From a virus (Duplodnaviria > Heunggongvirae > Uroviricota > Caudoviricetes), in the IMG/VR virus record IMGVR_UViG_3300012943_000028, positions 240,642-304,641 of that record: a stretch of DNA of 64,000 nucleotides. One strand, given 5' to 3'. Both the position numbers and the translations under genes were made by a program. The notes beneath the pieces were generated by a model. The model was not told the origin of the DNA. It searched no databases and saw nothing but the letters and a program-made list of their open reading frames with translations. Shown here in pieces: positions 1 through 64,000 of the stretch. How positions within the stretch are numbered: the stretch's first letter is position 1; every line of letters starts with the position of its first letter.

Positions 1-286
1 AGGAGTCTGGGTAGCGGTCCTCGACCCAGCCTTCCTTGACCATCAGCATGCGTGGGTCCACCTTGCTGTAGAGCGGGAAGATGGTGCGTGGCGTGCGGGT
101 GCCGTCGGGGTGGCGCCAGTAGTCGAGCGTCACGCCCTTCTGCTCGTCCGACATCTTGTCCAGCACCTCGTTCCACACCTTGCGGCTGTACTCGTGGTGC
201 GAGCCACGGTAGTCGACGACGTAGAAGATGTGCTGGTTGACCAGCGGCAGGGACTCGGCTGGCCACATCTTGATCCACTTGCTCAT
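1..286 (-). CDS. hypothetical protein; the 3' end is truncated by the window edge, N-terminal ~95 aa visible (MSKWIKMWPAESLPLVNQH...)
   Basis: The ATG at 286-284 overlaps the TGA of the upstream gene (ATGA junction). The ORF is open to position 1. Strand and packing match the neighbours. Confidence 0.45.
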   Translation of the reverse strand, partial: MSKWIKMWPAESLPLVNQHIFYVVDYRGSHHEYSRKVWNEVLDKMSDEQKGVTLDYWRHPDGTRTPRTIFPLYSKVDPRMLMVKEGWVEDRYPDS

Positions 287-735
287 GCGAACCTCTCGGT
301 CACGTCAGGAATTCGGATGGACTCGAGGAGCAGCTCGACCTTCCACTTCGTGGTGTAGCGGGTGAGGAAGTTGCCAGGCTCGCCAGTCAGGCCAAGCGAG
401 TCAAGGTCGGCCATCACGAGGTGGTACAGCGACTCATCGTCCATCTGGCTGGGGTCAGCGTCGTCCCATACCAGCGGGTGCTTCTTGGCGATGTCAAGAA
501 GGTCGGCCTTGAGGTTGTCCAGCTGCTCCTTGCCTGGCTCGTACATGTTGCCGAACCGGCCAGGGGCGTTCCAACCCGAGCTGGTGGTGCGGCAGCCCTT
601 CACGAGGTCGACGAGGTACGCTACGTTCTCCTCAGGCAGGCCCTCAAGAACGCGAGTGTGCCTGAGGTCGTCATCGTTCTCGCACGACTCAACGGTCAGG
701 CGGTAGCCGGCGGGGATGGTCGTGTGCTTAGTCAT
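283..735 (-). CDS. hypothetical protein (~150 aa)
   Basis: ORF 283..882 trimmed to the internal Met (MTKHTTIPAGY). Its ATG overlaps the TAA of gene 728..1105. The upstream extension has an abnormal Arg/Pro-rich composition. Confidence 0.5.
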   Translation of the reverse strand: MTKHTTIPAGYRLTVESCENDDDLRHTRVLEGLPEENVAYLVDLVKGCRTTSSGWNAPGRFGNMYEPGKEQLDNLKADLLDIAKKHPLVWDDADPSQMDDESLYHLVMADLDSLGLTGEPGNFLTRYTTKWKVELLLESIRIPDVTERFA

Positions 736-1105
736 CGGCCTTCTCCGCCTCGAGGATGTTACGAACGATGCCGTCTTCCAGCGAGTAGGTCTCCCACCCC
801 GATGCCTCGAGGATGGCCATGATCTTCTCGTACTGGCGGCAGGGCGAGAAGGCTGAGATGTCCGAGTGGGCGGCACCGTCATCGCCGAGGATCAGCCACG
901 TTGATGGCTTCCACCAGCGCCTCGCTGCCCGCAGCTCGAGCGTGCGCTCGACGAACTCCTTGCGCCACTGCTCTTCCTTGCGCTTCTGCTTCTCGTGCAG
1001 ACGCTTGACGCGCGACCACCAGATTTGGCGGTTGTCGTACTTGATCGTGATCATGGCGCCGCCCTGTTCTTCAGGTACTCGGTGGAGAAGTTGCTGATCT
1101 TCCAC
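728..1105 (-). CDS. hypothetical protein
   Basis: 125-aa ORF with protein-like composition, coupled to its neighbours. Confidence 0.5.
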   Translation of the reverse strand: MEDQQLLHRVPEEQGGAMITIKYDNRQIWWSRVKRLHEKQKRKEEQWRKEFVERTLELRAARRWWKPSTWLILGDDGAAHSDISAFSPCRQYEKIMAILEASGWETYSLEDGIVRNILEAEKADD

Positions 1106-1446
1106 TCAATGAGGGCGTGCAGCGCCACCGAGATGGCGAACGCACCGACCAGGTACCAGCGGTGCGTCAGCAGCGTGAGGTAGGCGGTGCCTCCAACGTA
1201 GAGGGTGTAGCACGCGAGCTGGAAGCTGGTGCGAGGACGCCGCATTGCCAGTATCCTTGCCACGCCCGCGCTGATTGGGCTCTTGATGAGGGCGTTGATG
1301 CCGATGAGCATCATCGCCTCAGCGAAGATGATCACGCACAGGCAGGCCGTCAGCAGGCCAGGGATGCCTGGAACCGGCCACTTGAGGTACAGCAGCAGGC
1401 TGATCGGCAGCCAGAAGACCTTCAGGATTGTGGTGATGAGCGGCAT
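1051..1446 (-). CDS. hypothetical membrane protein
   Basis: 131 aa with several hydrophobic transmembrane-like segments. Confidence 0.5.
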   Translation of the reverse strand: MPLITTILKVFWLPISLLLYLKWPVPGIPGLLTACLCVIIFAEAMMLIGINALIKSPISAGVARILAMRRPRTSFQLACYTLYVGGTAYLTLLTHRWYLVGAFAISVALHALIEWKISNFSTEYLKNRAAP

Positions 1447-1447
1447 C

Positions 1448-1732
1448 TCAGTTCACCTTTCCGCCTTCAGGACCACCGATGGTGACGACCTTCGGCTTCT
1501 GCTCGGCGGGCAGCGGGGTGAGAACGTCGGCGAAGGCGTAGTCCACCATCTTCATGATGTCCTGCGGCTTGTAGATGCCGGCGTCGTGGAGCTGACGAAG
1601 GATGTGGCTCGCGCGCGTGAGCAGCATGGCCGACAGGACCTTGGCGTCGTACGTCATCGACAGCGAGTTCAGCTGCGCGTTGATCTCGGTGGCGGCCTGG
1701 TTGAAGCGCTGGTCTGGGGTGAGCATGTCCAT
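1448..1732 (-). CDS. hypothetical protein
   Basis: 94-aa ORF immediately downstream of the previous gene. Confidence 0.5.
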   Translation of the reverse strand: MDMLTPDQRFNQAATEINAQLNSLSMTYDAKVLSAMLLTRASHILRQLHDAGIYKPQDIMKMVDYAFADVLTPLPAEQKPKVVTIGGPEGGKVN

Positions 1733-1733
1733 G

Positions 1734-1925
1734 TCAGGACTCCTTCTTCTTGGGAAGCCAGAGGGCGAGGACGGCGCTGATCATCGTCAAGATGACGAAG
1801 GTGGCGGCCATGTAGTGGGCGGCGGTCTGCAGCGGCTTCGTGCCGACGGTCACGAGACCGAAGAAGCACGACAGCACGACGCAGATCATGAAGGTGAAGG
1901 CCAGCTTGGTGAAGGTGTCGTTCAC
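1734..1925 (-). CDS. small hydrophobic protein
   Basis: 63 aa, mostly hydrophobic (two transmembrane-like segments). Confidence 0.4.
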   Translation of the reverse strand: MNDTFTKLAFTFMICVVLSCFFGLVTVGTKPLQTAAHYMAATFVILTMISAVLALWLPKKKES

Positions 1926-2134
1926 TTGTCGATCTCCTCTTTCAGCTCATAGCAGCGCCACACGCTGAGGTAGGTGGCGCTCTTTGGGCCTTGCTGCTTG
2001 AGGGCGCTGAACGCCTCCTCAGCGTTCTCGTAGCTGGTGAACGAGAGGACCTGCGACGTGATGGCGGCGGCTCGAAGGCCGTTGTCCTCGTTAGTGGTGG
2101 CGGTAACGAGCAGCTTGTAGCATTCATCAACCAT
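1922..2134 (-). CDS. hypothetical protein
   Basis: 70-aa ORF with overlapping start/stop to its neighbours. Confidence 0.4.
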   Translation of the reverse strand: MVDECYKLLVTATTNEDNGLRAAAITSQVLSFTSYENAEEAFSALKQQGPKSATYLSVWRCYELKEEIDK

Positions 2135-2135
2135 C

Positions 2136-2327
2136 TCAACCTCCTACAACGAGCCAGCGGGCGGCGGGGTACAGGCACACGAAGAAGTAGGCAGCGAGGC
2201 CTACGTCGAAGCAGAGCCACGCCTTCCAGTGCCGAGGCCGCTTCTTCCAGCTGTCACGGGCAAAGTAGATCGCCGCCAGCATGAGGGCCAGGGTGAGCAG
2301 CGTCTTGAAAGGATCAGGGGCGACCAT
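2136..2327 (-). CDS. small membrane protein
   Basis: 63 aa with a hydrophobic core. Confidence 0.4.
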   Translation of the reverse strand: MVAPDPFKTLLTLALMLAAIYFARDSWKKRPRHWKAWLCFDVGLAAYFFVCLYPAARWLVVGG

Positions 2328-2586
2328 GTGGTTCGAACCTCTTCTTCAGGGTAAGGTACGTCTGGTAGTCGGCGTTCTGCTCAAGCTGGAACTGCTCGAG
2401 GTCGGCCGCCCAGAAGGCAGGGAACGCCTTGATCAGCCCGCCTCGGAAGGCAGCGATCTCACGCTCGAGCGCCGATGCACCACCGTCGGTGTGGTAGCCG
2501 CCATACGCAGCATCATCACGCTTCTTGGCGGCCACCTTCTCGAGGTAGGCGAGGAACAGCTCAGCGTCGACGCCCTTGACCATCAT
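2314..2586 (-). CDS. hypothetical protein
   Basis: 90-aa ORF. Confidence 0.45.
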   Translation of the reverse strand: MMVKGVDAELFLAYLEKVAAKKRDDAAYGGYHTDGGASALEREIAAFRGGLIKAFPAFWAADLEQFQLEQNADYQTYLTLKKRFEPHGRP

Positions 2587-2993
2587 GACAGCACCTCACC
2601 GTGGTAGGTGCGGCAGTTGACGACCTTGCAGAGGTACTCGGCACCGGCCTCGTTGAACCAGCGGACCTCGAGGCCGGTTGGCCGTGCCATCATGCAGGCG
2701 CTCTCGTACTTCTTGTCGTAGCCGACGAGGTCGAGCAGCGCGTTGTAGTCGGTCTCACCGACCTCTTCAACCATCGCCTTCATGAGCGGGCGCTGTGCAC
2801 ACGTTGTGTTCCAGTCCAGGCCGAAGTAGGCGTTGAGCGCGCGCAGGTACGGCATGATGTCGTCGAGCGAACCATCGAGGCCGTTCGTTTCCTTGAAGTC
2901 AGCATCACCATGCTCGATGTTGATGGACAGCGAGTAGCAGTTGCGCTTCGTCGGGGCTGGAACGGCGAGCTTGTTGAGAATGACCTCGATCAT
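2583..2993 (-). CDS. hypothetical protein
   Basis: 136-aa ORF; ATGA-type coupling at both ends. Confidence 0.5.
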   Translation of the reverse strand: MIEVILNKLAVPAPTKRNCYSLSINIEHGDADFKETNGLDGSLDDIMPYLRALNAYFGLDWNTTCAQRPLMKAMVEEVGETDYNALLDLVGYDKKYESACMMARPTGLEVRWFNEAGAEYLCKVVNCRTYHGEVLS

Positions 2994-3553
2994 GCGGCCT
3001 CCTTCTGCTTGAACTCCATCACGGCGTGGTACTGGTGCTTGAGCACCTTGCTAGTGAACAGCTCGTACTCGCTCGGCATGGAGAGGATGTAGTCAAACGT
3101 GTGGGCGAGGTTGTTCTCCAGCAGCGCAATGTTGGCCTCGCGCTTGATGTTCTCCTCGCTTGGTTCAGCTGGCTCTTCAGGAACTTCGGGCACGTACACG
3201 AGCCAGCTCCACAGCCAGAAGGTGCTGCGCTTCTTGTCGAGGGCCTTGATGCGCTCTTCCTGCTTGGTGATGTACCCTTGGAGGGCGGCGACGTACGCCT
3301 TGTCAAGGGTCGCCCTCTCGGCAGCGAGCACCTCATCACGAAGTAGCTGCAGCCCTTTCGATGCGTCGCTCTTGAGCGAGACGACGAAGGAGTGGAAGGC
3401 GCGCCGCTCGTCACCATCATCGAACATGATGACGGTCTCGCTGCGGTTGTACGCGCGGCGGACCGACTCGTAGACAGGGTCGTCATAGCCGCAGCAACCT
3501 ACGTACTCACGCTCCCAGCGGTGCTCAACCCAGCGGTTGGTGTGCTCGTACAC
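2990..3553 (-). CDS. hypothetical protein
   Basis: 187-aa ORF. Confidence 0.5.
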   Translation of the reverse strand: MYEHTNRWVEHRWEREYVGCCGYDDPVYESVRRAYNRSETVIMFDDGDERRAFHSFVVSLKSDASKGLQLLRDEVLAAERATLDKAYVAALQGYITKQEERIKALDKKRSTFWLWSWLVYVPEVPEEPAEPSEENIKREANIALLENNLAHTFDYILSMPSEYELFTSKVLKHQYHAVMEFKQKEAA

Positions 3554-3555
3554 GT

Positions 3556-4185
3556 TCAGCTCCCGACACCGATGTACGACTCGTACTGCTCATTGAGCAT
3601 TGCGAGGTAGCTGACGATGTAGTTCTGCTGGCGGCGCAGTGCCTCCATCTGCTTCTCGATGATGCCCTGCGGCGGCACCTCGTTGCGGAAGAAGTCGAGG
3701 TGGTAGCGCTCGGCGTGGATGGCCCAGCTCTCGGCGATGTGGAGGATGTAGTCACGCACCGTCTCGTCGCCATCCTCGGCCTCGGCCGGGCAGAAGAGCC
3801 AGCGGTCTTCCTTCGAACCGCTGCCGCTCTTGTCCCAGATGCGGTAGCGAATCCAGCCGGTCGGCGCCTTCGGCAGCGCTTCCTCGGCATGCTTGAAGGA
3901 GCGGATGTGGCTGAGCATGACCAGCTTCGTCGTGCTGGGCACGCTCATGTCCGGGTTCAGGAGGTCCTTGCTCGGCTTGAGCCACACCTCGGCGTTCTCG
4001 CCTGACGCCTCGATGCCGAGCAGCCTGAAGAAGTGCCAGTCACCGGTACGGCCAGGTGCGGCCCACTCGATGTAGATTTCGTGGCCGATCAGCGCCATCA
4101 GGGACTTGCCCTTGTCGCTCGTGCCGGCGAAGATCGGTGACCAGCCTTTCGGACGGGCGCCTGGTTCGAGGGTCGATGTGGACAT
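3556..4185 (-). CDS. hypothetical protein
   Basis: 209-aa ORF. Confidence 0.5.
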   Translation of the reverse strand: MSTSTLEPGARPKGWSPIFAGTSDKGKSLMALIGHEIYIEWAAPGRTGDWHFFRLLGIEASGENAEVWLKPSKDLLNPDMSVPSTTKLVMLSHIRSFKHAEEALPKAPTGWIRYRIWDKSGSGSKEDRWLFCPAEAEDGDETVRDYILHIAESWAIHAERYHLDFFRNEVPPQGIIEKQMEALRRQQNYIVSYLAMLNEQYESYIGVGS

Positions 4186-4532
4186 CAGAAGTACCTCACC
4201 TCGTTGATGGTGACATCACCAGCCGGCGTGATGACAGCTCGTGCCTTCTCGAAGAGCGGCTTCTGCTCGTTCTCGAAGCGGCCGTCCATCTCACGCAGCA
4301 CGTAGACGTCCTCGCCGAGGGTGGCGGCCAGCTCCTTCAGCTTGGCCTCGTCGTTCGTGATGTCGATGTCGCCGTACCACAGCTTGCCGTGGCCCTTCGT
4401 GCAGACGTTGCCGTTGAACACGACCACGTGGGTCGGGAAGCGGCTCGAGTAGCTGGACTTCGACGCGCTGATCATGCGGCCGCAGTGGCCGAGGATGCGG
4501 TCGACGGTCTCGTAGTTGGTGTCAACGCCCAT
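4185..4532 (-). CDS. hypothetical protein
   Basis: 115-aa ORF. Confidence 0.5.
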   Translation of the reverse strand: MGVDTNYETVDRILGHCGRMISASKSSYSSRFPTHVVVFNGNVCTKGHGKLWYGDIDITNDEAKLKELAATLGEDVYVLREMDGRFENEQKPLFEKARAVITPAGDVTINEVRYF

Positions 4533-4800
4533 TGCGCTTGCTCCTTCTTTCGTTCATCAGGTTTGTCCATGCGTCGATGCCGTACATGTGGACCGGCTTC
4601 TCGACGATCTGCAGCTCAACGATGCAGGCTCCCTTCTCGTTGTAGATGCGCCGGTCGGTCGGTGACAGGCACTTCACGTGGTTCGATACCGCAGACGAGG
4701 ACGAGAAGTTCCTCGCGTGCTTGCCAAACTGAGGGCTGCCCCACTTGACGTTCCGCAGCCAAGTTCCGTCGGCGGCCTGAATTCGGTAGATCGTCTTCAT
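4522..4800 (-). CDS. hypothetical protein (~92 aa)
   Basis: ORF 4522..4893 trimmed to the internal Met (MKTIYRIQ). Its ATG at 4800 overlaps the TGA of the upstream gene. Confidence 0.45.
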   Translation of the reverse strand: MKTIYRIQAADGTWLRNVKWGSPQFGKHARNFSSSSAVSNHVKCLSPTDRRIYNEKGACIVELQIVEKPVHMYGIDAWTNLMNERRSKRNGR

Positions 4801-4988
4801 GCTGCGTCGACGACCTTCAACTTGCCGAAGCCACCGGTCCAGAGCTCCTGGCGGCGGTCGAGGTTGGAGCCGAGCGTGATGTTCATGTGCCACGTCGGGT
4901 TGGGGTTCCAGTTGCCCGACTCCAGCAGCTTGATGATCTGCTCCGAGCTCTCTTCGTTCAGCTCGAATACCACCTTCTTACGAGACAT
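4797..4988 (-). CDS. hypothetical protein
   Basis: 63-aa ORF. Confidence 0.4.
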   Translation of the reverse strand: MSRKKVVFELNEESSEQIIKLLESGNWNPNPTWHMNITLGSNLDRRQELWTGGFGKLKVVDAA

Positions 4989-6363
4989 ACTTGAACTCCT
5001 TCAGCTCGCGACGGAACATCTCGTCGGCGGAATCCGCCTCGAGGGAGGCGAGGACCTTCTTCAGGTCGGCGACCTCGTTCTTGAGCTCGTCGATCTTGTC
5101 CTTCGTGAGGTTCCACATCTGCATCTGCAGCAGGCGGTCGTAGTCGACGAACTTGTTCTTGAGCAGCAGCTCGACAAGGTCGTCCTTCTTGCGATTGCGG
5201 AACTTGTCCACGTTGTCGAGGTAGAAGAGGATGAAGCGCAGCTTCTCGCTCATCCACCTGATGGACTCCTTGGTGGTGGCGATCTGCAGCTGCCGACGGT
5301 CTTCGTAGCGGGCGACTCGCCAGGTGGTGAAGCGCTCGATGATGTCCTCGACCGAGTCGAACCGCTTCAGCGTGCCGTCGATGTCCCAGAGCGTGTAGTT
5401 CTCCGTGTCACGCGCAACCAGCTTGAACTTGCGGTACAGCTCCTCGACGTCGAGGGCGGTGGTGCTGCGCGGGACGGTGATGGTGAAGTCGAACTTCGTC
5501 TCGTCAGTCTTGCCGATGTCGTAGTCCTTGACGAAGCCGCTCTCCTCGAGCTTGTGGAGCGTGTCCTTGAAGTCGTCGAGGTAGGTGCCGACTGGAAGTT
5601 CGGTCACCTTGATGGTGGTCGAGTTGACGACCTCCAGCTTGCCAGTGATCACGACCTGGCCCGTTTCTGGGTTGCGCTCGATCGTGCCGCTGAAGCCCTT
5701 GTACCAGGGAGTCAGCGTGCCGGCCTTCAGCTTCTTGCCGTCGAGGACCTTCAGCACGGCATCACGCACGTGCAGTGGGTGGTACGCCATGATCAGTGAG
5801 GCGTGACCAGTGCCGGTGCCGACCGAGCCGTTGATGAGGGCGATCGGCAGCAGTGGCGCGTACGTCTTCGGTTCGATCTTCTCGCCGTCCGTCTCGTTGT
5901 GCTCGAGGATGGCGTCGTCGGCCTTGTTGAAGAGAGAGCGGAAGTAGGGTGAGAGCTTCGTCTCGATGTACCTCGCGGCGGCAGGCTCTGCTGTCAGGCG
6001 ACTGCCGAACTGGCCTTCAGGTACGAAGAGGTTCATGTTGTTCGAGCCAGCGTAGTTCGTAGCGAGGCCGACGATGGTGCTCTGCATCGAACCGATACCG
6101 TGGTGGTAGTCGGTGCTGGCGGCGATGGCGGCGGCGAGACGCTCGACCTGGATCAGGCCAGCGGATTCACCACGAAGGAAGGTGCCATAGAGCGCCTTGC
6201 GCTGCGACGGCTTGAGGCCGTCCGTCAGGCGAGGGATCGAGCGAACGTTGTCGTACAGCGAGAACTCCTTGAAGGCAGAGTTCATGAAGTGCTGCGCGCG
6301 AATCTGGCGGCTGGCACGATATGCAGCGGAATCAGTCATCGTGTTGGTTCCCTTTGTTGCCAT
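4978..6363 (-). CDS. DNA topoisomerase II medium subunit (T4 gp52-like, GyrA-like breakage-reunion domain)
   Basis: Contains DGLKPSQRK (GyrA/ParC active-site region). The length and domain order fit the T4 gp52 family. The start is uncertain: ATG at 6363 (MATKG; leaderless, 6 nt after the -10) or 6339 (MTDSAAY, with an AAAGGGAA ribosome-binding site). The ORF-track start at 6399 lies upstream of the predicted promoter -10. Confidence 0.85.
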   Translation of the reverse strand: MATKGTNTMTDSAAYRASRQIRAQHFMNSAFKEFSLYDNVRSIPRLTDGLKPSQRKALYGTFLRGESAGLIQVERLAAAIAASTDYHHGIGSMQSTIVGLATNYAGSNNMNLFVPEGQFGSRLTAEPAAARYIETKLSPYFRSLFNKADDAILEHNETDGEKIEPKTYAPLLPIALINGSVGTGTGHASLIMAYHPLHVRDAVLKVLDGKKLKAGTLTPWYKGFSGTIERNPETGQVVITGKLEVVNSTTIKVTELPVGTYLDDFKDTLHKLEESGFVKDYDIGKTDETKFDFTITVPRSTTALDVEELYRKFKLVARDTENYTLWDIDGTLKRFDSVEDIIERFTTWRVARYEDRRQLQIATTKESIRWMSEKLRFILFYLDNVDKFRNRKKDDLVELLLKNKFVDYDRLLQMQMWNLTKDKIDELKNEVADLKKVLASLEADSADEMFRRELKEFKYVS

Positions 6364-6420
6364 GTGGCTATTATACCTCGAACCTGTGTGAAAGTACACT
6401 TAACATAATGTGCCTCAGCC
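6361..6420 (-). promoter_or_regulatory. conserved phage promoter motif copy 1 (TTAACATAAT half-site, GTGTAC box, 18 nt, TATAAT)
   Basis: Minus strand reads CATTATGTTAA-GTGTAC-N18-TATAAT-AGCCAC-ATG. Same architecture as five other intergenic sites. Confidence 0.55.
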
Positions 6421-6421
6421 G

Positions 6422-6745
6422 TCAGAGCTTGACCGAGACAGTCGTGTGGAGCTTCACCTCGCCAGGGTGGGCGTAGAAGACCTTGAACTTCTTGCTGTAG
6501 TGGCTCTCGGCCTCCCGCAGAATCCACCAGTTCAGTGCCTCCTCGCTCTCGAACCAGGCCACCGTCAGGTAGTTGTCAGTGCAGCTGCTCGAACCGCCGT
6601 ACGGGTCGGGATACGACCGTGTCTCGTTCTGGAAAACGAAGAACTGGGCGGAACTTGGCAGCTTGTCCACGCTTGATACAACGTGGCACTGCTTGTTGTA
6701 CTTCGTGTAGGCGTCTCGCTCTGCGTCTGACATTCCCATGATCAT
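6422..6745 (-). CDS. hypothetical protein
   Basis: 107-aa ORF between the two topoisomerase subunit genes. Confidence 0.45.
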   Translation of the reverse strand: MIMGMSDAERDAYTKYNKQCHVVSSVDKLPSSAQFFVFQNETRSYPDPYGGSSSCTDNYLTVAWFESEEALNWWILREAESHYSKKFKVFYAHPGEVKLHTTVSVKL

Positions 6746-8694
6746 GCCTCGATGAAGTCTTCGAAGTTGGCGGCCGGCGTTTCGAGCCAGGACTTGCGAT
6801 CGTCGGCCCGCTGGCCGTTGAAGGCGAGGTCGATGGCGGCCTTGTCATCCTTGTCACGGACGCTGATCTTGAAGAGGTAGCGGTCCAGGCTCTCCATGTA
6901 GGGCTTGAAGTCGGGGGTCTTGGTCGTGCCGAGACCCTTGAAGTAGCGGTGCGTCCAGCCTCGCAGCTTCTCGCCGTCCTTCTTGACCCAGTCCTTGAAC
7001 TCCCGCTCGGTGAAGAACTCGTGGACGACCTTGTCCTTCACGTACACCTTCACGATCGGCGTGCGGAGGATGTGGACGAAGCCCATCTCGAAGAGCTCCG
7101 GCCAGAAGTGGTCGAAGAGGTTGATGAGCAGGCCAGAAATGTGGGCACCGTCAACGTCTGCGTCGGTGGCGAAGGCGACCCGCCCGAAGCGAAGCTCGCG
7201 GAGCGTGTTGACCTTGACGCCGATCTGCAGGCCGATGATCGTGAGAATCTTCTGGATTTCGTTCGGCTCCGTCTTGCCTTCCTTCCGCTTGTCGAGGCCG
7301 AGCACGCGGGCAATCTCCTTCTCGCGTACGTTGAGCGGCTTGCCCTTGAGCGGGAAGGTTGCGACATATTGGTGGTCAGCGGTTGCGAAGAGGGACTTGG
7401 ACGCCGAGTCACCTTCTGCCAGGAAGAGCGTGCACTTGCTGCGATCTGCCTTCTCGCTGGCGTCGTTGAACTTGTCGATGCGCTTGGGGTTGGCCTTGTC
7501 GAGGTCCTTGTTGAGCTTGCGCAGCTCGCGCAGCTCGTCCATCTGCTGCTTTGCCATGACCCAGTCGATGATGGCCTGGATGATCGACGACTTGACGATC
7601 TTGTTGATCATCTTGTCGGGCACCGTCCATGTCGTCTTGTAGTCCTTCACCTCGGTGATGAGGTCTTCCTTCGTCTGCGACGAGTAGCGAGGGTTGACGA
7701 TGTTGCAGTCGAGGAAGAGGGTGAGGTGCTGGCGGATGTCGGCGGGCTTGACCTCGACCTTGTGCTTGCGCTTGATGTGGTCTCGCAGGCTGTCGACGAT
7801 CTGGTTGATGACGTACGTGATGTGCGATCCGCCGATCTTCGTGTTCGTGCCGTTCACGAAGGAGACGTGCTGGAAGCCGTCGTCGCTGGAGGCGATGGCG
7901 ACCCGCCAGTTGTCGGTCTCGTCGAAGGCGTACTCGCCTTCCTCGCCGACGTACATCTCGACGTAGTCCTTGAAGGTGCGCGTCATGATGCGCTCACCGT
8001 TCCAGTAGACCTTCAGGTGGGTGTTGATGCCGGCGATGTCGACGACCCGCTTGAGCAGCATCGCCACGTTGCCCTCATCGAGGGTGCAGCCGAGCTTCGT
8101 GAAGTCGGGGCGGTAGGTGATGCGCGTGTAGCCCTTCGAGCCGTCAGCGTCGGTCACCTTGGCAGGCTTGCGGTCCTGCGAGTTCTCTTCGAAGACCATC
8201 TTGAACTTCTGCTTGCCGTCGCAGGTCTCGACGGTGAATCGTTCAGAGAAGATGTTGGTGAGGGCGGCACCTTCACCGTTCTGGCCAGTGAGCATTGCCT
8301 GGTCGTTGTCGTCGAAGTTCGAGCCGGCGCGCAGCTCGAAGATCATCTCAGGCACCCACTGGTTGTACTCCTTGTGCTTGACGACGGGGATACCACCGTT
8401 GTCGTACACGCTGATCTCCCCCTTCTCGGCGTCTACCTCGACTCGAATGATGTCGAGGTGCTTGCCTTCGGGCCGCTTCGAGTGGTCGACCGAGTTGGAG
8501 ATGACCTCGTCGAAAAGCTTGATGAAGCCGGGGTTGAAGGTGATTTCCTTCTTGACCATCCGCTTGGTGGCGGGGTCGTACGTGTAGGCCGTCTCGGTAT
8601 GGGCGGTGATGGAGCCGATGTAGCGGCCCGGGCGGAGCAGAACGTGTTCTACCTCGCTGAGCTTCTTGAACTTCTGTTCGATGGTCTTGACCAC
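6742..8694 (-). CDS. DNA topoisomerase II large subunit (T4 gp39/gp60-like, GyrB-like ATPase plus Toprim)
   Basis: The N-terminal LRPGRYIGS matches the GyrB LKRPGMYIG motif. The 650-aa length fits a fused gp39+gp60 arrangement. GTG start at 8694 with a TGAGG ribosome-binding site. Sits next to the gp52-like gene. Confidence 0.9.
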   Translation of the reverse strand: MVKTIEQKFKKLSEVEHVLLRPGRYIGSITAHTETAYTYDPATKRMVKKEITFNPGFIKLFDEVISNSVDHSKRPEGKHLDIIRVEVDAEKGEISVYDNGGIPVVKHKEYNQWVPEMIFELRAGSNFDDNDQAMLTGQNGEGAALTNIFSERFTVETCDGKQKFKMVFEENSQDRKPAKVTDADGSKGYTRITYRPDFTKLGCTLDEGNVAMLLKRVVDIAGINTHLKVYWNGERIMTRTFKDYVEMYVGEEGEYAFDETDNWRVAIASSDDGFQHVSFVNGTNTKIGGSHITYVINQIVDSLRDHIKRKHKVEVKPADIRQHLTLFLDCNIVNPRYSSQTKEDLITEVKDYKTTWTVPDKMINKIVKSSIIQAIIDWVMAKQQMDELRELRKLNKDLDKANPKRIDKFNDASEKADRSKCTLFLAEGDSASKSLFATADHQYVATFPLKGKPLNVREKEIARVLGLDKRKEGKTEPNEIQKILTIIGLQIGVKVNTLRELRFGRVAFATDADVDGAHISGLLINLFDHFWPELFEMGFVHILRTPIVKVYVKDKVVHEFFTEREFKDWVKKDGEKLRGWTHRYFKGLGTTKTPDFKPYMESLDRYLFKISVRDKDDKAAIDLAFNGQRADDRKSWLETPAANFEDFIEA

Positions 8695-8724
8695 GGTTTG
8701 CCTCAGGCTTCTGTTGAGATAGGA

Positions 8725-8790
8725 CTATCTTATCACGAACCTGTGGAAAGGTACACAGGTCACCCAGTTAACATAATGTCAGGCTACCTG
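8725..8790 (-). promoter_or_regulatory. conserved phage promoter motif copy 2
   Basis: Minus strand reads CATTATGTTAAC-N9-CCTGTGTAC-N18-TAAGAT, upstream of the topoisomerase large-subunit gene. Confidence 0.55.
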
Positions 8791-8946
8791 GCCGAGGGCC
8801 CGGTTGCACTCATATGAGCAGGCTGGTTTGTGACCGCTGATGGCCCGTGAGATGGCGTTCATGTCCCCGTCAGGGAACATCTTGCGGCAGTGCGCGCACT
8901 CGATGTCAGGCGGACGCTGGTATTTCGGCTCTTTCTTTGACTTCAT
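8779..8946 (-). CDS. small Cys-rich protein (possible zinc ribbon), weakly supported
   Basis: ORF 8779..8994 trimmed to the internal Met (MKSKKEPKYQRPPDIECAHCRK...). It overlaps the 3' end of queC and the promoter copy 2 elements. Confidence 0.3.
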   Translation of the reverse strand: MKSKKEPKYQRPPDIECAHCRKMFPDGDMNAISRAISGHKPACSYECNRALGQVA

Positions 8947-9613
8947 CTTTCGGTACCTCAACGTATCCCACCTCGACACCAGGTATCGATGCATCGCAGA
9001 CGACTTGATCGGTTTCTTTCTTCAGTTCATCGAGCAGACCGAGATCGACCATGCGCTTGCACGAGTTGCAGCGACGGCACGACCAACCGTGCTCCATCGT
9101 TTCATGCGACTCGCACCACGTGACATGGTCACGCAGCTTCGAAGGCAGCCAGCTGTGGACGTGCTGCTTCGGAGATTTCGAAAGTGGGAAGGTTACCTCC
9201 CACTTTGGGTTGACGAGGAGCCCCTTGAAGCCGTCGAACATCGCCTTGATCTCATTGAGGTACGAGATGGCGCAGTCGTTCATGACGTAGCCGATGGCGA
9301 TCTCGGTGATCCCGTCTGGAAGAACGTGCATCACGACGGGCCAGAGGATGGCCTGCTGGAGGGCGACGTGGTTGCCTGAGGTCTTGACGTCGACCTTGAC
9401 GACGGTGCCCATGTAGTTGAAGAGGTCGCCGAACTCTGCCTTCAAGAGCGGCACGAGTCTCTCGATGGCTTCCTGCTCACGCTTCGACTGCACCTCGTTG
9501 TTCATGATCTCAACGTAGCCAGCTGAGACCTTGTACCCTTCAGAGAGGCGACAGTAGATGAGGTAGGTCGAGTCGAGACCACCGCTCCACAGCGTGAACG
9601 TATGCGACTTCAC
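8906..9613 (-). CDS. queC: 7-cyano-7-deazaguanine synthase QueC (PP-loop ATPase)
   Basis: N-terminal SGGLDS PP-loop motif and a C-terminal Cys cluster (CRRCNSC) typical of the QueC zinc site; ~235 aa. Confidence 0.8.
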   Translation of the reverse strand: MKSHTFTLWSGGLDSTYLIYCRLSEGYKVSAGYVEIMNNEVQSKREQEAIERLVPLLKAEFGDLFNYMGTVVKVDVKTSGNHVALQQAILWPVVMHVLPDGITEIAIGYVMNDCAISYLNEIKAMFDGFKGLLVNPKWEVTFPLSKSPKQHVHSWLPSKLRDHVTWCESHETMEHGWSCRRCNSCKRMVDLGLLDELKKETDQVVCDASIPGVEVGYVEVPKDEVKERAEIPASA

Positions 9614-9825
9614 CTGAGCTCCACAAAGATTTCGTGCTTGAGTTCCTGGTCCTCGTAGATGTGGTACTCGTGGAGGATGCGGGTCACCTTCAGCATCAGC
9701 GGTCGCTCGCAGTCGTGGATGGTGACCATCTCGCCGATGCGTGGTACGACAGGCTCACGAGTCGTGTAGAGGATCGTGAGCTGCTTCTTGTAGTTTCTGT
9801 CGGTGAAATGAACTTCGACCTTCAT
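9610..9825 (-). CDS. hypothetical protein (~71 aa)
   Basis: ORF 9610..9864 trimmed to the internal Met (MKVEVHF) forming an ATGA overlap with the upstream gene. Confidence 0.4.
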   Translation of the reverse strand: MKVEVHFTDRNYKKQLTILYTTREPVVPRIGEMVTIHDCERPLMLKVTRILHEYHIYEDQELKHEIFVELR

Positions 9826-9974
9826 GCTGGCTCCATGAGAACTTGAACGAGACGCTGCCAACACTTCAGGCAGACGTGGTACTTCTTCACGTCCTGTCCG
9901 TCTGGTGGCGAGAAGACAAGGGCACCAGGAGTGTTTAGCTCCTGCTCACAGCGATCACACTTAACGGCGATCAT
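9822..9974 (-). CDS. small zinc-ribbon protein (~50 aa)
   Basis: Internal start MIAVKCDRCEQ...CLKCW has a CxxC...CxxC pattern. The long N-terminal extension in the ORF track has an abnormal composition and overlaps the next gene. Confidence 0.35.
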   Translation of the reverse strand: MIAVKCDRCEQELNTPGALVFSPPDGQDVKKYHVCLKCWQRLVQVLMEPA

Positions 9975-10177
9975 CGACGGTGAAAGCGGATCGCCCGTGA
10001 GATGGCGATAGGGAAGATGATGAGCGACAGGACGATGGTGATCCACATGCAGATGGCCGACTTGTCCATGAAGTTGAGGGCAAAAATCCAGATCGCCATC
10101 GGTGTGATGAAGTAGTAGAACCGTCGTGGGTTCTGGAGACTGTCGTACCAGTTGTTGAAGCGAGTGAAGATGTTCAT
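9971..10177 (-). CDS. small membrane protein
   Basis: 68 aa with two hydrophobic helices. Confidence 0.4.
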   Translation of the reverse strand: MNIFTRFNNWYDSLQNPRRFYYFITPMAIWIFALNFMDKSAICMWITIVLSLIIFPIAISRAIRFHRR

Positions 10178-10638
10178 TTGAGGATGTTCTCCGTCTGAAG
10201 CACACGCCGCATCTTCATGAGGCGTGAGCAGAACTCATTGCGTGTCAGCACCGTCTCTGACTGCTTTGTGCGGCCGATGGAGTGCTTGAGCACGGCATTG
10301 GCCGTATGGAGCAGCGCATTACGAAAGCCTTCGTTCTGATCGCACATGGCCTGATAGGCTCTGTCGAGGAGCTCCTGGTACTCGAGCCCCTTGCGCGCGT
10401 ACTCGACACCCTTCCAGTGGAGGGTCTGGCGTTCCTGCCAGTTCTTGTGCTTGCCCTTACGCTTGGCCATTACACCGACTAGCTTGCACACCTCCACCTG
10501 CATGTGCTCTTCCTTGAACTTGAAGGCCTGCAGCAGGCCTTCCATGGAGTTACACTGCACACCGTCGAACGTGAACGGGTGTGGGGCAAAGTTGGAGAGG
10601 GCGTTTGCTGGGTAGCCGCTGCCCGACTTGATGTCCAT
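10174..10638 (-). CDS. NADAR-domain protein (YbiA-like N-glycosidase family)
   Basis: LSNFAPHPFTFDGVQCNSMEGLLQAFKF matches the NADAR signature (SNF..PF..G..Y.S.E..fQA.Kf). Confidence 0.7.
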   Translation of the reverse strand: MDIKSGSGYPANALSNFAPHPFTFDGVQCNSMEGLLQAFKFKEEHMQVEVCKLVGVMAKRKGKHKNWQERQTLHWKGVEYARKGLEYQELLDRAYQAMCDQNEGFRNALLHTANAVLKHSIGRTKQSETVLTRNEFCSRLMKMRRVLQTENILK

Positions 10639-10949
10639 CAGCTGAAGTCCCCATGGTCATTGCACATCCAGCAATCGCACGTGACACCTTTGATCTGTCC
10701 AACGATGGAGCCACCCGGCCGGCGGTACCGAACACAGTCCGCCGGCGGGTGCTTTGCGGAGAATGGTGACAGCGGCTGGCGGAACACCTCACGGTTGCCA
10801 GAGTCCCTAACCACAGCGTCATGGCCGTGGCCGTCAGCGCTGTCCTCATAGCTGACGTTAAGCCTGAGGCCGGTGCCGAGACCTACGTCGATTTTATCAC
10901 CATGGGAGAGCTCAATGAGTGGGAGGATGAGCCGCATAGGGTTTCTCAA
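10638..10949 (-). CDS. possible 6-carboxy-tetrahydropterin synthase (QueD-like), weakly supported
   Basis: ~100 aa with H...DGHGH and a C-terminal TCDC, resembling the QueD Cys/His-Gly-His zinc motif; located 3 genes from queC. Confidence 0.4.
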   Translation of the reverse strand: MRNPMRLILPLIELSHGDKIDVGLGTGLRLNVSYEDSADGHGHDAVVRDSGNREVFRQPLSPFSAKHPPADCVRYRRPGGSIVGQIKGVTCDCWMCNDHGDFS

Positions 10950-11015
10950 TGGATTTCAAGGTCAGAGACGATAAATACTACACTGACCGTGCTGTAATGA
11001 AAACTGGAGCCGCAC

Positions 11016-12605
11016 ATGTACATCGTACAATGGACTAGCAAGGACCTAGAGTCAATCCCTGGAAAGGAGGATGTCTCTATCGCTGATGGTGCCCTTGACA
11101 CATCAACAACATCGCTCGTCCTGACCGGAAGCTTCCCACAGGATAACTTCCTGCGCCTCCTTGAGAACTTTGCATCAGCAAATGAACCAGCAAACCCAAC
11201 CATCGGCCAAATCTGGTTCGACTATGACAACAACCAGCTCAAGGTCTATGACGCAACGCAGTCATGGGCTGCCATTGGTGGAGGAGGCGGTGGTAGCGTG
11301 AACTCGGTTGCCGTTGCATCGTCAACGATCTCGGTCTCTGGCTCGCCAATTACGTCAAGCGGCACGATCACAATCAACCTTCCAGCTTCTGGCGTTACCG
11401 CTGGCTCGTACACCCTTTCGAACATCACGGTAGACGCATATGGTCGCATCACCGCTGCAAGCAACGGTTCTGCTGGATCAGGTACGGTCACGTCGGTCGG
11501 CGTCTCTGGCAACAACGGCATCAGCGTATCTGGCTCGCCAGTTACCTCAAGCGGTACGATCACTATCGGCCTTGGTGCCATCACTCCAACTTCTGTCGCA
11601 GCATCAGGTGCCGTTACCGGCAGCAACCTTTCTGGTACGCACAGTGGCTCATCATCAGGCACCAACACTGGTGACCAGACCATCACGCTTACTGGTGACG
11701 TAACCGGTTCAGGCACTGGCTCGTTTGCTACAACACTTGCCACGGTCAACGCTAACGTTGGCTCATTCACGAACGCCAACATCACCGTCGACGCCAAGGG
11801 CCGCATCACCGCAGCCGCCAACGGCTCGTCAGGTACTAGCTTCCCACTGCTTGCCCCAGATGGATCAGCCGCTGCACCATCGTACGCATTCGCTTCACAG
11901 ACCGGCATGGGTTGGTCGCTGCTCACGAGCTCAGCAATGCGCTTCTCGATCGGTGGCGTGTCGAATGGTTACTTCTCTGGTGGTGTCAACGCTGATGGTG
12001 CGCTGAACCTCAACCAGAACGGTTCGGCAACTCGCGCATACGTTAGTTGCGGTGGTGGTGGTGGCCACTCAACGCAGCTTGTCGATGACGCATCGGAAAG
12101 TCGTGGCTCCATCCGCAGCACGCGTTCAGAGCTCGCATTCGCACCAAGCTTCTCAGGCAGCACGAACGGTACGTTCATGCTCAAGGCCAACGAGGTCTAC
12201 CTCCCAACTGGCCTTGGTACGACAGCATCAGCCGCAAACGCATTCATCAACGCAAGCTCATCACCAGCTAACCAGCTGCTTCGTTCAACGTCGTCGATCC
12301 GCTACAAGCAGGACGTTGAGAACGTAACGGCTGAAGAAGCTGACGCCGTTCTTGAGCTTCAGCCTGTAACGTACTCTAGCAAGTGTGAGGCAGATGATCC
12401 AGCAAAGCGCTGGTACGGTCTCATCGCTGAAGACGTTTATGCTGTCGATCAGAAGCTCGTGCACTACATCAACATTGATGATGAGCTGGTACCAGACGGT
12501 GTTCAGTACGACCGTCTGACCGTACTGCTGCTTGACGTGGTCAAGCGCCAGAACGCAAGGATCGAAGCGCTTGAGGCAGCTGTCGCCGCCCTTCAGAATC
12601 CGTAA
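11016..12605 (+). CDS. tail fibre protein with C-terminal intramolecular chaperone (peptidase S74-like) domain
   Basis: Gly/Ser/Thr-rich repeats (VSGSP(I/V)TSSGTITI, ITVDA(Y/K)GRITAA). The C-terminal SSIRYKQDVENV...YGLIAEDV is typical of auto-cleaving chaperone domains of tail fibres and endosialidases. Confidence 0.8.
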   Translation: MYIVQWTSKDLESIPGKEDVSIADGALDTSTTSLVLTGSFPQDNFLRLLENFASANEPANPTIGQIWFDYDNNQLKVYDATQSWAAIGGGGGGSVNSVAVASSTISVSGSPITSSGTITINLPASGVTAGSYTLSNITVDAYGRITAASNGSAGSGTVTSVGVSGNNGISVSGSPVTSSGTITIGLGAITPTSVAASGAVTGSNLSGTHSGSSSGTNTGDQTITLTGDVTGSGTGSFATTLATVNANVGSFTNANITVDAKGRITAAANGSSGTSFPLLAPDGSAAAPSYAFASQTGMGWSLLTSSAMRFSIGGVSNGYFSGGVNADGALNLNQNGSATRAYVSCGGGGGHSTQLVDDASESRGSIRSTRSELAFAPSFSGSTNGTFMLKANEVYLPTGLGTTASAANAFINASSSPANQLLRSTSSIRYKQDVENVTAEEADAVLELQPVTYSSKCEADDPAKRWYGLIAEDVYAVDQKLVHYINIDDELVPDGVQYDRLTVLLLDVVKRQNARIEALEAAVAALQNP

Positions 12606-12845
12606 TTAGAGCTTCTTCGCCAGAACTGGGAAGATTGAGCGCACTGGCCAAAGGCCGATAAGCAGCAGTGCGAGCCCAACAAGGGCGATGACCATGTACC
12701 ATGGATCGCCATTCAGCTTCAACTCGAGGTAGGCTCGATAGCCGACGAGCAGCGCTGCCATCATGAAGAGAGGAATGGCTGTGTAGAAGACACCGTGAGG
12801 GTGCTTCTTCCAGTTGAACATTGTGCTGAGAGCTTCACGGATCAT
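12606..12845 (-). CDS. small membrane protein (~79 aa)
   Basis: ORF 12606..13007 trimmed to the internal Met (MIREAL...). Two hydrophobic helices. The upstream extension has an abnormal His/Arg-rich composition. Confidence 0.4.
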   Translation of the reverse strand: MIREALSTMFNWKKHPHGVFYTAIPLFMMAALLVGYRAYLELKLNGDPWYMVIALVGLALLLIGLWPVRSIFPVLAKKL

Positions 12846-12853
12846 GTCACACC

Positions 12854-13384
12854 TCACATCTGCTTGGACCACTGACGCACCACGATCTCGTACAGCTCGA
12901 GCAGCTTCGGATCGGAAAGCGTAGTGATGATCTCTGGCTTGATCCTCTTCATTGCGGCCTTGCCCTTCTTTGTGGTCGTGCTGCCGCCCATTTCCTTGTG
13001 GAGCCACTCTTTCACGCTGCTCCAGCGGTGCCCATCAGAGAAGCCGTGTACAGTCATGAAGTAGATGGCACGCTGCTCGATGGCAGAGCGGAACGAGAAA
13101 CCTTCGATGCGCCTCGGTGCCTTCGGCTCCACGTTGAGCTGATTGCAGACGAACTCTACAGCATCGCCGACGGTGCGCATGTTTTCACCGTCATCATCGG
13201 AGATGTTGAAGTCAAAGGCCTCCTCCAGCGCCATCACCAGCTCAACGGTGTCGAGCGAGTCGGTGCCAAGGTCGGCAACGAACTGGGTGTCGAGGGAGAG
13301 GAGGTGAACTTCAGTGTTGAACTCCTCAGCGACGATCTTCTTGATCGTGCTCTCGATCTCCTCGTACGAGTAGTACGTCTTCAC
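12854..13384 (-). CDS. acyl-carrier-protein domain protein (ACP fused to a C-terminal domain of unknown function)
   Basis: LGTDSLDTVELVMALEEAFDF is the canonical ACP phosphopantetheine-attachment motif (DSL). The C-terminal ~95 aa have no recognizable family. Confidence 0.75.
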   Translation of the reverse strand: MKTYYSYEEIESTIKKIVAEEFNTEVHLLSLDTQFVADLGTDSLDTVELVMALEEAFDFNISDDDGENMRTVGDAVEFVCNQLNVEPKAPRRIEGFSFRSAIEQRAIYFMTVHGFSDGHRWSSVKEWLHKEMGGSTTTKKGKAAMKRIKPEIITTLSDPKLLELYEIVVRQWSKQM

Positions 13385-13833
13385 TTCTGCTCCTTCGAGA
13401 GAGCGACCAGCTCCATGTAGAAGTGGAAGTAGCGGGCCATGCGGGCGATGTCCTTGTCGGCGACGCCACGCAGGCGTCGGATGTCAGTATTGTGCCGCAG
13501 ATCGCAGAGCTTCACGCGCACTGAGTCGGGGTTGCTCTTGACCTTCAGCTTGTACTCGTCGTACGTTTCGCCAGGCAGCTTCGTCAGGCACTTGATGCCC
13601 TCGATGACACGGTCTGTCATGCCCGCGTTCTTCAGGTCCTGGTACGTGGTGTCAGTGTCCTCGATGAGGTCGTGGCCGAGGGCGATACACAGCAGCTCCT
13701 CGTCTTCCGAGTTCAGGAGGTTCATCACCGCCAGCGGGTGCAGAATGTAAGGGTGTCCACCCTTGTCAAACTGGCCCGCGTGTTTGTTGGTCGCAATGAC
13801 CAACATTGCATTCAGCATTTCGCCCTTGTTCAT
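13381..13833 (-). CDS. HD-domain phosphohydrolase (RelA/SpoT-type (p)ppGpp-hydrolase-like)
   Basis: H...HPLAV...GHDLIEDT pattern of the SpoT/Mesh1 HD domain. ORF trimmed to the internal Met MNKGEML. Confidence 0.7.
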   Translation of the reverse strand: MNKGEMLNAMLVIATNKHAGQFDKGGHPYILHPLAVMNLLNSEDEELLCIALGHDLIEDTDTTYQDLKNAGMTDRVIEGIKCLTKLPGETYDEYKLKVKSNPDSVRVKLCDLRHNTDIRRLRGVADKDIARMARYFHFYMELVALSKEQK

Positions 13834-14369
13834 GATGCCTTCTTCTGTTCGTCCATGTACGCCCAGCTGGACGCGAGGTAGTCGTGGATGCGGGCCATGA
13901 ACTCCTTGTCGAAGGAGAACATGGTATGGTTGTCGATGTCCCACCAGAAGTCCGGCTTCCACAGCTCACGTTCGGCCTTCTGTTTCTCCCACACCTTCTT
14001 CTGCTGTGGGGTCTTGACGTAGTCAGGCATCGTCTCGTAGCGATCTTCCGGAGCAAACTTGCTCCACTCCTTCAGGCGCACCTTGTCGGCACGGAGATCG
14101 ATGAGCAGCGAGTTGTACTCGACAAACTGCTTGTCGTCGAGGAAGGAGAGGACACGCAGTGAGCGGTCCTGGTTGTCCTTGATGTGGTTGAGGGTGCGCA
14201 GCTTGATCAGCGCATCGCACGCCTGTAGGGCACGCAGCGACTTTGGCAGGGCGCCGAACTCGAACTCGGCGGAGCCCATGTAGTCGAGGTTGACAGCGCT
14301 GCCGATGCGCTCATTGGACTCGGCAAGCGGGCGACGAATCTTCGCACGTTGGATCAGCCACATCTTCAT
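13830..14369 (-). CDS. hypothetical protein
   Basis: 179-aa ORF downstream of promoter copy 3. Confidence 0.5.
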   Translation of the reverse strand: MKMWLIQRAKIRRPLAESNERIGSAVNLDYMGSAEFEFGALPKSLRALQACDALIKLRTLNHIKDNQDRSLRVLSFLDDKQFVEYNSLLIDLRADKVRLKEWSKFAPEDRYETMPDYVKTPQQKKVWEKQKAERELWKPDFWWDIDNHTMFSFDKEFMARIHDYLASSWAYMDEQKKAS

Positions 14370-14402
14370 AGGTCAGCTTCCTCGGACAACCTTGGTAGAA
14401 CC

Positions 14403-14452
14403 ATTGTAAGCTCCTGCAATCAACCTGTACACAGTCTCATTATGTAAAATGG
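14403..14452 (-). promoter_or_regulatory. conserved phage promoter motif copy 3 (in a divergent intergenic region)
   Basis: Minus strand reads CCATTTTACATAATG-N5-CTGTGTAC-N18-TACAAT, then a GAGGAAG ribosome-binding site and the ATG at 14369. Confidence 0.5.
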
Positions 14453-14510
14453 AACAGCACTACGTAAATACCTGATTAGAGATTTCACCAGCGAGCTTGA
14501 GTGATACGAT

Positions 14511-15095
14511 ATGAAGGTGCTTGAACTCCTTGAGCAGCACGAACCTGCGGGCCTTTCGTCCGTAGAGTTCTCAGCGCTCTCACCGCCATCGGCCAAGAAC
14601 ATCGACGACCGTTACAAGGTGGGTGATGTTGCCTTTGACAGCAAGGTTGGTATTGGTGCTGTGCCGCACAACCAGGATGTCAAGTACTTTGGTTTTGCGC
14701 TCGAGCTAACCCCGTCAGACTTCCTTCATCTTGCGGCTACAGGTGATCGCACCGAAACTGCAAAGCAGATTGAAAGGCTGATTGTCAAGAAGGTGCCAGT
14801 TGGGCCACCGCTGCTCAAGCTGAACGTGAACCTAGAGGACAAGGCTGGCAAGCCGTTTGCCGCTGTCGCTACTCACGAAGGCAGGGCCAGAATGGAGGCA
14901 CTTCAGCGCCTTGGAATGGGTGACGTAAAGTTCCCAGTCCACGTGGTCATGAATGGTGGAGTACGTGCGCATAGCCTCGACGAAAAGTTCTTTGAGAGAC
15001 TTCGTGATGAGGGCATCGTACCAGAAGACTTTGATTCCCTCGGTCCACACGAAGCTAACGTTGGTAGAATCTTCTGGAGAGGAAGAGAGCTGTAA
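14511..15095 (+). CDS. hypothetical protein
   Basis: 194-aa plus-strand ORF starting after the divergent intergenic region. Confidence 0.5.
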   Translation: MKVLELLEQHEPAGLSSVEFSALSPPSAKNIDDRYKVGDVAFDSKVGIGAVPHNQDVKYFGFALELTPSDFLHLAATGDRTETAKQIERLIVKKVPVGPPLLKLNVNLEDKAGKPFAAVATHEGRARMEALQRLGMGDVKFPVHVVMNGGVRAHSLDEKFFERLRDEGIVPEDFDSLGPHEANVGRIFWRGREL

Positions 15096-15721
15096 TGAAA
15101 CTTCATGAGGTTGCTGGTGCAAGCAAGCGCAGCGGAACGCTGTACGTGTTTGACATCGATGATACGCTGTTCCGCACTACGGCGCAGGTACGTGTCATCA
15201 AAGATGGTGAGCCACCAAAAACTCTAACCAGCCAGGAATTCAATGACTACAAGCTCAAACCTGGTGAACGCTTCGACTACGGTGAGTTCGTTGACGCAGA
15301 GAAGTTCAACACAGAGAGCAAGCCGATCCCAAAGATGATTCAGACGCTAGTGCGAGTGCACGACAAGGTCAAGCTGAACCTTACGCCTGGCTCAAAGGTG
15401 ATCATCAGCACCGCACGTGGCATCCTTGACGATCAAGACACCTTCGACGACACGTTCAGGTATCACGGCATCGACATCGACAACATTGAGGCCAACCACG
15501 CCGAGCATGGTAAGGGGTCGTCGCCGGCAGAACGCAAGAACTCTGTTGCTCGACGCTACCTCAGCGCACATGATTACGATGCGTGCTACATGTACGACGA
15601 CAGCAAGACCAACCTTACGTACTTTCTACAGCTGAAGCACGAATTTCCTGAGGTAGATTTCAGGGCCTTCATCATTAATGATGAAGGCGAGATGCATCAG
15701 TTTACCGCTGAAGCTCGCTGA
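15095..15721 (+). CDS. HAD-superfamily hydrolase (phosphatase)
   Basis: YVFDIDDTLF matches HAD motif I (DxDxT). Confidence 0.65.
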   Translation: MKLHEVAGASKRSGTLYVFDIDDTLFRTTAQVRVIKDGEPPKTLTSQEFNDYKLKPGERFDYGEFVDAEKFNTESKPIPKMIQTLVRVHDKVKLNLTPGSKVIISTARGILDDQDTFDDTFRYHGIDIDNIEANHAEHGKGSSPAERKNSVARRYLSAHDYDACYMYDDSKTNLTYFLQLKHEFPEVDFRAFIINDEGEMHQFTAEAR

Positions 15722-16505
15722 GCAACGGTTCAACCTTCTGCCAAAACGCATCGGCCACCTGAGAGTGGAACTCTGGGCCACGATGGTGGCCATCTCTTGC
15801 GCACGTTTCCTTGTGGTGTTTTGGAAAATCTACCCACTCTATCTGAGGAAATTTTTCCTTCAACACTTCCATGTTGTCAACGGCCGTTGAAAGCGTCTTT
15901 GCTCCCCACAGCTCACACACGGTGCTCATCAACCGCATGCTTCTGATGGATTGGTTGGTGAAGAAGTACCGATCAGTAAAGACTGGCATGAGTGTCTCGT
16001 TGATCACGGCCGGGTAGTTTGATAGATCATTCGGTGAGAAGTGAAATTCTCTGCTTGCCTTGAATGAGAAGTCTCTCCAGAAGAAGGCAGGAAGCCAGCT
16101 CAGCACAAGCTTTGGGCGCATCTTAAGGTGAGTGTGAGCATAGTAGATTTCAGATGCCACTGTGTCCACAGAAGCGCCAGACACAGATAGGTTCCAGTAC
16201 GGAATCTTCTTACCTGTCGCAGCCCTGATCCTTTCAAGCAGCACGTAAGCCCACACCTTCTCAAGTGGGAGGCCTACACCTTCAGTGTGGCTGCAACCAA
16301 CGAAGATGATTGGCAGCTCAGATGGGTCGGTGAACTCATCACAGCGTAGGCCTTCACTGTTAAAGTTGTAAGTGATATCGCCTGGCTTGAATTGATTTGG
16401 ACCGTAGAAGGTCTCTTCCTTGTAGTTTTCAAGCGTGTCAAGGCTGTGCCATTCCGTGGTGCACGCTTTTTGCTTCGTGAACCAGAACAGCGGATGCACG
16501 TTCAT
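15702..16505 (-). CDS. SGNH/GDSL-like hydrolase paralog 1
   Basis: IIFVGCSHTEGVG resembles SGNH block I with Ser retained. Strong similarity to the partial plus-strand ORF at 63654-64000 (RAATGKKIP(Y/F)WN). Confidence 0.55.
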   Translation of the reverse strand: MNVHPLFWFTKQKACTTEWHSLDTLENYKEETFYGPNQFKPGDITYNFNSEGLRCDEFTDPSELPIIFVGCSHTEGVGLPLEKVWAYVLLERIRAATGKKIPYWNLSVSGASVDTVASEIYYAHTHLKMRPKLVLSWLPAFFWRDFSFKASREFHFSPNDLSNYPAVINETLMPVFTDRYFFTNQSIRSMRLMSTVCELWGAKTLSTAVDNMEVLKEKFPQIEWVDFPKHHKETCARDGHHRGPEFHSQVADAFWQKVEPLLSELQR

Positions 16506-17047
16506 TAGTAGTCTCGTGGATCGCCAGGAACGACAGCATCAAGCTTACGCTTGATTTCCTGCCAGAGGATTGGAGCGTAGCCCTGCGCATCAACGCCAAC
16601 GTCTAGGCGCCTACGTGTTGGGTCGAATGGAATCGTGTTGTGGCAGTGACCATGTAGATTGTACGAGCCACGGTGTGCCTTATGCCACGTAAGAAGTGGG
16701 TAATGGCACATCGCAACATAGGTGCCTTCGATCGTCTCATGCCAGAGGTCTGGGTAGATTTTCTCGAAGAGGTCTTGTAGCGGCTTCTGGTTACGGATCA
16801 GCTTGTCGTGGTTGCCAAGGATCAGGCGCTTCTTGCCATTCAGGCGGTGCATGATCTGCTTTGCCTCATTAACTTGGCAGAAGAACACGTCACCCAGAAT
16901 GTAGATGATGTCGTCGTACCGGACTCGTGCGTTCCAGTTCTCGATCAACCCTTCATTCATCTCCTGAGCGGAGGCATACGGTCGATCGCAGTATTTGATG
17001 ATGTTTTCGTGTCCGAAATGAAGGTCGGACGTAAAGTAGATGTTCAT
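16505..17047 (-). CDS. calcineurin-like metallophosphoesterase
   Basis: MNIYFTSDLHFGH...GDVF...GNHD metallophosphatase motifs. ORF trimmed to the internal Met. Confidence 0.7.
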   Translation of the reverse strand: MNIYFTSDLHFGHENIIKYCDRPYASAQEMNEGLIENWNARVRYDDIIYILGDVFFCQVNEAKQIMHRLNGKKRLILGNHDKLIRNQKPLQDLFEKIYPDLWHETIEGTYVAMCHYPLLTWHKAHRGSYNLHGHCHNTIPFDPTRRRLDVGVDAQGYAPILWQEIKRKLDAVVPGDPRDY

Positions 17048-17057
17048 ACGCAGGTAT

Positions 17058-17834
17058 TTACGAGTCTCTACCGTAGTACCTTGGTGATCCACGTTGTTCT
17101 GGTGATGCTGGTGGCGTGTAGATTTTATGTTCAAGCTCAAAGCATTTTTCAAAGTCTGCAATTGGATCAAGGTGCTGCGTTTCAGGTCTGAGAATAGCGT
17201 ACATGCCAACAGTCGCAACACCTATGTTTATTCCACGCTCCATCAAGAATTTGCCAAGCCCGAGATTTGGATTCTTGAGATGGTCCTTCAGCGACCAAAA
17301 GTATTGAGTTGCGGTGTCCATGATCTGCGCAGGCGCAGCCCAAAATACATCGTCCATGACCATCGCCTCTGGCGGCCGCCACTCACCATTTTCCATGATG
17401 AAAGCGTTTTCGTTCATCGCCTGCTCGACAATGGTGGATAGGAGCTTATATCTTGGGAAGATGATATCAGGCCGCATCTTGACAACAGCATCATACTTCA
17501 CGTTGTTCGATGTCTCGTACTGACGCCTAAACTCTACGCTCTTCATCCAAGAGTAGTAGAGCGCAATCGGTGCGTTCATGCTGCCATGCATGTTTAGAGC
17601 CCTAGCGTTTTCGGCAATGAACACCTTTGGCTTAAGTAGTTCAACGTACCGTGAAATAATTGCAGTAGGCACGACCTCCTCATCTACATCCGACAACGCA
17701 TATCGCCTGTTCGTGTTTGTTGTCCACGTATGAACGAAAAAGTCGATGTCCATATCACCGAAGAACAGCTGCTGGTTTTCTAGCGCCTTCAGGCAGGTAC
17801 GAAGCTGGCCGCTAAAGCAAACTGCGACCTTCAT
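17058..17834 (-). CDS. CxSGQxRT-family protein paralog 1 (unassigned family; possible glycosyltransferase)
   Basis: N-terminal MKVAVCFSGQLRT...FFVHTW; the same architecture as 24848..25642 and 25629..26393. Confidence 0.5.
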   Translation of the reverse strand: MKVAVCFSGQLRTCLKALENQQLFFGDMDIDFFVHTWTTNTNRRYALSDVDEEVVPTAIISRYVELLKPKVFIAENARALNMHGSMNAPIALYYSWMKSVEFRRQYETSNNVKYDAVVKMRPDIIFPRYKLLSTIVEQAMNENAFIMENGEWRPPEAMVMDDVFWAAPAQIMDTATQYFWSLKDHLKNPNLGLGKFLMERGINIGVATVGMYAILRPETQHLDPIADFEKCFELEHKIYTPPASPEQRGSPRYYGRDS

Positions 17835-18841
17835 ACCGTATAGCGATCAAGAAGCTGGAACACGCGCCTCTCTACGTGTTCCTGAAAGTCCTCATGGTCG
17901 TTGATCTTCTCAACGAGGCTTAGGTATTCAGGGTCAGTGAAGTGATAGTGCCCAGCGCAGATCAGCTTGTCGTATGTAGAGAAGGCAGGACCATATTCCC
18001 ACTTCTTCCATTTGCCTGAAGCGGCAACGTGGTCCGTGAAAGCATTCAACCCATCAACAAATCCACAGCGCATTGCTAGATCAACAAGCACCTGAGTCTG
18101 GGCGGCACCGAACTCTGGAGCTACATTGATAGCGTGAACACCAATCGTCTTTCTGTGCTGTACCTCCGCATCACTAATGTAATCAGCGTTGTGCTCCTTT
18201 AGCTTCACCCCATATTTCTCAGCGATGCTGACGAGCTGCTTGACAACCTCTGGGCTAAATGAACCGACCTGCTGGTGGCTCTTTACGAGTGATCCAGTCT
18301 GACCAACAACGTAGCGTGGCATTAGAACGCCTGGATACAGAGATGTGATGAAGCGTACGTCGCTTTCAAACTTTTCAACGCTGACAGCCGTTCCAATGTT
18401 CTCTTCGGTGCCAAACTCATACTCAAGCCACTTTGAACTGAGCATTGAAAGGGAGAACAGCTCTTCGGCGGCTGCATATGGGTCGGGTGCAGCAGATGTA
18501 TCAATGTGAATCAGGTCCATCGCATACATGTCGGTGCTGAGGCTTTGTTTAGTGCGCTCCATCGCCTCCTTGTATGACATGCCCTTTTCTATGTCGTTAA
18601 GGAATGGGCCACAGTGATCACGACACAGCATCACGTGTCCGTCTGGGTCTCTCTCACGAACGTATTGGGCGAAAGTTCTGGTATTGAAGGCACCAACATA
18701 ACCACCACCAAGCTCTGCGCACTCTATCTGGTTGCGTGATGCGATCAGCATGAGCTGGATATTTTTGTGGCGCGCATATTTGATCACAGCGTCGATGATC
18801 TCAACGCTCATTGGTCCTACGCCAACTTCTAGCTTTTTCAT
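17831..18841 (-). CDS. GatZ/KbaZ-family protein (tagatose-bisphosphate aldolase accessory / tagatose-6-phosphate kinase family)
   Basis: ASRNQIECAELGGGYVGAFNTRTFAQYV and CRDHCGPF parallel the GatZ [24 protein letters not shown] and GGDHLGPN regions. Confidence 0.7.
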   Translation of the reverse strand: MKKLEVGVGPMSVEIIDAVIKYARHKNIQLMLIASRNQIECAELGGGYVGAFNTRTFAQYVRERDPDGHVMLCRDHCGPFLNDIEKGMSYKEAMERTKQSLSTDMYAMDLIHIDTSAAPDPYAAAEELFSLSMLSSKWLEYEFGTEENIGTAVSVEKFESDVRFITSLYPGVLMPRYVVGQTGSLVKSHQQVGSFSPEVVKQLVSIAEKYGVKLKEHNADYISDAEVQHRKTIGVHAINVAPEFGAAQTQVLVDLAMRCGFVDGLNAFTDHVAASGKWKKWEYGPAFSTYDKLICAGHYHFTDPEYLSLVEKINDHEDFQEHVERRVFQLLDRYTV

Positions 18842-19299
18842 TCGAGAATCCCCTTGAGGTAGAGGCATGCATCAAGCACTGCACCTTGTCCAGCCTTCGA
18901 CGTAGTAACGAAGTCACTTGCCCAACGTGCCTCCTGTCTTGCAGAGACCGGGCAGATACCAAGAGCAACTGCCTCAAGAACAGGTGCATCGTAGTAGCCA
19001 TCGCCCATGTAGGCAACGCTGTCGAGGCCCAGTCCAGCAACAAAGCCGAGCCTGTCCTGTTCAGATACAAGCGACAGCTTGAAACCGAGGTCGTCCTCAA
19101 TGCGGCGCTTCGTGATCTCAAAACCACGGTGGTCGGCTGTGATGAACTGGATGTTGATCATGTCCTTGATCATCTTTAGACCGTCAGCATCGTGCGGGCC
19201 AAATACCTTGGCCACCTTACCTTCAGCCGTGTAGACGAACGTGCCATCAGTCATGACACCGTCGACGTCAAGGACGAAGTGCTTGAGCTTGTCTTTCAT
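18838..19299 (-). CDS. HAD phosphatase of the KdsC/NeuAc-9-P phosphatase subfamily
   Basis: FVLDVDGVMTDG motif and ~150 aa size match KdsC-type sugar-acid phosphate phosphatases. Confidence 0.7.
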   Translation of the reverse strand: MKDKLKHFVLDVDGVMTDGTFVYTAEGKVAKVFGPHDADGLKMIKDMINIQFITADHRGFEITKRRIEDDLGFKLSLVSEQDRLGFVAGLGLDSVAYMGDGYYDAPVLEAVALGICPVSARQEARWASDFVTTSKAGQGAVLDACLYLKGILE

Positions 19300-20092
19300 T
19301 GAAGGCCTCTGTCATTGCATTTACCGGTGCTGGTGTGCCGGTGTAAAGTCCAAATTGTTCCATGGCACCGTACAGCGCCATGATTGAGCCGTTGAAAGCA
19401 GGTATCCCAAGCTTTCTTGCAGTAATCACCGTAGGGGAATCATTCACTCCGAGATCGAGAAGCTTGTGCGTTCTCAGCAGCTCGATACCAAGCAGCTCAC
19501 CATTCATACCAACTGGGGTGCAGTTGATCATGGTGCCGTAGATGTCTTCTGCCCAAAGTTCATCGTGAGTTTCCCTGTTCCACTTTTCCTCAATGAAGGA
19601 ATCTTTGGATGGGTCTTTGATTCTACCTCGCACCCACACAGAAACATCGCTGTAAGCGCTAAGGCACTCGAGCACCGCCCTAGCCGCACCACCAGAACCG
19701 AAGACGTGTATCTTGTCGCCAAGCTTGACGTCAGCTACATCGAGCAGTTTTGAAAATCCAATCAGGTCAGTGTTGTAGCCGTAGAGCTTGCCATTTCGAT
19801 TGACGACTGTATTTACCGCCCCAATTTTGACAGCTGAATCATCAATCCAATCGAGGTAGTCTAGGACCTCAACCTTGAATGGCATTGAGATGCTGGCACC
19901 ACGAATGTCGAAGGTCTTCATCTGCAGCATGGCGCGCTTGATGTTGTCTTCTGAGCAGGCAAGGTACTTGAAGTCTAGACCACGTGCCTTGTAGCCGGCA
20001 CTATGGACCGTCATTCCTAGATTTCCAGGGTTCGAGCTCAGTGAAATACAGAGCTCAGATTTCCCAGCCATTTTAACTGCTTCAAGCAAGTT
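19268..20092 (-). CDS. shikimate/quinate dehydrogenase-like oxidoreductase (AroE fold)
   Basis: ISMPFKVEV...GAVNTVV...GYNTDLIGF parallels the AroE motifs (NVTvPfK, avNT, GyNTDg.G); Rossmann GSGGAARA. Confidence 0.6.
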   Translation of the reverse strand, partial: NLLEAVKMAGKSELCISLSSNPGNLGMTVHSAGYKARGLDFKYLACSEDNIKRAMLQMKTFDIRGASISMPFKVEVLDYLDWIDDSAVKIGAVNTVVNRNGKLYGYNTDLIGFSKLLDVADVKLGDKIHVFGSGGAARAVLECLSAYSDVSVWVRGRIKDPSKDSFIEEKWNRETHDELWAEDIYGTMINCTPVGMNGELLGIELLRTHKLLDLGVNDSPTVITARKLGIPAFNGSIMALYGAMEQFGLYTGTPAPVNAMTEAFNERQAQALRP

Positions 20093-21596
20093 CATTGAGT
20101 CTCTCCAGTGCCAAGCTGAAAAGCAGCTTGTCAAATGGGGCAGCGTGCAGTGGCGCCATGTTTAGGAAGATGATGGTAGTAATCTGATCAATGAGTGGGC
20201 TAGGGAAACGCTGTCTAAGGCTCGCGGCCAGCTCATCATGATGGCGGCTGTGGTAAAAGTTGAACCATACGCTGTCACCGTTCTCATCGAACATGAAGCG
20301 GTTCTGCTTGACTGTTGAGTAGTCAAGTATGATTCCACCTAGAAGCTTTGCGGCGTCATAGTACAGGTCTCCAACGAGTAGCTCACCAGCAAAGTCCTGT
20401 CGCCAGTCGAGCAGCGTAAATGAAGGGCCCTGCGTATCCGGGAATGAGCACACAATGTTGTCGAACTGTAGATCACCATGGATGAAGGTCGAGCGCTGTT
20501 CGAGGTCGCTGTTGCAGATGCTCTTCCAATCTATCAGCTGAAGCGCGTTGTCAATGTCAACCTTCATTCGGTTTCCATTGATGAACTTTGGGTTGAAGTT
20601 TGGGTATTTCTCCCTGAACATCGCTAGGCGCTTCATCGTCTTCGTGTGATAGAAGTCGGTGCAGTGGGAGGCAGCTAACTGCCGTCCGAGGTTGTGCCAT
20701 ACGCGAAAGTCTAGGAACGCTAGCAGCTCATCAAAGATGTGAGCGTCAATAATTGGGTAGAGCGTCTGACCAGAAACGAACTTGTAAGTGTAGAAGCGTT
20801 CCTTATGCTTCACGATCTTTGGGAAGATGCCTGGAGAGTATGCGGCTCTACGCACACGATCTTCTGCGATCTCGTGGTTCTTGAACCACTTAATGACGTT
20901 GTCACCAACTATCCACAAGAACTCATCTGTCTTTGAGAAGTCGTATGGAGAGTTCTGAAGGTAAAAGCGCTGGTACTTTTCAAACGTGCCGAGGTCTACC
21001 CACTTGAGCGGGAACCCATGAACGTCAAGCCCTGACCATCCAGATGAGAGCTCTACATCACCAAGGTTGGCCCAAAACTGGTCCGTGTCTTTGATGTAGA
21101 AGGCACCATTGACGGCGAGACCTGAATCACAGTAGCGCTTGTCAACGATCTTCGTAATCCGGCCGTCGTACATCTCAACGTTGCAGTATGCTGGTGAGTC
21201 TGCTACGTCGACGTTGGATACACCAACGTAGTTCTTATCCGTTGGGATATCGTTAAGCCCTTCGTAGTAGGCATCGCAGGCGATCAGATAGAATGGTCCG
21301 CTGATCACACGATGACAGCGACGAAGGGAATGAGCTGGTCCAGAGTTTGGACCATCGTAGTTGTTGACCAACACGAATGAGAACTTCGTGTTCGGATGTG
21401 CGAGCTCTAGATACGTTCTAACGTCTTGACTGAGGAACCCAAGCGCAACCACGAACTGCGTTGAGCTGTCAAACTGCTCAATGATGTGAGAGATGATTGC
21501 CTTGTCGTTGACAGGAAGCAGTGTCTTGTTGATGACGCCAGCATACTTGCCCATGCGGCTGCCAATACCAGCGGTAAGAAGAACGACGGTCTTCAT
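20082..21596 (-). CDS. bifunctional sugar-phosphate nucleotidyltransferase / APH-family kinase
   Basis: N-terminal VLLTAGIGSRMG nucleotidyltransferase signature. C-terminal IHGDLQFDNIV is the HGDxxxxN motif of aminoglycoside/choline/sugar kinases. The layout resembles LicC-LicA or HddC-HddA type sugar-activation pairs. Confidence 0.75.
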   Translation of the reverse strand: MKTVVLLTAGIGSRMGKYAGVINKTLLPVNDKAIISHIIEQFDSSTQFVVALGFLSQDVRTYLELAHPNTKFSFVLVNNYDGPNSGPAHSLRRCHRVISGPFYLIACDAYYEGLNDIPTDKNYVGVSNVDVADSPAYCNVEMYDGRITKIVDKRYCDSGLAVNGAFYIKDTDQFWANLGDVELSSGWSGLDVHGFPLKWVDLGTFEKYQRFYLQNSPYDFSKTDEFLWIVGDNVIKWFKNHEIAEDRVRRAAYSPGIFPKIVKHKERFYTYKFVSGQTLYPIIDAHIFDELLAFLDFRVWHNLGRQLAASHCTDFYHTKTMKRLAMFREKYPNFNPKFINGNRMKVDIDNALQLIDWKSICNSDLEQRSTFIHGDLQFDNIVCSFPDTQGPSFTLLDWRQDFAGELLVGDLYYDAAKLLGGIILDYSTVKQNRFMFDENGDSVWFNFYHSRHHDELAASLRQRFPSPLIDQITTIIFLNMAPLHAAPFDKLLFSLALERLNELA

Positions 21597-22288
21597 TTGT
21601 GCTCGCTTTCAATCCTACCATTTCCACGGTTAGCATCGTCCTGAACACGAATGACATCATCAAGGTGCGGTGTCGACACCTCAAAGAGGTGGAGGTCAGT
21701 GTTAGCACGAAGACGGTGAATCGTGTTTGGCGTAACGTGCAGACAGACAGGACCATTGAAGCTGCTTTCACCGAGGTCTGCCTTGGTTACAGCATCGTTC
21801 TGTGCTTCACGGTTTGCCTTGAACACGAGCGTAACGTTGCCGCTCTCAATAAGGTTTGTCTCTTCCTTGAAGTTGTGGTACTGAAGGCTCGTCTGATTTC
21901 CAGCCTTGATGAAGATCTTCTTTGCACAGTACCTGTCATTGTCTTTAGTCAACCACAGCTCATAGCCCCAAGGCTTCACAACTTTGTAGTGAACACCAGC
22001 TCTGGTTATGGTGAGGTAGTTGAGCGGCGCATCGTGTGATGCTACCTGAGCAACGTATATTTGGCCGTTACCAATGAGAAGCACCTCACGGTTCTTGACG
22101 TCGATCGTATCACCAGCCTCTACCTTCAATTTGTCAGAGGCTATTGTAAATGAGCCGCTGATGACGTAGATCGTGCGCTCTACTTCACCAGCAAAATACA
22201 CCTCATCCTTCACGTTTGACGAGTAGAAGAGATACGCGCCGTTCGCATACACGTGATCGGCCGTTGTTGGTTGGAGTATCTTGATCAT
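21593..22288 (-). CDS. cupin-domain protein (phosphosugar isomerase-like)
   Basis: VVKPWGYELWL and a second cupin-like beta-barrel core (bicupin). Confidence 0.6.
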   Translation of the reverse strand: MIKILQPTTADHVYANGAYLFYSSNVKDEVYFAGEVERTIYVISGSFTIASDKLKVEAGDTIDVKNREVLLIGNGQIYVAQVASHDAPLNYLTITRAGVHYKVVKPWGYELWLTKDNDRYCAKKIFIKAGNQTSLQYHNFKEETNLIESGNVTLVFKANREAQNDAVTKADLGESSFNGPVCLHVTPNTIHRLRANTDLHLFEVSTPHLDDVIRVQDDANRGNGRIESEHK

Positions 22289-22369
22289 TTGTAGATGTAC
22301 GGGTCTCGTTTACGAATCTCTTTCATCTTCTTCCAGTATCGAATCTTCGAGCGGATTCGATAGATGATG

Positions 22370-23164
22370 TCACGGAAGAACTGCATGATCGTCTCCTAAA
22401 ATACCACGTGCCTTGAGTTCCTGCACCATGTGATCCGCCCATGCAACATGTGTGCTTGGTGTAGGGTGAATGCACTTGGTCAGTTCCAGCTTGTTGTCAT
22501 ACACCCACTTCATGCATGACTCGTTGAGGTTCATGATGCTAGTGTCGATGAGCTCTGGCAGCATGTGAGCGAGAGCCGGCTTGTATTCACCTTTCTTGTA
22601 CACAGCAAGCGATTCCAAGTTTGGAAGCGCCGAGAAGAACAGGAACTTTACACCCTGCGTTCTCAGGAAGGACTTGAGCATCACAACCTGCTTGAGAAAG
22701 GTGTCCATCGCCGAATAGAACTCGTACACTTCAGCCACAAACATCTGGTGATATTTATCGAGCTGGCGGGCCTTCTCTTCAGTCATTGAATAGCCAGAGC
22801 CGCTGTAGAAGCCGCTGTACATAGAAAATGGCTGTGCTGCGTTGAATCTGAACCAACGATCTGATGGGTCGGCGGCCTTGCGCTCGAAACCCTCGACGTA
22901 AATTTCACCACGCTCAATCGTTGACCAGCCAATGATGACCAGGAGGTTCTTCCTTTCCTCTGGCGGAAGGTTGAGCACGTAGTCGATCGTCATTCTGTAC
23001 ATGCGCGCATTGCTGCCGCCGCCCGCTGCCTGGTTGACATGTGTGATGTTTAGCTTACGAGCTAGAACGGTTGGCCAGCAATGGTCGCGAACCTTACCAC
23101 CCCATGCGGCTGTGCCATCACCGTTCGCCCAGCTGCATCCGTTTGTGTAGAGCTTGTTGATCAT
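22370..23164 (-). CDS. SGNH/GDSL-like hydrolase paralog 2
   Basis: LYTNGCSWANGDG N-terminal block I-like motif; similar to 23949..24848. Confidence 0.5.
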   Translation of the reverse strand: MINKLYTNGCSWANGDGTAAWGGKVRDHCWPTVLARKLNITHVNQAAGGGSNARMYRMTIDYVLNLPPEERKNLLVIIGWSTIERGEIYVEGFERKAADPSDRWFRFNAAQPFSMYSGFYSGSGYSMTEEKARQLDKYHQMFVAEVYEFYSAMDTFLKQVVMLKSFLRTQGVKFLFFSALPNLESLAVYKKGEYKPALAHMLPELIDTSIMNLNESCMKWVYDNKLELTKCIHPTPSTHVAWADHMVQELKARGILGDDHAVLP

Positions 23165-23952
23165 TTGACTAGCTTCCTGTAGAGCTCTTCAGCAACAATC
23201 GCGTGCGCTTCTTCAGATGCGTGCATGCTGCCGATCTTGTCTGGATATTTCTGTGAGAGGCCGAACCAGTTCATTGAGTGAATCTCATCAGCCGGCACGA
23301 GGTCAAGCAGCAGTGGATCATTAGAAAGAATGACGCACTTGATGCCACGCTTCTTTGCGTAGAGGTATGACTTGAGTAGCACACCAACGTCGTAGTTGCG
23401 CTTGATGTCACCGTTTAGAATTTCGACGTAGTACTGACACATGCGCTTGAGCTTCTCAATCGGCTCAGTGTGTAGGCGCTTATAGTAGTGAATGGCGCCC
23501 TGCACATTGGAGCTCTTTTCTCTCTCACGCACCTTGATGTAGTCATCGATACCACCTACCTGTTCCGTGAGGAGACAAGGATCATACTCGCTCTTGTTCA
23601 GGAAGTGATGGTCGAATGGGTTCTTGTTTGCCTCTGGATTGTGGTGTGGTGGGTAGAGATGGTAGTTGATGTGCCGTGCCTCAAGTGGGAATCGCTGTGT
23701 CTTACCCTCCTCGATCCACTCAATACGGTCATAGCTCGTGGTGCCGATGACGATGAGGTCGGGTTTTGGGTCCATCCTTGCAGCGTACTCTACTTGAAGG
23801 TGGACGGCAAAGTTGCTTGCGCTTCCTCTTGCGAGCGTTACGAGCTCTGCTCCGAGCTTCTGCGCAAGCAGCACACCGTACGGCTGTGTCTGAAGGTCCA
23901 GCACGCCGATGCCACAGTTGAAGCTGTCACCGCATACGACTATCTTCTTCAC
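23161..23952 (-). CDS. SGNH/GDSL-like hydrolase paralog 3
   Basis: IVVCGDSFNCGIGV contains the GDS(F) block I motif. Confidence 0.55.
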   Translation of the reverse strand: MKKIVVCGDSFNCGIGVLDLQTQPYGVLLAQKLGAELVTLARGSASNFAVHLQVEYAARMDPKPDLIVIGTTSYDRIEWIEEGKTQRFPLEARHINYHLYPPHHNPEANKNPFDHHFLNKSEYDPCLLTEQVGGIDDYIKVREREKSSNVQGAIHYYKRLHTEPIEKLKRMCQYYVEILNGDIKRNYDVGVLLKSYLYAKKRGIKCVILSNDPLLLDLVPADEIHSMNWFGLSQKYPDKIGSMHASEEAHAIVAEELYRKLVK

Positions 23953-24848
23953 TTGAACTTCCTCTCATAGAGATGGTTTGCCCAAGCCTCGTGGCTCTCA
24001 GGGCTTGGGTGCATGTTGATCATTCGAATTGGCTTAGGCACGTTCTCATCGATGAACGACTTGAAGGACCTGAAGTCCAGCTTGTCCAAGAACACATCAT
24101 CTGGAATGCTCTTCCACTGTGCACGAATCCTGTTGATGTCTTGACGGTTGTTCCATGCGCCATCAAGCCAACCATCGAATGGTTCTGCGTGCCAATTGTT
24201 GATCACCAACGAGAGATCACATGGTCTCCAATCATTGAGCGGTGACAGCTTGCCTTTCGGCATGTTTGGAACATAGAAGGAGTTGAAGAAGACGTGCTGG
24301 ATGGCGTTGCTCTTGAGGTAGGTGTGCAGCTGGAAATTCTGCTCAACGAAGCGAGTGATGGCCTCACGCTCATTCCACAGGTGCTGGATGTAGAACTTTG
24401 AGAAGCGCTTCATGACGTCAAGCTTGTAGTACTCATCTTGGATCATGGCTGGCCAGATGGTGTACTGATGAAGCTTGTCGTCAAACCCTTCTATTAGAAT
24501 GTTCTTTCGCTCAAGGCTCGACCAACCAACCACAACAACAAGCTCTGCCGGATCACCACCCTCTGACAGGTACTTCATCACCCAACCCATCGTGCTGTTG
24601 AAGATGGTGTCATTGCTCCTTGCGGGCCAGCTAATGTTGACTGACTTGTAACCGAGCTTGTTCGCAAGGTGCGTGGACCAAATCCTTGGCACTCGGTAGT
24701 AATCATTGTGCGGCTGACAGTCAAGCATGCCCGCCTTGAAGTTCTGAGTCATGCCTTCGCCCTTCTCTCCAGCAGGCACGAGCATGTGCGGGCCAGCTAT
24801 CTCGCTGCCAAATGCCCAGCTATCTCCATTTGTCAAGAGCGTCTTCAT
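23949..24848 (-). CDS. SGNH/GDSL-like hydrolase paralog 4
   Basis: LLTNGDSWAFGSE GDS motif; TAATG coupling to the upstream gene. Confidence 0.6.
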   Translation of the reverse strand: MKTLLTNGDSWAFGSEIAGPHMLVPAGEKGEGMTQNFKAGMLDCQPHNDYYRVPRIWSTHLANKLGYKSVNISWPARSNDTIFNSTMGWVMKYLSEGGDPAELVVVVGWSSLERKNILIEGFDDKLHQYTIWPAMIQDEYYKLDVMKRFSKFYIQHLWNEREAITRFVEQNFQLHTYLKSNAIQHVFFNSFYVPNMPKGKLSPLNDWRPCDLSLVINNWHAEPFDGWLDGAWNNRQDINRIRAQWKSIPDDVFLDKLDFRSFKSFIDENVPKPIRMINMHPSPESHEAWANHLYERKFK

Positions 24849-25642
24849 TAGAAATTCCTATATGCGTCTCTAAGGGCTTCATGGTCTAACGGCCAGTTGA
24901 GGTGCTCTGTACCCAGTCGAACTACAAAAGGTCCGATGTTGCGTGGTATGTCAACCATCTTGATGCACTTGTCGTTGACCCACTTGTACAGCATTACACC
25001 TACACCATAACGATCTAGCGTTGGGTTTCTTGTGCTGTTGTAGTTGTGTAAAGCATGGAAACGACGGTTGCTGTAGTAGTGCCAAAACCCATCAATCATC
25101 GTCATCACACGACTGCTACCATAGTAGAAGATGTCATCGATGCATGGCTGTCGATATTCAAACGCAAACGAATTGCGTGAACAGTAAACGGTGTCTGGCT
25201 CGATGACGTCAGGTATCGTGAGATCAACGTATGCGTGAGGTGAACACGCAAAGTCAAAGCGCACATGGTAGACCATGTCGAATGACCTACCAGTTTCGAT
25301 CTCGTACTGTGTCTTGAGGTGCATTGACTTGGCGCTGCTTTTGAGCATCGCTGACCACGGAAGAACCTTTCCACCATTGATGAACTGGTGTATCTGCTCA
25401 TCTATTATGAGGCGCTCAAAATTGAATGCAGCCTGCAGCTCTTCACGAAGTGTTTCTACACAGAGCTTTTCAGTAGTTCCAGGATGATCACTGCTAGCCC
25501 GCCAGGTATTTTCGTCCCACGTATGGCCAAAGAACTTCACATCAGCCTTAAGACTGTTGAAGAAGCGCTTGATAGCCGGTAGAGCCGTCTTCCACGTACG
25601 GCTCTGTCCGCTCATGCACACTGCGATGCTATACTGTTTCAT
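24848..25642 (-). CDS. CxSGQxRT-family protein paralog 2
   Basis: Internal start MKQYSIAVCMSGQSRT...FFGHTW aligns with the other two paralogs. The ORF-track N-terminal extension overlaps the upstream paralog. Confidence 0.5.
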   Translation of the reverse strand: MKQYSIAVCMSGQSRTWKTALPAIKRFFNSLKADVKFFGHTWDENTWRASSDHPGTTEKLCVETLREELQAAFNFERLIIDEQIHQFINGGKVLPWSAMLKSSAKSMHLKTQYEIETGRSFDMVYHVRFDFACSPHAYVDLTIPDVIEPDTVYCSRNSFAFEYRQPCIDDIFYYGSSRVMTMIDGFWHYYSNRRFHALHNYNSTRNPTLDRYGVGVMLYKWVNDKCIKMVDIPRNIGPFVVRLGTEHLNWPLDHEALRDAYRNF

Positions 25643-26393
25643 ACTGCTCCAGCTTTCCAGCTCGTGCAAGATGCTCAGCATCACGCATGATCTTGAAGTC
25701 AATGTGTGGTAGCGGAACATTGTCTACGCCGATTGAAGCGCAGTAGTAGAAGAGCGCAAGCTCTGGTGGAAAGATTGGCTCACTAGGCATCACAGACAGC
25801 GCGTCGATATACCTAAAGCTGTCATAGAACATGGCGATGTGGTCATACGTCAGGCTGTCCGACATGAAGAAGATGTCACCAATGCGCATCACGCCATTCG
25901 TTGCATCGATGGAATTGTGAACAGAATGGATAGTCGATGGCAGCATAGTGTCTGCACGCACTGGTGATGTGAACCCACCAGAAAAGAAAAGGTCGGACCG
26001 CAGTCTGACAACAACATCATACTCGAAGTCGTTTTCCATCTCGTGCTCGCGCTTCAGCGTGGCTGCACGCCACAGGCTGTAGAACTGCTCATGAGCAAAC
26101 CATGAGACGACGTTTGTTGGGCCAGTCTGCGAGACGTCCTTCTTGCTCTCGAACAAGAACTTCTTCGGCTTCAAGGTGCTGACGATGCGAGCCTTCTCAT
26201 CTTCAGACAGCGGAATTTCCTTAGGCCTACCGTCTATGAACTCAGCCCTTAGCTGAGGATGACTGTTGTAATCCCACAGGTGGAAGAACAGGTCAACCTC
26301 GCCCATGTTTCCTAGGGCTTGATACCATGAGGCATAGCACTTTTCCCAAGTGCGGGCTTGACCACTGAGGCAGAAGGCGATTCTTGAAGTCAT
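25629..26393 (-). CDS. CxSGQxRT-family protein paralog 3
   Basis: MTSRIAFCLSGQART...LFFHLWD; shared YD.VV..R.D..F central block. Confidence 0.5.
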   Translation of the reverse strand: MTSRIAFCLSGQARTWEKCYASWYQALGNMGEVDLFFHLWDYNSHPQLRAEFIDGRPKEIPLSEDEKARIVSTLKPKKFLFESKKDVSQTGPTNVVSWFAHEQFYSLWRAATLKREHEMENDFEYDVVVRLRSDLFFSGGFTSPVRADTMLPSTIHSVHNSIDATNGVMRIGDIFFMSDSLTYDHIAMFYDSFRYIDALSVMPSEPIFPPELALFYYCASIGVDNVPLPHIDFKIMRDAEHLARAGKLEQYETV

Positions 26394-26436
26394 GATGGCA
26401 GCTGTGATGTGATGCCATATTTATTGCCTTGCCCGA

Positions 26437-26470
26437 GGCAAAAAGAAGGGCCCTACATCGAGGGCCCTTC
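26437..26470 (-). terminator. intrinsic terminator (minus strand)
   Basis: GC hairpin AAGGGCCC/GGGCCCTT with a 9-nt loop, followed on the minus strand by TTCTTTTTGCC. Lies after gene 26496..26894. Confidence 0.5.
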
Positions 26471-26495
26471 CTATCGACCAGGCGGACGCTGAAAG

Positions 26496-26894
26496 TTACA
26501 GCGCCTTTGCGATCGCCGCGGCGATCTCCACCTGCGTGCCGGCGGCCGGCACCTTCACGTTGAACTTCTCGGCGGTCTTCAGCAGCTTCGGCATGTTCGA
26601 CGGGTGGACGGCGATGCCGCTGCCCGACTTCACCGACGCCAGCCACTTGGGACCGAACTGGAAGCCACGCTTGCCCTCGTTGTGCACGACCTTGCTGCGG
26701 TACTTGGCGACGCGCAGCTGGCCGCCGTTCTTGGCGATCTTGGCCAGGTACTTCGCCACGACTTCACCCAGGCGCTTGAACGAGCGGACTTCGTTCTTCT
26801 TGATCAGTTCACGGGCGGCGGCTTCGTCGCTCACGCCCAGGGAAGCGGCCTTCAGGACCAGATCACCAACTTTCGGCTGATTGCTCATTGTCAT
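26496..26894 (-). CDS. hypothetical protein (FGPKW-family paralog A)
   Basis: 132 aa; shares FGPKW..SVK.G.GIA.H with 26926..27372. Confidence 0.5.
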   Translation of the reverse strand: MTMSNQPKVGDLVLKAASLGVSDEAAARELIKKNEVRSFKRLGEVVAKYLAKIAKNGGQLRVAKYRSKVVHNEGKRGFQFGPKWLASVKSGSGIAVHPSNMPKLLKTAEKFNVKVPAAGTQVEIAAAIAKAL

Positions 26895-26925
26895 CGTCTC
26901 CTTCTTCAGTGGTTGTTCAACATCA

Positions 26926-27372
26926 TCACAGCTTCGGGCTCAGCATCTCGCAGAGCTCGAGGTCAGTGTACTTCTCGGGATTCTTCAAGCCGAGCACCAC
27001 GCGAGCGTGGTGGTCCAGCTTTTCCTTGTCGTGCAGGGCGATGCCCTTGCCACGCTTCACGCTGTCGTTCCACTTGGGACCGAAGGCGTAGCGGCGGCCG
27101 TTTGGAGCCGGCACTTCACAGCGCTTGCCCTTGATCGACGACTTGATCTTGAGGACGCGCGGGCCCTGCGGCTTCTGCTCTTCCTCGACGATCGGCCCTT
27201 CGGCCTCGACGACCGCTGCGGCAGCCATCACCTGCTTGCGGAAGGTGCGGTCGAGAAGATCGACGTTCACCTCGACCGGCAGCTTGCGTTCGATTCGACG
27301 AAGCAGCGCCAGTGCAGCGGGATTTCCGGCATCGTACGGCAGCTTCGTGATCTTTGAGATTTCCTGCAGCAT
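26926..27372 (-). CDS. hypothetical protein (FGPKW-family paralog B)
   Basis: 148 aa; the AFGPKWNDSVKRGKGIALH block is shared with the adjacent gene. Confidence 0.5.
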   Translation of the reverse strand: MLQEISKITKLPYDAGNPAALALLRRIERKLPVEVNVDLLDRTFRKQVMAAAAVVEAEGPIVEEEQKPQGPRVLKIKSSIKGKRCEVPAPNGRRYAFGPKWNDSVKRGKGIALHDKEKLDHHARVVLGLKNPEKYTDLELCEMLSPKL

Positions 27373-27396
27373 GTGTTCTCCTACTCGACAGGTGGA

Positions 27397-27448
27397 ATTG
27401 TACTACGAACTTCTTGACTTGTACACAACTTCGTGATTTTACATAATG
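27397..27448 (-). promoter_or_regulatory. conserved phage promoter motif copy 4
   Basis: Minus strand reads CATTATGTAAAA-N9-TGTGTAC-N18-TACAAT, then an AGGAGAA ribosome-binding site and the ATG at 27372. Confidence 0.5.
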
Positions 27449-27450
27449 TC

Positions 27451-27708
27451 CTAGGCGACAGGGAAGAGGTGGAACGAATAGATGTTGGCCGTGGGTGCGT
27501 CCTTCTTCCACGGTTCTGTCTGCTTGCCGTAGAGGAAGACGCGCCGTGACTCGATCTTGATCGTCACCATCTTCTTACCGATGCCCTTCACCACACCAAC
27601 AACGACCGTGCCGAAGCCATTGGCGGTGCTGGAATATCCGTACTTCTTTCCGATCTCAACCGGATTTCCGAGGGCGTCTACCTGTTCCATGTCAGCTCCT
27701 GTTTCCAA
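27451..27708 (-). CDS. hypothetical protein
   Basis: 85-aa ORF; the start is possibly the internal MEQVDAL. Confidence 0.4.
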   Translation of the reverse strand: METGADMEQVDALGNPVEIGKKYGYSSTANGFGTVVVGVVKGIGKKMVTIKIESRRVFLYGKQTEPWKKDAPTANIYSFHLFPVA

Positions 27709-28327
27709 GGTTGGCGTATTCGGCCTGAGCTGCCTGAATCAGCTTGCTCAAGTGCGGCAGCTTGATCTGAGAGTTGGAATACCAGATCGCTGCTGGATTC
27801 GGGTGTGTTGCGACGTCGAGCCTGTCCTGAAGCGACATGCGATTTCCCTTCTTCTCGTTACAGCGCCGGCACATGCACTGTGCGTTCTCGATGGTGTTGG
27901 CACCTTCACGGGAACGTGGAAGCACGTGGTCCCACGTCATCATGACGTGGTGACCGTCCTTGTCGATGGCGTAGAGGTTCACGCTGAACGGCATGACGCT
28001 GTCGTTCTTGTGACGCTCGATGCGGAAGTAGGAGCCTTGCAGCCCGCACTTGACGCACTTCGTTTGACCGCTGGCGAACATGTGCACGCGCACGTTGGCC
28101 TTCTTCTGTGTGTTCTCGACGATGAAGCCGTTCAGCTTCCGCCATGGCTGCTTCCTGATGTAGTCGATGCCCTCTTCGAAGGTCATCTGCTTCAGGAGCA
28201 CCATGCTGTCGAGCATCCGCTTCCAGCGGCTGTCGTTGCGCTTGTTGGCCCTGTCCAGGCTCATGAACTTCTTGGCCGAGATCAGGCCAGGAATTGAGTG
28301 CTGGTACGGCTCGCGTTCGACATCCAT
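27692..28327 (-). CDS. HNH endonuclease
   Basis: DHVLPRSREGANTIENAQCMCRRCNEKKGN is a canonical HNH motif with a zinc-binding Cys pair. Confidence 0.8.
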   Translation of the reverse strand: MDVEREPYQHSIPGLISAKKFMSLDRANKRNDSRWKRMLDSMVLLKQMTFEEGIDYIRKQPWRKLNGFIVENTQKKANVRVHMFASGQTKCVKCGLQGSYFRIERHKNDSVMPFSVNLYAIDKDGHHVMMTWDHVLPRSREGANTIENAQCMCRRCNEKKGNRMSLQDRLDVATHPNPAAIWYSNSQIKLPHLSKLIQAAQAEYANLGNRS

Positions 28328-28515
28328 TAGGCGGCCTCGACCTCATGACGGTTCGGGCGGTGCGGCCGGTGACCCTGCTTCTTCTTTGCGACACGGCCAC
28401 GGTTGTCGTCGTCGAAGCGCTGCTTCTTCGGCATGCGCTCGAAGCTGCCGACTTCGTCAGTGTCTTCATCGAGGAGCAGGTTGCGGAGGTTGGCGTTCAT
28501 CGTAATGTCCTTCAT
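28327..28515 (-). CDS. small basic protein (~62 aa)
   Basis: ORF trimmed to the internal Met MKDITMNANL; Lys/Arg-rich C-terminus. Confidence 0.35.
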   Translation of the reverse strand: MKDITMNANLRNLLLDEDTDEVGSFERMPKKQRFDDDNRGRVAKKKQGHRPHRPNRHEVEAA

Positions 28516-28835
28516 CAGATGGTGTTGAGAGTGTAGAGGCCCGTCTTCTTCAAACGCGTTTCGATGGCATGGGCCTCGGATTTGCCACGAACGAACTGCA
28601 AGATGCGGGTGGTGAAAGACTTGGCACCGTGCATGCGAATTGACTCGCACAGCCTCCAGTCCTTGTCGTGAAGCATGGCACGGCCAATGTGGCGTGTCCA
28701 GCGTGAAGCGAGTGATTTCTTTCCGGACCGATCGGTCCGAACGGTCAGGCCGACGTACTCCTCGCCAGTCACGAGGTTCGTCAGCACGTAGATCAGGTGT
28801 ACCCTGTCCGACCGGCGCTTTCGAGAAGTCTTCAT
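28515..28835 (-). CDS. GIY-YIG nuclease-domain protein
   Basis: HLIYVLTNLVTGEEYVGLT matches the GIY-x10-YIG motif. ATG at 28835 lies 7 nt downstream of the predicted -10 (possibly leaderless). Confidence 0.65.
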   Translation of the reverse strand: MKTSRKRRSDRVHLIYVLTNLVTGEEYVGLTVRTDRSGKKSLASRWTRHIGRAMLHDKDWRLCESIRMHGAKSFTTRILQFVRGKSEAHAIETRLKKTGLYTLNTI

Positions 28836-28842
28836 GGAGGCC

Positions 28843-28918
28843 ATTCTATCACAGCCCCGGGGAATGTACACAGGTCAGCCCGTTATGTTAACTTGACTGA
28901 CCGGACCGTTATGTAAAA
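28843..28918 (-). promoter_or_regulatory. conserved phage promoter motif copy 5 (two TTATGT half-sites)
   Basis: Minus strand reads CCATTTTACATAAC...GTTAACATAAC-N9-CCTGTGTAC-N17-TAGAAT. Confidence 0.5.
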
Positions 28919-28922
28919 TGGA

Positions 28923-29195
28923 TCAGGCCTTGGCCTTGATTAGTTCCTTGACAGGCGTGCCATTGAACTTGACGTCGATGAGCTTGTCGGCACCGTCTCC
29001 ATCGAAGAAGACCTTAGGGCCCTCGCCCTTGTCACCATCAACGATACCCCATTGGCGGCTGGCGCCAATGGCGCAGGTGTATGCAACTCCATTCAGCAGC
29101 TCAGCGAGGCGCTGCTTTGCATCACCACGCACCTTCATGGTGATGGTAAGCTCTTCAGCGTCTTTGCTAGCTTCTAGGAGCTGCTCTACCTTCAT
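28923..29195 (-). CDS. hypothetical protein
   Basis: 90-aa ORF. Confidence 0.45.
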   Translation of the reverse strand: MKVEQLLEASKDAEELTITMKVRGDAKQRLAELLNGVAYTCAIGASRQWGIVDGDKGEGPKVFFDGDGADKLIDVKFNGTPVKELIKAKA

Positions 29196-29710
29196 TCCTC
29201 GTCGTCCTCGTCTTCATCCTCATCATCGTAGTCACTCTCATCATAGTCATCGTCGTCGTGATCAACGAACCTAAATGGACCTTCTTCATCGTATGGATCA
29301 CCGACCTTTGGTTCCTTCCTGAGCTTCTCAACGAAGGCTTCGTCCTTAGCGAGGCCGTTCGAGATCGACTCGATCTGCTTCATGAGCTTATCGTAGTCAT
29401 GCTCAGTGTGCACACTCTTGAGAACTGCACCGTACTCTGGCTTCATGTACGAGTAGAGCCAGTTGGCGCTACCGCTGATGTCGTTTGCCCAGCCCTTGTG
29501 GTGGCCAGTGTTGTCGTAGACATCACCGTCATTCCACCACTTGTAGGAGAGCTTGTTGACCGCAACAAGCCACTGTGTCAGTCGGCTGTCACCATCGCCT
29601 GAACCAGGCATCTCCTTGTCGGCGAGGTTGAGGAAGTCACGCATGTGGGCGTGTTCATCTACCTTGTTTGACTCAGCCTCTGAAATTGCGAGTAGTTCTT
29701 GAATGAGCAT
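29192..29710 (-). CDS. hypothetical protein with acidic C-terminal tail
   Basis: 172 aa ending in a run of Asp/Glu (DHDDDDYDESDYDDEDEDEDDEE). Confidence 0.5.
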   Translation of the reverse strand: MLIQELLAISEAESNKVDEHAHMRDFLNLADKEMPGSGDGDSRLTQWLVAVNKLSYKWWNDGDVYDNTGHHKGWANDISGSANWLYSYMKPEYGAVLKSVHTEHDYDKLMKQIESISNGLAKDEAFVEKLRKEPKVGDPYDEEGPFRFVDHDDDDYDESDYDDEDEDEDDEE

Positions 29711-29712
29711 AG

Positions 29713-31221
29713 TTATGCGTAAAGCTCTACGAGCTTCTCCCAGTTTGGTGCGCCAGAGGCGGCAAGGTTGAGGGCACGGACGAGCTTACGAAGGGATACG
29801 TCACCCTTACGCTTCGAACCCTTGACCACATTGAGAACGTGCTGGCGCTCTTCCTTCGAGAGCGACATGCCGTCTTCAAGGCGGATGTCCATGAGAATCT
29901 TTTCCATGTGCTTGAACAGCTCATCGTCAGTTGGGTCAACGTTCACGATGAAGGCGCGAGTACGTAGCGCTCCATCTGGATCGAGCTTATCAAGTGGGAG
30001 GTTTGAGATGAAGATGATGCGGCCCTTGAAGTCGAAGTGACTTGGGGACATCGAGAGATCGTCTTCATACTTGTCGGCGTCAGGACCATCTGGATCGAAG
30101 ATGAATGAGGACTTCTTGTTCCACACCATCTTGCGTACCTTCTTGGTGTCGGTTGCGGCCTTGATAAGGTTGCGCGCGTCGACATCTCCCATTGCACCGT
30201 CAGAGTCATCGAACACGATGATGTCGTTGCGGTGGTGGTAGAGAAGGTTGTAGATGCCGGCTGCCGATGCGGAACCGGTGTTCTTGAAGTAACCGCTGCC
30301 GTCGGTAAGGCCATTCTGGTGCAGAACGCGCTCAACAGTCTGAGTCTTACCCGTACCGCCCTTGCCTGCGACAAACAGCGAATTGAAAGAGCCCTTGACG
30401 AGGGCTGAGACAAGTCCCTCAAGGTGCTCAAGAGTGTCGGCATATGGCACGTGTTCAGGCTTGTCCTTTTCAAGGGCCTCTTCACCACCAGACTTGCCGT
30501 ACGTTTCCTTCGTACCACCCTTTGTCACCTCAACGACGCCAGCCTTTGAGAGGATGGAGTCCTTGAGCTTGTCAAGACCCTTGTTGCTGGCCAGCGATAG
30601 ACGCTTGCCGTCAACGATGAAGCGGTCCTTGAAGTTGTTGACCACGGTGTCGAAGATACCAACGTTGTTGATGTGGTAGTTACCAGCAAACTCAGAACGG
30701 GTAAATGACTTGCCGTTGCCGAGCTTGTGAAGGAAGTCGTTGAGCGCCTCTTCGGCGGTGAATGCGTCTGCCTTCACCTCAAACATCTTAGCTTCTTTCA
30801 CTTCTTCTCCTGCAGACATCGCCTGCTTTGGGTCAACTGGAAATGCAGTGTGCTTACCGAGAGATGGGCGCTGTAGGAGTTCAATGACTACAGGCAGCGC
30901 CTGAAGAATGCTGATACCATCCGTCTTGATGGTGAAGCTTGGATCACGTGACTTGCCGTTGAAGACGTCGATTGAGCTGATGCGAGTCAGCTTACCTGCG
31001 TCCGATGCTGATGGCCAGTTGAAGCGAATGCAGCGAAGGCTGCCGTCTTCAACATAACGGGCACCAACACCCTTGTGGGAAGAGTTGCTGAACGACTCGA
31101 GGCCAGGAATTCTAGTCAAGCTGGAACCAATCTGGTTTCCGATGTATGAGGCAATCTTTGGCAGGGCCACCGGTGCGGTCTCGGCCTTCGTATCACGCTC
31201 AAACAGGTTGAGAAGTTTCAT
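29713..31221 (-). CDS. P-loop AAA+ family ATPase (unknown role)
   Basis: Walker A FVAGKGGTGKTQT and Walker B IIVFDDSD about 50 aa apart in the C-terminal half; the N-terminal 280 aa are unassigned. Confidence 0.6.
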   Translation of the reverse strand: MKLLNLFERDTKAETAPVALPKIASYIGNQIGSSLTRIPGLESFSNSSHKGVGARYVEDGSLRCIRFNWPSASDAGKLTRISSIDVFNGKSRDPSFTIKTDGISILQALPVVIELLQRPSLGKHTAFPVDPKQAMSAGEEVKEAKMFEVKADAFTAEEALNDFLHKLGNGKSFTRSEFAGNYHINNVGIFDTVVNNFKDRFIVDGKRLSLASNKGLDKLKDSILSKAGVVEVTKGGTKETYGKSGGEEALEKDKPEHVPYADTLEHLEGLVSALVKGSFNSLFVAGKGGTGKTQTVERVLHQNGLTDGSGYFKNTGSASAAGIYNLLYHHRNDIIVFDDSDGAMGDVDARNLIKAATDTKKVRKMVWNKKSSFIFDPDGPDADKYEDDLSMSPSHFDFKGRIIFISNLPLDKLDPDGALRTRAFIVNVDPTDDELFKHMEKILMDIRLEDGMSLSKEERQHVLNVVKGSKRKGDVSLRKLVRALNLAASGAPNWEKLVELYA

Positions 31222-31280
31222 TTTCTGGCTGTCCTCTAGCAGTCGGGTCTTAACGACCTATTTATCGCCATGGTGCCGGA

Positions 31281-31313
31281 TACAAGAAAGGGGACCTCCG
31301 AAGAGGTCCCCTT
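31281..31313 (-). terminator. intrinsic terminator (minus strand)
   Basis: Hairpin AAGGGGACCTC-cgaa-GAGGTCCCCTT followed on the minus strand by TCTTGT; lies after the SPFH gene. Confidence 0.45.
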
Positions 31314-31336
31314 GACCCGTAGGGTCCCGAAGGTCC

Positions 31337-32563
31337 TTACTTCTTGATCTGCATGTCGGCGCCAAGCTCCTTGGCAGCCTTCGAGGTCAGCAGGTCAACC
31401 AGTGCAGTGGCGTTGCCACTGCCACCCTTGCCGTCGCCGTTCATGACGACCGAAGGCGTCCAGGCGCCTGGCTGGGCGGACTTGATGGCATCGGCATATG
31501 CGGCGTTCACCTTCACGTACGCTTCCAGCTTCTGCGTCAGAGCGCCGTCGGCGTTGATGATCAGCTCACGCTTGCGGGCTTCACCTTCACCTTCGAGGAT
31601 CAAGCGGCGCTTGTACTCGACGGCCTGCTCGGCCTGCAGCACAGCGATCTGCTTGTTCTTCTCGGCCTCGGCGACCTGCTTGGCATTGACCGTTTCCTGC
31701 TCCCACTTGGCCTTGGCGGCCGCTGCACGACCTTCCTGCTCAGTGGTGATAGCGGCCTGTTCGGCCTTGCGGGCGTTGGCGATGCTGATCTGCACCTGCG
31801 TCGTCGCTTCCTGGCGCTGCTTGATCTGGTTCTCCACGACTTCATCGTACTTGATGTTCTCGATGGAGACCGGCTGCAGCTGGATGCCGTAGGTCGTCAG
31901 CGGAGAGATGGCCTCACGAACCGGCTTGCCAGTGGCGTCAGTGGCAATTTCGACGACGTTCTGCATCTTGTCCTGGCCCGTGATCTGGTCCTTCACCAAC
32001 CGCTGCACGGTCTTCGTAAGGTACGGACCATTCTCGAGCTGGTCATCAATGTACGTCGGAATCTGCGGCCGACGTTCGGCCGAGGATTCGGTCGAGGACA
32101 TCGTCGGGCCCACGTTGAACACGACCTTCTGCACGGCCCGGCGCAAGAGCTGCTGCTCGATCGCCTCGAAGCCACGGAAGTCCTTGTGCAGTGCGATCAC
32201 CTTGTCCGGCGACAACGGCATGGCCCAGTTGATGGAGCCGGAGATGTTGCCGTGACCACCGTCGTTGAAGCGAGTCGAGATGCTGTCGTCATGATCACGC
32301 TGTGCCTCGCCTTCCTTCTTGGTCAAGAAGGCAAACTGCGCGCGGCGCGGGTAGCGGGTGATCGTACCGAAACCCTGGTATTTCCAACCCGGTTCCGTGT
32401 ACACCGAAAGCTTGCCGCTCATGGGTGCCTGCACGACCACGATTTCACTCGCATCGACATCGACCCACATCTGCGTAAGCGTGTAGATGCCCACCAGAAT
32501 CGCAGCTACGACGCCGACGATTACCAGCATGCCTCTACGTGCCAGACCATTCACATCACTCAT
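31337..32563 (-). CDS. SPFH/band-7 domain membrane protein (stomatin/prohibitin/HflK-like)
   Basis: N-terminal transmembrane helix, SPFH core, then a long Ala/Glu/Lys/Gln coiled coil (EAEKNKQIAVLQAEQAVEYKRRLILEGEGEARKRE), typical of HflK/C and flotillin-like proteins. Confidence 0.75.
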   Translation of the reverse strand: MSDVNGLARRGMLVIVGVVAAILVGIYTLTQMWVDVDASEIVVVQAPMSGKLSVYTEPGWKYQGFGTITRYPRRAQFAFLTKKEGEAQRDHDDSISTRFNDGGHGNISGSINWAMPLSPDKVIALHKDFRGFEAIEQQLLRRAVQKVVFNVGPTMSSTESSAERRPQIPTYIDDQLENGPYLTKTVQRLVKDQITGQDKMQNVVEIATDATGKPVREAISPLTTYGIQLQPVSIENIKYDEVVENQIKQRQEATTQVQISIANARKAEQAAITTEQEGRAAAAKAKWEQETVNAKQVAEAEKNKQIAVLQAEQAVEYKRRLILEGEGEARKRELIINADGALTQKLEAYVKVNAAYADAIKSAQPGAWTPSVVMNGDGKGGSGNATALVDLLTSKAAKELGADMQIKK

Positions 32564-32592
32564 GCGTATCTCCTCGTGTTGAAGGGGTTGGA

Positions 32593-32955
32593 TTACTCGG
32601 ACTTCGATTCCGCCGTCGGCTCGGTGGCCGGCGTTGCGGTTTCTTCGGCGGCGACCGGCTGTTCAACAGCGGCAGCAGGAGGTGAAGCTGCCTCTTCGAG
32701 GCGGCGCTTCTGCTCTTGCAGGCGGTTCAGTTCGGCACGGTTTGCATTGTGCTCACGCAGTGTTTCGACTTCATCGCGCGTCTGCTCGACGGCACGTGCG
32801 AGTTCGTTGCTGCGGAATGCGGGGAAAAGCTTGCGACCTTGCGCAGCGGGAATCAGCACCTGCAGGATGAGCAGGGCGATCAGACCAAAGATCAGCAGGA
32901 ATGCCAACAGACGAAGAAGAATCATACGAACCTCCGGTTCAAACAGTGAGGACAT
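32593..32955 (-). CDS. small membrane protein with coiled-coil tail
   Basis: Hydrophobic N-terminus (ILLRLLAFLLIFGLIALLIL), then a charged coiled coil and a Pro/Ala/Thr/Glu-rich tail. Confidence 0.45.
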   Translation of the reverse strand: MSSLFEPEVRMILLRLLAFLLIFGLIALLILQVLIPAAQGRKLFPAFRSNELARAVEQTRDEVETLREHNANRAELNRLQEQKRRLEEAASPPAAAVEQPVAAEETATPATEPTAESKSE

Positions 32956-32976
32956 TCTATCATGCCCAAACCTGAG

Positions 32977-33012
32977 GCAAAACTAAGGGCACCTAACCTG
33001 CGCTAGGTGCCC
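32977..33012 (-). terminator. intrinsic terminator (minus strand)
   Basis: Hairpin GGGCACCTA/TAGGTGCCC followed on the minus strand by TTAGTTTTGCC; lies after gene 33053..33361. Confidence 0.45.
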
Positions 33013-33052
33013 TGTTCAACCTGAAAAATACAGGTTAAATCGACTTCTTGAC

Positions 33053-33361
33053 TTAGGCGGCGAGGCGCTTGTTCAGAAGCTCAGCAACGGCCTGGAAGCC
33101 TTCGCTGTACGTGTCGACGGTGCGAGCAACGAACTCGTTGCTGATGACGGCGCCGTTGGCGGTCACAACGAACGATGGGCGGATCGTCTTGCGGCCGGCC
33201 TTGAACTTGCCCGTGAAGGCGAGTGAGCCGTTGGCAGCCTGGCGGTCGGTCGTGACGTCGTTGAGGCCAGCTGCGAGAAGGGCCTTGTAAGCCTTCGAGC
33301 GCTGTGCAGTTGCGATTGACTTGGACATGAGAGTACTCCTATCTGATTTCTTATTCATCAA
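33053..33361 (-). CDS. hypothetical protein (weak HU/IHF-like resemblance)
   Basis: ~100 aa; the FTGKFKAGRKTIRP segment loosely resembles the HU beta-arm GFGTFKVNHRAER. Not conclusive. Confidence 0.4.
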   Translation of the reverse strand: MMNKKSDRSTLMSKSIATAQRSKAYKALLAAGLNDVTTDRQAANGSLAFTGKFKAGRKTIRPSFVVTANGAVISNEFVARTVDTYSEGFQAVAELLNKRLAA

Positions 33362-33406
33362 ACGATCGAGTCAGCTTAGGACCAACTCGTTTTGAAGCAA
33401 CATGCT

Positions 33407-33583
33407 TCAAATATGGTTACGGTCTGGGCCGGTGAGGGTGATATCCATACCACCGGCTTTTGCGGCGGCGATCAAGTCCTGAAGGGCTTCCATCGTGAAG
33501 GTCATAGTGCACATGAACGTTGGAACATCTACCTTCACTGGCATGATGTACTCGCCGTCATTGTGCTTGATCCTGATTTCCAT
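33407..33583 (-). CDS. small protein (~58 aa)
   Basis: MEIRIKHNDGEY...; its ATG overlaps the TAA of mazG (TAATG). The longer ORF in the track has an abnormal N-terminal extension. Confidence 0.35.
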   Translation of the reverse strand: MEIRIKHNDGEYIMPVKVDVPTFMCTMTFTMEALQDLIAAAKAGGMDITLTGPDRNHI

Positions 33584-33987
33584 TAGAAGAGCCTTGCGAT
33601 GGTGCCAACGTTGTCGGCATGCTGTGGACCAACCCAGCCTTCCGGCTTGATGAGGTCTGGCAGACCGAGCGGGTTTGGACGTTCCTTCTTGATTCCACGC
33701 TCCTTGGCCATGTTTGCCCTGTGAACACGGTTCCAAGCTTCCTGCGAGTCTACGTCGAAGGCGTCGAGAGTGCCAATCGCAACGACGCAAAGGTCGATCA
33801 TGGCATCAACGATGTCTTCAGCAGACTCAGCCGTCTTAGCTTCATCAAGCTCTTCCTGAAGGAACTTCAGGCGGAACTCAAGGAAGGCAGCGAGCTTCTC
33901 TTTCGGCAGCTCACGAATTACCTCACGAACACCAAACTTGGTGTGGAGGTCATGAATGTCGTCGATCCAAAATGTCTTATTTGACAT
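33583..33987 (-). CDS. mazG: MazG-like nucleoside triphosphate pyrophosphohydrolase
   Basis: E..E..D...DIVDAMIDLCVVAIGT matches the MazG/dUTPase-like all-alpha NTP-PPase core. Confidence 0.7.
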   Translation of the reverse strand: MSNKTFWIDDIHDLHTKFGVREVIRELPKEKLAAFLEFRLKFLQEELDEAKTAESAEDIVDAMIDLCVVAIGTLDAFDVDSQEAWNRVHRANMAKERGIKKERPNPLGLPDLIKPEGWVGPQHADNVGTIARLF

Positions 33988-34069
33988 GCGGTGTTCTTCT
34001 TCTTGTTGTGCATGTATTTAGCGCGGCTCGGACCCGAGCCGGATCACGGTCAAATCAACGTAGAAACAA

Positions 34070-34756
34070 TCACCAATCTTCAACTCCAAACAGGTATCCC
34101 TTCTCACGAACGACCTCAACGTCAGCCAAGATCTGAACGAGGTTCTGCGCAGGGTCAACATCACCCTTCAGCGTGCGGTCCCACACACACTTGTAGTGCC
34201 ACTGAGTTTCAGGACCGAGCATGCTCACGAAGCGGTTGTTGTAGTTGCGAACTACGCTGAGCACTGTGTCAGTGTGCTCACCTTGGAGAGTGGTGCTGTT
34301 GAGAAGCTCCATCTGCTTGATGGCCTTCAAAACGTCCGCCTCATAGCGCTTCTTGAAGCGTTCAATGCGAACTTCCTGTGGAACATCGACGAAGTACTTC
34401 AGCCACAGCGCACCAACGTCCAGCGCTGGCTTTGCGTAGTGCTCGATTCCTTCTGGCTCGACAACCAAGAACGCAAGACCCATGTCTAGCTTCTTCTTGA
34501 ACTCTTCCTTGGTAACGCCGTAGCGGAATCCACGGAAGGTCATGAGCTCGGCGAAGCCATCTGCTGCCTCAATCGCTCTCGACTCCTCATCGCTGATGAA
34601 GAAGTAGTCTACGCCGTCTACCTCACCATCACGCTTTGGGCGGGTGGTGGTTGAGACGAAACATGGAAGCTTTGCCACATCTCGAATGTAGCTGAGGAGA
34701 TAGCTCTTACCTGAGCAGGTAGGAGATGTGAAGGTGATCAGGACGGGCTTTGACAT
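34070..34756 (-). CDS. guanylate-kinase-like nucleoside monophosphate kinase
   Basis: [11 protein letters not shown] P-loop and [21 protein letters not shown] mirror the Gmk GPSGAGKST and [21 protein letters not shown] motifs. Confidence 0.7.
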   Translation of the reverse strand: [228 protein letters not shown]

Positions 34757-35238
34757 AGCTTTGGCGTCTTCTTGATGAGCAGCGCTACGACCTGGTCGTG
34801 CAAGCGCTGCGTGGACATGACTCTCTTCTCGAACTCTTCTGGGGTCAGCGATACAACCGTCGTCGGCCCCATGTTGATCCAGTCGAACTTGCCATCCTTA
34901 CCCTCAACGACGGTCGTGTAGTGTGCGTCATGCTCGTTGATAGAGTGGTAGAGGATGAAAGCACCACCTGAGCTGACATGCTTCTTGAGCTGGTCGAGGT
35001 GGACTACTGGGATGGCCTTCGTCTTCAGCCGACCTCGGCTCATCCTGTTGAGGGCACGCCGAAGGTCCCACTGGTGGGTACCAGAGAAGTCCTCGTCATG
35101 CTTGTAGCGAGCCATATTCTTTATGTACTCGATGGACGAATCGTACGTCGCCCTGAGCCCAGCCCACTTGAGGATGTTCAGGATGGCAACAGGCCCACAG
35201 TCACTCTGCGTTCTTTGTCTTGTGTAGCGGGGCTTCAT
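34738..35238 (-). CDS. papain-like cysteine peptidase (C39-like) candidate
   Basis: QSDCGPVAILNILKWAG resembles the C39 QxxxxDCGxAxL catalytic Cys region; downstream HYTTVV fits the His motif. Confidence 0.5.
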   Translation of the reverse strand: MKPRYTRQRTQSDCGPVAILNILKWAGLRATYDSSIEYIKNMARYKHDEDFSGTHQWDLRRALNRMSRGRLKTKAIPVVHLDQLKKHVSSGGAFILYHSINEHDAHYTTVVEGKDGKFDWINMGPTTVVSLTPEEFEKRVMSTQRLHDQVVALLIKKTPKLCQSPS

Positions 35239-35534
35239 GCTTGATCGGTTGAAAGAGCGGAATTTAGAAATTCATCAAGGTCTGCCTGTGCAGGCAGCCA
35301 CGACTTGTCTGTTTTTATTGAGCGTGCCCATTGAACACGCATGAACATATTGTAACACACTCTGAAAATCTGTTCGTCCTTGATGCTGCGTGGCATCAAG
35401 GCTAGCACCTCTTCAGGGTGAATTGGCAGCCAGCTGTTGTCCTTTCGAAACTTGCGCAGGACCTTCAAATTTTCAAGGGTCTCTGCGCAGGCATCGATCT
35501 CAGCTTGCGACAGCCTGCTGTTCCTCTTCTCCAT
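35235..35534 (-). CDS. hypothetical protein (~99 aa)
   Basis: ORF trimmed to the internal Met MEKRNSRLSQ; the upstream extension has an abnormal composition. Confidence 0.4.
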   Translation of the reverse strand: MEKRNSRLSQAEIDACAETLENLKVLRKFRKDNSWLPIHPEEVLALMPRSIKDEQIFRVCYNMFMRVQWARSIKTDKSWLPAQADLDEFLNSALSTDQA

Positions 35535-36534
35535 TGCGCAAGAACCTCTTGGCTGCGGCGAGAGAGCTGCCGACGGCCTGGTGCATGTCGATGTAGACGT
35601 ACTGCCCACAGCGACCGATGAATGTCATCTTCGGCGTATCGATGGCGGCGTACTTCTTGTACGTCTCACGATTCTTTCCGTCGACGTCCTTGACTGGGTA
35701 GTACCGCTCCATGTTGTTGTAGCGGTAGTCGCATGGCTCTTCGAGCGTCAGCGTTGTGATGCTGTCGTTCTGACCGTGTACTGGGTAGTTCTTCCACTCG
35801 GTGATGCGGGTGTGTGGGCCATCATGAGTGAAGTTGACGACTGGGACAGGCAGAATCTTCGACATTGGGAGGTCGAAGGTCGTGAACTTGATTGAGCGGT
35901 ACGGCAGCTCACCGAAGCAGAAGTCGTGGTACTCGTCGATCGGCATCGAGTTGAAGATGTGATCAAACATGCCCTCGAAAATCTTGCTGAACGTGCAGCC
36001 GGTCTTGACGAAGATGTTCTCGTGCTTCAGCATCGCCTCAACCATGGCAGTGTAGCCATTGGTTGGCATTCCCTGGTATGGGTCGTTCGGGAAGTAGAAC
36101 TCGTTGTCGTCATCACGGATCGGCACGCGCTTCATGATTGATGGGTCGAGCCGCTCGAGCGGCATGCCCCACATCTTGAGGGTGTACGGCTTGAAGAAGA
36201 TGTCGAGGACGTTCTCCTCACCTACCATCGCCTTCGTTTCACGGTTGACCGGCAGCGTAGCGTAGCGGCCATCGGCCAGCAGCGCCTTCACCTTGTGCTT
36301 GTATGGAGTCCACTCGGTGAAACGAGACAGGAAGTTCCAGACCTCTTCATTGGCCGTGTGGAAGATGTGCGAGCCATACTTGTGAACACGGATGCCGTGC
36401 TCGTTGGTGTAGTCATAGGCGTTGCCTGCGATATGACCACGCTTGTCGATGACGGTGATGTCGTGTCCAGCTTCTGCCAGCACGCGAGCGACGGTTGCGC
36501 CGGCAAGGCCGGCACCCACTACAAGTATCTTCAT
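35500..36534 (-). CDS. glf: UDP-galactopyranose mutase
   Basis: MKILVVGAGLAGATVARVLAEAGHDITVIDKRGHIAGNAYDY...GIRVHKYGSHIFHT is near-canonical for Glf (FAD-binding GxGxxG then HIGGN then HKYGPHIFHT). Confidence 0.85.
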   Translation of the reverse strand: MKILVVGAGLAGATVARVLAEAGHDITVIDKRGHIAGNAYDYTNEHGIRVHKYGSHIFHTANEEVWNFLSRFTEWTPYKHKVKALLADGRYATLPVNRETKAMVGEENVLDIFFKPYTLKMWGMPLERLDPSIMKRVPIRDDDNEFYFPNDPYQGMPTNGYTAMVEAMLKHENIFVKTGCTFSKIFEGMFDHIFNSMPIDEYHDFCFGELPYRSIKFTTFDLPMSKILPVPVVNFTHDGPHTRITEWKNYPVHGQNDSITTLTLEEPCDYRYNNMERYYPVKDVDGKNRETYKKYAAIDTPKMTFIGRCGQYVYIDMHQAVGSSLAAAKRFLRNGEEEQQAVAS

Positions 36535-36719
36535 TTGAGCACCATGATCATGTCGTAGATGATAGCGACGTCAGTAAAATTGTATGAACCCTTCTGCAGC
36601 ACCGCCTCTTTGGCCCGCGCAAAGATCGCCTCATCGATAGTCCCATGCTGTGACATGATAATTTCTCTGGCAGTTTCAGTTGTCAGCGCAACTGCAAGCT
36701 CGTGTTCAACGTCGATCAT
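36531..36719 (-). CDS. hypothetical small protein
   Basis: 62-aa ORF. Confidence 0.35.
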   Translation of the reverse strand: MIDVEHELAVALTTETAREIIMSQHGTIDEAIFARAKEAVLQKGSYNFTDVAIIYDMIMVLK

Positions 36720-37885
36720 TTGACTGCCTTTAGCACGGCCTCGATCTCGCCGATCTGAATGAGCTTGTCGAGTGGGTGGATGCGATACAGTGCCTGCCTC
36801 TGCAGGGTGGCGATGTACTCAAGCTCAGTGGTGGCAGCTGTTGTGATGTCGGCTGCCGTTAGGTCGAGGAACGGGAAGTCGCTTCCGTAGTAAACAGCGA
36901 GCTCCTTCTTGTCACCAATGAGGATGCTGCCAGCGTCTGCGCACTGCAGCGGGCGTGCTCGCCACCAGCCGGAACCAGCGTGCTCATAACCAGGCATCAA
37001 GCACGCCCAATCACGGTTGATGACCTTGACCATCTCATCTTCGGTGAGGCGCTTCTGCGTCTCCGCCTTTGACCCGTAGAGGTCGACAGGCCAGTCAAGG
37101 ATTGTTCCTTCTTCATCATTCTTCGGGTTGCCAGTGTAGCCCTGCTTCTTGAGCCACTTCTGTGTCTTCGACTGCACGAGGCTGGCAAAGTTGAAGCGCT
37201 TCTCTTTACTCGGTAGGTCTCCAGCCTTCTCAAAGAGGTTGTCAAGAGATGGGTTCCACGTCGGGTCCTCTGCGCCCTCATGACGAATGTCATACCACGT
37301 GCGGTTGCGGTGGTATGGGTTCGGGTTGTAAACGAACAGCCGATCCCGCGGGTAGTCGATCTTGTCGAACAGCAGGTGAGGTCCGAAGTTCTCCGGATCA
37401 TTGAGGTGCTCAGTGCGGAAGGCGCTGATGAGCATGCGGTTCTTCTTCGCAGTGATCACCTTGATGGCGCTGATGAACTGCGTCATGTATGGGTTGAGGT
37501 CTTCCTCGGTCTTCTTGTTGACCCCGAGAATAAAGTCGGCTGACAGCTCGCTCCAATCCTCGCACTTGGCGACGCCCTTGAAAAGGTCTGGCACCTGCCA
37601 ATCGTCGAAGGCGAGGATGCAGTCTGGGCGCTGTGAGATGGCCCACAGTCCCTCGAACACTGTGGTGGCAACTAACTGGCGCGGGCCGGCGATGAAGACG
37701 ATGACCTCATCATATCCGCTGAGGTCCTCGCCAAGTGATACTTGACGCTGATCAACCTCGTAGCCCATTGCCGTAAGGCAGTTGAAGAGCGAGTAGTGAG
37801 ATGGTACCACCTTCAGCTGCTGACGAAGGTAGAACTTGCGGGTACACTGGTTCTTGTTGAAGCCAGTGATCAGAATTCTTTTCAT
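36716..37885 (-). CDS. T4 beta-glucosyltransferase-like DNA glycosyltransferase (GT-B fold), tentative
   Basis: N-terminus MKRILITGFNKNQ...VPSHYSLFNCLTAMGYEVD parallels T4 BGT MKIAIINMGNNV...VPSSETIYLFKVISEMGLNVD. C-terminal ILIGDKK aligns with BGT LIIGDKN. Confidence 0.55.
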   Translation of the reverse strand: MKRILITGFNKNQCTRKFYLRQQLKVVPSHYSLFNCLTAMGYEVDQRQVSLGEDLSGYDEVIVFIAGPRQLVATTVFEGLWAISQRPDCILAFDDWQVPDLFKGVAKCEDWSELSADFILGVNKKTEEDLNPYMTQFISAIKVITAKKNRMLISAFRTEHLNDPENFGPHLLFDKIDYPRDRLFVYNPNPYHRNRTWYDIRHEGAEDPTWNPSLDNLFEKAGDLPSKEKRFNFASLVQSKTQKWLKKQGYTGNPKNDEEGTILDWPVDLYGSKAETQKRLTEDEMVKVINRDWACLMPGYEHAGSGWWRARPLQCADAGSILIGDKKELAVYYGSDFPFLDLTAADITTAATTELEYIATLQRQALYRIHPLDKLIQIGEIEAVLKAVK

Positions 37886-37937
37886 GTGTTCTCCAAAATC
37901 CGGGGTCGGGCGTATTTACCGTGCCTTCGACCGCACT

Positions 37938-38240
37938 TCAACCGCCTGCGTTGTTGCTGCCCTTTCCAGAGCTCAGCGATCTTGCTGTTTCACGCGCCTT
38001 TTCTTCGGCATCAGAGATGGCGCTTTGAAGCTGACGGTAGAACATGGTGAGCTCGAAGGAGCCTGGAACTCTGCCCTTCCCTGCTGCCTCAAGACCACCG
38101 CAGAACTGAATCATTGCCTGCAGGCCGTCGAGGTTCGACTGCGTGATCCACACTGGAACCCTAACGCTGTCGTCATGGTTTGGGTGCCTGTCGCAGATCG
38201 ACAGACGAGCAAGGTGGATAGGACGATCGTTGAAGCTCAT
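37938..38240 (-). CDS. hypothetical protein
   Basis: 100-aa ORF. Confidence 0.4.
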   Translation of the reverse strand: MSFNDRPIHLARLSICDRHPNHDDSVRVPVWITQSNLDGLQAMIQFCGGLEAAGKGRVPGSFELTMFYRQLQSAISDAEEKARETARSLSSGKGSNNAGG

Positions 38241-38449
38241 GGTGAATCTCCAAGCTTTGCTCGCTCTTCACGGAGTTCGGCGAGCTTTGCATCGTTGTTA
38301 GCTGTCAGCGCTGCGATCTCACGATCGAGCTTATGGCGTCGAGCTTCTTTGTACACGAGTGATTGTGCTTCGTGGTAGAGCGCATGCTCTGCATCAGTCA
38401 TCCAGCCAGAGTTGATGATGCAAAGTGCCTGTGTAAGGGTCAAGCTCAT
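38237..38449 (-). CDS. hypothetical protein
   Basis: 70-aa ORF. Confidence 0.4.
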   Translation of the reverse strand: MSLTLTQALCIINSGWMTDAEHALYHEAQSLVYKEARRHKLDREIAALTANNDAKLAELREERAKLGDSP

Positions 38450-39054
38450 GATAGCGCTGCCTCGAGGATGGCTTCCTTCGGCAGGAAACCGCCAGTGGTT
38501 GGGTCAGTGACAACGATCTCGCGCTTGTCCTTGATGTTCGAGCGGTCAAATGCTGCGATGAACCGCGCCTGTTCTTCTTGACGCTTCTCGATGGGACCAA
38601 GCGACTGCCCATCGTCAACGAAGTGCTTTGCTGACGCAAAGTCCTCGAGCAGAAGTATGAGGCGCAGGCTCGGGTGCTCGTTCAACCCTGTGAGAAGCTC
38701 CTGCTTGTAGACGTAGTCGCCGCTGTAACCACGGTACATTGGAGAGTAGACGACCTCGCCGATGTGCCAGCGGTCAAAGATGATTCGTGAGTTGGACTTT
38801 GCCATCAGCATGGAGTTGCGGAAACTTTCCTGCTGGTAGAAGAACGCTGAGCGGTGCTGCTCTGGAACGAGCTCGATACCGCCGTCGCCCTGGTATGCAG
38901 GCTTCTTGGCCGCTTCTTCGTACAGCTTGAGCTTCTGCGGCTTTGCAAAGTGGACCACCTGATAGAAGCCGAAGGTGTCCATGATTCCCTGGATGAGCGT
39001 GCTCTTGCCGAGACGGTCAAGCCCCTCAATGCCGTAGACTGTGCATGGCTTCAT
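38446..39054 (-). CDS. deoxynucleoside monophosphate kinase (thymidylate-kinase family)
   Basis: VYGIEGLDRLGKSTLIQ matches the Tmk P-loop (ieGiDGaGKsT); ~200 aa. Confidence 0.7.
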   Translation of the reverse strand: MKPCTVYGIEGLDRLGKSTLIQGIMDTFGFYQVVHFAKPQKLKLYEEAAKKPAYQGDGGIELVPEQHRSAFFYQQESFRNSMLMAKSNSRIIFDRWHIGEVVYSPMYRGYSGDYVYKQELLTGLNEHPSLRLILLLEDFASAKHFVDDGQSLGPIEKRQEEQARFIAAFDRSNIKDKREIVVTDPTTGGFLPKEAILEAALS

Positions 39055-39189
39055 TTCATTTCCTCAGGTGTGACCAAATAAGAACAGTCGCTGCGATGAT
39101 CGCCGCTACAGTTCTGATGATGCTCATGATGAACTCCGCTTTCTTGCGGCGTTCCTTGAATTCTGGTTGCTCCATCGTATCACCAACCT

Positions 39190-39519
39190 CTAATCAGATA
39201 CAACCTTCCCGTTCGACCTGACAATATCAGGAATTGAGAAGAACACCGGTATGCCAAGCTCCTTGGCACGTGCGACCTCTGCATCGGCGCCCGACGATTC
39301 ACCAGGAAGGCGCAGGACGCAGTCACAGTCCTCGATCCACGCCATGCACCACTTCAGCCAGTCCGAGTATTCACGCTTGTGAACTTGGTCATGGAAGTGA
39401 ACGAGCAGCGGCATGAACGGAATATAACCGAGGTTCATGAGAACATTGGCCGCATCCATCTGGCGCCTGACGTTACCGTCAACGTCTCCGCTGTAGCCGC
39501 TTGAGATGAAGACCTTCAC
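39190..39519 (-). CDS. nucleoside 2-deoxyribosyltransferase-like protein (DUF4406-like), tentative
   Basis: MKVFISSGYSGD...YIPFMPLL layout resembles the small Rossmann-like deoxyribosyltransferase-like family. Weak. Confidence 0.45.
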   Translation of the reverse strand: MKVFISSGYSGDVDGNVRRQMDAANVLMNLGYIPFMPLLVHFHDQVHKREYSDWLKWCMAWIEDCDCVLRLPGESSGADAEVARAKELGIPVFFSIPDIVRSNGKVVSD

Positions 39520-39857
39520 TCTTCATCCTTCTTCTGAGAGTCAAGAAGGCGCTGGTATTCATCGGCCGTGAGGAGCAGACGTTCACGATAGCACTCAACG
39601 AGGGTGCTGATGTCATGCCCCCACATGTTGTGGTCCATCGAGCTCTTGCCAACTTCAACGAGAGTTGGCTCATCCATGATCATGCGAATCTCGTAGACGG
39701 TGTCAGGCTTGAGAAAGCTTTCACCCTTCTTCGGAGCTGTGCCGATGATCATGTCGACTCGACCTTTGCCTTTAGGGCCGGTACCACGCGTGACGAACCT
39801 CGTCACCAGCGGAAAGGCCTGGCTCATTGGTATCTTCTTCGGTGTCTGTGCTTTCAT
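39516..39857 (-). CDS. hypothetical protein
   Basis: 113 aa from ATG 39857 (MKAQTPKK); the track start at 39860 is TTG. Confidence 0.45.
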   Translation of the reverse strand: MKAQTPKKIPMSQAFPLVTRFVTRGTGPKGKGRVDMIIGTAPKKGESFLKPDTVYEIRMIMDEPTLVEVGKSSMDHNMWGHDISTLVECYRERLLLTADEYQRLLDSQKKDEE

Positions 39858-40024
39858 CAAACTCTCTCCTTTTCAACGATGTAGCCAGCTCCCATGCAAG
39901 AACCGCAGTGCATGTATGGATCAACGCATGGGATCATGCGCGTACCGCTTCCGTTGCAGGAGTTGCACTGTCTCCTGCTTTCACGGTACTGAACTCGCTT
40001 CTTGGCCTTCTTACGCTTTGCCAT
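39857..40024 (-). CDS. small zinc-ribbon protein (55 aa; not in ORF track because <60 aa)
   Basis: MAKRKKAKKRVQYRESRRQCNSCNGSGTRMIPCVDPYMHCGSCMGAGYIVEKERV has four CxxC-type pairs. TGATG coupling to the downstream gene. Fills an otherwise empty gap. Confidence 0.4.
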   Translation of the reverse strand: MAKRKKAKKRVQYRESRRQCNSCNGSGTRMIPCVDPYMHCGSCMGAGYIVEKERV

Positions 40025-40514
40025 GAAGCGCCTTAGCGCGAGCCTGTCTCACGCTCACTTCATTTGCCACGGGCCAAGGCACAAACGGGCCGACATTGCT
40101 GCCGAGACGGATCATCTCACGGATCATCGTCGATGAGATGAACGTGTGATCAGACTTTGCCGTAAGAAACACCGTCTCTATTGTGGGGTCAAGGTGGCGG
40201 TTGAAGTGGGCGATCTGTAGCTCGTACTCGAAGTCTGACATTGCACGCAGGCCACGAACCAGCACGGTAGCCTTGTGTGCCTTAGCGTAATGAACCGTGA
40301 AGCCATCGTAGTGACTGACCTCAATGTTCGGAACATCCTTGAACGTCTCAACGATGAACTTGGCTCGTTCTGCTGGAGTAAACATTGTGCTCTTTGCGGA
40401 TGTAATCGGCAAAGCAACGATCACCTTTTCAAACATTGATGCTGCACGCAGTGCAATGTCAGCGTGACCGATGGTGATCGGGTCGAAGGTACCAGCGTAG
40501 ACTGCGATTGTCAT
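40011..40514 (-). CDS. coaD: phosphopantetheine adenylyltransferase (PPAT/CoaD)
   Basis: MTIAVYAGTFDPITIGHADIA matches the CoaD N-terminus (AVYPGSFDPITNGHLDI, T/HxGH nucleotidyltransferase motif). ORF trimmed to the internal Met. Confidence 0.8.
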   Translation of the reverse strand: MTIAVYAGTFDPITIGHADIALRAASMFEKVIVALPITSAKSTMFTPAERAKFIVETFKDVPNIEVSHYDGFTVHYAKAHKATVLVRGLRAMSDFEYELQIAHFNRHLDPTIETVFLTAKSDHTFISSTMIREMIRLGSNVGPFVPWPVANEVSVRQARAKALHGKA

Positions 40515-42259
40515 AGGAACTTTGTGAACCTCGTGTTGAACTCGTCCTTCCATACGTTGAAGCTGCCAGTCCACAGGCGTTGAAGGTTGGCGTCCATGCA
40601 GTACGTGACAGCATGATCGTCGGCGCTGCGGACTGATCGGCCTGCACCCTGCACGGCCTTCATCACGGTGATGATGTTGTACAGGGACGGGTGCTTGTCG
40701 AGAATGAACTTCATGCGCTTGTCGGCGAGTGATGGGAACGGAGCCTTCACTAGAATCTGCCAACGTGACAGATCGCCGGGAAGGTCGATGCCCTCGAACA
40801 TTGACGGCGAGATGAGAACGGCTGGCCCGCCCTGGTAAGCCTTGAAGGCGACGAGGATGTTCTCAAGCTTCTCACCCTGGCGGTGCTCGAAGAGCTTGTA
40901 GCCCTTGATGCCGACGAGCTCTGCGACGAGCTCGTTCTGCAGCTTGAAGCTTGGTGTCAACACAATGCCACGCTCGCCCTTCTCAACGTGGTGCTTCACC
41001 ACCTTTGCCACGTTCTTGCGCAGTTGCGTGACCACCTTCGGGTCCTGCAGCGACTTGTAGCCGAGCGAGAGAGGGTCGAAGAACACAACCTCCTTGTTCT
41101 CCTTCGGAAAGGTAGGTGGCAGCTTGATGAACTTCGTCTGCATTGGGTCGAGGTTCAGGGTCTTCACCATGAACTCTTCAGATACCGTTGCCGACATGAA
41201 GAGATTGTAGTCGGCTGACTGCAGTGCGTCGATCATCGTGCCAACGAAGATTGGCTTCACAGAGATGGCACGCTCTTCTTCCTTGTACTCAAAGACGTGA
41301 TCGTAACCATAGTTGAAGAAGTCGTCGATCTTGCAGCAGAGCCCTTCGTACTTCTTTGCAAAGCGGTTCAGCTTCGTGTACTTGCCCATGTTGCCTGAGC
41401 GCAAGGCGATGTCAGCTTCTGCCTGTCCAGCCTGCTTGGCATAGGTGTACACCTCCATGAGAGCACGAAGGTAGGCCTGGTAGTTGCCAAGATCGCTTGT
41501 TCCGTTGCCATCGTGGATTTTTCCTGGGGTACCAACATCCTTTGCCAGCGACTGAAGCAGCTTGGCGATCTTGACGTCTGTCAGGCCGACAGAGGTGTTG
41601 ATCTCTTCGGCGTACTGCTGCGCCCGCTTTTGTGAGAAGTAGATGGCGTTGTGCTCGCTGAAGAGGTCATTGACGAGGTGGGCTTCGTCCCACACAACAA
41701 GGTCACGGTTCTCAAACTTGCCCGTGTACATGCGGTCAATGAAGTAGTACGAGTAGTTCGTCGTGATGTGACGTACCAGGTTCTTCTTCTGCTTGATCTT
41801 CAGGTAGTCGCAGCCATTGCAGTGCTGCTGGAGAACGGCCTCAAACGAGGAGTCCTTCACCATCGTGTACCAGGCACATGACTCGGCGGTAGCTGGTTCG
41901 GCCGGCGTGCTGAGGGCATCGCAGTCGTAGTTGCCTGCGCCCTTGATCATCACGTACTTACCGTCCTTCTCAAGCTCACGGAATGTGGCGCCGTACTGCT
42001 TTGCAAGAACGTTGGTTGCGGTCAGTGAGATGGAGGACTTGATCGTGCTGGCACTTCCGCCACGGGCGGCCGTCAGCGCCTCGGCTGCGGCGGCGCCGAT
42101 GATGGACTTACCTGTACCAGTAGAAGCATTGAGGATGACGTTCTTGGCCTTGTCGTCGATGAAAGCGGTGATGATTCGATCGACGGCTTCCTTCTGGCCT
42201 GGGCGTGGCGCAAAACCTAGGCGAGCAAACGCTGCGTCAATTTGTTCTTCGTACTTCAT
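40511..42259 (-). CDS. dinG: DinG/Rad3-family ATP-dependent helicase (iron-sulfur type)
   Basis: RPGQKEAV...ASTGTGKS Walker A, a four-Cys cluster (CAWY..CNGCDY), VVWDEAHLVND DEAH box, and the C-terminal LISPSMFEGIDLPGD...VKAPFP typical of DinG. Confidence 0.85.
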   Translation of the reverse strand: MKYEEQIDAAFARLGFAPRPGQKEAVDRIITAFIDDKAKNVILNASTGTGKSIIGAAAAEALTAARGGSASTIKSSISLTATNVLAKQYGATFRELEKDGKYVMIKGAGNYDCDALSTPAEPATAESCAWYTMVKDSSFEAVLQQHCNGCDYLKIKQKKNLVRHITTNYSYYFIDRMYTGKFENRDLVVWDEAHLVNDLFSEHNAIYFSQKRAQQYAEEINTSVGLTDVKIAKLLQSLAKDVGTPGKIHDGNGTSDLGNYQAYLRALMEVYTYAKQAGQAEADIALRSGNMGKYTKLNRFAKKYEGLCCKIDDFFNYGYDHVFEYKEEERAISVKPIFVGTMIDALQSADYNLFMSATVSEEFMVKTLNLDPMQTKFIKLPPTFPKENKEVVFFDPLSLGYKSLQDPKVVTQLRKNVAKVVKHHVEKGERGIVLTPSFKLQNELVAELVGIKGYKLFEHRQGEKLENILVAFKAYQGGPAVLISPSMFEGIDLPGDLSRWQILVKAPFPSLADKRMKFILDKHPSLYNIITVMKAVQGAGRSVRSADDHAVTYCMDANLQRLWTGSFNVWKDEFNTRFTKFL

Positions 42260-42443
42260 TCTCGTAGTGTGCCTTGTTGAACTTCACGCCGTCGTTGCAC
42301 TCTTCGCAAATCCAGGCGTCCCAGAAGCCCTTGTTCTCGTTGTAGTCGCTTTCGTGTATGTCCCAACATAGTGAGATGCCGCAGCTATTGCAGATCGGCG
42401 TCACACCTTCATCCATCGTACCATGATGGATGTGAACACCCAT
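42237..42443 (-). CDS. small Cys-rich protein
   Basis: 68 aa with CNSCG...C...CEEC. Confidence 0.4.
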   Translation of the reverse strand: MGVHIHHGTMDEGVTPICNSCGISLCWDIHESDYNENKGFWDAWICEECNDGVKFNKAHYENEVRRTN

Positions 42444-42754
42444 CAGTCGGTTGACCAGCTGATCAGCAGATCGTACTCGTCTTGTGTCAGCGTGATGGAG
42501 TTCGTGTTCGGGTTCGTCACGGCGTGCAGCAGCACCCTGGCGATCTCGAGCGTACGATCAGCATGAAGACCGGCGACCACGCGCTCGTCGATAGAGTGGT
42601 CGCTGTACTTGTACAGCCAGCGGCTGATGGCGCCCATCTTTGCAATGTCGGCATCGATCTCGTCGATGCGCTTCTTGCGCTCAGCCTTGATCGTCTCGAT
42701 GACCTTGTTGCAGATCAGCTGCCATTGGTGACGGTTGTCGAGCTCGATTTTCAT
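42443..42754 (-). CDS. hypothetical protein
   Basis: 103-aa ORF. Confidence 0.45.
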   Translation of the reverse strand: MKIELDNRHQWQLICNKVIETIKAERKKRIDEIDADIAKMGAISRWLYKYSDHSIDERVVAGLHADRTLEIARVLLHAVTNPNTNSITLTQDEYDLLISWSTD

Positions 42755-43149
42755 ACTGAGTCCTCGTCTCTTGCGTCTTTGGGGTGCATTGGGCCAGGCT
42801 TGCGATCGGTGTAGTACACATCGTCTTCAACAGCAAAGATGTTGGCACCGCTCATGCATGGAACGTGCGCCTCAACTGCGGTCAAGGCAGCTCGGCGCGT
42901 GCAGGGATAGGTGCTGTGCTCAGTGTCGTTCTTGACAAGCGTGCACGCAGTCGCTTCACCAGCCTTCGCTCTGTCAAGCTTCGACAGTAGCGTCGTGATG
43001 TTGCGACGAGAGATGTAGATCGTGTCTGCCTGTTGGTCTGGGTAATGATCACCCATGGCTGACTTCACGATGCGTGGGGCTGGGGCCTTGGCATTCAGGG
43101 CCGCAAGCAGCAGGCTGAGATCATTGCGAGTCAAGAAGAGTTGAATCAT
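42751..43149 (-). CDS. hypothetical protein
   Basis: ORF trimmed to the internal Met MIQLFLTRNDLSL. Confidence 0.4.
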   Translation of the reverse strand: MIQLFLTRNDLSLLLAALNAKAPAPRIVKSAMGDHYPDQQADTIYISRRNITTLLSKLDRAKAGEATACTLVKNDTEHSTYPCTRRAALTAVEAHVPCMSGANIFAVEDDVYYTDRKPGPMHPKDARDEDSV

Positions 43150-43218
43150 GGCTCTACCTAGGGGAACTGGTGGTCCATTGTAACACGGTGACAATCAGCA
43201 GTAAACCAACAACCTCGA

Positions 43219-43249
43219 GGCAAAAGAAGGGGGACCGAAGTCCCCCTTC
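43219..43249 (-). terminator. intrinsic terminator (minus strand)
   Basis: Perfect hairpin GAAGGGGGAC-cgaa-GTCCCCCTTC followed on the minus strand by TTTTGCC, 20 nt after the stop of the outer-membrane beta-barrel gene. Confidence 0.6.
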
Positions 43250-43271
43250 AACCTGCGAGCTTGCGTGAAGC

Positions 43272-43859
43272 TTAGAACTTGTACGCGAGCGATGCCACAA
43301 CACCATTGTACGTGGTGTTCGTCCAGGCCTTCTGACCACCAACCTTGCCAACGAGCTTTTCGTTGATGTTGATGTAGGCGCCCAGTGAAGCGTACTTGTC
43401 GCCTTCCTTCTCGAGGGAAGCGCTGTAGCCGCCGAAGAGCGTTACGTTCTTGATGAACGTTGGAACGCTGATTTCGCCGAAGGCTACGGTGTCGTCGGTG
43501 TGGTTTGCACCACGATCAACACCAGTCCAGTTCACACCACCAACGAGGGCGATCGAACCGAGCTTCAGACCATTGGCATAGCCTACCGAGTACGTGAGCT
43601 GATCTGCGCGGGCGCCACCGGCATACGTTGAAACGTTGCCAACAGAACCGAATGCCGAACCGAGCACGCCTGCATTCAGCTGCAGGCCGGCGAGACCGAC
43701 GTGGCTCGAGACCCATGGGGTTGAGCTGTCAGCACGACGCAGGTACGAATAGTCAACGGTGGCTTCGACTCCCTTCGAACCAACTGACGAGAGGTCAGCA
43801 GCCGCAGCAGCGCCTGCAAAGCCCAGCGTCAGAGCGAGGGCGAGTAGAATCTTCTTCAT
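43272..43859 (-). CDS. outer-membrane beta-barrel protein (OmpW/OmpX/Ail-like) with signal peptide
   Basis: MKKILLALALTLGFAGAAAA signal peptide, alternating amphipathic beta-strand pattern rich in Gly/Tyr/Ala, and the C-terminal ...LAYKF with terminal Phe typical of Gram-negative outer-membrane proteins. Confidence 0.65.
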   Translation of the reverse strand: MKKILLALALTLGFAGAAAAADLSSVGSKGVEATVDYSYLRRADSSTPWVSSHVGLAGLQLNAGVLGSAFGSVGNVSTYAGGARADQLTYSVGYANGLKLGSIALVGGVNWTGVDRGANHTDDTVAFGEISVPTFIKNVTLFGGYSASLEKEGDKYASLGAYININEKLVGKVGGQKAWTNTTYNGVVASLAYKF

Positions 43860-43911
43860 GCAATACTCCTTATGATTGAACAATTTCGATCATTGCTGAT
43901 CGACGGGGTAT

Positions 43912-44151
43912 TTACTGTGCGCAGGTTGCGTTCTTTTCAGACTCACGAGCGATTGAAAGTGATCGCTCTAGAATCTCTACAGAACCTGGCCAACGTCCAG
44001 CAAAAACTTCTTGTGCAACGACAGCATCCGTTTCTGCCGCTTCGAGGCGCATTAGCATCTCTTCAAACGCTTCTTTCGCCTCTGGTGTTTCGGGTTTGAG
44101 TGCCTTCGCCCAGCGATCTATCGCCGTACATGTCTCACACGTGCAGCTCAT
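43912..44151 (-). CDS. hypothetical small protein
   Basis: ORF trimmed to the internal Met MSCTCETC. Confidence 0.35.
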   Translation of the reverse strand: MSCTCETCTAIDRWAKALKPETPEAKEAFEEMLMRLEAAETDAVVAQEVFAGRWPGSVEILERSLSIARESEKNATCAQ

Positions 44152-44489
44152 GATTTTCTCCTGAGGTATGCCATCTTGTGTGGGCCTGCAGGCATGGCCT
44201 CGATTTCCCACGTAGCTTCCATCTCATCTAGCTGAGAGCGCCAGCACTTCAGCACCTCAACATCATTTGGTTTGCGATGGAAGAAGTAGAGCTCCATGTC
44301 ACCAACAGATGACTTGTAGTCTTCAATCCGTTTGGCGGCTGTCGCCTTAGCCTTCTCAACATCGCCATGATGTACGATGGTGTAGAACTCGACTGCCTGC
44401 TCAAAGGTCATCTCATGGTCAGCAAGATAGTCGCCGGTGCTCGGCGTGAGATTGCCAATCCAGGACTCGAAGGCGGTGATCAGCTTCAT
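44148..44489 (-). CDS. hypothetical protein
   Basis: ORF trimmed to the internal Met MKLITAFESW. Confidence 0.4.
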   Translation of the reverse strand: MKLITAFESWIGNLTPSTGDYLADHEMTFEQAVEFYTIVHHGDVEKAKATAAKRIEDYKSSVGDMELYFFHRKPNDVEVLKCWRSQLDEMEATWEIEAMPAGPHKMAYLRRKS

Positions 44490-45229
44490 GGCGTGTAGTT
44501 TGGGTCGACAAGCGTGTAATGACGAGCGTAGACGTGAAGCGATCCGGCGTTCCAGAAGATGTTGCCAACTGGAACGTCGAGGTCGGCTGCGAGCTTGGTT
44601 AGCACGTGGTGCTGCCATGCCCAATCATTCTTGTAACCGAACACCGCATCATTGCTGCGCATCTGAACGATGGCATGCAGCTCGCCGTTACGGATGAGGT
44701 ACTGCACGGCGTTCGTGCACATGAAGTCCGAACGACCATTCTTGTTGTAGTCCAGCCACATGGATGGGCGGGTGTAGATCATCATGGCTCGCCGAGACTC
44801 TGGGTTCTTGCGGAGCTCGATGGCACAGCGCGTGTACTGGCTGTCGTTGTCAATCAGCTGGCTGACGATGTCGTCGTAGTGCGTGAAACCGTTGGCGCTA
44901 GAGTAGATGCACCAGCCGTAGTTCGAGTTGATAAAGCCGTCCTTGTCGGCGACGGTCTTCCAAATCTGTGGTGGTCCGCCGGGGATGTCGTTGACGTTCA
45001 GCGACATTGAGTTGTACCATTCCTCTTCACGCTGCACGTAGTCTTGGTTGACTTCGCCGAAGATTGACGGCTCATCAGCGATGAAGGATGCATTGACGAT
45101 CTCAATCGTTGTAGCGCCGGTAAATCCTAGAAGGTTTGCCTCTCTGTTGACTGAGGTGAACTGCTTGTTGGCGAGTAACGCTTTGAAGAGGTTGCGCACG
45201 TCATTTGTCTTGAGGCTGAGTCCTAGCAT
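44486..45229 (-). CDS. thymidylate-synthase-family pyrimidine hydroxymethylase (dCMP hydroxymethylase-like)
   Basis: RRAMMIYTRP...FMCTNAVQY...QMRSNDAVFGYKND aligns with ThyA RRIIMSAWNP...PCHALFQFY...QRSCDVFLGLPFN. An Asp sits at the position of ThyA Asn177, the cytosine-versus-uracil discriminator. The N-terminal half is divergent. Confidence 0.75.
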   Translation of the reverse strand: MLGLSLKTNDVRNLFKALLANKQFTSVNREANLLGFTGATTIEIVNASFIADEPSIFGEVNQDYVQREEEWYNSMSLNVNDIPGGPPQIWKTVADKDGFINSNYGWCIYSSANGFTHYDDIVSQLIDNDSQYTRCAIELRKNPESRRAMMIYTRPSMWLDYNKNGRSDFMCTNAVQYLIRNGELHAIVQMRSNDAVFGYKNDWAWQHHVLTKLAADLDVPVGNIFWNAGSLHVYARHYTLVDPNYTP

Positions 45230-45877
45230 TTACTTTCTCACTTTCTGGTTGTATTTTTCGAAGAGAGTAACGAACTTGTTGATCGTGTCACGGTAGTCGT
45301 CAGCGTCGATGTAGAAGTTCTTCTTCAGGTATTCGTCAGGGCTCGTTGCGAGGTATGCGTGTGTTTCATCTGCAAACACGTTCTCACCGTAGCCCATCAT
45401 GTCAGAGAAGCGCTGGTTGAAGATCATCTGCAGCGCTGGGTCTATCTGATTTATCGCTTCCAGAACCTCATTTCGGTAGTCTTCATAGAGGAAGAACATC
45501 GCGTGAGCGATCTCATGATCAACGGCGTGGCTACCGCCTGACAGAGTGCCGATCACGTAGAATGGTCGGCTGTCAGTGTTGGCCTTGATCATTCTCAACA
45601 GGTCACGTTCAGGTTTTGTGATCGCTGTGTGGAGGTTGCGCCAGTTGTGGAAGACGTAGGACGGAAAGTTGAAGCCACTCCACGAATGGAAATAGTCAAA
45701 GTGCCCCTCATCGTTCGTGTACGCCTGCACGAACTCGAAGAAGTCGAACTTCTTACCACGAATGTTCTCGAACGGCGATTCGTAGAATTCCTGAATTCTA
45801 CAAAACGTGAGCACGAGTTCTTTCTGGGTATCTGCCTCGAAGTGCAGAATTTGGTCGGTGATCTTAGTGAGGTTCAT
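45230..45877 (-). CDS. hypothetical protein with HExxH motif
   Basis: 215 aa containing AVDHEIAHAMF (zincin-like HExxH). Confidence 0.45.
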   Translation of the reverse strand: MNLTKITDQILHFEADTQKELVLTFCRIQEFYESPFENIRGKKFDFFEFVQAYTNDEGHFDYFHSWSGFNFPSYVFHNWRNLHTAITKPERDLLRMIKANTDSRPFYVIGTLSGGSHAVDHEIAHAMFFLYEDYRNEVLEAINQIDPALQMIFNQRFSDMMGYGENVFADETHAYLATSPDEYLKKNFYIDADDYRDTINKFVTLFEKYNQKVRK

Positions 45878-45948
45878 TTGTGGTCGCCGTGAAGCGGCGA
45901 GGCTTATTCTAAGCCCTAATCATACCACAGTTGAGTGCGTAGAAAAAC

Positions 45949-46812
45949 TTACAGCTCTTCTGGGATTGGGAGCTTTGCTTTCTTCAACTCTGACCTGCTT
46001 GCACGCAGGATTTGATCTGCGTTCTTCAGGCCCTTGACGTGCTTGATGACGTCCTCAGCCGTGAGAAGGTCGCTAGGCTTAACGTCTGATCCGAAGATGT
46101 GGGCGGCAACCTTAGCTGGATCGCTAGTTGCATCTTCCTTGTCTGAAAACTCTGCGCTCTTGCCGATTGACTTGAGATGAGAGCGCAGCTCATCTGGTGT
46201 TGCTTTGATCAGCGTCTTGTTACCAGGCTTGGCATACTTGAACATGCGCTTCATGCCGTCAGCAAGCGTGATGGACTTAGATGCCCTTGCGATGGCCTTA
46301 CCGTCCTCATCACGGATAACAAAGTCTTCGCCAGGCTTTTGTGAGTGCGCAAGAGCCGTAAACAGAATGATGTTGCGCACCGCTCCAGGATATTTTGAGC
46401 CAGCACCGTGAGCTGAGTGGTAGATAAAGTTTGCCCAGTTCTTGTCCTTAACGTACATAAGGTCCACTTGAACCTTCTTACCGCCAACTGGAACGGCATA
46501 CGAACCGACCTTGGTGCCCGTGTTGTATGTGCCCTGATCACCGGTGGCTGCCATCATCTTCTTGTGCACGTCATCGGCATTTACCTCTTTGTATGGAAGT
46601 GCAATGTCGACATCGCCGCTGTCCTTCTTTTTGCCGGCAAGGGTAAGCCGTGTTGAACCTAGCAGTCCATTCTTGAGCTCTATGGATGGGATACCAATGG
46701 TCTTTGACACGAACTTGATTGCAGTGTCGACATCCTTCTGAGATGCACGTACAGTGTTGTACTTTGCCGTGGCGTGACCACCTTCTGTAAGGAATTGCTT
46801 GAACGAGACCAT
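45949..46812 (-). CDS. Pol-beta-superfamily nucleotidyltransferase-fold protein
   Basis: LLGSTRLTLAGKKKDSGDVDIALP fits hG[GS]-x9-13-DhD. ORF trimmed to the internal Met MVSFKQFL. Confidence 0.5.
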   Translation of the reverse strand: MVSFKQFLTEGGHATAKYNTVRASQKDVDTAIKFVSKTIGIPSIELKNGLLGSTRLTLAGKKKDSGDVDIALPYKEVNADDVHKKMMAATGDQGTYNTGTKVGSYAVPVGGKKVQVDLMYVKDKNWANFIYHSAHGAGSKYPGAVRNIILFTALAHSQKPGEDFVIRDEDGKAIARASKSITLADGMKRMFKYAKPGNKTLIKATPDELRSHLKSIGKSAEFSDKEDATSDPAKVAAHIFGSDVKPSDLLTAEDVIKHVKGLKNADQILRASRSELKKAKLPIPEEL

Positions 46813-46918
46813 TAGACACCTCAGGACGATACGGATATTTATGCCCACCGGCGTCGATCTGATAAATATCGTAGGGAGAAAGTCACCTGGCTGGTGACGC
46901 CTATTAGGAGTATCGGAA

Positions 46919-49120
46919 ATGCTATTCGACGGTATCAAGCTTGTAGAAGGCTCTGAGGTTCAGAACCTGGTTGTTGACACTGGATCAGTGTTTCCCGCCT
47001 CACCAAACGACGGTGAGCTGTTCTACATCAACAACACTGGCGATGGTAATGACATCGGCCTGTACGTCTACTCTGAAACGGACACCGCATGGTTCCGCCA
47101 AGTAGCTGAAGGTGATGACATCGGCGACATTCTCCCAGACGTCGTCTCACCTGGTACCTACAAGTCCGTCACGGTTAGCGCCAAGGGTATCGTAACGGCC
47201 GGCACCAACCCAACCACTCTCTCAGGCTACGGCATCACCGATGCCCAGCCGCTCGATGCCGACCTCACCGCAATTGGTGCGATCTCGGCTACCTCAGGTC
47301 TGCTCCGTAAGACGGCAGCAAACACCTGGTCGCTCGACACCTCAACTTACCTCACCACGAACGAAACAATCACGCTTTCTGGTGACATCTCCGGTTCAGG
47401 CACGTCCTCAATTTCCACGACGCTGGCTAACACTGCCGTTGGTCCAGGTTCGTACGGCACTGCAACCAACGTTGCCACCTTCACCGTCGATTCCAAGGGT
47501 CGCCTCACGAACGCTTCGAACACGCCGATCGCAATTGACGCTTCAGCAGTAACATCTGGCAGCTTCGCAAACGGTCGCATCTCACAGGCAAGCGTAACGC
47601 AGCATGAGTCTGCTCTGACGATCCTCGAGTCACAGATCACCGACGGCGCAACGCTCGCTCGCGTTGGTGCAAGCGAGACCATCTCTGGAGCATGGACGTT
47701 CAACAACGCTATCACCCAGAACACCGCCCCAACGGTCAGCACGCACGTAGCAACCAAGGGCTATGTGGACAACGTCGCCTCTGGCATGAACGTCCACCTC
47801 GCCTGCCGTGCTGCAACCACTGCCAACCTTTCGTCTACGTATGACAACGGCGCATCTGGTGTCGGCGCAACGCTCACCGGTTCAGGTGCCCTCGGTACAA
47901 TTGATGGTGTCACGATGGTCGTCGCAGACCGCGTGCTCGTCAAAAACCAGACCGACCCAAAGCAGAACGGCGTCTACGTCGTAACGCAGACCACAGCAAA
48001 CTGGGTACTTACCCGTGCTGATGACTTCGACAACTCACCAACTGGTGAAGTCGTTGCAGGTGACAGCACCTTCATCCAGGAAGGTACACAGGCCACCACG
48101 CAGTGGGTGCAGACCACAACCGGCTCTATCACGATCGGTACCAGCAACCTAGTCTTCACGCAGTTCGGCGGTCCAGGTACCTACCTCGCCGGCGCCGGCA
48201 TCAACATCACTGGCACGACCATCGCCAACACCGGCGTTACGTCGGCTGCTGGTGGCACCGGCATCTCAGTCAACGCCGCAACTGGCGCAGTAACGTTCAC
48301 CAACACTGGCGTAACGAGCCTCACTGGTGGTACGAACATCAACGTGTCAGCCGCAACTGGTGCGGTAACCATCAGCATTACCGGCACGGTCGCTTCAGCT
48401 ACCTCTGCAACCACTTCAACGAACGTCGCTGGCGGTGCTGCAAACAGCCTTGTCTACCAGACTGGTTCAGGTACGACTGGATTCATTGCAACTGGTACCG
48501 GCGTTCTCGCCGCATCTGGTGGCGCTCCAGCTTACACGACTGCACCATCAATCGCTGGTACAAACTTCAGCGCAATTCCAAACTCGGCCCTTACCAACAG
48601 CAGCGTCACGGTTACCGCAGGTACCGGCATGTCTGGCGGTGGTGCAGTATCTCTCGGTGGTTCAGTCACGCTCAACAACACAGGCGTTACCTCACTGGCC
48701 GGTACTTCAAACCAGGTGTCGGTGTCTGGCGCAACTGGTTCAGTCACGATCTCAATTCCATCAACATTCGTCGCACCTGGTTCGGTTCAGGCCACCACAT
48801 TCGTCAAGAAGTCAGTCACGACTGGCGTCACCGCAGCTGGTTCAAACTCAGCTGGTGCAACGCTGCTTACAACTGAAATCAACGACGTTGGTGCAGGCAG
48901 CGGTGGTGTTCGCCTTCCAAACTCGCTTGGTACTACGTTCATCGTTCGCAACTCACTCGGTTCGGCGCTCAATGTTTACCCAACGTCTGGCGGTACCATC
49001 TACAGCAGCAACGTCAGCTATGGCACGGACGGCGCATACGCGCTGCCAGTTGGTGCAACGATCATGTTCATTCAGGTGACCTCATCTGTATACGTGGTAC
49101 TGAACTCAGCATACGTTTAA
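46919..49120 (+). CDS. tail fibre protein
   Basis: 733 aa, Gly/Thr/Ser-rich, with the LSGYGITDA phage tail-fibre repeat, FTVDSKGRLTNAS shared with the 11016 fibre, and three NTGVTS...AATGAVT repeats. Confidence 0.8.
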   Translation: MLFDGIKLVEGSEVQNLVVDTGSVFPASPNDGELFYINNTGDGNDIGLYVYSETDTAWFRQVAEGDDIGDILPDVVSPGTYKSVTVSAKGIVTAGTNPTTLSGYGITDAQPLDADLTAIGAISATSGLLRKTAANTWSLDTSTYLTTNETITLSGDISGSGTSSISTTLANTAVGPGSYGTATNVATFTVDSKGRLTNASNTPIAIDASAVTSGSFANGRISQASVTQHESALTILESQITDGATLARVGASETISGAWTFNNAITQNTAPTVSTHVATKGYVDNVASGMNVHLACRAATTANLSSTYDNGASGVGATLTGSGALGTIDGVTMVVADRVLVKNQTDPKQNGVYVVTQTTANWVLTRADDFDNSPTGEVVAGDSTFIQEGTQATTQWVQTTTGSITIGTSNLVFTQFGGPGTYLAGAGINITGTTIANTGVTSAAGGTGISVNAATGAVTFTNTGVTSLTGGTNINVSAATGAVTISITGTVASATSATTSTNVAGGAANSLVYQTGSGTTGFIATGTGVLAASGGAPAYTTAPSIAGTNFSAIPNSALTNSSVTVTAGTGMSGGGAVSLGGSVTLNNTGVTSLAGTSNQVSVSGATGSVTISIPSTFVAPGSVQATTFVKKSVTTGVTAAGSNSAGATLLTTEINDVGAGSGGVRLPNSLGTTFIVRNSLGSALNVYPTSGGTIYSSNVSYGTDGAYALPVGATIMFIQVTSSVYVVLNSAYV

Positions 49121-49141
49121 TCAAAGAAGAGAGCGCATAGA

Positions 49142-51148
49142 ATGAGTTACTCTCATGGACAAGTGATCACACGTGCAGACTACAATGCACTTGCTGGTCA
49201 AACGGGAACAGCAGGCTCTCTTAGCACCGGTCTGCTCTTCACCAACATCGTCACATCTCCTGGTTCTGACTACACGGTTGTAGGTGTAACCAGCCCAGAG
49301 AATGCCGTTATCGTTCGCAAGACGAGCGGCGTCGGTTCATGGAGCAGCGGCTTCAATTCGAACCTCACTGAAGTCAGCGTTTGCGCTATTGAGTTCCAGT
49401 TTGAAGGTCAGTACGGCGCCGGCAATGGTGACGCAATGTGCGGTCTGTCTAACGGCGCAGCTTCACGTGACGGTGGCTATCCATCAATTGAGTTCGCCTT
49501 CCACAACTCTGAAGGCCGTACTCCATACATCTTTGAGAGCAACTCTGCCGTTTGGTCAGGTGGCGTAGGTTCAGTCGGTCCAGACACCAAGTATGCCATC
49601 AAGTACGATGGCAAGCACGTTCGCTACTACATCGACGGCGTTCTCATCCGCACCGTCGCGCGCACTGGTACCCTTGGTCTTGACGGTTCCATCTACTACC
49701 CAGGCGCAAACCTCGGCATCAAGAACCTTCGCTACACGCGTGATTCTGGTGGAACCACGCTCATGACAGCTGGCTCCATTTGGGGCGTCGGCTATGGTGA
49801 TCGTGGTTACGGCCAGTCAAGCCCAGCCCTCGTTAATGTTTCCGCTGGCAACCCAGTGGGTCAGGGATATCCAAACCTTCGCAGCGTAATTGCAAACCTC
49901 TGCTCATGGCAGAACACCTCAACGTCGCTTCTCCCATCTTCTGGTGCTGTGTCTGCGGGTGCGGTCATCTCAGCATACCCAGTGAACGAAACCCCATCGT
50001 TCCCTGACATCATTCCTCTGGTAGACACAAACCGCTTTAACTACCAGGTCGGCAACATGACGCTCACGTCATCGGCTGCATCTACAACGCGTTCAACGAA
50101 GTGGGGCTTTACGCCGAACTTGACTGAGCGCGTGCTTGGTGGTGGTGGTGGCGTAACTGGCACCAACGGCTCATACACCATTCACAAGGGAACCGGCGCT
50201 GGTTCAGGCTGGCACCTGATCGCCTACACACCTGAGGTGTTCGGAACGTTCCGCGTTGACTGGCGCTGCGACACCAGCAACCACACGATGATCGGTCTGA
50301 TCCCACAGCCAAACGCTTATGAGACGCCGTGGGAACAGCCAAGTTCGTTCTTCATCTACAATGACTGGTTCAACGGTCCAGCCGTTCGCTGCTACGAAAG
50401 CAACACGAACCCAGCCACGTTCATGGGTGCATGGACGACGTCTGACATCTTCACTATCACGTATGACGGTTCAAATGTTCGTTACTACGTGAACGGCGCC
50501 CTGCAGCGCACTACGGCGTACTCAGCAGGCCCGCTTGGCCTTGCCATCAGCCAGTACTACGATTATGGTCAGTACCCAGCAAACGTGTTCGGTCTCGGCT
50601 ACACACCTGACGTCTCTGGTAACCTTGCTCCAGCCTTCATTCAGGGTGGATTCCAGGTGGACTTCGCAAGCGAAGACGCGGCACGTTACTTCTTTAACAC
50701 TGGTGGTGAGATTCGTGTTGCATTCGCTCACCCAAATACTAGCACATCTCAGGACAGCAACTGGAACTCGACACTAAGCAACCTGAACATCGCGTTCAGG
50801 GCCAACAGCTCAGCGAAGCTTTCAGGAAATGGAACTACAACGACGAACGTTGGTTACTACCAGCTCACCACTGACTGGCAGGTAATCCACACTGTAGATG
50901 GTAGCGGTGCATACTCGTCTAATATCATGCAGGTTTACGCTAAGGCACTGTCGATTAGTGGCTCAAATGGCGCAAAGGGTTATCAGATACAATTCTTCGC
51001 CAACTTCTACGACAACCATGACTCGAACTACTACGACGTCGTGAACTCTGGAACGGTCATGACGCTGTCGCACCTGCGTGCAACGGCATCGCCTCTCACT
51101 ACCGCTATCGCTGCACCAACATGCAGCGTTGCTCAGGCCCTCGGATAA
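49142..51148 (+). CDS. tail fibre / receptor-binding protein with internally duplicated domain
   Basis: 668 aa immediately after the fibre gene. Two copies of the block YDG..VRYY(I/V)(D/N)G.L.RT.A..G.LGL suggest a tandem lectin-like domain. Confidence 0.6.
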   Translation: MSYSHGQVITRADYNALAGQTGTAGSLSTGLLFTNIVTSPGSDYTVVGVTSPENAVIVRKTSGVGSWSSGFNSNLTEVSVCAIEFQFEGQYGAGNGDAMCGLSNGAASRDGGYPSIEFAFHNSEGRTPYIFESNSAVWSGGVGSVGPDTKYAIKYDGKHVRYYIDGVLIRTVARTGTLGLDGSIYYPGANLGIKNLRYTRDSGGTTLMTAGSIWGVGYGDRGYGQSSPALVNVSAGNPVGQGYPNLRSVIANLCSWQNTSTSLLPSSGAVSAGAVISAYPVNETPSFPDIIPLVDTNRFNYQVGNMTLTSSAASTTRSTKWGFTPNLTERVLGGGGGVTGTNGSYTIHKGTGAGSGWHLIAYTPEVFGTFRVDWRCDTSNHTMIGLIPQPNAYETPWEQPSSFFIYNDWFNGPAVRCYESNTNPATFMGAWTTSDIFTITYDGSNVRYYVNGALQRTTAYSAGPLGLAISQYYDYGQYPANVFGLGYTPDVSGNLAPAFIQGGFQVDFASEDAARYFFNTGGEIRVAFAHPNTSTSQDSNWNSTLSNLNIAFRANSSAKLSGNGTTTTNVGYYQLTTDWQVIHTVDGSGAYSSNIMQVYAKALSISGSNGAKGYQIQFFANFYDNHDSNYYDVVNSGTVMTLSHLRATASPLTTAIAAPTCSVAQALG

Positions 51149-51190
51149 AACAAAGGGCGCTTGGAGAAATCCAGCGCCCTTTGTTTGGCC
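51147..51190. terminator. intrinsic terminator, probably bidirectional
   Basis: Hairpin AAAGGGCGCT-loop-AGCGCCCTTT flanked by an A-run upstream and TTGTTTGG downstream, 1 nt after the fibre-gene stop. Confidence 0.5.
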
Positions 51191-51326
51191 TCGAACTTGT
51201 GATCAGCTGTAGATGAACTGCTTGAAGCTGTTCAGTGCCAGTGCGATTCGGAATTCCACCTGCGTCATGAACATCTGGAAGCGGAGCTTGCGGATGTCAC
51301 GGTTGATCTGACGAACTGCGTCCATG

Positions 51327-51860
51327 TTACTCTCCAGCGTAGAAGGTTGAGGTGATGATGATCATGACGTCTTCACCGACGTTCGGCTGTCGGACCATGA
51401 CGCCTTGCATCTGAAGACCCGCGTAGGTGGCCGTGTAGTTCCAGCCGACCGTTCGCATCTCGAAGACCGTGACGCAGCCGTTCGAATCGGCCGCAGAGGT
51501 GCGCTTCTCGTAGGAGCGCTTGTCGATGTTGTTGCCGATGGCGCCGCCAGCTGCAGCGCCTGCCACCGTCGCAACCCCATTCTTGTCGCTGATGACGTAG
51601 CCTGCTGCAGCACCTGTGATGGCACCGATGATCGTGCCTTTGTTCACGACGCTGTGCGGCTTGGGCTTGGTGGGATCGGGGCAGTCGTAGCCGACGTTGA
51701 TCGGCTTGGTGATGGGCGACCCGACCGAAATGATCGTGCCAACCACTCGCTGGGTGAATTGAACGCCGGGACCAGATGCGCCGTCAGGGCGGTTGGCAGG
51801 AATGTCCTGCGCATTTGCCGTTGCGGCGGCGATCAGAAGAGCAGCGGTCAGGGCTTTCAT
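51327..51860 (-). CDS. secreted glycine-zipper protein (Gly-zipper_2TM / 17-kDa surface-antigen-like)
   Basis: Signal peptide MKALTAALLIAAATANA and GTIIGAITGAAAGYVISDKNGVATVAGAAAGGAIG glycine zipper. Confidence 0.65.
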   Translation of the reverse strand: MKALTAALLIAAATANAQDIPANRPDGASGPGVQFTQRVVGTIISVGSPITKPINVGYDCPDPTKPKPHSVVNKGTIIGAITGAAAGYVISDKNGVATVAGAAAGGAIGNNIDKRSYEKRTSAADSNGCVTVFEMRTVGWNYTATYAGLQMQGVMVRQPNVGEDVMIIITSTFYAGE

Positions 51861-51891
51861 CGTGATGCTCCAGTGTGTCGAAGTAGGAGCA

Positions 51892-51960
51892 TCATATCAA
51901 GAACTGGGGAATTGTACACAGGTTGACAGTTATGTTAACTGGAACGGTCAGTTAACATAA
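51892..51960 (-). promoter_or_regulatory. conserved phage promoter motif copy 6 (two inverted TTATGTTAAC sites)
   Basis: Minus strand reads TTATGTTAAC-N12-GTTAACATAAC-N9-CCTGTGTAC-N16-TATGAT. Confidence 0.5.
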
Positions 51961-51984
51961 TATCCCAGTCTTGGAGTTGACCGG

Positions 51985-52293
51985 CTAGAATATAGAAAGG
52001 ATGAGGAACGACGCGATGATCGTTCCACCGGCCACAAGGATCACGCTGACGGTGTTCTTGTGCCCAAGCTTCTTTGCCTGAGCGATGGCTGGCTGGATGG
52101 CGGGTGCAAGAAGGCACATGCCGATGAGCATGAGGATTCGGCTCTTCAGCTCTACACCGATGCAGAAGCCTAGAAGACCGAGAGTCAGGAAGAGCATGAA
52201 CAGAAATACGCGCTTCGGCTCTGGCTGTCTTTCAAACCACTCGTCAAACCGATTGATGATGCGCGGGATTTTCATGCGCGTATTTACGCGCAT
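51985..52293 (-). CDS. membrane protein
   Basis: 102 aa with three hydrophobic helices; the start is possibly the internal MKIPRIINRF. Confidence 0.45.
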   Translation of the reverse strand: MRVNTRMKIPRIINRFDEWFERQPEPKRVFLFMLFLTLGLLGFCIGVELKSRILMLIGMCLLAPAIQPAIAQAKKLGHKNTVSVILVAGGTIIASFLILSIF

Positions 52294-52302
52294 GCGGCAT
52301 CG

Positions 52303-52527
52303 CTATTTCTTTTTCGGCGCTTCTTCGTCTGGAACGAGGATTGGACGCTCAGCACGCCAGTAGATGTCTGGCACGTAGTTCAAGTTGTTCTGCTTGTTGT
52401 GCTCAACAACGAACGCCTCGGCCTCCTTCAAGGAATTTGGGCCAGTGAAGTACTTGCGGTCGTCCACCTTTTGACCCCAGCCACGCTCACTCTCAATGAT
52501 GTCAACTCTGTAGGTTGTCATGTTCAA
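52303..52527 (-). CDS. hypothetical protein
   Basis: 74-aa ORF. Confidence 0.4.
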   Translation of the reverse strand: MNMTTYRVDIIESERGWGQKVDDRKYFTGPNSLKEAEAFVVEHNKQNNLNYVPDIYWRAERPILVPDEEAPKKK

Positions 52528-53111
52528 ATACCATAGTCAATGGACAGCTTGGTGTACGCCTTCAAGTTGCCGATGGCATCATGAAGTGCGTTGTGACGGA
52601 CCACCTTTGGGTCCGAAAAGTATTCTTCAAGGGCCTTCTGGAAGGTCTCAACTCCACGGTTGTAGACAGCGGTCGCTTCATCAAGCGCCATGCCTTCTGC
52701 AAGGGCCTGTCTAGCAAAGCGAGCCATGTTGTCAAACACGAACTCCACGTGGCTGAACTTTGGGTGTTCGGCAAGGCCGTGCGCCTTGAAGAGAAGCCAG
52801 TCGGTTGGGTAGTCTACGATAACCGAGAACTTGTCCGCCGGCAGCTCGTCAAGCCATTCCCAGAGACGAGCGACAAGCGTTGAGCGCTTCATGCCGTACT
52901 TGACTGGATCAAGAAGCGGATAGATGTTCTGGACCACCCACGTCGATGACAACGACTGATCAAAGTCCAGGTTCTCTGCGTAAAACGTAAGATCAGTCGA
53001 TGCGGCGATGCCGATCGAGATCATGTCCGCCTTAGCAAAGTCGGTGAACTCTGTGTCAATATGAAGGCGGAGGGTCTTTTGAGAACTCTGTGAAGCAGTA
53101 GTCGTAGCCAT
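52524..53111 (-). CDS. DEDDh 3'-5' exonuclease (DnaQ/RNase T-like)
   Basis: LHIDTEFTDF (Exo I) and HNALHDAIG (Exo III) motifs. The start is uncertain because the ORF overlaps the DHFR 3' end. Confidence 0.65.
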   Translation of the reverse strand: MATTTASQSSQKTLRLHIDTEFTDFAKADMISIGIAASTDLTFYAENLDFDQSLSSTWVVQNIYPLLDPVKYGMKRSTLVARLWEWLDELPADKFSVIVDYPTDWLLFKAHGLAEHPKFSHVEFVFDNMARFARQALAEGMALDEATAVYNRGVETFQKALEEYFSDPKVVRHNALHDAIGNLKAYTKLSIDYGI

Positions 53112-53595
53112 TTTCGTGCAGCTTTGCTGATGTGTAGCGGTTGTAGTACAGCGTTGAGCAGCCTGATGGCATGAAGATGCCACCCTTGAACTGCCACCCC
53201 TCGTATGGGAACTTCACGTCACCTTCTGGATCAGCATCAACGACGGTGATGTAGAACGTTGCGGGACGAAGTGAGCATGCCTCTTCGTAGATTCTCTGGC
53301 CACCGATGGCAAAGACATCACCATCTTCCTGCGAGAGGGCCTCAGCAAGAGTTGGGTAGGTGATGACCTTATGGCGCCAGCGGAACTGAGGGTCTGACGT
53401 GATGACGATGTTCTTGCGCTTCGGCAACGGTCGGCCGATCGACTCAAAGGTCTTGCGACCCATGACGACGGTCTTCTCAGCCGTCACGCGCTTGAAGTTG
53501 AACAGGTCCGCTGGCAGGTGCCATGGGATCGTGTTGGTGCGTGAATCGCCGATGACGCCGTTGAGCGCCACCGCAGCAATGACGTTGAGGTTCAT
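53056..53595 (-). CDS. folA: dihydrofolate reductase
   Basis: NVIAAVALNGVIGDSRTNTIPWHLPADLFNFKRVT...VVMGRKTFESIGRPLPKRKNIVIT is near-canonical for FolA. Confidence 0.85.
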   Translation of the reverse strand: MNLNVIAAVALNGVIGDSRTNTIPWHLPADLFNFKRVTAEKTVVMGRKTFESIGRPLPKRKNIVITSDPQFRWRHKVITYPTLAEALSQEDGDVFAIGGQRIYEEACSLRPATFYITVVDADPEGDVKFPYEGWQFKGGIFMPSGCSTLYYNRYTSAKLHENGYDYCFTEFSKDPPPSY

Positions 53596-53801
53596 CGAAC
53601 CTTCTTGACCGTTGCGGTACCAGCTTCGAGGTCGACCTCGACGTCAACGTACTCGGTTGAGCCGAGAATTTCGATGAGGCGCTCCATGTAGGCCTCACGC
53701 TTTTCACGAAGCTCGACGATGCTGCCAGTCTCATTGGCCATCAGATCGTCGACGGCAAAGTAGAGGGCGTCAGGGGATTTGTATGTCACTCGGATTTTCA
53801 T
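53592..53801 (-). CDS. hypothetical small protein
   Basis: ORF trimmed to the internal Met MKIRVTYK. Confidence 0.4.
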   Translation of the reverse strand: MKIRVTYKSPDALYFAVDDLMANETGSIVELREKREAYMERLIEILGSTEYVDVEVDLEAGTATVKKVR

Positions 53802-54060
53802 CGATGTCCTTAATCGGTTCCCAGGTATCTGGATCAAATGGGTCGCCAGTGAAAAAGCCTTTCTTTTCGCCATCGTCACCAGAAAAGTAGCAGTCGTGAC
53901 CGAGCTTTTTGACTATCCGTGCGTGAAGATCAGGCGCAAGCATCTCGTAGATGGTGCGGCTGACGACGGAGACCGGTTCACCCTCTTCTATCTTCCACCC
54001 AGTCAGATCGACTTGACGGTGGCGGGCATGAACCTCGATCTTCTCAACTTCTATCTTCAT
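53770..54060 (-). CDS. hypothetical protein
   Basis: 96-aa ORF. Confidence 0.4.
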   Translation of the reverse strand: MKIEVEKIEVHARHRQVDLTGWKIEEGEPVSVVSRTIYEMLAPDLHARIVKKLGHDCYFSGDDGEKKGFFTGDPFDPDTWEPIKDIDENPSDIQIP

Positions 54061-54066
54061 GTTCCA

Positions 54067-54111
54067 GGCAAAACAAAGGGCGAGAGGTTCATTCTAAACC
54101 TGTCGCCCTTT
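54067..54111 (-). terminator. intrinsic terminator (minus strand)
   Basis: Hairpin AAAGGGCGA-loop-TCGCCCTTT followed on the minus strand by GTTTTGCC. Confidence 0.45.
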
Positions 54112-54118
54112 GGGTAAA

Positions 54119-54313
54119 CTATGACCTGCGCTTCGGTGGTACTCTACGAATTGGAACTAGCGGAGTTCGAAAAGCATTCCATAGACCACGTAGTTCGTCT
54201 TCTGTGAAGTCCTTCGGTGTACCGAAGAGCTCGATCACATCAGCAGTGGATTTCACTTCAACCACCTTCTCAGGTGGCGTAGTTACTCCGGTTCGACCGC
54301 TTTTTCTACGCAT
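54119..54313 (-). CDS. hypothetical small protein
   Basis: 64-aa ORF downstream of rsr. Confidence 0.35.
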   Translation of the reverse strand: MRRKSGRTGVTTPPEKVVEVKSTADVIELFGTPKDFTEDELRGLWNAFRTPLVPIRRVPPKRRS

Positions 54314-54468
54314 TCGCCCGCCGTCTTGAGCATCTTCTCGGTTGAACCGAAAGCTGGCTCGTTGTTGTACGCAGTTGATGGAAGCTTGGCAATGTCAACG
54401 GCCACGGCAACAGGGGTCAGAGCGGTCGCTACTGCGGCCTTACTCAGATTTGTCAGCATCTTGAACAT
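54283..54468 (-). CDS. hypothetical small protein
   Basis: 61-aa ORF. Confidence 0.35.
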   Translation of the reverse strand: MFKMLTNLSKAAVATALTPVAVAVDIAKLPSTAYNNEPAFGSTEKMLKTAGECVEKAVEPE

Positions 54469-54625
54469 TGACCTTCTCCTTCGGCTTCCTGAACCTATTT
54501 AACTCGAGCTCAATCTCAAGATCAGTGTAGCCTTCCATCTCCATGTTGGACGCGATGGCCGCCTCCCCCATTGCTTCCCAAGATTCCTTGAAGAACTTGG
54601 AAATGCGATGGAGGAGGCGCTTCAT
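54440..54625 (-). CDS. hypothetical small protein
   Basis: 61-aa ORF. Confidence 0.35.
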   Translation of the reverse strand: MKRLLHRISKFFKESWEAMGEAAIASNMEMEGYTDLEIELELNRFRKPKEKVNVQDADKSE

Positions 54626-54626
54626 C

Positions 54627-56243
54627 TTAGAAGGACTGAATCAGCTGCGGAGCGGCTGAGTCGAATCCAACGATGTCGAGCATGCCTGGGTCCTTCGGGT
54701 CAGCGATGGTGAAGTTCGTCGTAGACGTACCACACACGATCAGCTTCGCGTTCTTGACGTACTGCTTGCGGTAGCGAGCGAGGGCCTCGACCGGCTGCAT
54801 GCGACCAGCGTAGGTCTCGTTGTCAGTGATGACAACGAACTTCTCAACACCGTCCATCTTGTGCTCGAGGGCGTGCGTCATCGGCAGAGAGCAGTCGGTG
54901 CTGCCCCACGAGAATGCCTGGATGACCTTCAGCACCTTGTCGAGGCGCATTGCTGGCGTGATCTTGAGCTCACCCATCTTGTGGTTGAAACCACCGATCC
55001 AGTAGTTCGGCTCGCGCTTCGCTACGGCCAGGGCCATAACACCAGCCACCTCGGCGGCGGTGAGGTTGTTTGCGCCAGTCACGCGCGCGCCGAACATCGA
55101 GCCAGAGCAGTCCACGCCGATGAGGTGACCCTTACCGGTTGACTCAATGAACTCGAACGACTCGTAGAACGCATCGTTCAGGGCGTCAAGCACCTGCTGA
55201 ACTGGAGTCCAGGTCAGCGAGCCCTTGTCACCATGACCCTGCTTGTACTGGTTGAAGGCGTTGAGGATCGTGATCGGGTGAACACGGCCTGCCTTGATCG
55301 CCTCCTTGTCAGTCAGCTTCTCGATGACGACCTTCATGTCGGCCGACAGCGGCTTGAGCACACCCACATTCGTGAGCTGGCCCAGCTTGCGGATGAGTGC
55401 CGTCATACCCATGCCTGGGAGCAGGGCTGACATCACCTTCACATCACGCTGCAGCTCAGTTGGGATCATCTCCCAAGTGATTGCGTCGTTCGACTCGATC
55501 AGCTTGATGGCCTTCTTCGCATCGGCACCCTTGAGCGCCTCGAAGTCGTTGAGCAGCTGCGGAACAACTGCACCAGCCTCCAGGCCTTCAGCACCCTTCA
55601 CGACGTAGCGGAAGAGGTTCGACTGAACGTCAGAGAGCGGCTTCACGTGCGCCAGGCGGAGCACGTCACGGTGAGCCCAGCCATCACGTGACTGGTACTT
55701 GAGCAGCTGGAGGGCCAGCTTGTCCTCACCACGCTTGGTGTACCACGCAGCGACACCACGCTTTGCAGCAGCGTTCCACTTGCCGAGCTCATCGAGCGCA
55801 GCAACGAACTGGAACAGGTGCGTGCCGATACGGCAGACCTTTGGCAGCGCCTCGTAGGCGGCCTTCACGGTCTCCTCGTTACCATGCACAGCGCACATGG
55901 CAAGAGCAAAGACCGATGGATCGTTCTTCGGAGCACGGCCGGCGAGCGACAGCTCGGTGATGCGGTTGACAGTGCGGACACCGTCAGCCTTGATGCACTC
56001 GAGAAGGTTCTTCGACGCGCCGAGGGTCAGCTTCTTGGCAGAAGCGTAGTACGAAGGCGTGTCTGAGCCGAGGATCAGGAAGCGGTCGAGGTAGCCCCAC
56101 TGATCAAGCTGGAAGGTCATTCCGCCTGCAGAGTTGCGCACCATTTCTGCCTCGCGACCTGGGAGCGCCTGCGTCTGTGGGGTCACAGTCGAAGCTGGCT
56201 TGCGAGTGTTGGTTGAAACGTAGATTGCCGATGAACGTGCCAT
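54627..56243 (-). CDS. rsr: Ro60-related protein (TROVE domain plus C-terminal vWA-like domain), Rsr homolog
   Basis: AGGMTFQLDQWGYLDRFLILGSDTPSYYA is the TROVE signature; a vWA-type DxSGS motif (VDCSGSM) lies in the C-terminal part. Start set at ATG 56243, preceded by an AAGGAG ribosome-binding site. The ORF-track extension to 56390 lacks a ribosome-binding site. Confidence 0.8.
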   Translation of the reverse strand: MARSSAIYVSTNTRKPASTVTPQTQALPGREAEMVRNSAGGMTFQLDQWGYLDRFLILGSDTPSYYASAKKLTLGASKNLLECIKADGVRTVNRITELSLAGRAPKNDPSVFALAMCAVHGNEETVKAAYEALPKVCRIGTHLFQFVAALDELGKWNAAAKRGVAAWYTKRGEDKLALQLLKYQSRDGWAHRDVLRLAHVKPLSDVQSNLFRYVVKGAEGLEAGAVVPQLLNDFEALKGADAKKAIKLIESNDAITWEMIPTELQRDVKVMSALLPGMGMTALIRKLGQLTNVGVLKPLSADMKVVIEKLTDKEAIKAGRVHPITILNAFNQYKQGHGDKGSLTWTPVQQVLDALNDAFYESFEFIESTGKGHLIGVDCSGSMFGARVTGANNLTAAEVAGVMALAVAKREPNYWIGGFNHKMGELKITPAMRLDKVLKVIQAFSWGSTDCSLPMTHALEHKMDGVEKFVVITDNETYAGRMQPVEALARYRKQYVKNAKLIVCGTSTTNFTIADPKDPGMLDIVGFDSAAPQLIQSF

Positions 56244-56790
56244 GTGATATCTCCTTGATGACGGCTGCCACTGCGGCAGCAAAGAACTTAACTTAGAGAG
56301 GCTGACTCCGACAAAGGTTAGTGTCGGGCCTTCGGATACTTCAGCTGCGGCCAGGTTTGCAACCCTAACCGCGTGTTGCCGCTGGGACAACGCTTGGTTC
56401 CTACACCAGTTGATTTGGCAACTGGTAACCTATCGACTTAATTCGTGTCGCAACTATTGGGTGTTTCAGTCCCACAAATATCGAGTGTTCTACCTCGCAC
56501 TATCTCTTGTTGGGTTGTTGCGGCATACGCCTGGGCCGGTCAAGAGAACCCGCATGCGATTCGGCACATGCGCCTATCCGATCACAAACTGCTGGTCTGC
56601 TTTCGGAACCTACCGTTAAGTATTGGGTAACCAACACCATCGGTGAAGTCAGCTTTTCTAAGTCAAGTTTTCGAAGATGAAGAGTTCAGAGAAGGGAACA
56701 AAAGAGTACAAGTCGTTCATAACCAAGATAACCAACTTGTTCCGGTTCCAAAGAACTCTTTAAGATGAGAATTCTACCACAGAGGTGCGT
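56244..56790 (-). ncRNA. candidate Y-RNA-like noncoding RNA locus (ORF-free region adjacent to rsr)
   Basis: About 550 nt without a credible minus-strand ORF in an otherwise gene-dense genome. It contains several stem-loops (GGTTAG...CTAACC, CCAGTTG...CAACTGG) and UCCGAAGG / CUUGACC-like segments on the minus strand. Bacterial and phage Rsr genes are usually accompanied by Y RNAs. Confidence 0.35.
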
Positions 56791-56814
56791 GGCAGTAAAC
56801 TCTCGTGCGGCTAT

Positions 56815-57402
56815 TTATACGGTTTCGTCAACCTGACGAATGACAATCGGGAGTTCATCGTCCATCTTGTAGATGATGCCAGGCGGAACGATGATGCAAC
56901 CTTCGGGAAGGTTTATGCGCTGTGCTGGTGTCTGTGCAACAGAATGGTAGGTGAAGCGGCGCACGACACCGTCACCGCCGACGAAGTGCAGCCATTCGTA
57001 GATGTTAGCGTCCATGAACTTGCCAAGTGGTTTTTCCGGGCCGGCCACAACGAAGAATGGCTGGATGGCGGCGAGGTTCAACTTACCTGGGTCTGTCGGC
57101 GCCTTTTCGGTCTGAGGGGCTCCAGTCAACAGGCCTTGAAAATGGTTGATGGCGCCGTCTGTGTCGATGATGAACTCTCGAAGATCACCTTTGTAGATGC
57201 GGCGCTGGAGATAGAAGAAGTGAAGGGCTGAGCCGACCTTCATGATGCTGAAGGCGGCGAGGGCGGCCAGAACGAATGACGGCCACCCGAGAAAGAAGGT
57301 CTTCCATAGAAGGAGGATTCCAACTATGGAAGACAGAAGACCGATGATGAGCGACCCACGACGTTGAGCTTCAAGAAATTGCTGCATGCGTGGGTCGATC
57401 AT
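56815..57402 (-). CDS. membrane-anchored hypothetical protein
   Basis: 195 aa with N-terminal transmembrane helices. Confidence 0.5.
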   Translation of the reverse strand: MIDPRMQQFLEAQRRGSLIIGLLSSIVGILLLWKTFFLGWPSFVLAALAAFSIMKVGSALHFFYLQRRIYKGDLREFIIDTDGAINHFQGLLTGAPQTEKAPTDPGKLNLAAIQPFFVVAGPEKPLGKFMDANIYEWLHFVGGDGVVRRFTYHSVAQTPAQRINLPEGCIIVPPGIIYKMDDELPIVIRQVDETV

Positions 57403-57411
57403 CTCTACTCC

Positions 57412-57984
57412 TTACCGTGCCTTGGCTGCGTGCTGTCGAACGCGCGACTTCTCATCGACGAACGACAGCAAGAACTCCATCTGATCCGCAAGGATGTTGC
57501 GGTTGGCCAAGATGAGGTGCTCAGCCCGGTTCGGCACATACGGCGCATAGAGCAGCGGCATGTTTGCCTGCTCAGGCGTGCGGTCGTCCTTCTTCTGGTT
57601 GCACTTCGTGCAGGCCGAAACGCAGTTCATCCATGAGTCAGCACCCTTCTGTGCCTTTGGGATGATGTGGTCACGCGTGAGGTTCGACTCACCGAAGATG
57701 TCGCCGCAGTATGCGCACACGTGATGGTCACGGCGGAACAGCTCCTTGTTGTTGAGAGCTGGAACGCGCGTCTTGCGCTTCGTCTTGCCCTTGACGGCCA
57801 TGATCGAGGAGGTGACAACGACAGTCTGGGTTCCCGTCTTGGACGAGGTACCACCCTTCACGACCGTTTCTACCTCACCAATTTCCCAGGCGACCAGGTT
57901 CTTGGCGTGATAGGTCACTGCGGCCTTCCACGAAATCCACTTGCTCGGTTGACCCGAAGCGTCAAGCTGAAGAATCAATGCCAT
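57412..57984 (-). CDS. HNH endonuclease
   Basis: HHVCAYCGD...LTRDHIIPKAQKGADSWMNCVSACTKCNQKK is a canonical HNH motif. Confidence 0.8.
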   Translation of the reverse strand: MALILQLDASGQPSKWISWKAAVTYHAKNLVAWEIGEVETVVKGGTSSKTGTQTVVVTSSIMAVKGKTKRKTRVPALNNKELFRRDHHVCAYCGDIFGESNLTRDHIIPKAQKGADSWMNCVSACTKCNQKKDDRTPEQANMPLLYAPYVPNRAEHLILANRNILADQMEFLLSFVDEKSRVRQHAAKAR

Positions 57985-58303
57985 TACACGTCAGCTCAAT
58001 TTCTCAAGCTGCTCCTTCTTATTGTGGCCACATAAACAGCAGCCGTATGATGAAGATGTCTACCATCAGCACGTGTTCACATTCGTCATCAATCGGTGTC
58101 ACGTACTCTACACCACACGAAACACCAGTGATCACGTCTAGTCCAATGTTCATAGAAGTCCTTTGAACCAGGCTTGATCTGGTTCGATTGTATCACATCG
58201 ACCTGAGCAGATAAACTGCAGGTCGATAGGGTTGATTGGCTCATCTGGACAACCTGAGCGCTCGTAAATACCCTAGCGCAATCGTATTCAACCGGAGATC
58301 ATC

Positions 58304-59062
58304 GTGAACAAGAAAGCCTTAGTGCTGGCCTTCGTACTATTTACATCGGCATTTGCAGCAGTTCCAGCACATGGGCTGGATCAAGCAGAATGTCTGAAGA
58401 TGGTCTACGCAGAAACCTTCCCAAAGATGAAGGATCAGACGATCATTTGCCACAAGAGCTACGTTGTTGGTTATTCGGCAACCGTGAAGGGACCACTATG
58501 GTCGGCGCAGCTGCTCACCGCCGATGATCTCAAGATCGAGGCTGTAGATCGAGATGGCAGCTTCAAACCAGACCCTGATTTTCCAAAGGACAAGCAGTCG
58601 TCAGCAGCAGCATACACGAACACCGGTTTTGACCGTGGGCATTTGACGAGCTTTGCTGACATCGCAGATGATCCAGTGTCGGCAGAAGAATCGTTCTTCA
58701 TGACCAACATTGTGCCGCAAAAAGCTGGCAACAACCGTGGAATTTGGAATGCGCTAGAGGGTCGTGTTAGGAAAATCGCAGCTAGAGAAGGTGCTGTCTA
58801 CATCGTAAGCGGTGTGCTCTATGATGGTAAGGTCTCAACGCTTGTCGACGGCACTGCAATTCCAACCCGTCTATTCAAGCTCGTCTATGCGCCTGCATCT
58901 GGAAAGGTGTATGCGCTCATTATTCCGAATCTCGAAGGGCTACCTTCATCAACGCTTCCTGCATACCTTATCACGTTGAAAAATCTCAAGCTGATTCTTG
59001 GTGATCTGAATGTTCTACCAAAGATGCCGGCGAAATACACTGACATGACGGTCATCGAATAA
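58304..59062 (+). CDS. secreted DNA/RNA non-specific endonuclease (Serratia NucA / EndA family)
   Basis: Signal peptide MNKKALVLAFVLFTSAFAA and the GFDRGHL beta-beta-alpha-Me DRGH active-site motif. GTG start with a GGAGA ribosome-binding site. Confidence 0.8.
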   Translation: MNKKALVLAFVLFTSAFAAVPAHGLDQAECLKMVYAETFPKMKDQTIICHKSYVVGYSATVKGPLWSAQLLTADDLKIEAVDRDGSFKPDPDFPKDKQSSAAAYTNTGFDRGHLTSFADIADDPVSAEESFFMTNIVPQKAGNNRGIWNALEGRVRKIAAREGAVYIVSGVLYDGKVSTLVDGTAIPTRLFKLVYAPASGKVYALIIPNLEGLPSSTLPAYLITLKNLKLILGDLNVLPKMPAKYTDMTVIE

Positions 59063-59087
59063 GAAAAGGGGCTCGTAAGAGCCCCTT
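59060..59087. terminator. intrinsic terminator (serves minus gene 59116..59379; possibly bidirectional)
   Basis: Hairpin AAGGGGCTC-gtaa-GAGCCCCTT followed on the minus strand by TTTTCTTATT. Confidence 0.45.
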
Positions 59088-59115
59088 CTGCTATGATGGT
59101 CAGCAAACGAAGAAC

Positions 59116-59379
59116 TTACTTCTTCGTCTTCTTCTCGAGCTTCTTCTCAAGCTTGTCGGCGACTGGGTCGGCGACATCCTGCAGCTGGTCTACGGTGCTC
59201 TCAACCTTCGTGAAGAAGATTGCCAGGAATGGAACCTTGGCAAGAATCTTGTACTTTGCGAAGTTGTAGGCAGCGATCCAGAGTGGTGAGAAGAGAGCGC
59301 CAAGAACGATACCGACGTAGGTGTATGGGCTGATGACGCTCTTTGCGAGCAGGCCCAGAATGTAGGTCATGAAGTCCAT
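59116..59379 (-). CDS. small membrane protein (holin-like size)
   Basis: 87 aa with two hydrophobic helices and a Lys-rich C-terminus. Confidence 0.45.
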   Translation of the reverse strand: MDFMTYILGLLAKSVISPYTYVGIVLGALFSPLWIAAYNFAKYKILAKVPFLAIFFTKVESTVDQLQDVADPVADKLEKKLEKKTKK

Positions 59380-59459
59380 GGTTTTTCTCCTAAAGAATAA
59401 ACAGACGCAACCGCTATTGCGGCTTGATATTCCTTATGAGATGAGCTAGTTGGTCGAAC

Positions 59460-59960
59460 TTACTTGTTCGACGGATTGTTCTTCGACTTCTTCCATTTGC
59501 GAGTGAGCTCGCTGATGGCAGAGTCATAGGTCTTCACGAGTGACTTGACTGGATCGCCTGAGACCATGCGTGGCTTCGGAGATGCAAGGCGTGTACGAGC
59601 TTCACCGCCCCAGTTGTTATCGCTTGAGCTACGAATCTGGCCGTTAGCATGAACGATGTAGGTGTTCTGCTCACGACCAAGGCGGCCAGGCTGGTTGTCA
59701 TAGCCCTTACGTGCTACCTTGAAGTAGAAGGTGCCGTTCTTTTCGGCCTTGGAATTTGGCGAGTAGATCAGACCTGCTTCCTTGGCCTTTGCGAAGGCAT
59801 CACCGCCACGAACGTGGTCCATTGCCTGCTTGATGTGCTCAGGCTTTACACCGCCGGCATCGAGCCAATCCTTTACAGAGCCAAGAAGGTTTTTGTCCTT
59901 GTAGGCAGGATTGTAGTAGGCGCCAGACTGACGCTCTAGAAGCAGTTCAGATACCTTCAT
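59460..59960 (-). CDS. hypothetical protein
   Basis: 166-aa ORF. Confidence 0.45.
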   Translation of the reverse strand: MKVSELLLERQSGAYYNPAYKDKNLLGSVKDWLDAGGVKPEHIKQAMDHVRGGDAFAKAKEAGLIYSPNSKAEKNGTFYFKVARKGYDNQPGRLGREQNTYIVHANGQIRSSSDNNWGGEARTRLASPKPRMVSGDPVKSLVKTYDSAISELTRKWKKSKNNPSNK

Positions 59961-59991
59961 GGTGTTCTCCAGAAACCGATGCAGGTATTTA

Positions 59992-60519
59992 TCAGAACCG
60001 AGTTGTAAGGCTCTTTAGAGCAGAGATGCTCTTGGTGTGATCCGTGTACTCGTGGAGGATGCCGAAGCCCATTCCGTGGTTGATCCATTCCTGGATGTTG
60101 CTGTGGCGGTCGTCAACCAGGACGTCACCAGGCTTTGCATGCTTCCACTTGTCAGCCGAGAACGGACCGAAGTTCACCTTGATGTCTGGGCCGAGGTGCT
60201 TGAGGGCCCAGTCAATCTTGTCCTGGTTTGCCGAAGGCATCTCGACACGACGTGGGATTGCAGTCAGAATCTCTACCTTGGCACCGGTAGCTAGAGCGGC
60301 TTCAACCAGCTCATGGCAGTATGGGGTTGGTTCGAGGTGCAGGTACATGTTCGGCACCGACTTGAGGAAGTCCCACATTTCTAGGTCGGCGCCTGGGCCG
60401 TCGGCGTGGATGAAGGTGCGGCCAAGGTTCTGAAGAACGAAGAGGTCGAAGTCGGCAAGCACTCCGTCCATGTCAAGGTAGACGATGTTGACCTTGTTGC
60501 TGAACGTTCTGCGTACCAT
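59992..60519 (-). CDS. HAD-family 5'(3')-deoxyribonucleotidase-like
   Basis: YLDMDGVLADF motif I and the ~175-aa size of NT5C-type nucleotidases. Confidence 0.65.
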   Translation of the reverse strand: MVRRTFSNKVNIVYLDMDGVLADFDLFVLQNLGRTFIHADGPGADLEMWDFLKSVPNMYLHLEPTPYCHELVEAALATGAKVEILTAIPRRVEMPSANQDKIDWALKHLGPDIKVNFGPFSADKWKHAKPGDVLVDDRHSNIQEWINHGMGFGILHEYTDHTKSISALKSLTTRF

Positions 60520-60665
60520 TAGCTTGCCTTCTTGATCTGTGAAAATGAAACGTGGCTGATCATCTTTTTCTTCTTGCTCGCCTTTGAAACGTGCGAGGCG
60601 GTACTGAGCACAGACGTCACCTGCTGGGAAACTACCCTCTTCAGCTTTTTCTGCTTCTCATCCAT
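60519..60665 (-). CDS. small Lys-rich protein (48 aa; below ORF-track cutoff)
   Basis: MDEKQKKLKRVV...; its ATG overlaps the TGA of the upstream small ORF (ATGGATGA); TAATG coupling to the nucleotidase gene. Confidence 0.25.
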   Translation of the reverse strand: MDEKQKKLKRVVSQQVTSVLSTASHVSKASKKKKMISHVSFSQIKKAS

Positions 60666-60804
60666 CTGTCGTCTTCACCTTGCCATCTTTCTTCTGCTTC
60701 CAAATTTGGAACAGACGCTCAGCCTCTTCCTGAACCTTCTTGTCACGAGCGATGGCGGCGGCCTTACGCTCTTCGAAGGTTCCCCTTCGTTTTGCTTCTC
60801 CCAT
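60658..60804 (-). CDS. small basic protein (48 aa; below ORF-track cutoff)
   Basis: MGEAKRRGTFEERKAAAIARDKK...; an AAGAGG ribosome-binding site lies 8 nt upstream. Confidence 0.3.
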   Translation of the reverse strand: MGEAKRRGTFEERKAAAIARDKKVQEEAERLFQIWKQKKDGKVKTTDG

Positions 60805-60847
60805 GTGGGATACCTCTTATTGTACTTTGATTTGGGTTGCCGGTAAA

Positions 60848-61288
60848 CTATACCAGCGCAGCGGCCTTCCTGACAATGTGCTGCTGTGGCTGACGACCCT
60901 TCTTGACGAAGTCCTTGGCTGTCAGCCAGGCGGTCTCAGCTGTTTCGTGCGTTGGCTCTTTGAAGTTGTCTTTCTTCTTGATCTCGCCCATGTACACTGA
61001 CATGGTGTAGACCTCTTCAGCCCCGCGCATCTTACCACGCCATACGAGTTGAACAGTATCGTCCTTGACGTTTGAGCGGCGCAGGCCAAGTTCCTCTTTG
61101 GCCTCACGGAGGGCGGCGTCAAGCGATGTCTCACCACTTTCCAATCCACCCTTGGCGATCTGGAACTGGGCGCCACCAAACTTGGCCTTCGATGGCTTCA
61201 TGAAGTAAAACACTGGCTCGTCATCTTCAATGACGTATGGCAGAAAGCCTGCACGTTCGGTGATCTTTGCCACTTCAAGAAGCTTCAT
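60848..61288 (-). CDS. Nudix hydrolase
   Basis: GGLESGETSLDAALREAKEELGL matches the Nudix box GX5EX7REUXEEXGU. ORF trimmed to the internal Met MKLLEVAK. Confidence 0.75.
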   Translation of the reverse strand: MKLLEVAKITERAGFLPYVIEDDEPVFYFMKPSKAKFGGAQFQIAKGGLESGETSLDAALREAKEELGLRRSNVKDDTVQLVWRGKMRGAEEVYTMSVYMGEIKKKDNFKEPTHETAETAWLTAKDFVKKGRQPQQHIVRKAAALV

Positions 61289-61638
61289 ACGGCAAACGAT
61301 GAGCCGCAACCGCATGAGCCTGTTGCGTTCGGGTTGACGATCTTGAACGTTGAGCCCATGATGTCCTCAACATAATCGATGGATGCGCCATCAAGATAGT
61401 TTCCAGAGATAGCGTCGACGATGAACAGCACCCCATGCTGTGAAACGAGGTTATCACCGTCTTCAAACTCACTTTCGAAGGCAAAACCGTACTTCATACC
61501 TGAACACCCACCGCCCTCAACATAGACGCGCAGACCTTTATTGTTCGGTCCATTGCTTCCGGGATTTGGGTTGATAGGGTTCTGCTCGAGCAGTGAGGCA
61601 ACCTTCTTTGCTGCGGCTTCGGTGATGGTCAAATTCAT
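61285..61638 (-). CDS. erpA: A-type iron-sulfur cluster carrier (ErpA/IscA/HesB family)
   Basis: GGGCSGMKYGFAF...VDAISGNYLDGASIDYVED...FKIVNPNATGSCGCGSSF carries the three conserved Cys of HesB-family proteins. Confidence 0.8.
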   Translation of the reverse strand: MNLTITEAAAKKVASLLEQNPINPNPGSNGPNNKGLRVYVEGGGCSGMKYGFAFESEFEDGDNLVSQHGVLFIVDAISGNYLDGASIDYVEDIMGSTFKIVNPNATGSCGCGSSFAV

Positions 61639-61964
61639 GCTACGGCCTTCGTGAGCTTCTTCCAGATGAGTTCGAGGACGTCGTTAGACACTGCATCTGG
61701 ATGGTCAGCTGAATAGTCGACACCACCACGGATGTCGTGCGTCTCTGGTTTGGTGCGCCAGCTTTCAGTCAGAGCATTCGTATGCCACAGACCGTAGGTG
61801 TTGCGAATCCACTGGCCAACGGAGTGGTGCATGGCACACACGTTGTCGAGAGAGTGTTTCGTAACCCATACCTTGTCTTCATCGCTCATCTTGCTGATGA
61901 CGTCATCCGCAATGCCTTCGATGGTGTTGATGTTGGAGAGTTCCATGTCTGTATTTATCTCCAC
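61635..61964 (-). CDS. hypothetical protein
   Basis: 109-aa ORF. Confidence 0.45.
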   Translation of the reverse strand: MEINTDMELSNINTIEGIADDVISKMSDEDKVWVTKHSLDNVCAMHHSVGQWIRNTYGLWHTNALTESWRTKPETHDIRGGVDYSADHPDAVSNDVLELIWKKLTKAVA

Positions 61965-62629
61965 AAAAGTTGGAAGTTACCTGCTAGAACTGCGTCAGTC
62001 GGTGCCTGCCGTTCAGTGCGGTGGTCTTTGACGATGTTGTCTTGGAAGCGATAGGTACGAATCTTGTCGCCCCTCTCACCACTTCCAACCTGCTGTTTTC
62101 TATCAACTGCCATTGTATCACGAACCTGTTGGTGTTGGAACTGGTTCAACCTGCGCAGAATTTCTTCCTTCGCCTGTTGAAGCGAGCTCTGTCTGCTCCT
62201 AGTTTGTGACGTGACAATGACTCCACTTTTGATGTGGGTGATGCGGCAAGAGTTTTGGTGCTTGTTGCGGTGTTGACCACCGGCGCCTGAGCCCGAGTAC
62301 CACTCTACCTTGAAGTCACGGTCATTGAATTCAACTCGCTTTGTCTCAAGCGGGTTGATGACGGCGACGGTCACGGTAGACGAGTGGACTCGCCCATTGC
62401 GTTCAGTTGGTGGTATGCGCTGGATGCGGTGGCCTCCGGCTTCTCCATCTAGAACATGGAGGTTGTCGCCTTCGACCTCGATCGTTGCTTCCCCAAGACG
62501 CGGGAAAGCGAGCCGATACTTTCAGCCGACCTTGAGAAGGTACTTCGTGTATGCGTTGGCCAAGTCTCTTACGAAGAGCTTGGAGTCTGCTCCGCCTTCT
62601 GCGGAACGAATTTCGATGATGCGCTTCAT
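61955..62629 (-). CDS. class I peptide-chain release-factor homolog (domains 2-4 only) interrupted by an in-frame TGA at 62522-62524
   Basis: Reading from ATG 62629 gives MKRIIEIRSAEGGADSKLFVRDLANAYTKYLLKVG-TGA-KYRLAFPRLGEATIEVEGDNLHVLDGEAGGHRIQRIPPTERNGRVHSSTVTVAVINPLE...SGSGAGGQHRNKHQNSCRITHIKSGVIVTSQ...IRTYRFQDNIVKDHRT. It has the GGQ motif and a PxT-type (PPT) codon-recognition tripeptide. The TGA aligns with the conserved Trp of GWK in RF1/RF2, and the frame is identical before and after it. Confidence 0.6.
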
Positions 62630-62877
62630 GTTCGCTCCTTTAGTCGTGGACATTCTTTGAGAATCACAATCCACATTTCTCGCGTTTGAGTAAATGCTTC
62701 TTGCTTTTGGTTGAGGGACTTCATCTGTTCGAGAAGCCCTGGGGATGGGGAAAGTTTCAAGCGCTTGAGCTCTAGGAGCTCGGCGTTGACTTGCGCTATG
62801 CGCTCACCTATCTCGGCGAGGCGATCGTCAATGCGTTGGAGTTGATCTATATCAACAGCTTGATGTTCATGTGGCAA
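62626..62877 (-). CDS. hypothetical coiled-coil protein
   Basis: 83-aa ORF directly downstream of the tRNA. Confidence 0.45.
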   Translation of the reverse strand: MPHEHQAVDIDQLQRIDDRLAEIGERIAQVNAELLELKRLKLSPSPGLLEQMKSLNQKQEAFTQTREMWIVILKECPRLKERT

Positions 62878-62889
62878 GATTCCGGTAGG

Positions 62890-62964
62890 TGGTGCTCGCT
62901 GTAGGGATCGAACCTACGACCTCTTCTATGTCAAAGAAGTGCTCTACCACTGAGCTAAGCGAGC
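62890..62964 (-). tRNA. tRNA-Val (anticodon GAC)
   Basis: Minus strand GCTCGCT-TA-GCTC-AGTGGTA-GAGC-A-CTTCT-TTGACAT-AGAAG-AGGTC-GTAGG-TTCGATC-CCTAC-AGCGAGC-A-CCA gives a full cloverleaf with canonical U8, GG in the D-loop, U33/A37, TTCGATC T-loop and an encoded CCA. Confidence 0.8.
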
Positions 62965-63455
62965 CCGAGTTTCTTCATCTTCTTCTTGATCCAGTCCTTC
63001 TTGACTGGGCTCAAGTGATCGTAAAACGTAATTCCATTCAGGTGATCAAGCTCATGCTGAAAGCAGACTGCGTCAATGCCATCAAGCGTAAGCTCAAACT
63101 CTTCAAACTTGTCGTCACGAGCCTTCACCTTTACCCAGCTTGGGCGCTTCACGATGGCAAACAGGCCAGGGAAGCTCAAGCAGCCTTCGTTGAAGGGCAC
63201 GATCTCTGTCGATGCTTCAACGATCTCTGGGTTGAAGAACACACGGCGCTCCATCTTTCCACCCATGGAACTTGTGTCCATGATGAAGATGCGGAACGGG
63301 TATCCAATCTGAATGGCCGAAAGCCCAATGCCATTCTGGCGCTTCATCACCTCAAACATCTCAACGATCGTCGCCTCATCAACGTTAGTGATGCGGGAAA
63401 CCGGGTTGCTGATCATCTTCAGCGTCTTGTCTGGGTAGTGAAGAACTTTCATCAA
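62955..63455 (-). CDS. def: peptide deformylase
   Basis: GIGLSAIQIG (motif 1), EGCLSFPG (motif 2) and QHELDHLNG (HExxH motif 3). Confidence 0.85.
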   Translation of the reverse strand: MMKVLHYPDKTLKMISNPVSRITNVDEATIVEMFEVMKRQNGIGLSAIQIGYPFRIFIMDTSSMGGKMERRVFFNPEIVEASTEIVPFNEGCLSFPGLFAIVKRPSWVKVKARDDKFEEFELTLDGIDAVCFQHELDHLNGITFYDHLSPVKKDWIKKKMKKLGLA

Positions 63456-63556
63456 GGTGGTGCCCTCACACAGAATCGAACTGTGGTTTCAGCCTTACCA
63501 AAGCCGCGTAATAGCCACTATACTATGAGGGCATAATCTCGTACATCTCTATTTAT

Positions 63557-63632
63557 TGGAGCGCCCAGTGGGAATCGGACCCACGACCTTCGCCTTCGGA
63601 TGACGACGCTCTATCCACTGAGCTACAGGCGC
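63557..63632 (-). tRNA. tRNA-Arg (anticodon CCG)
   Basis: Minus strand GCGCCTG-TA-GCTC-AGTGGATA-GAGC-G-TCGTC-ATCCGAA-GGCGA-AGGTC-GTGGG-TCCGATT-CCCAC-TGGGCGC-T-CCA gives a cloverleaf with two G-U pairs in the acceptor stem. The T-loop has C at position 55 (unusual). Confidence 0.7.
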
Positions 63633-63653
63633 ATTGGAACCACGGTAAATACA

Positions 63654-64000
63654 CCATGGAAACCGTCATTGAACATTACATGAACCGTCTGGATTCTCGC
63701 CGTGGTGCACTGCACCAGTGGTGCGGAACAGACAATGCAGAATCGTACCGTGAGCAACATGGCAATGGTCCAAATCCGTTCAAGCCGGAGGACTTCGATT
63801 ACCGCTTCAACTCAAATGGGTTCAGGTGCGACGAGTTCACAGAAGAAAGCGAGCTGCCGGTTCTATTCAACGGCTGCAGCATCACTGAAGGGATAGGAGT
63901 TCCTGTCACTGGAACTTGGGCCTATCAGCTCGTTGAGAAGCTGCGCGCTGCAACTGGCAAGAAGATTCCATTCTGGAACATTGCCATTGGCGGTGGTGGA
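63654..64000 (+). CDS. SGNH/GDSL-like hydrolase paralog 5, 3' end truncated by window edge
   Basis: METVIEHYMN...GPNPFKPEDFDYRFNSNGFRCDEFTEESELPVLFNGCSITEGIGVP...RAATGKKIPFWNIAIGGGG is strongly similar to the gene 15702..16505 product. Open to the window end, so absent from the ORF track. Confidence 0.5.

What the first reader, a model, noticed from the sequence alone, without database searches (positions are those of the whole stretch)
6361..51960. Six copies of a composite promoter: palindromic TTATGTTAAC-type half-sites, a GTGTAC box at about -30, and a -10 hexamer
At 6361-6420, 8725-8790, 14403-14452, 27397-27448, 28843-28918 and 51892-51960 the minus strand reads: one or two copies of TTATGTTAAC, GTTAACATAA or TTTTACATAA; 5-12 nt; (CC)TGTGTAC; 16-18 nt; TA(T/C/A)(A/G)AT. 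There is no TTGACA-like -35. The GTGTAC box sits where a -35 would be, reminiscent of T4 middle promoters, where an activator box replaces the -35. TTATGTTAAC is its own near-palindrome, and sites 5 and 6 carry two copies in inverted orientation, like a dimeric regulator's operator. Two sites (upstream of the topoisomerase medium subunit and the GIY-YIG gene) place the -10 only 6-7 nt before an ATG, implying leaderless mRNAs or alternative starts. The motif marks the heads of long minus-strand gene blocks, so it likely defines one temporal class of transcripts.
Basis: seen in the sequence. Interest (0 to 1): 0.65.

Follow-up and report, generated by a model that had tools for sequence, protein, structure and literature searches.

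The report
Phage early promoters with upstream boxes
Six real, conserved promoter cassettes in an uncultured T4-like phage combine an ordinary T4-early-type core promoter with a previously undescribed 13-bp upstream box that probably binds an unidentified regulator.

Summary
The window holds exactly eight TTATGTWAA/TTWACATAA boxes, all within 37 nt upstream of six minus-strand GTGTAC-N17/18-TAnnAT promoters. Shuffled sequence gives no composite match.

The "GTGTAC box" is not a MotA-like substitute for the -35. It sits at the T4 early-promoter -35 position (GTTTAC, -36 to -31). At orthologous promoters in related uncultured phages it interchanges with GTTTAC. The window has no MotA-type promoters.

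The new part is the upstream box, extended consensus cc-A-K-TTWACATAA-Y-g. It is conserved in five phage genomes, always next to an NTGTAC promoter and never next to a TTTAC one. More distant relatives carry a different box, GTTACAC, in the same place.

Boxes stay conserved while the DNA around them diverges. Site 4 is a chimera of two promoters of the closest relative, which points to PeSL-like cassette shuffling.

Leaderless starts (ATG 5-7 nt after the -10) are conserved for the topoisomerase medium subunit and the GIY-YIG gene.

My best reading is host sigma-70-type early promoters with a weakened -35, plus binding sites for an unknown sequence-specific factor, probably an activator. That makes this a new variant of a known kind, of moderate interest. 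The factor and the timing of transcription are untested.

The parts
6361..6408 (-). Site 1. Box TTATGTTAA 6400-6408, directly abutting GTGTAC 6394-6399. 18-nt spacer containing CAGGTT. -10 TATAAT 6370-6375. ATG 6361-6363, 6 nt after the -10, is the leaderless start of the topoisomerase II medium subunit.
8692..8776 (-). Site 2. Box TTATGTTAA 8768-8776. 11-nt linker ending in CCT. GTGTAC 8751-8756. Spacer with CAGGTT. -10 TAAGAT 8727-8732. 32-nt leader with GAGG, then GTG start 8692-8694 of the topoisomerase II large subunit.
14367..14448 (-). Site 3. Box TTTACATAA 14440-14448. GTGTAC 14427-14432. -10 TACAAT 14403-14408. ATG 14367-14369 of a 179-aa protein of unknown function. This site heads the long minus-strand block.
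14465..14470 (+). T4-late-type TAAATA motif on the opposite strand of the site 3 intergenic region, facing the plus-strand genes 14511-15721. It is conserved in L002.
   Evidence: late consensus TATAAATA from PMC1524935
27370..27446 (-). Site 4. Box TTATGTAAA 27438-27446. Linker ATCACGAAGTT. GTGTAC 27421-27426. -10 TACAAT 27397-27402. ATG 27370-27372 of a 148-aa protein. The promoter is a chimera of two promoters of the closest relative, with the breakpoint in TGTACA.
28833..28917 (-). Site 5. Two direct boxes, TTTACATAA 28909-28917 and TTAACATAA 28883-28891. GTGTAC 28866-28871. -10 TAGAAT 28843-28848. ATG 28833-28835, 7 nt after the -10, starts the GIY-YIG endonuclease gene.
51858..51960 (-). 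Site 6. Two inverted boxes, TTATGTTAA 51952-51960 and TTAACATAA 51930-51938. GTGTAC 51914-51919. -10 TATGAT 51891-51896. ATG 51858-51860 of a 177-aa glycine-zipper protein.
43177..43206 (-). Box-less sister promoter GTTTAC-N18-TACAAT, just after a strong terminator hairpin.
54091..54119 (-). Box-less sister promoter GTTTAC-N17-TAGAAT.
56771..56800 (-). Box-less sister promoter GTTTAC-N18-TAGAAT. A TATAAATA late-type motif lies at 56812-56819.
60819..60848 (-). Box-less sister promoter GTTTAC-N18-TACAAT.

Best explanation
The six sites are promoters of the T4 early type, read by the host's primary (sigma-70-family) RNA polymerase. GTGTAC is the -35 element. It is a one-base variant (G at -34) of the T4-family early -35 GTTTAC, and the TAnnAT hexamer 17-18 nt downstream is the -10.

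The feature specific to this clade is a 13-14-bp box, cc-A-(T/G)-TTWACATAA-(T/C)-g, with palindromic ends CATT/AATG. It occurs in one or two copies and in either orientation. The proximal copy is centred at about -41 to -52. The distal copies are centred at about -72 and -77.

I infer that each box binds a sequence-specific protein, phage-encoded or host, that modulates these promoters. The most likely role is an upstream activator that compensates for the poorer -35. Boxes always accompany TGTAC and never accompany the better TTTAC.

At two of the sites (1 and 5) transcription starts at, or one base from, the A of the start codon, which gives leaderless mRNAs.

The cassettes also act as portable homology patches at which genes are shuffled between related phages.

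Shown here: motif anatomy, statistics, conservation, -35 interchange, chimerism and the conserved leaderless geometry. Inferred: which polymerase reads them, that a protein binds the box, whether it activates or represses, and when the promoters fire.
For: 1. Statistics. 8 of 8 boxes lie in 6 of 6 GTGTAC promoters, with 0 composite matches in 300 shuffles.

2. Geometry matches T4 early promoters. GTTTAC lies at -36 to -31 in T4 (PMC1524935), and the spacer here is 17-18 nt.

3. Orthologous promoters swap GTGTAC and GTTTAC.
- Upstream of the topoisomerase large subunit: GTGTAC in the window, L002, L013 and L008; GTTTAC in L003, L004, L005, L006, L007 and L009.
- Upstream of the medium subunit: GTGTAC, ATGTAC, TTTTAC, GTTTAC and GATTAC.

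4. A shared extended consensus, GTKTAC..CAGGTT..(G)TG.TATAAT, holds across relatives of 39-57% GC.

5. Footprinting against the closest relative (89% identical topoisomerase).
- Boxes are kept at the homologues of sites 1, 3, 4, 5 and 6. At site 2 the relative has a one-base-insertion variant, TTATTGTTAA.
- Linkers and neighbouring genes diverge or are not homologous.

6. 21 distinct box instances in five genomes all lie upstream of NTGTAC promoters. An A two bases 5' of the 9-mer is invariant even though it was not part of the search pattern.

7. Box-less promoters in the same genomes are mostly TTTAC.

8. In more distant relatives a different box, GTTACAC, takes the same place. In L005, L006, L007 and L009, 13 of 15 copies lie within 60 nt upstream of promoters, which is about 1.6% of the sequence. 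Copies occur as direct repeats or as inverted repeats.

9. The -10-to-ATG distance of 5-7 nt is conserved across relatives whose orthologues are 61-71% identical in protein sequence.

10. Site 4 is a chimera of two promoters of the relative.
Against: - There are no transcript 5' ends, no expression timing and no binding data, and the host is unknown.
- No DNA-binding, MotA or AsiA domain was found in about 80 window ORFs, so there is no candidate factor.
- The proximal box centre varies over more than a helical turn (gaps 0-11 nt). That is unusual for a face-of-helix-dependent class I activator.
- Several GTGTAC promoters in relatives have no box (L128, L263, L284), so G at -34 does not by itself require a box.
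- The box is A+T-rich in a 55% GC genome and lies where UP-element subsites lie. A contribution from direct alpha-CTD contact cannot be excluded.
- Many of the 21 box instances are orthologous, so they are not independent observations.
Confidence: 0.6

Rival explanations
1. GTGTAC is an activator box that replaces the -35, as the MotA box does at T4 middle promoters (sigma appropriation). The six sites would then form a middle class that depends on a phage activator bound at about -30.
For: - GTGTAC is strictly conserved at all six sites and differs from TTGACA.
- Two of the downstream genes, the topoisomerase subunits, belong to the DNA-metabolism class.
Against: - The spacing to the -10 is 17-18 nt, which is the early -35 register. 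A MotA box lies 11-13 nt from the -10 (PMC1524935).
- GTGTAC interchanges with GTTTAC at orthologous promoters.
- The window has no TGCTTNA-N11-13-TANNNT match.
- No MotA or AsiA domain was found.
- The generic sigma-70 scan already scores TGTACA as a -35.
Confidence: 0.08
2. The boxes are UP-element-like A+T-rich sequences contacted directly by the RNA polymerase alpha C-terminal domains. No dedicated regulator is involved.
For: - The proximal box centres (about -41 to -52) coincide with the UP proximal and distal subsites. This comparison rests on my own knowledge of UP elements.
- T4-type early promoters carry A-rich UP-like regions at -40 to -44 (PMC1524935).
- Low-GC relatives have A-rich runs directly upstream of GTGTAC.
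- Tolerance of either orientation and of variable spacing fits the flexible alpha linkers.
Against: - Eight of nine core positions are invariant in 21 of 21 instances, including a central C/G, and so is a flanking A. That is far more sequence-specific than minor-groove A/T reading requires.
- The equivalent box in other clades, GTTACAC, is not A/T-rich and forms perfect palindromes such as GTGTAACgatcGTTACAC in L005.
- Boxes are absent from the GTTTAC promoters of the same genome.
Confidence: 0.15
3. The boxes have no transcriptional role. They would be conserved homology patches or target sequences for recombination or homing-endonuclease mobility that merely travel with promoters.
For: - Site 4 is a recombinant of two promoters, and the box module sits at a different gene junction in the relative.
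- Genes upstream of sites 2 and 5 are not homologous between the window and the relative.
- GIY-YIG and HNH genes lie between sites 4 and 5.
- PeSL cassettes in RB49/phi1 mediate this kind of shuffling (PMC2839356).
Against: - Recombination needs homology, not an exact 13-bp word kept while its flanks diverge (site 6 against L156).
- Boxes hold a constant position relative to the -35 in five genomes.
- They are tied to TGTAC rather than TTTAC promoters.
- Boxes also sit at stable junctions such as the topoisomerase genes.
Confidence: 0.1
4. The boxes are operators for a repressor, such as an early shut-off factor, rather than an activator.
For: - The pseudo-dyad box and the paired or inverted copies resemble classical operators.
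- At site 1 the box abuts the -35.
Against: - Most boxes lie 7-11 nt upstream of the -35 or further away, and do not overlap the core promoter.
- Their association with the weaker -35 variant is easier to explain by activation.
Confidence: 0.15

Closest known systems
T4-family early promoters (GTTTAC at -36 to -31, GT-rich stretch before TATAAT, UP-like A-rich region; Nolan et al. 2006, PMC1524935)
   Same: - Same register and near-identical -35 word: GTGTAC/GTTTAC, 17-18 nt from a TAnnAT -10.
- A G/T-rich stretch before the -10 in many members.
- Many copies, on the coding strand, in short intergenic gaps upstream of early-type genes (nucleotide and DNA metabolism, small ORFs, homing endonucleases).
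- Occurs in a phage with T4-type late motifs (NATAAATA).
   Different: - G at -34 in the box-bearing class.
- A conserved CAGGTT element inside the spacer.
- The A-rich UP-like tract is replaced by a discrete, exactly conserved box that works in either orientation.
- Some members start leaderless mRNAs.
PeSL cassettes (promoter-early stem-loops) of RB49/phi1 (Arbiol et al. 2010, PMC2839356)
   Same: - Repeated composite cassettes of about 60-100 bp that fill intergenic gaps.
- A sigma-70-like early promoter plus an upstream element.
- Located at junctions where gene content differs between close relatives.
- Direct evidence here of a promoter-promoter recombinant (site 4).
   Different: - A stable stem-loop is present at only 2 of 6 sites (z = -3.2 and -4.4).
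- The stem-loops are not polyG/polyC terminators.
- The conserved upstream element is a specific 13-bp word rather than an AT-rich tract plus hairpin.
T4 MotA/AsiA-dependent middle promoters
   Same: A sigma-70-type -10 combined with a non-canonical upstream word, in a T4-like phage.
   Different: - The MotA box TGCTTtA lies 11-13 nt from the -10, centred at about -30. GTGTAC lies 17-18 nt away.
- No MotA box, MotA domain or AsiA domain was found in the window.
P2/P4 Ogr/Delta-dependent late promoters (TGT-N12-ACA; PMC3931495). That they have a poor -35 and that the dyad is centred near -55 is from my own knowledge.
   Same: A sigma-70 -10, a weak -35, and a short dyad-like site for a small phage activator centred near -50 to -55. 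This is the mechanism I consider most similar.
   Different: - The sequence differs, and there is no TGT-N12-ACA here.
- Copy number and spacing are variable.
- No Ogr/Delta family protein was detected.

Membership tests
T4-type early promoter | -35 word GTTTAC (or a close variant) at -36 to -31, about 17-18 nt upstream of the -10 | tested here: met
   GTGTAC lies 17-18 nt from TAnnAT at all six sites. It interchanges with GTTTAC at orthologous promoters. The definition comes from PMC1524935.
T4-type early promoter | sigma-70-like -10 with A at -11 and T at -7 | tested here: met
   The hexamers are TATAAT, TAAGAT, TACAAT, TACAAT, TAGAAT and TATGAT.
T4-type early promoter | A-rich UP-like tract at about -40 to -44 | tested here: not met
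   The window sites have GC-containing linkers (for example ACCT) at -40 to -37 and the discrete box further upstream. Low-GC relatives do have A-rich tracts.
T4-type early promoter | Recognised by unmodified host sigma-70 holoenzyme immediately after infection | not testable with these tools
   This needs in vitro transcription or a time-resolved transcriptome.
T4 MotA-dependent middle promoter | MotA box (a/t)(a/t)(a/t)TGCTTtA located 11-13 nt upstream of the -10 | tested here: not met
   The window has 0 matches to TGCTTNA-N11-13-TANNNT. GTGTAC lies 17-18 nt from the -10.
T4 MotA-dependent middle promoter | Phage encodes MotA and AsiA | tested here: inconclusive
   About 80 ORFs were scanned with Pfam and/or PHROGs and none showed a MotA or AsiA domain. 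The window covers only part of the genome.
PeSL regulatory cassette | Strong sigma-70-like early promoter in a repeated intergenic cassette | tested here: met
PeSL regulatory cassette | Stable stem-loop (often polyG/polyC) that acts as a terminator | tested here: not met
   Only sites 5 and 6 fold significantly (z = -3.2 and -4.4). The stems are made of the boxes or their flanks, and no U-tract follows.
PeSL regulatory cassette | Cassettes mark insertion, deletion or replacement junctions between close relatives and recombine with each other | tested here: met
   The site 4 chimera and the relocated box module. Non-homologous genes upstream of sites 2 and 5.
UP element | A/T-rich sequence at -40 to -60 without strict base identity, read in the minor groove by alpha-CTD | tested here: inconclusive
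   Position and A+T richness fit. The 21/21 invariance, including a central C and the flanking A, does not fit, nor does the GC-containing GTTACAC equivalent.
Ogr/Delta-type activated promoter | TGT-N12-ACA dyad (PMC3931495) plus a C4 zinc-finger activator; centring near -55 is from my own knowledge | tested here: not met
   None of the sites has a TGT-N12-ACA dyad. The 71-aa ORF with CX2CX22CX3C at 8779-8994 has no Pfam hit and no homologue in the related loci held.

The most novel reading that the evidence does not exclude
The boxes would be operators of a phage-encoded, MotA-independent transcription activator. That activator would define a delayed-early or middle promoter class in a deep-branching, uncultured lineage of T4-like phages. 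Operator and factor would have co-evolved: TTWACATAA in one clade and GTTACAC in its sisters. This would be a second, independent solution to the middle-mode problem in T4-like phages that lack MotA.
Probability: 0.3. Interest if true: 0.65.

Novelty: new variant of a known kind. Interest (0 to 1): 0.45.

Why it matters
Most T4-like phages outside the T-even group lack MotA, and how they stage transcription between the early and late phases is poorly understood.

This lineage has a discrete upstream box that is exactly conserved. The box is tied to a weakened -35, and in sister clades a different box takes its place. Together these give a concrete, testable handle on that question: a pull-down bait and a reporter design.

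The data also give a clean natural example of promoter-cassette recombination, and of leaderless translation starts conserved for an essential replication gene.

The practical use is a promoter model for annotating this uncultured phage group.

Tried and rejected
**My own initial reading of site 1.** I first thought the second ATG, with an AAGGGA Shine-Dalgarno-like sequence, was the real start. Comparison with relatives rejected this.

**No useful result from database searches.**
- No near-identical DNA in cultured phages. The best cultured relatives, Xanthomonas phages X1 and BUDD (55% identity in the large subunit), have neither the box nor the promoter consensus.
- Rfam finds only three tRNAs.
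- Pfam and PHROGs scans of about 80 ORFs gave no DNA-binding candidate.
- A full-text search for TTAACATAA returned only unrelated papers.
- The viral and metagenome pattern scans returned mostly single chance hits. Only four contigs carry several real sites.

**Alternative readings of the boxes, rejected.**
- The box as the -35 (TTAACA) of an overlapping promoter, with TACAAT inside GTGTACAAT as its -10. This fits only sites 5 and 6.
- TGTACA as a shared -35 for a divergent plus-strand promoter, with CATAAT inside the box as its -10. This fits only sites 2 and 4, and no plus-strand gene lies there.
- The boxes as terminator hairpins. Only 2 of 6 sites fold significantly.

**Comparisons with known binding sites.** I compared the box from memory with NtcA (GTA-N8-TAC), CtrA (TTAA-N7-TTAAC and TTAACCAT), the DnaA box, IHF, Fis, TyrR, PhoP, LexA and OmpR-type half-sites. 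None fits. The OmpR-like resemblance (GTTACA, TTTACAT) is only a lead.

**A weak protein lead.** The 71-aa ORF at 8779-8994 has CX2CX22CX3C spacing like that of Ogr. It has no family hit, is absent from the closest relative at that position, and overlaps the upstream gene.
Full report
**What the window is.** The 64-kb window (50-62% GC) is almost entirely minus-strand coding. It encodes T4-type topoisomerase II large and medium subunits and a helicase. It also encodes thymidylate synthase, DHFR, nucleotide kinases, NUDIX, two HNH endonucleases and one GIY-YIG endonuclease, and three tRNAs. No cultured phage matches it at the DNA level. The best cultured relatives are Xanthomonas phages X1 and BUDD, at 55% identity in the large subunit. 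IMG/VR holds uncultured relatives whose large subunit is 89% to 51% identical, L002 to L013.

- TTATGTWAA occurs eight times against 0.07 expected, and every copy is in the six sites.
- A one-mismatch scan with the extended 11-mer finds the same eight and no others.
- The full composite pattern occurs six times, all on the coding strand, and never in 300 dinucleotide shuffles.

Several details need correcting. The box-to-GTGTAC gap is 0-11 nt, not 5-12. The two copies at site 5 are direct, not inverted. In the TGTACA register the box is a 4-of-6 match to TTGACA at 16-17 nt, and the generic sigma-70 scan reports four of the six sites, 3-6.

**The GTGTAC box is a -35 element, not a MotA-like box.**
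- The window has four more promoters of the same build that read GTTTAC instead of GTGTAC and have no upstream box.
- GTTTAC at -36 to -31 is the published -35 word of T4 early promoters. T4 MotA boxes lie 11-13 nt from the -10 (PMC1524935). The spacer here is 17-18 nt.
- Upstream of the orthologous topoisomerase large-subunit gene, the window, L002, L013 and L008 read GTGTAC. L003, L004, L005, L006, L007 and L009 read GTTTAC.
- Upstream of the medium-subunit gene the word is GTGTAC, ATGTAC, TTTTAC, GTTTAC or GATTAC.
- Across relatives of 39-57% GC the promoter consensus is GTKTAC-(w)TTT..CAGGTT..(G)TG.TATAAT.
- The window has no MotA-type promoter. About 80 ORFs were scanned with Pfam and/or PHROGs and none showed a MotA or AsiA domain.
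- T4-late-type NATAAATA motifs sit after terminators in other gaps, and one sits on the opposite strand of the site 3 intergenic region.

The phage therefore has recognisable early-like and late classes, and the six sites belong structurally to the early-like one.

**The upstream box is the new element.**
- Pattern scans of IMG/VR and of JGI metagenomes returned mostly single chance hits. Four contigs carry several real sites: 3300012943_000030 (the closest relative), 3300012943_000386, 3300012943_000029 and the 368-kb contig 3300005537_000001.
- In all loci held from these genomes, every TTWACATAA copy lies just upstream of an NTGTAC-N16-18-TAnnAT promoter.
- The 21 distinct instances give the consensus cc-A-(T/G)-TTWACATAA-(T/C)-g. 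The A two bases 5' of the core is invariant although it was not part of the search pattern.
- The 14-mer has palindromic ends (CATT/AATG) around an asymmetric core. That explains why it occurs in both orientations, and it suggests that each box is a complete site rather than a half-site.
- Boxes never accompany TTTAC promoters. Box-less promoters in these genomes are mostly TTTAC, although a few box-less GTGTAC promoters exist.

**Conservation pattern.** I aligned the window against the 89% relative. The homologues of sites 1, 3, 4 and 5 keep the boxes while the linkers and neighbouring genes diverge or are unrelated. At site 2 the relative has a one-base-insertion variant, TTATTGTTAA. The site 6 homologue (L156) keeps both inverted boxes around a diverged spacer.

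In more distant relatives a different word, GTTACAC or GTTACAA, takes the same place, in one to three copies. The copies are direct repeats with periods of 9-14 nt, or inverted repeats such as GTGTAACgatcGTTACAC in L005. In L005, L006, L007 and L009, 13 of 15 GTTACAC copies lie within 60 nt upstream of a promoter, which is about 1.6% of the sequence. So the architecture is conserved while the word has changed.

**Leaderless starts.** I first favoured a second ATG with a weak Shine-Dalgarno sequence for the topoisomerase medium subunit. Relatives overturned that reading. In L002, L013, L004, L003 and L007 the ORF begins at an ATG 5 nt after the TATAAT; in the window the distance is 6 nt. In-frame stops lie inside or next to the -10, and L003 and L007 have no second Met. 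The GIY-YIG gene has its ATG 6-7 nt after the -10 in the window, in L026 and in L227, whose protein is 61% identical. This conserved geometry is itself good evidence that transcription starts where the promoter model predicts.

**Cassette shuffling.** In the relative, the module ACATTATGTWAAATCACGAAGTTGTGTACA sits between the homologues of window genes 26926-27372 and 26496-26894. In the window it sits upstream of the first of these genes. The right half of window site 4 (GTTCGTAGTACAAT) matches the relative's box-less promoter upstream of that gene, and the breakpoint lies in TGTACA. Genes upstream of sites 2 and 5 also differ between the two phages, and homing-endonuclease genes lie between sites 4 and 5. 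This parallels the PeSL-mediated modular shuffling described for RB49 and phi1 (PMC2839356). The cassettes here lack the defining terminator stem-loop, because only sites 5 and 6 fold significantly.

**Mechanism.** The motif anatomy, conservation, -35 interchange, chimerism and leaderless geometry are shown. Three things are inferred:
- that the host primary-sigma holoenzyme reads these promoters;
- that a sequence-specific protein binds the box;
- that this protein activates transcription.

I favour an activator because boxes lie upstream of the core promoter and are tied to the -35 variant further from consensus, as at P2 Ogr-dependent promoters (TGT-N12-ACA, PMC3931495; that those promoters have a poor -35 with the dyad centred near -55 is from my own knowledge). 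Against a strict class I activator, the box centre varies over more than one helical turn. A UP-like contribution, a repressor role, or a purely recombinational role remain possible, with lower weight. No candidate factor was found. A 71-aa ORF with CX2CX22CX3C at 8779-8994 is only a weak lead.

**Verdict.** The finding is real and is more than a chance motif. Its core is an ordinary T4-type early promoter. The MotA analogy is wrong. The upstream box, together with the conserved leaderless starts and the cassette chimerism, is a new variant of a known kind, of moderate interest.

Noticed in passing
window 6361-6375; L003 about 12440-12480; L004 12221-12260; L007, L013 and L002 at equivalent positions; L005 7574-7612; L227 1352-1390; L263 13809-13847: ATG start codons lie 5-7 nt after a -10 hexamer at several promoters of this phage group. 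This suggests that leaderless mRNAs are a regular feature of the lineage, including for an essential topoisomerase subunit.
   Followed up: partly
window promoter spacers, for example 6381-6386 and 8738-8743; L003, L006, L007 and L128 promoters: A CAGGTT element inside the -35/-10 spacer, at about -24 to -18, is conserved across clades of very different GC content. It occurs in both GTGTAC and GTTTAC promoters. No function is assigned.
   Followed up: no
window 56391-56814 (minus strand): A 424-nt ORF-free stretch lies downstream of a GTTTAC promoter and a TATAAATA late-type motif, and ahead of a 587-aa phrog_850 'RNA-binding protein' gene. It could be a non-coding RNA or a long leader. It has no Rfam match.
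   Followed up: partly
window 54061-54119 (minus strand): The GTTTAC-N17-TAGAAT promoter is embedded in the loop of a terminator-like hairpin, AAAGGGCGA...TCGCCCTTT, followed by GTTTTG. This resembles a PeSL-type arrangement.
   Followed up: no
window 8779-8994 (minus strand): A 71-aa ORF with a CX2CX22CX3C motif, spaced like the Ogr/Delta C4 zinc finger, ends 2 nt before the site 2 box. It has no Pfam hit and no homologue in the related loci held, and it overlaps the upstream QueC-like gene.
   Followed up: partly
window 12854-13384, 13381-13962, 8906-9613, 61285-61638 and 61955-62374 (all minus strand): Unusual auxiliary genes for a phage. They are an acyl-carrier-protein-like PP-binding protein, an HD-domain protein, a weak QueC-like protein, an IscA-like Fe-S assembly protein and an RF-1-domain (ArfB-like) protein.
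   Followed up: no
window 26418-26425, 31259-31266, 56812-56819 (minus strand); 46861-46868 and 14465-14470 (plus strand): T4-late-type (N)ATAAATA motifs. Those at 26418 and 31259 lie just after strong terminator hairpins. Two face plus-strand genes, one of which (46919-49120) matches head-decoration and virion structural protein families.
   Followed up: partly
L156 1452-1478; window 28877-28900: In the site 6 homologue of the closest relative, and at window site 5, the proximal box sits in the loop of a GC-rich inverted repeat (GGTTGGCAG/CTGCCAACC and GGTCAG/CTGACC). I cannot say whether this is functional.
   Followed up: no
window, whole: GTGTAC is about twice as frequent as expected overall (38 observed against 19.5 expected). 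The excess remains after the six promoter copies are removed.
   Followed up: no

What the first reader, a model, noticed from the sequence alone, without database searches (positions are those of the whole stretch)
12854..13384. Phage-encoded acyl carrier protein fusion, with a separately encoded PPAT (CoaD)
The first ~80 residues of the 12854..13384 product form a textbook ACP, with the DSL Ser in LGTDSLDTVELVMALEEAFDF. They are fused to a ~95-aa basic C-terminal domain that I cannot assign. At 40011..40514 the phage encodes phosphopantetheine adenylyltransferase (TFDPITIGHADI). Together they imply that the phage invests in 4'-phosphopantetheine/CoA supply and a carrier-bound acyl or aminoacyl intermediate. 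No phosphopantetheinyl transferase, ketosynthase or adenylation gene is visible in the window. The carrier might feed the SGNH-type acyl-transfer enzymes of the glycan island.
Basis: partly seen in the sequence, partly recalled or inferred. Interest (0 to 1): 0.6.

Follow-up and report, generated by a model that had tools for sequence, protein, structure and literature searches.

The report
Phage acyl carrier protein fused to orphan domain
A 358-kb T4-like jumbo phage encodes a bacterial-type acyl carrier protein joined to a small helical domain from a previously undescribed phage-only protein family, and its context suggests a host-interaction protein more than the carrier of a phage biosynthetic pathway, but no function has been shown.

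Summary
ORF 12854..13384 (minus strand, 176 aa) begins with an AcpP-type acyl carrier domain (aa 8-82, TIGR00517 87 bits against a cutoff of 70, DSL Ser43). ORF 40011..40514 (minus strand) is CoaD (TIGR01510, 179 bits).

The fusion occurs in four lineages. Both halves are under purifying selection (dN/dS 0.13-0.24).

The window holds no PPTase, ketosynthase, adenylation or acyltransferase gene. CoaD lies 27 kb away among nucleotide and sugar genes, and it also occurs in phages that gave no ACP match. In three lineages the gene is translationally coupled to an Aph1-like alarmone hydrolase. Three isolated phages carry ACP domains with unrelated orphan extensions.

Best reading (about 0.4): a host-loaded ACP handle tethered to a binding module. 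This is a new variant of a known kind, of moderate interest.

The parts
12854..13384 (-). ACP-X fusion gene (176 aa; GTG start; stop codon at 12854..12856)
   Evidence: The ORF is continuous. A Shine-Dalgarno AAGGAG lies 5 nt upstream, and the start overlaps the upstream stop as GTGA. The same architecture is kept in P0002 (82% identity), P0003 (63%) and P0146 (about 31%).
13139..13363 (-). AcpP-type acyl carrier domain, aa 8-82; the phosphopantetheine-attachment Ser43 codon is at 13256..13258
   Evidence: PF00550 matches at 6.9e-11. TIGR00517 scores 87.3 bits, above its cutoff of 70.45. AlphaFold2 places helices at 7-21, 43-57, 63-68 and 72-82 with pLDDT about 80-90. DSLD is invariant in all four fusion lineages. 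dN/dS is 0.13-0.24.
13094..13138 (-). Linker, aa 83-97 (LNVEPKAPRRIEGFS)
   Evidence: This stretch lies between the ACP HMM envelope and the X-profile envelope. Its pLDDT is low, and aa 85-92 vary among the relatives.
12857..13093 (-). X domain, aa 98-176: a five-helix bundle from a new phage-only family. Motif: RW ... G.DP.TK.GKK ... LSD..L..L[FY]E.VVR[RQ]...QM at the C-terminus
13381..13833 (-). Upstream gene, translationally coupled: a small HD alarmone hydrolase resembling the Aph1 (p)ppApp hydrolase and the RelA/SpoT hydrolase domain
   Evidence: phrog_990 matches at 4.4e-55. The best PDB match is 7smg, annotated as a (p)ppApp hydrolase, at E 2.4e-25; RelA/SpoT and Mesh1 hydrolases follow. 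The 4-nt overlap with ACP-X is kept in L001 and L003. The gene is absent from the P0146 locus L017.
13830..14369 (-). First gene of the same-strand block: a 179-aa protein with no family
   Evidence: It is conserved at 71-73% identity in L001 and L003. It has no significant Pfam match and no PHROG match. Two weak sigma-70-like sites lie upstream at 14403..14468. The scan found 2 sites against 0.9 expected, which is not significant.
12606..12845 (-). Downstream 79-aa protein with hydrophobic stretches; it appears to have two transmembrane segments (my reading of the sequence, no predictor run)
   Evidence: It was called as a gene. It is 67% identical in L001 and absent from L003 and L017.
40011..40514 (-). 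CoaD (phosphopantetheine adenylyltransferase). It is not shown to be linked to ACP-X
   Evidence: TIGR01510 scores 179.2 bits, above its cutoff of 103.3. PF01467 matches at 7e-25. The TIGH motif is present. A 60%-identical copy lies about 29 kb from ACP-X in the P0002-like UViG.

Best explanation
The gene encodes a two-domain accessory protein of a T4-like jumbo phage.

Shown:
- The N-terminal domain is an AcpP-type carrier domain.
- Its attachment serine and its partner-recognition helix II (DSLDTVELVMALEEAF) are essentially those of housekeeping bacterial AcpP.
- A linker of about 15 residues joins it to X. X is an 80-residue five-helix bundle from a phage-only family.
- In other T4-like phages, X is made as a free 80-96 aa protein.
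- X lies among small ORFs, nucleic-acid enzymes and homing-endonuclease genes.
- Both domains are under purifying selection.

Inferred:
- X has no enzyme-like features. It also exists without any ACP nearby. It is therefore probably the binding or effector module.
- The ACP is probably an added handle. The host AcpS would load it, because no phage PPTase is seen in the window. The handle could then dock on the host's ACP client proteins: fatty-acid and lipid enzymes, and SpoT.

Two mechanistic versions follow.
- Version (a): free X binds host AcpP, and this phage clade has fused X to its own ligand. This is Rosetta-stone logic.
- Version (b): the ACP steers X onto ACP-client enzymes.

In either version the protein would act as an adaptor or decoy in host lipid or stringent-response physiology. 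It would not be the shuttle of a phage-encoded biosynthetic pathway.
For: - The ACP is at equivalog level, with invariant DSLD. Helix II of ACP is the surface used by both FAS enzymes and SpoT (PMC3340395).
- X is a separate family, detected without circularity. It stands alone in L011, L012 and L014, where neither its neighbours nor the rest of the fetched contig encode an ACP.
- Pfam finds no ACP-using enzyme in 64 kb, nor in the flanks of the three other fusion lineages.
- ACP-X lies in a plastic segment between conserved genes. Against L017 it is 31% identical while the neighbouring gp30.3 is 77%. This pattern is typical of host-interaction genes.
- Isolated phages BCSR5, 10AMN and MED4-213 also carry ACP domains inside 155-187 aa proteins. 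Their extensions are unrelated orphans, and in BCSR5 and 10AMN the genes sit among small hypothetical ORFs.
- The gene is translationally coupled to an alarmone hydrolase in three lineages.
Against: - No interaction, modification or phenotype has been measured.
- Strict conservation of the attachment serine is equally what a true carrier predicts.
- Only about 294 kb of the genome outside the window could hold partner enzymes or a PPTase, and it was not scanned.
- X has no detectable relation to any known ACP-binding protein. The full-length AlphaFold2 model had too few sequences to show whether the two domains dock.
- Rosetta-stone inference from four related fusions is weak.
- The neighbouring conserved genes (a phosphoesterase, a 267-aa protein and a 258-aa protein) are uncharacterised and could be ACP clients.
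Confidence: 0.4

Rival explanations
1. Dedicated carrier. Holo-ACP-X carries an acyl or aminoacyl group. Phage enzymes in the adjacent conserved block or glycan island transfer that group onto a sugar, the envelope or the virion, and phage CoaD boosts the CoA needed for phosphopantetheinylation.
For: - The DSL serine is invariant and the ACP domain is under purifying selection.
- A genuine CoaD is present and is co-retained in the P0002-like relative.
- A same-strand block just upstream holds sugar-nucleotide genes, DUF6071 paralogues, one weak GDSL hit and a phosphoesterase.
- SGNH enzymes can act on carrier-bound thioesters; TesA and DltD are examples (from my own knowledge).
Against: - No loading enzyme (adenylation, AasS-like or malonyl-acyltransferase), KS, MBOAT or LpxA-like acyltransferase appears in the window or in the flanks of the other lineages.
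- The island is separated by two opposite-strand genes, and its distal content varies between lineages.
- In L017 the 267-aa candidate is replaced by a methyltransferase, yet ACP-X persists.
- CoaD sits among nucleotide genes and occurs in phages that gave no ACP match.
- The domain scores as housekeeping AcpP, not as DltC: NF003464 scores 16 bits against a cutoff of 68.
- The model gives no role to X.
Confidence: 0.22
2. Stringent-response override; this is a specific form of the best explanation. ACP-X works with the co-translated Aph1/SpoT-like hydrolase. The hydrolase destroys (p)ppGpp or (p)ppApp. The ACP domain occupies the ACP-binding TGS region of host SpoT, or recruits the hydrolase. 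This would stop the host raising alarmones when phage infection perturbs lipid synthesis.
For: - The GTGA overlap and the HD-ACP-X order are conserved in three lineages.
- The HD protein's best PDB match is the (p)ppApp hydrolase Aph1 (7smg, E 2.4e-25), followed by RelA/SpoT hydrolase domains (PMC10083569).
- E. coli ACP binds SpoT through helix II (PMC3340395), and helix II is nearly unchanged here.
- The closest cultured relatives infect Xanthomonas, Ralstonia and Stenotrophomonas. The ACP-SpoT link was described for bacteria of this kind that have both RelA and SpoT (from my own knowledge).
- A Flavobacterium jumbophage island also pairs ACPs with a metal-dependent phosphohydrolase (PMC13573597).
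Against: - The divergent fusion lineage L017 has no HD gene upstream.
- Free-standing X genes are not next to HD genes.
- phrog_990 hydrolases are common in phages, and none was linked to an ACP here.
- The hydrolase's substrate was not tested.
- The role of X remains unexplained.
Confidence: 0.12
3. Virion or assembly factor. ACP-X is a structural or chaperone-like protein tied to the adjacent tail-fibre gene.
For: - The gene block converges on a tail-fibre gene with an S74 chaperone domain.
- An ACP was detected by mass spectrometry in virions of Erwinia Eneladusvirus jumbo phages (PMC7760394).
Against: - The fibre gene is on the opposite strand.
- L017 has ACP-X but no fibre gene nearby.
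- Free-standing X genes sit among replication-type and small unannotated genes, with no annotated structural gene on the fetched contigs.
Confidence: 0.06
4. Inactive relic or annotation artefact. The ACP part would be a decaying captured host gene, or the fusion would be a missed stop codon or frameshift.
For: None beyond the rarity of the architecture.
Against: - The same uninterrupted ORF is found in four independently assembled lineages at 31-82% identity.
- dN/dS is 0.13-0.24 in both halves, with dS of 0.75-1.4.
- The start site is strong.
- TIGR00517 scores above its curated cutoff.
Confidence: 0.03

Closest known systems
Bacterial type II FAS acyl carrier protein AcpP (TIGR00517 / PF00550)
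   Same: It has the four-helix fold, the DSL serine and a helix II that is almost identical (DSLDTVELVMALEE-F). Identity to bacterial AcpPs is about 50%, and the score is above the equivalog cutoff.
   Different: It is not a free 8-9 kDa protein. It is fused to an 80-aa domain, encoded by a phage, and has no fab or pls genes or any ACP-dependent enzyme nearby.
Phage ACP auxiliary genes (phrog_5934): Brevundimonas phage Bajun (78 aa), Burkholderia phage BCSR5 QRE00220 (162 aa), Vibrio phage 10AMN WNO47214 (187 aa), cyanophage MED4-213 AGH26188 (155 aa)
   Same: All have an AcpP-like domain with the DSL serine and come from large phages. Those in Bajun, BCSR5 and 10AMN sit among small hypothetical ORFs without FAS or PKS genes. 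Three of the four carry extra unassigned segments.
   Different: Their extensions are unrelated to X: the X HMM scores them at about 0 bits. The extensions also sit at different ends of the protein. None has a characterised function either.
Free-standing X-family proteins of uncultured T4-like phages (P0121-P0154; loci L011, L012, L014)
   Same: They are homologous over the whole 80-residue domain, including the RW motif, the G.DP.TK.GKK loop and the conserved C-terminal QM.
   Different: They have no ACP domain and no ACP gene on the 2.5-18 kb fetched around them. The family was not found in any of 50,697 deposited phage records by tblastn with five members.
Phage-encoded CoaD (phrog_29208), for example in Microcystis phage MaAM05, Campylobacter phage A11a, Myxococcus phage Mx1, Brevundimonas jumbo phages and the Lak megaphages
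   Same: These are full-length pantetheine-phosphate adenylyltransferase homologues at 33-48% identity.
   Different: Most of those phages gave no ACP match at E <= 1e-5. The pairing seen here is therefore not a general module.
ACP bound to small helical partner proteins (mitochondrial LYR-motif proteins) and the ACP-SpoT interaction in proteobacteria; these are functional analogies only
   Same: In both cases a small non-enzymatic helical protein or regulatory domain uses holo- or acyl-ACP as a ligand through helix II (PMC3340395 for SpoT; LYRM from my own knowledge).

Membership tests
AcpP-type acyl carrier protein (TIGR00517 / PF00550) | HMM score above the curated cutoff | tested here: met
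   TIGR00517 scores 87.3 bits against a cutoff of 70.45. PF00550 scores 42.7 bits against 20.8.
AcpP-type acyl carrier protein (TIGR00517 / PF00550) | Asp-Ser-Leu motif with the attachment Ser at the N-terminus of helix II; four-helix bundle | tested here: met
   D42-S43-L44 is invariant in the four fusion lineages. AlphaFold2 places helices at 7-21, 43-57, 63-68 and 72-82 with pLDDT 80-90.
AcpP-type acyl carrier protein (TIGR00517 / PF00550) | Free-standing protein of about 75-100 aa | tested here: not met
   The protein is 176 aa with a second, independent domain.
AcpP-type acyl carrier protein (TIGR00517 / PF00550) | Encoded with, or serving, cognate ACP-dependent enzymes (fab/pls/lpx genes, or a dedicated ligase, KS or acyltransferase) | tested here: not met
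   No such Pfam family appears in the 64-kb window or in the flanks of the relatives. The rest of the genome was not scanned.
AcpP-type acyl carrier protein (TIGR00517 / PF00550) | 4'-phosphopantetheinylation of the Ser in vivo | not testable with these tools
   This needs mass spectrometry or an AcpS/Sfp assay.
D-alanyl / peptidyl / aryl carrier proteins (DltC-type and NRPS-type) | A better match to a specialised carrier model, and an adjacent adenylation enzyme | tested here: not met
   DltC NF003464 scores 16 bits against a cutoff of 68, and AsbD 17 bits against 100. No AMP-binding or MBOAT gene is present.
CoaD, pantetheine-phosphate adenylyltransferase (40011..40514) | TIGR01510 score above cutoff and the (T/H)xGH nucleotidyltransferase motif | tested here: met
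   It scores 179.2 bits against a cutoff of 103.3. The sequence GTFDPITIGH is present. NadD and NMNAT models score far below their cutoffs.
X family (new; defined here) | End-to-end match to a profile of the free-standing members, with RW, G.DP.TK.GKK, LSD..L..L[FY]E.VVR and a C-terminal QM | tested here: met
T4 AsiA anti-sigma factor (considered because of its size, helical content and T4-type neighbourhood) | Profile or fold similarity to AsiA (PDB 1JR5) | tested here: not met
LYR-motif ACP-binding proteins (Complex1_LYR) | Pfam Complex1_LYR match, or fold match to ISD11/LYRM structures | tested here: not met
Aph1 / small alarmone hydrolase (upstream gene 13381..13833) | Sequence homology to the solved (p)ppApp hydrolase and to RelA/SpoT HD hydrolase domains over the full length | tested here: met
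   7smg matches at E 2.4e-25 over aa 3-140, followed by RelA/SpoT and Mesh1. phrog_990 matches at 4.4e-55. Pfam HD_4 scores only 22.9 bits, below its cutoff of 27.2. Substrate specificity is not testable here.

The most novel reading that the evidence does not exclude
X would be a phage-specific ACP-binding module. Free X proteins of T4-like phages would capture the host's AcpP, the hub of lipid synthesis and a regulator of SpoT. This jumbo-phage clade would have made the partnership permanent by fusing X to a captured AcpP copy. That would define a new class of phage host-takeover proteins aimed at the acyl carrier protein. The orphan extensions on other phage ACPs would be independent solutions to the same task.
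Probability: 0.18. Interest if true: 0.7.

Novelty: new variant of a known kind. Interest (0 to 1): 0.42.

Why it matters
Phage ACP genes are usually listed as auxiliary metabolic genes. The papers I could find give them no mechanism. Here the ACP is welded to a conserved phage-only domain that also exists on its own, and three other phage ACPs also carry orphan extensions. Together these suggest phages use ACP as a protein-interaction handle rather than as a metabolic shuttle. If X or the fusion binds host AcpP clients or SpoT, it would reveal a new route by which phages control membrane synthesis or alarmone signalling. It would also provide small proteins that target an essential bacterial hub. 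If the protein instead proves to be a true carrier, it would point to an unknown acylation of a phage or host glycan.

Tried and rejected
**X domain: searches that found nothing**
- Pfam, PHROGs and PDB sequence searches, with single sequences and with profiles, found nothing usable. The eL20 match at E 0.054 I judged to be chance.
- Foldseek against BFVD gave nothing below E 0.37.
- The afdb50 library was unavailable.

**Specific identities tested and rejected**
- T4 AsiA: hhalign probability 0.5%.
- LYR-motif proteins: no hit.
- HD neighbour as an AcpH-type ACP phosphodiesterase: Pfam lists only HD_4 and HD. The best PDB matches are alarmone hydrolases.
- Genes immediately upstream of free-standing X as cryptic ACPs: they have no Pfam match and their sequences do not look ACP-like. 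An ACP HMM finds none on those contigs.

**Search for further copies**
- tblastn of five X members against 50,697 phage records gave no real match.
- X is absent from the topoisomerase regions of Xanthomonas phages X1 and XacN1.
- Alignment A5 was too diverse for a pattern scan.
- P0146 gave nothing in IMG/VR.
- The viral and metagenome scans with A2 each returned only the one known P0002-like contig.

**Other dead ends**
- One fusion event or two: the ACP domain is too short and too saturated to resolve this. Synteny favours a single origin.
- The full-length AlphaFold2 model, built from 5 sequences, left X below pLDDT 50, so it gives no information on domain docking.
- One contig look-up failed on the V-start version of the protein. 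Two others returned only short Logan contigs.
- No Y RNA was found near the Ro60 gene.
Full report
**1. What is there**

The window is part of a 358,285-bp contig, ENA ERZ27256383 k141_1506902. The contig belongs to a T4-like jumbo phage with 54.6% G+C. It carries gp30.3, both topoisomerase II subunits and a tail fibre with an S74 chaperone. Its topoisomerase large subunit is 55% identical to Xanthomonas phages X1 and BUDD. It is 46-47% identical to XacN1, Xoo-sp13 and Ralstonia RsoM2USA.

The flagged ORF 12854..13384 lies on the minus strand and encodes 176 aa. Its GTG start is preceded by AAGGAG at a 5-nt spacing. The start overlaps the stop of the upstream gene as GTGA.

Residues 8-82 are an AcpP-type carrier domain. 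The evidence:
- PF00550 matches at E 6.9e-11.
- TIGR00517 scores 87.3 bits against a curated cutoff of 70.45.
- phrog_5934 "acyl carrier protein" matches at 5.6e-17.
- AlphaFold2 gives the four helices pLDDT of about 80-90.

The quoted string is present, and the attachment serine is Ser43 (codon 13256..13258). Helix II reads DSLDTVELVMALEEAF, almost the same as in E. coli AcpP.

ORF 40011..40514 (minus strand) is a genuine CoaD. It scores 179.2 bits on TIGR01510 against a cutoff of 103.3, and NadD and NMNAT models fall far below their cutoffs. The motif GTFDPITIGHADI is present.

**2. The C-terminal domain is a member of a new phage-only family**

The last 92 residues match nothing in Pfam even at E <= 10. 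Full-length homologues are very rare among 5.8 billion clusters:
- the protein itself;
- P0002, 82% identical, on a 198-kb contig from the same sample;
- P0003, 63% identical.

I searched a profile of the three C-terminal halves against 1.84 billion representative proteins. It found about twenty free-standing proteins of 80-96 aa, three longer members (117-138 aa) and one more ACP fusion, P0146 (182 aa; PF00550 E 2e-13). Six long proteins with multiple or no clean matched stretches I set aside as spurious.

The free proteins begin where the fused domain begins. They share these features:
- an N-terminal helix, MRxLIxxRI;
- an invariant or near-invariant RW pair;
- a G.DP.TK.GKK loop;
- LSD..L..L[FY]E.VVR[RQ];
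- a conserved C-terminal QM.

To avoid circularity I built an HMM from the 27 free-standing proteins alone. It matches the window protein from profile position 1 to 84 (aa 98-176), at 67.8 bits and E 7e-14 even with Z set to 1.8e9. It also matches P0146 at E 4e-7.

With this 31-sequence alignment, AlphaFold2 gives a confident five-helix bundle (pLDDT 87.8, pTM 0.75).

The family, called X here, has no relative in any reference I could search:
- no PHROG, Pfam or PDB sequence relative;
- no BFVD match;
- no tblastn match for five members in 50,697 deposited phage records.

A suspected relation to T4 AsiA was tested and rejected: hhalign gave a probability of 0.5%.

**3. Is the fusion real and maintained?**

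Yes. The uninterrupted two-domain ORF is found in four independently assembled lineages. Nei-Gojobori dN/dS against P0002 and P0003 is 0.13-0.24 for the ACP half and 0.17 for X, with dS of 0.75-1.4. DSLD is invariant.

The locus is syntenic in all four lineages. It lies between a conserved pair of opposite-strand genes (194 and about 208 aa) and gp30.3 and topoisomerase II. This favours one ancestral fusion. The ACP domain is too short and too saturated to prove it.

The segment is plastic. In L017 the 179-aa and HD genes are replaced by other small ORFs. There ACP-X is only 31% identical while the neighbouring gp30.3 is 77% identical. ACP-X therefore evolves faster than its neighbours.

**4. 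Context**

In the window and in the P0002 and P0003 lineages, the gene order on one strand is: a 179-aa unknown, an HD hydrolase, ACP-X and (in two of the three lineages) a 79-aa hydrophobic protein. This block converges on the tail-fibre gene.

The HD protein matches phrog_990 at 4.4e-55. Its best solved relative is the (p)ppApp hydrolase Aph1, PDB 7smg, at E 2.4e-25. RelA/SpoT and Mesh1 hydrolase domains follow (PMC10083569).

Upstream, beyond two opposite-strand genes, lies a block with these contents:
- a 267-aa protein with no family;
- a phosphoesterase (phrog_547);
- a member of phrog_13607;
- sugar-nucleotide genes and three DUF6071 paralogues.

One ORF in that region gives a weak Lipase_GDSL hit at E 0.0015. 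The distal content of this block differs between lineages.

Free-standing X genes lie among small ORFs, nucleic-acid enzymes and homing-endonuclease genes. L011 places X next to RNA ligase, HNH and topoisomerase II. L014 places it downstream of rIIB. L012 has no annotated neighbours. None has an ACP next door or elsewhere on the fetched contig.

**5. Partner enzymes and CoaD**

Pfam hits, precomputed or run here, cover the called genes and ORFs of the window. None is to ACPS, ketoacyl-synt, AMP-binding, Acyl_transf_1, condensation or MBOAT. The same holds for the flanks of the other fusion lineages.

CoaD sits 27 kb away. Its neighbours are a DinG/XPD-like helicase, DUF4406, a Tmk-like kinase, UDP-galactopyranose mutase, guanylate kinase and a MazG-like gene.

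CoaD homologues occur in several bona fide phages that gave no ACP match: Campylobacter A11a, the Lak megaphages, Mx1 and MaAM05. The Brevundimonas jumbo phages also carry CoaD. The phages with ACPs are not among the listed CoaD hits. The P0002-like UViG keeps both genes about 29 kb apart, as expected for a shared backbone.

So the CoaD-ACP pairing is real in this clade, but it is not evidence of a functional module.

**6. Other phage ACPs**

Few functional statements exist in the literature I could search. ACP is listed as a rare auxiliary gene. It has been seen in virions of Erwinia jumbo phages (PMC7760394). It has also been noted in a Flavobacterium jumbophage island alongside a metal-dependent phosphohydrolase (PMC13573597).

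Looking at the deposited genomes, three of four isolated-phage ACPs are also larger proteins with unassigned extensions:
- BCSR5: 162 aa, ACP at residues 94-153.
- Vibrio phage 10AMN: 187 aa, ACP at residues 9-72.
- MED4-213: 155 aa, ACP at residues 41-93.

In BCSR5 and 10AMN the genes sit among small hypothetical ORFs. None of the extensions is related to X. An ACP domain carrying an orphan extra segment is therefore a recurring phage architecture.

**7. Interpretation**

Shown:
- The protein has an AcpP-grade carrier domain with an intact attachment site and recognition helix.
- That domain is tethered to an independently occurring, non-enzyme-like helical module.
- Both parts are under selection.
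- The gene sits in a plastic accessory segment, coupled to an alarmone hydrolase in three lineages.
- No cognate ACP enzymology is within reach.

Inferred: the protein is more likely a host-interaction adaptor or decoy than the shuttle of a phage pathway (confidence about 0.4). Under this reading the host AcpS would load the ACP part. The ACP part would dock on host ACP clients through helix II, the surface used by both FAS enzymes and SpoT (PMC3340395). X would be either an ACP-binding module or an effector delivered to ACP clients.

Rival explanations:
Serine conservation fits it equally well. About 294 kb of the genome is unscanned. The conserved neighbours are uncharacterised.
- A specific stringent-response version involving the HD hydrolase is attractive but not general (about 0.12). 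L017 lacks the HD gene.
- A virion or assembly role (0.06) has little support.
- The relic or artefact idea (0.03) is effectively excluded by the selection analysis.

**8. Novelty and score**

Phage ACP and phage CoaD are known as rare auxiliary genes. Three things are new:
- the fusion partner is assigned to a previously undescribed phage-only family;
- the fusion is shown to be conserved and under selection;
- phage ACPs are shown to carry orphan extensions repeatedly.

I rate this as a new variant of a known kind, with moderate interest (0.42). It opens a testable hypothesis but establishes no mechanism.

Noticed in passing
window 13381..13833 (-): A small HD hydrolase whose closest solved relative is the (p)ppApp hydrolase Aph1 (7smg, E 2.4e-25). 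It also matches phrog_990. It is translationally coupled to ACP-X through a GTGA overlap. It is a candidate phage alarmone hydrolase.
   Followed up: partly
window 54627..56243 (-): A Ro60/TROVE plus vWA protein (PF05731, PF25045) encoded by the phage. No Y RNA or other partner RNA was found nearby by Rfam, either at gathering thresholds or at E <= 1.
   Followed up: partly
window 15702..26393 (-): A variable sugar-modification island. It holds three DUF6071 paralogues, an NTP_transf_3/APH fusion (504 aa), a Shikimate_dh_N-like protein, a MannoseP_isomer-like protein, a phosphoesterase (phrog_547) and one weak GDSL hit. Its distal content differs in the P0002 and P0003 relatives, which carry DHQ_synthase and adh_short instead.
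   Followed up: partly
window 35500..36534 (-): UDP-galactopyranose mutase (Glf; PF03275, E 6e-52). It sits in a block with guanylate kinase, a MazG-like gene, a Tmk-like kinase, DUF4406, CoaD and a DinG/XPD-like helicase.
   Followed up: no
window 61285..63632 (-): A set of translation and cofactor genes: peptide deformylase (about 62955..63452), an IscA-like Fe-S protein (61285..61638), a short 35-aa ORF with a weak PCRF (release-factor) hit, and three tRNAs for Val, Thr and Arg at 62890..63632.
   Followed up: no
L021:4722-5210, L022:4992-5555, L024:3908-4375: The isolated phages Burkholderia BCSR5, Vibrio 10AMN and cyanophage MED4-213 encode ACP domains inside 155-187 aa proteins. Their extra segments have no Pfam family and are unrelated to X. 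Two of the three are annotated only as hypothetical proteins.
   Followed up: partly
L011:12198-13538 and 14248-15084: The uncultured T4-like phage that carries a free-standing X gene also encodes a PARP-like protein (WGR, PARP_reg and PARP domains), a sigma-70-type factor, and a topoisomerase II large subunit that appears split by an inserted ORF.
   Followed up: no
window 31337..32563 (-): A phage-encoded SPFH/Band_7 protein (408 aa; PF01145), as also annotated in Xanthomonas phage X1.
   Followed up: no
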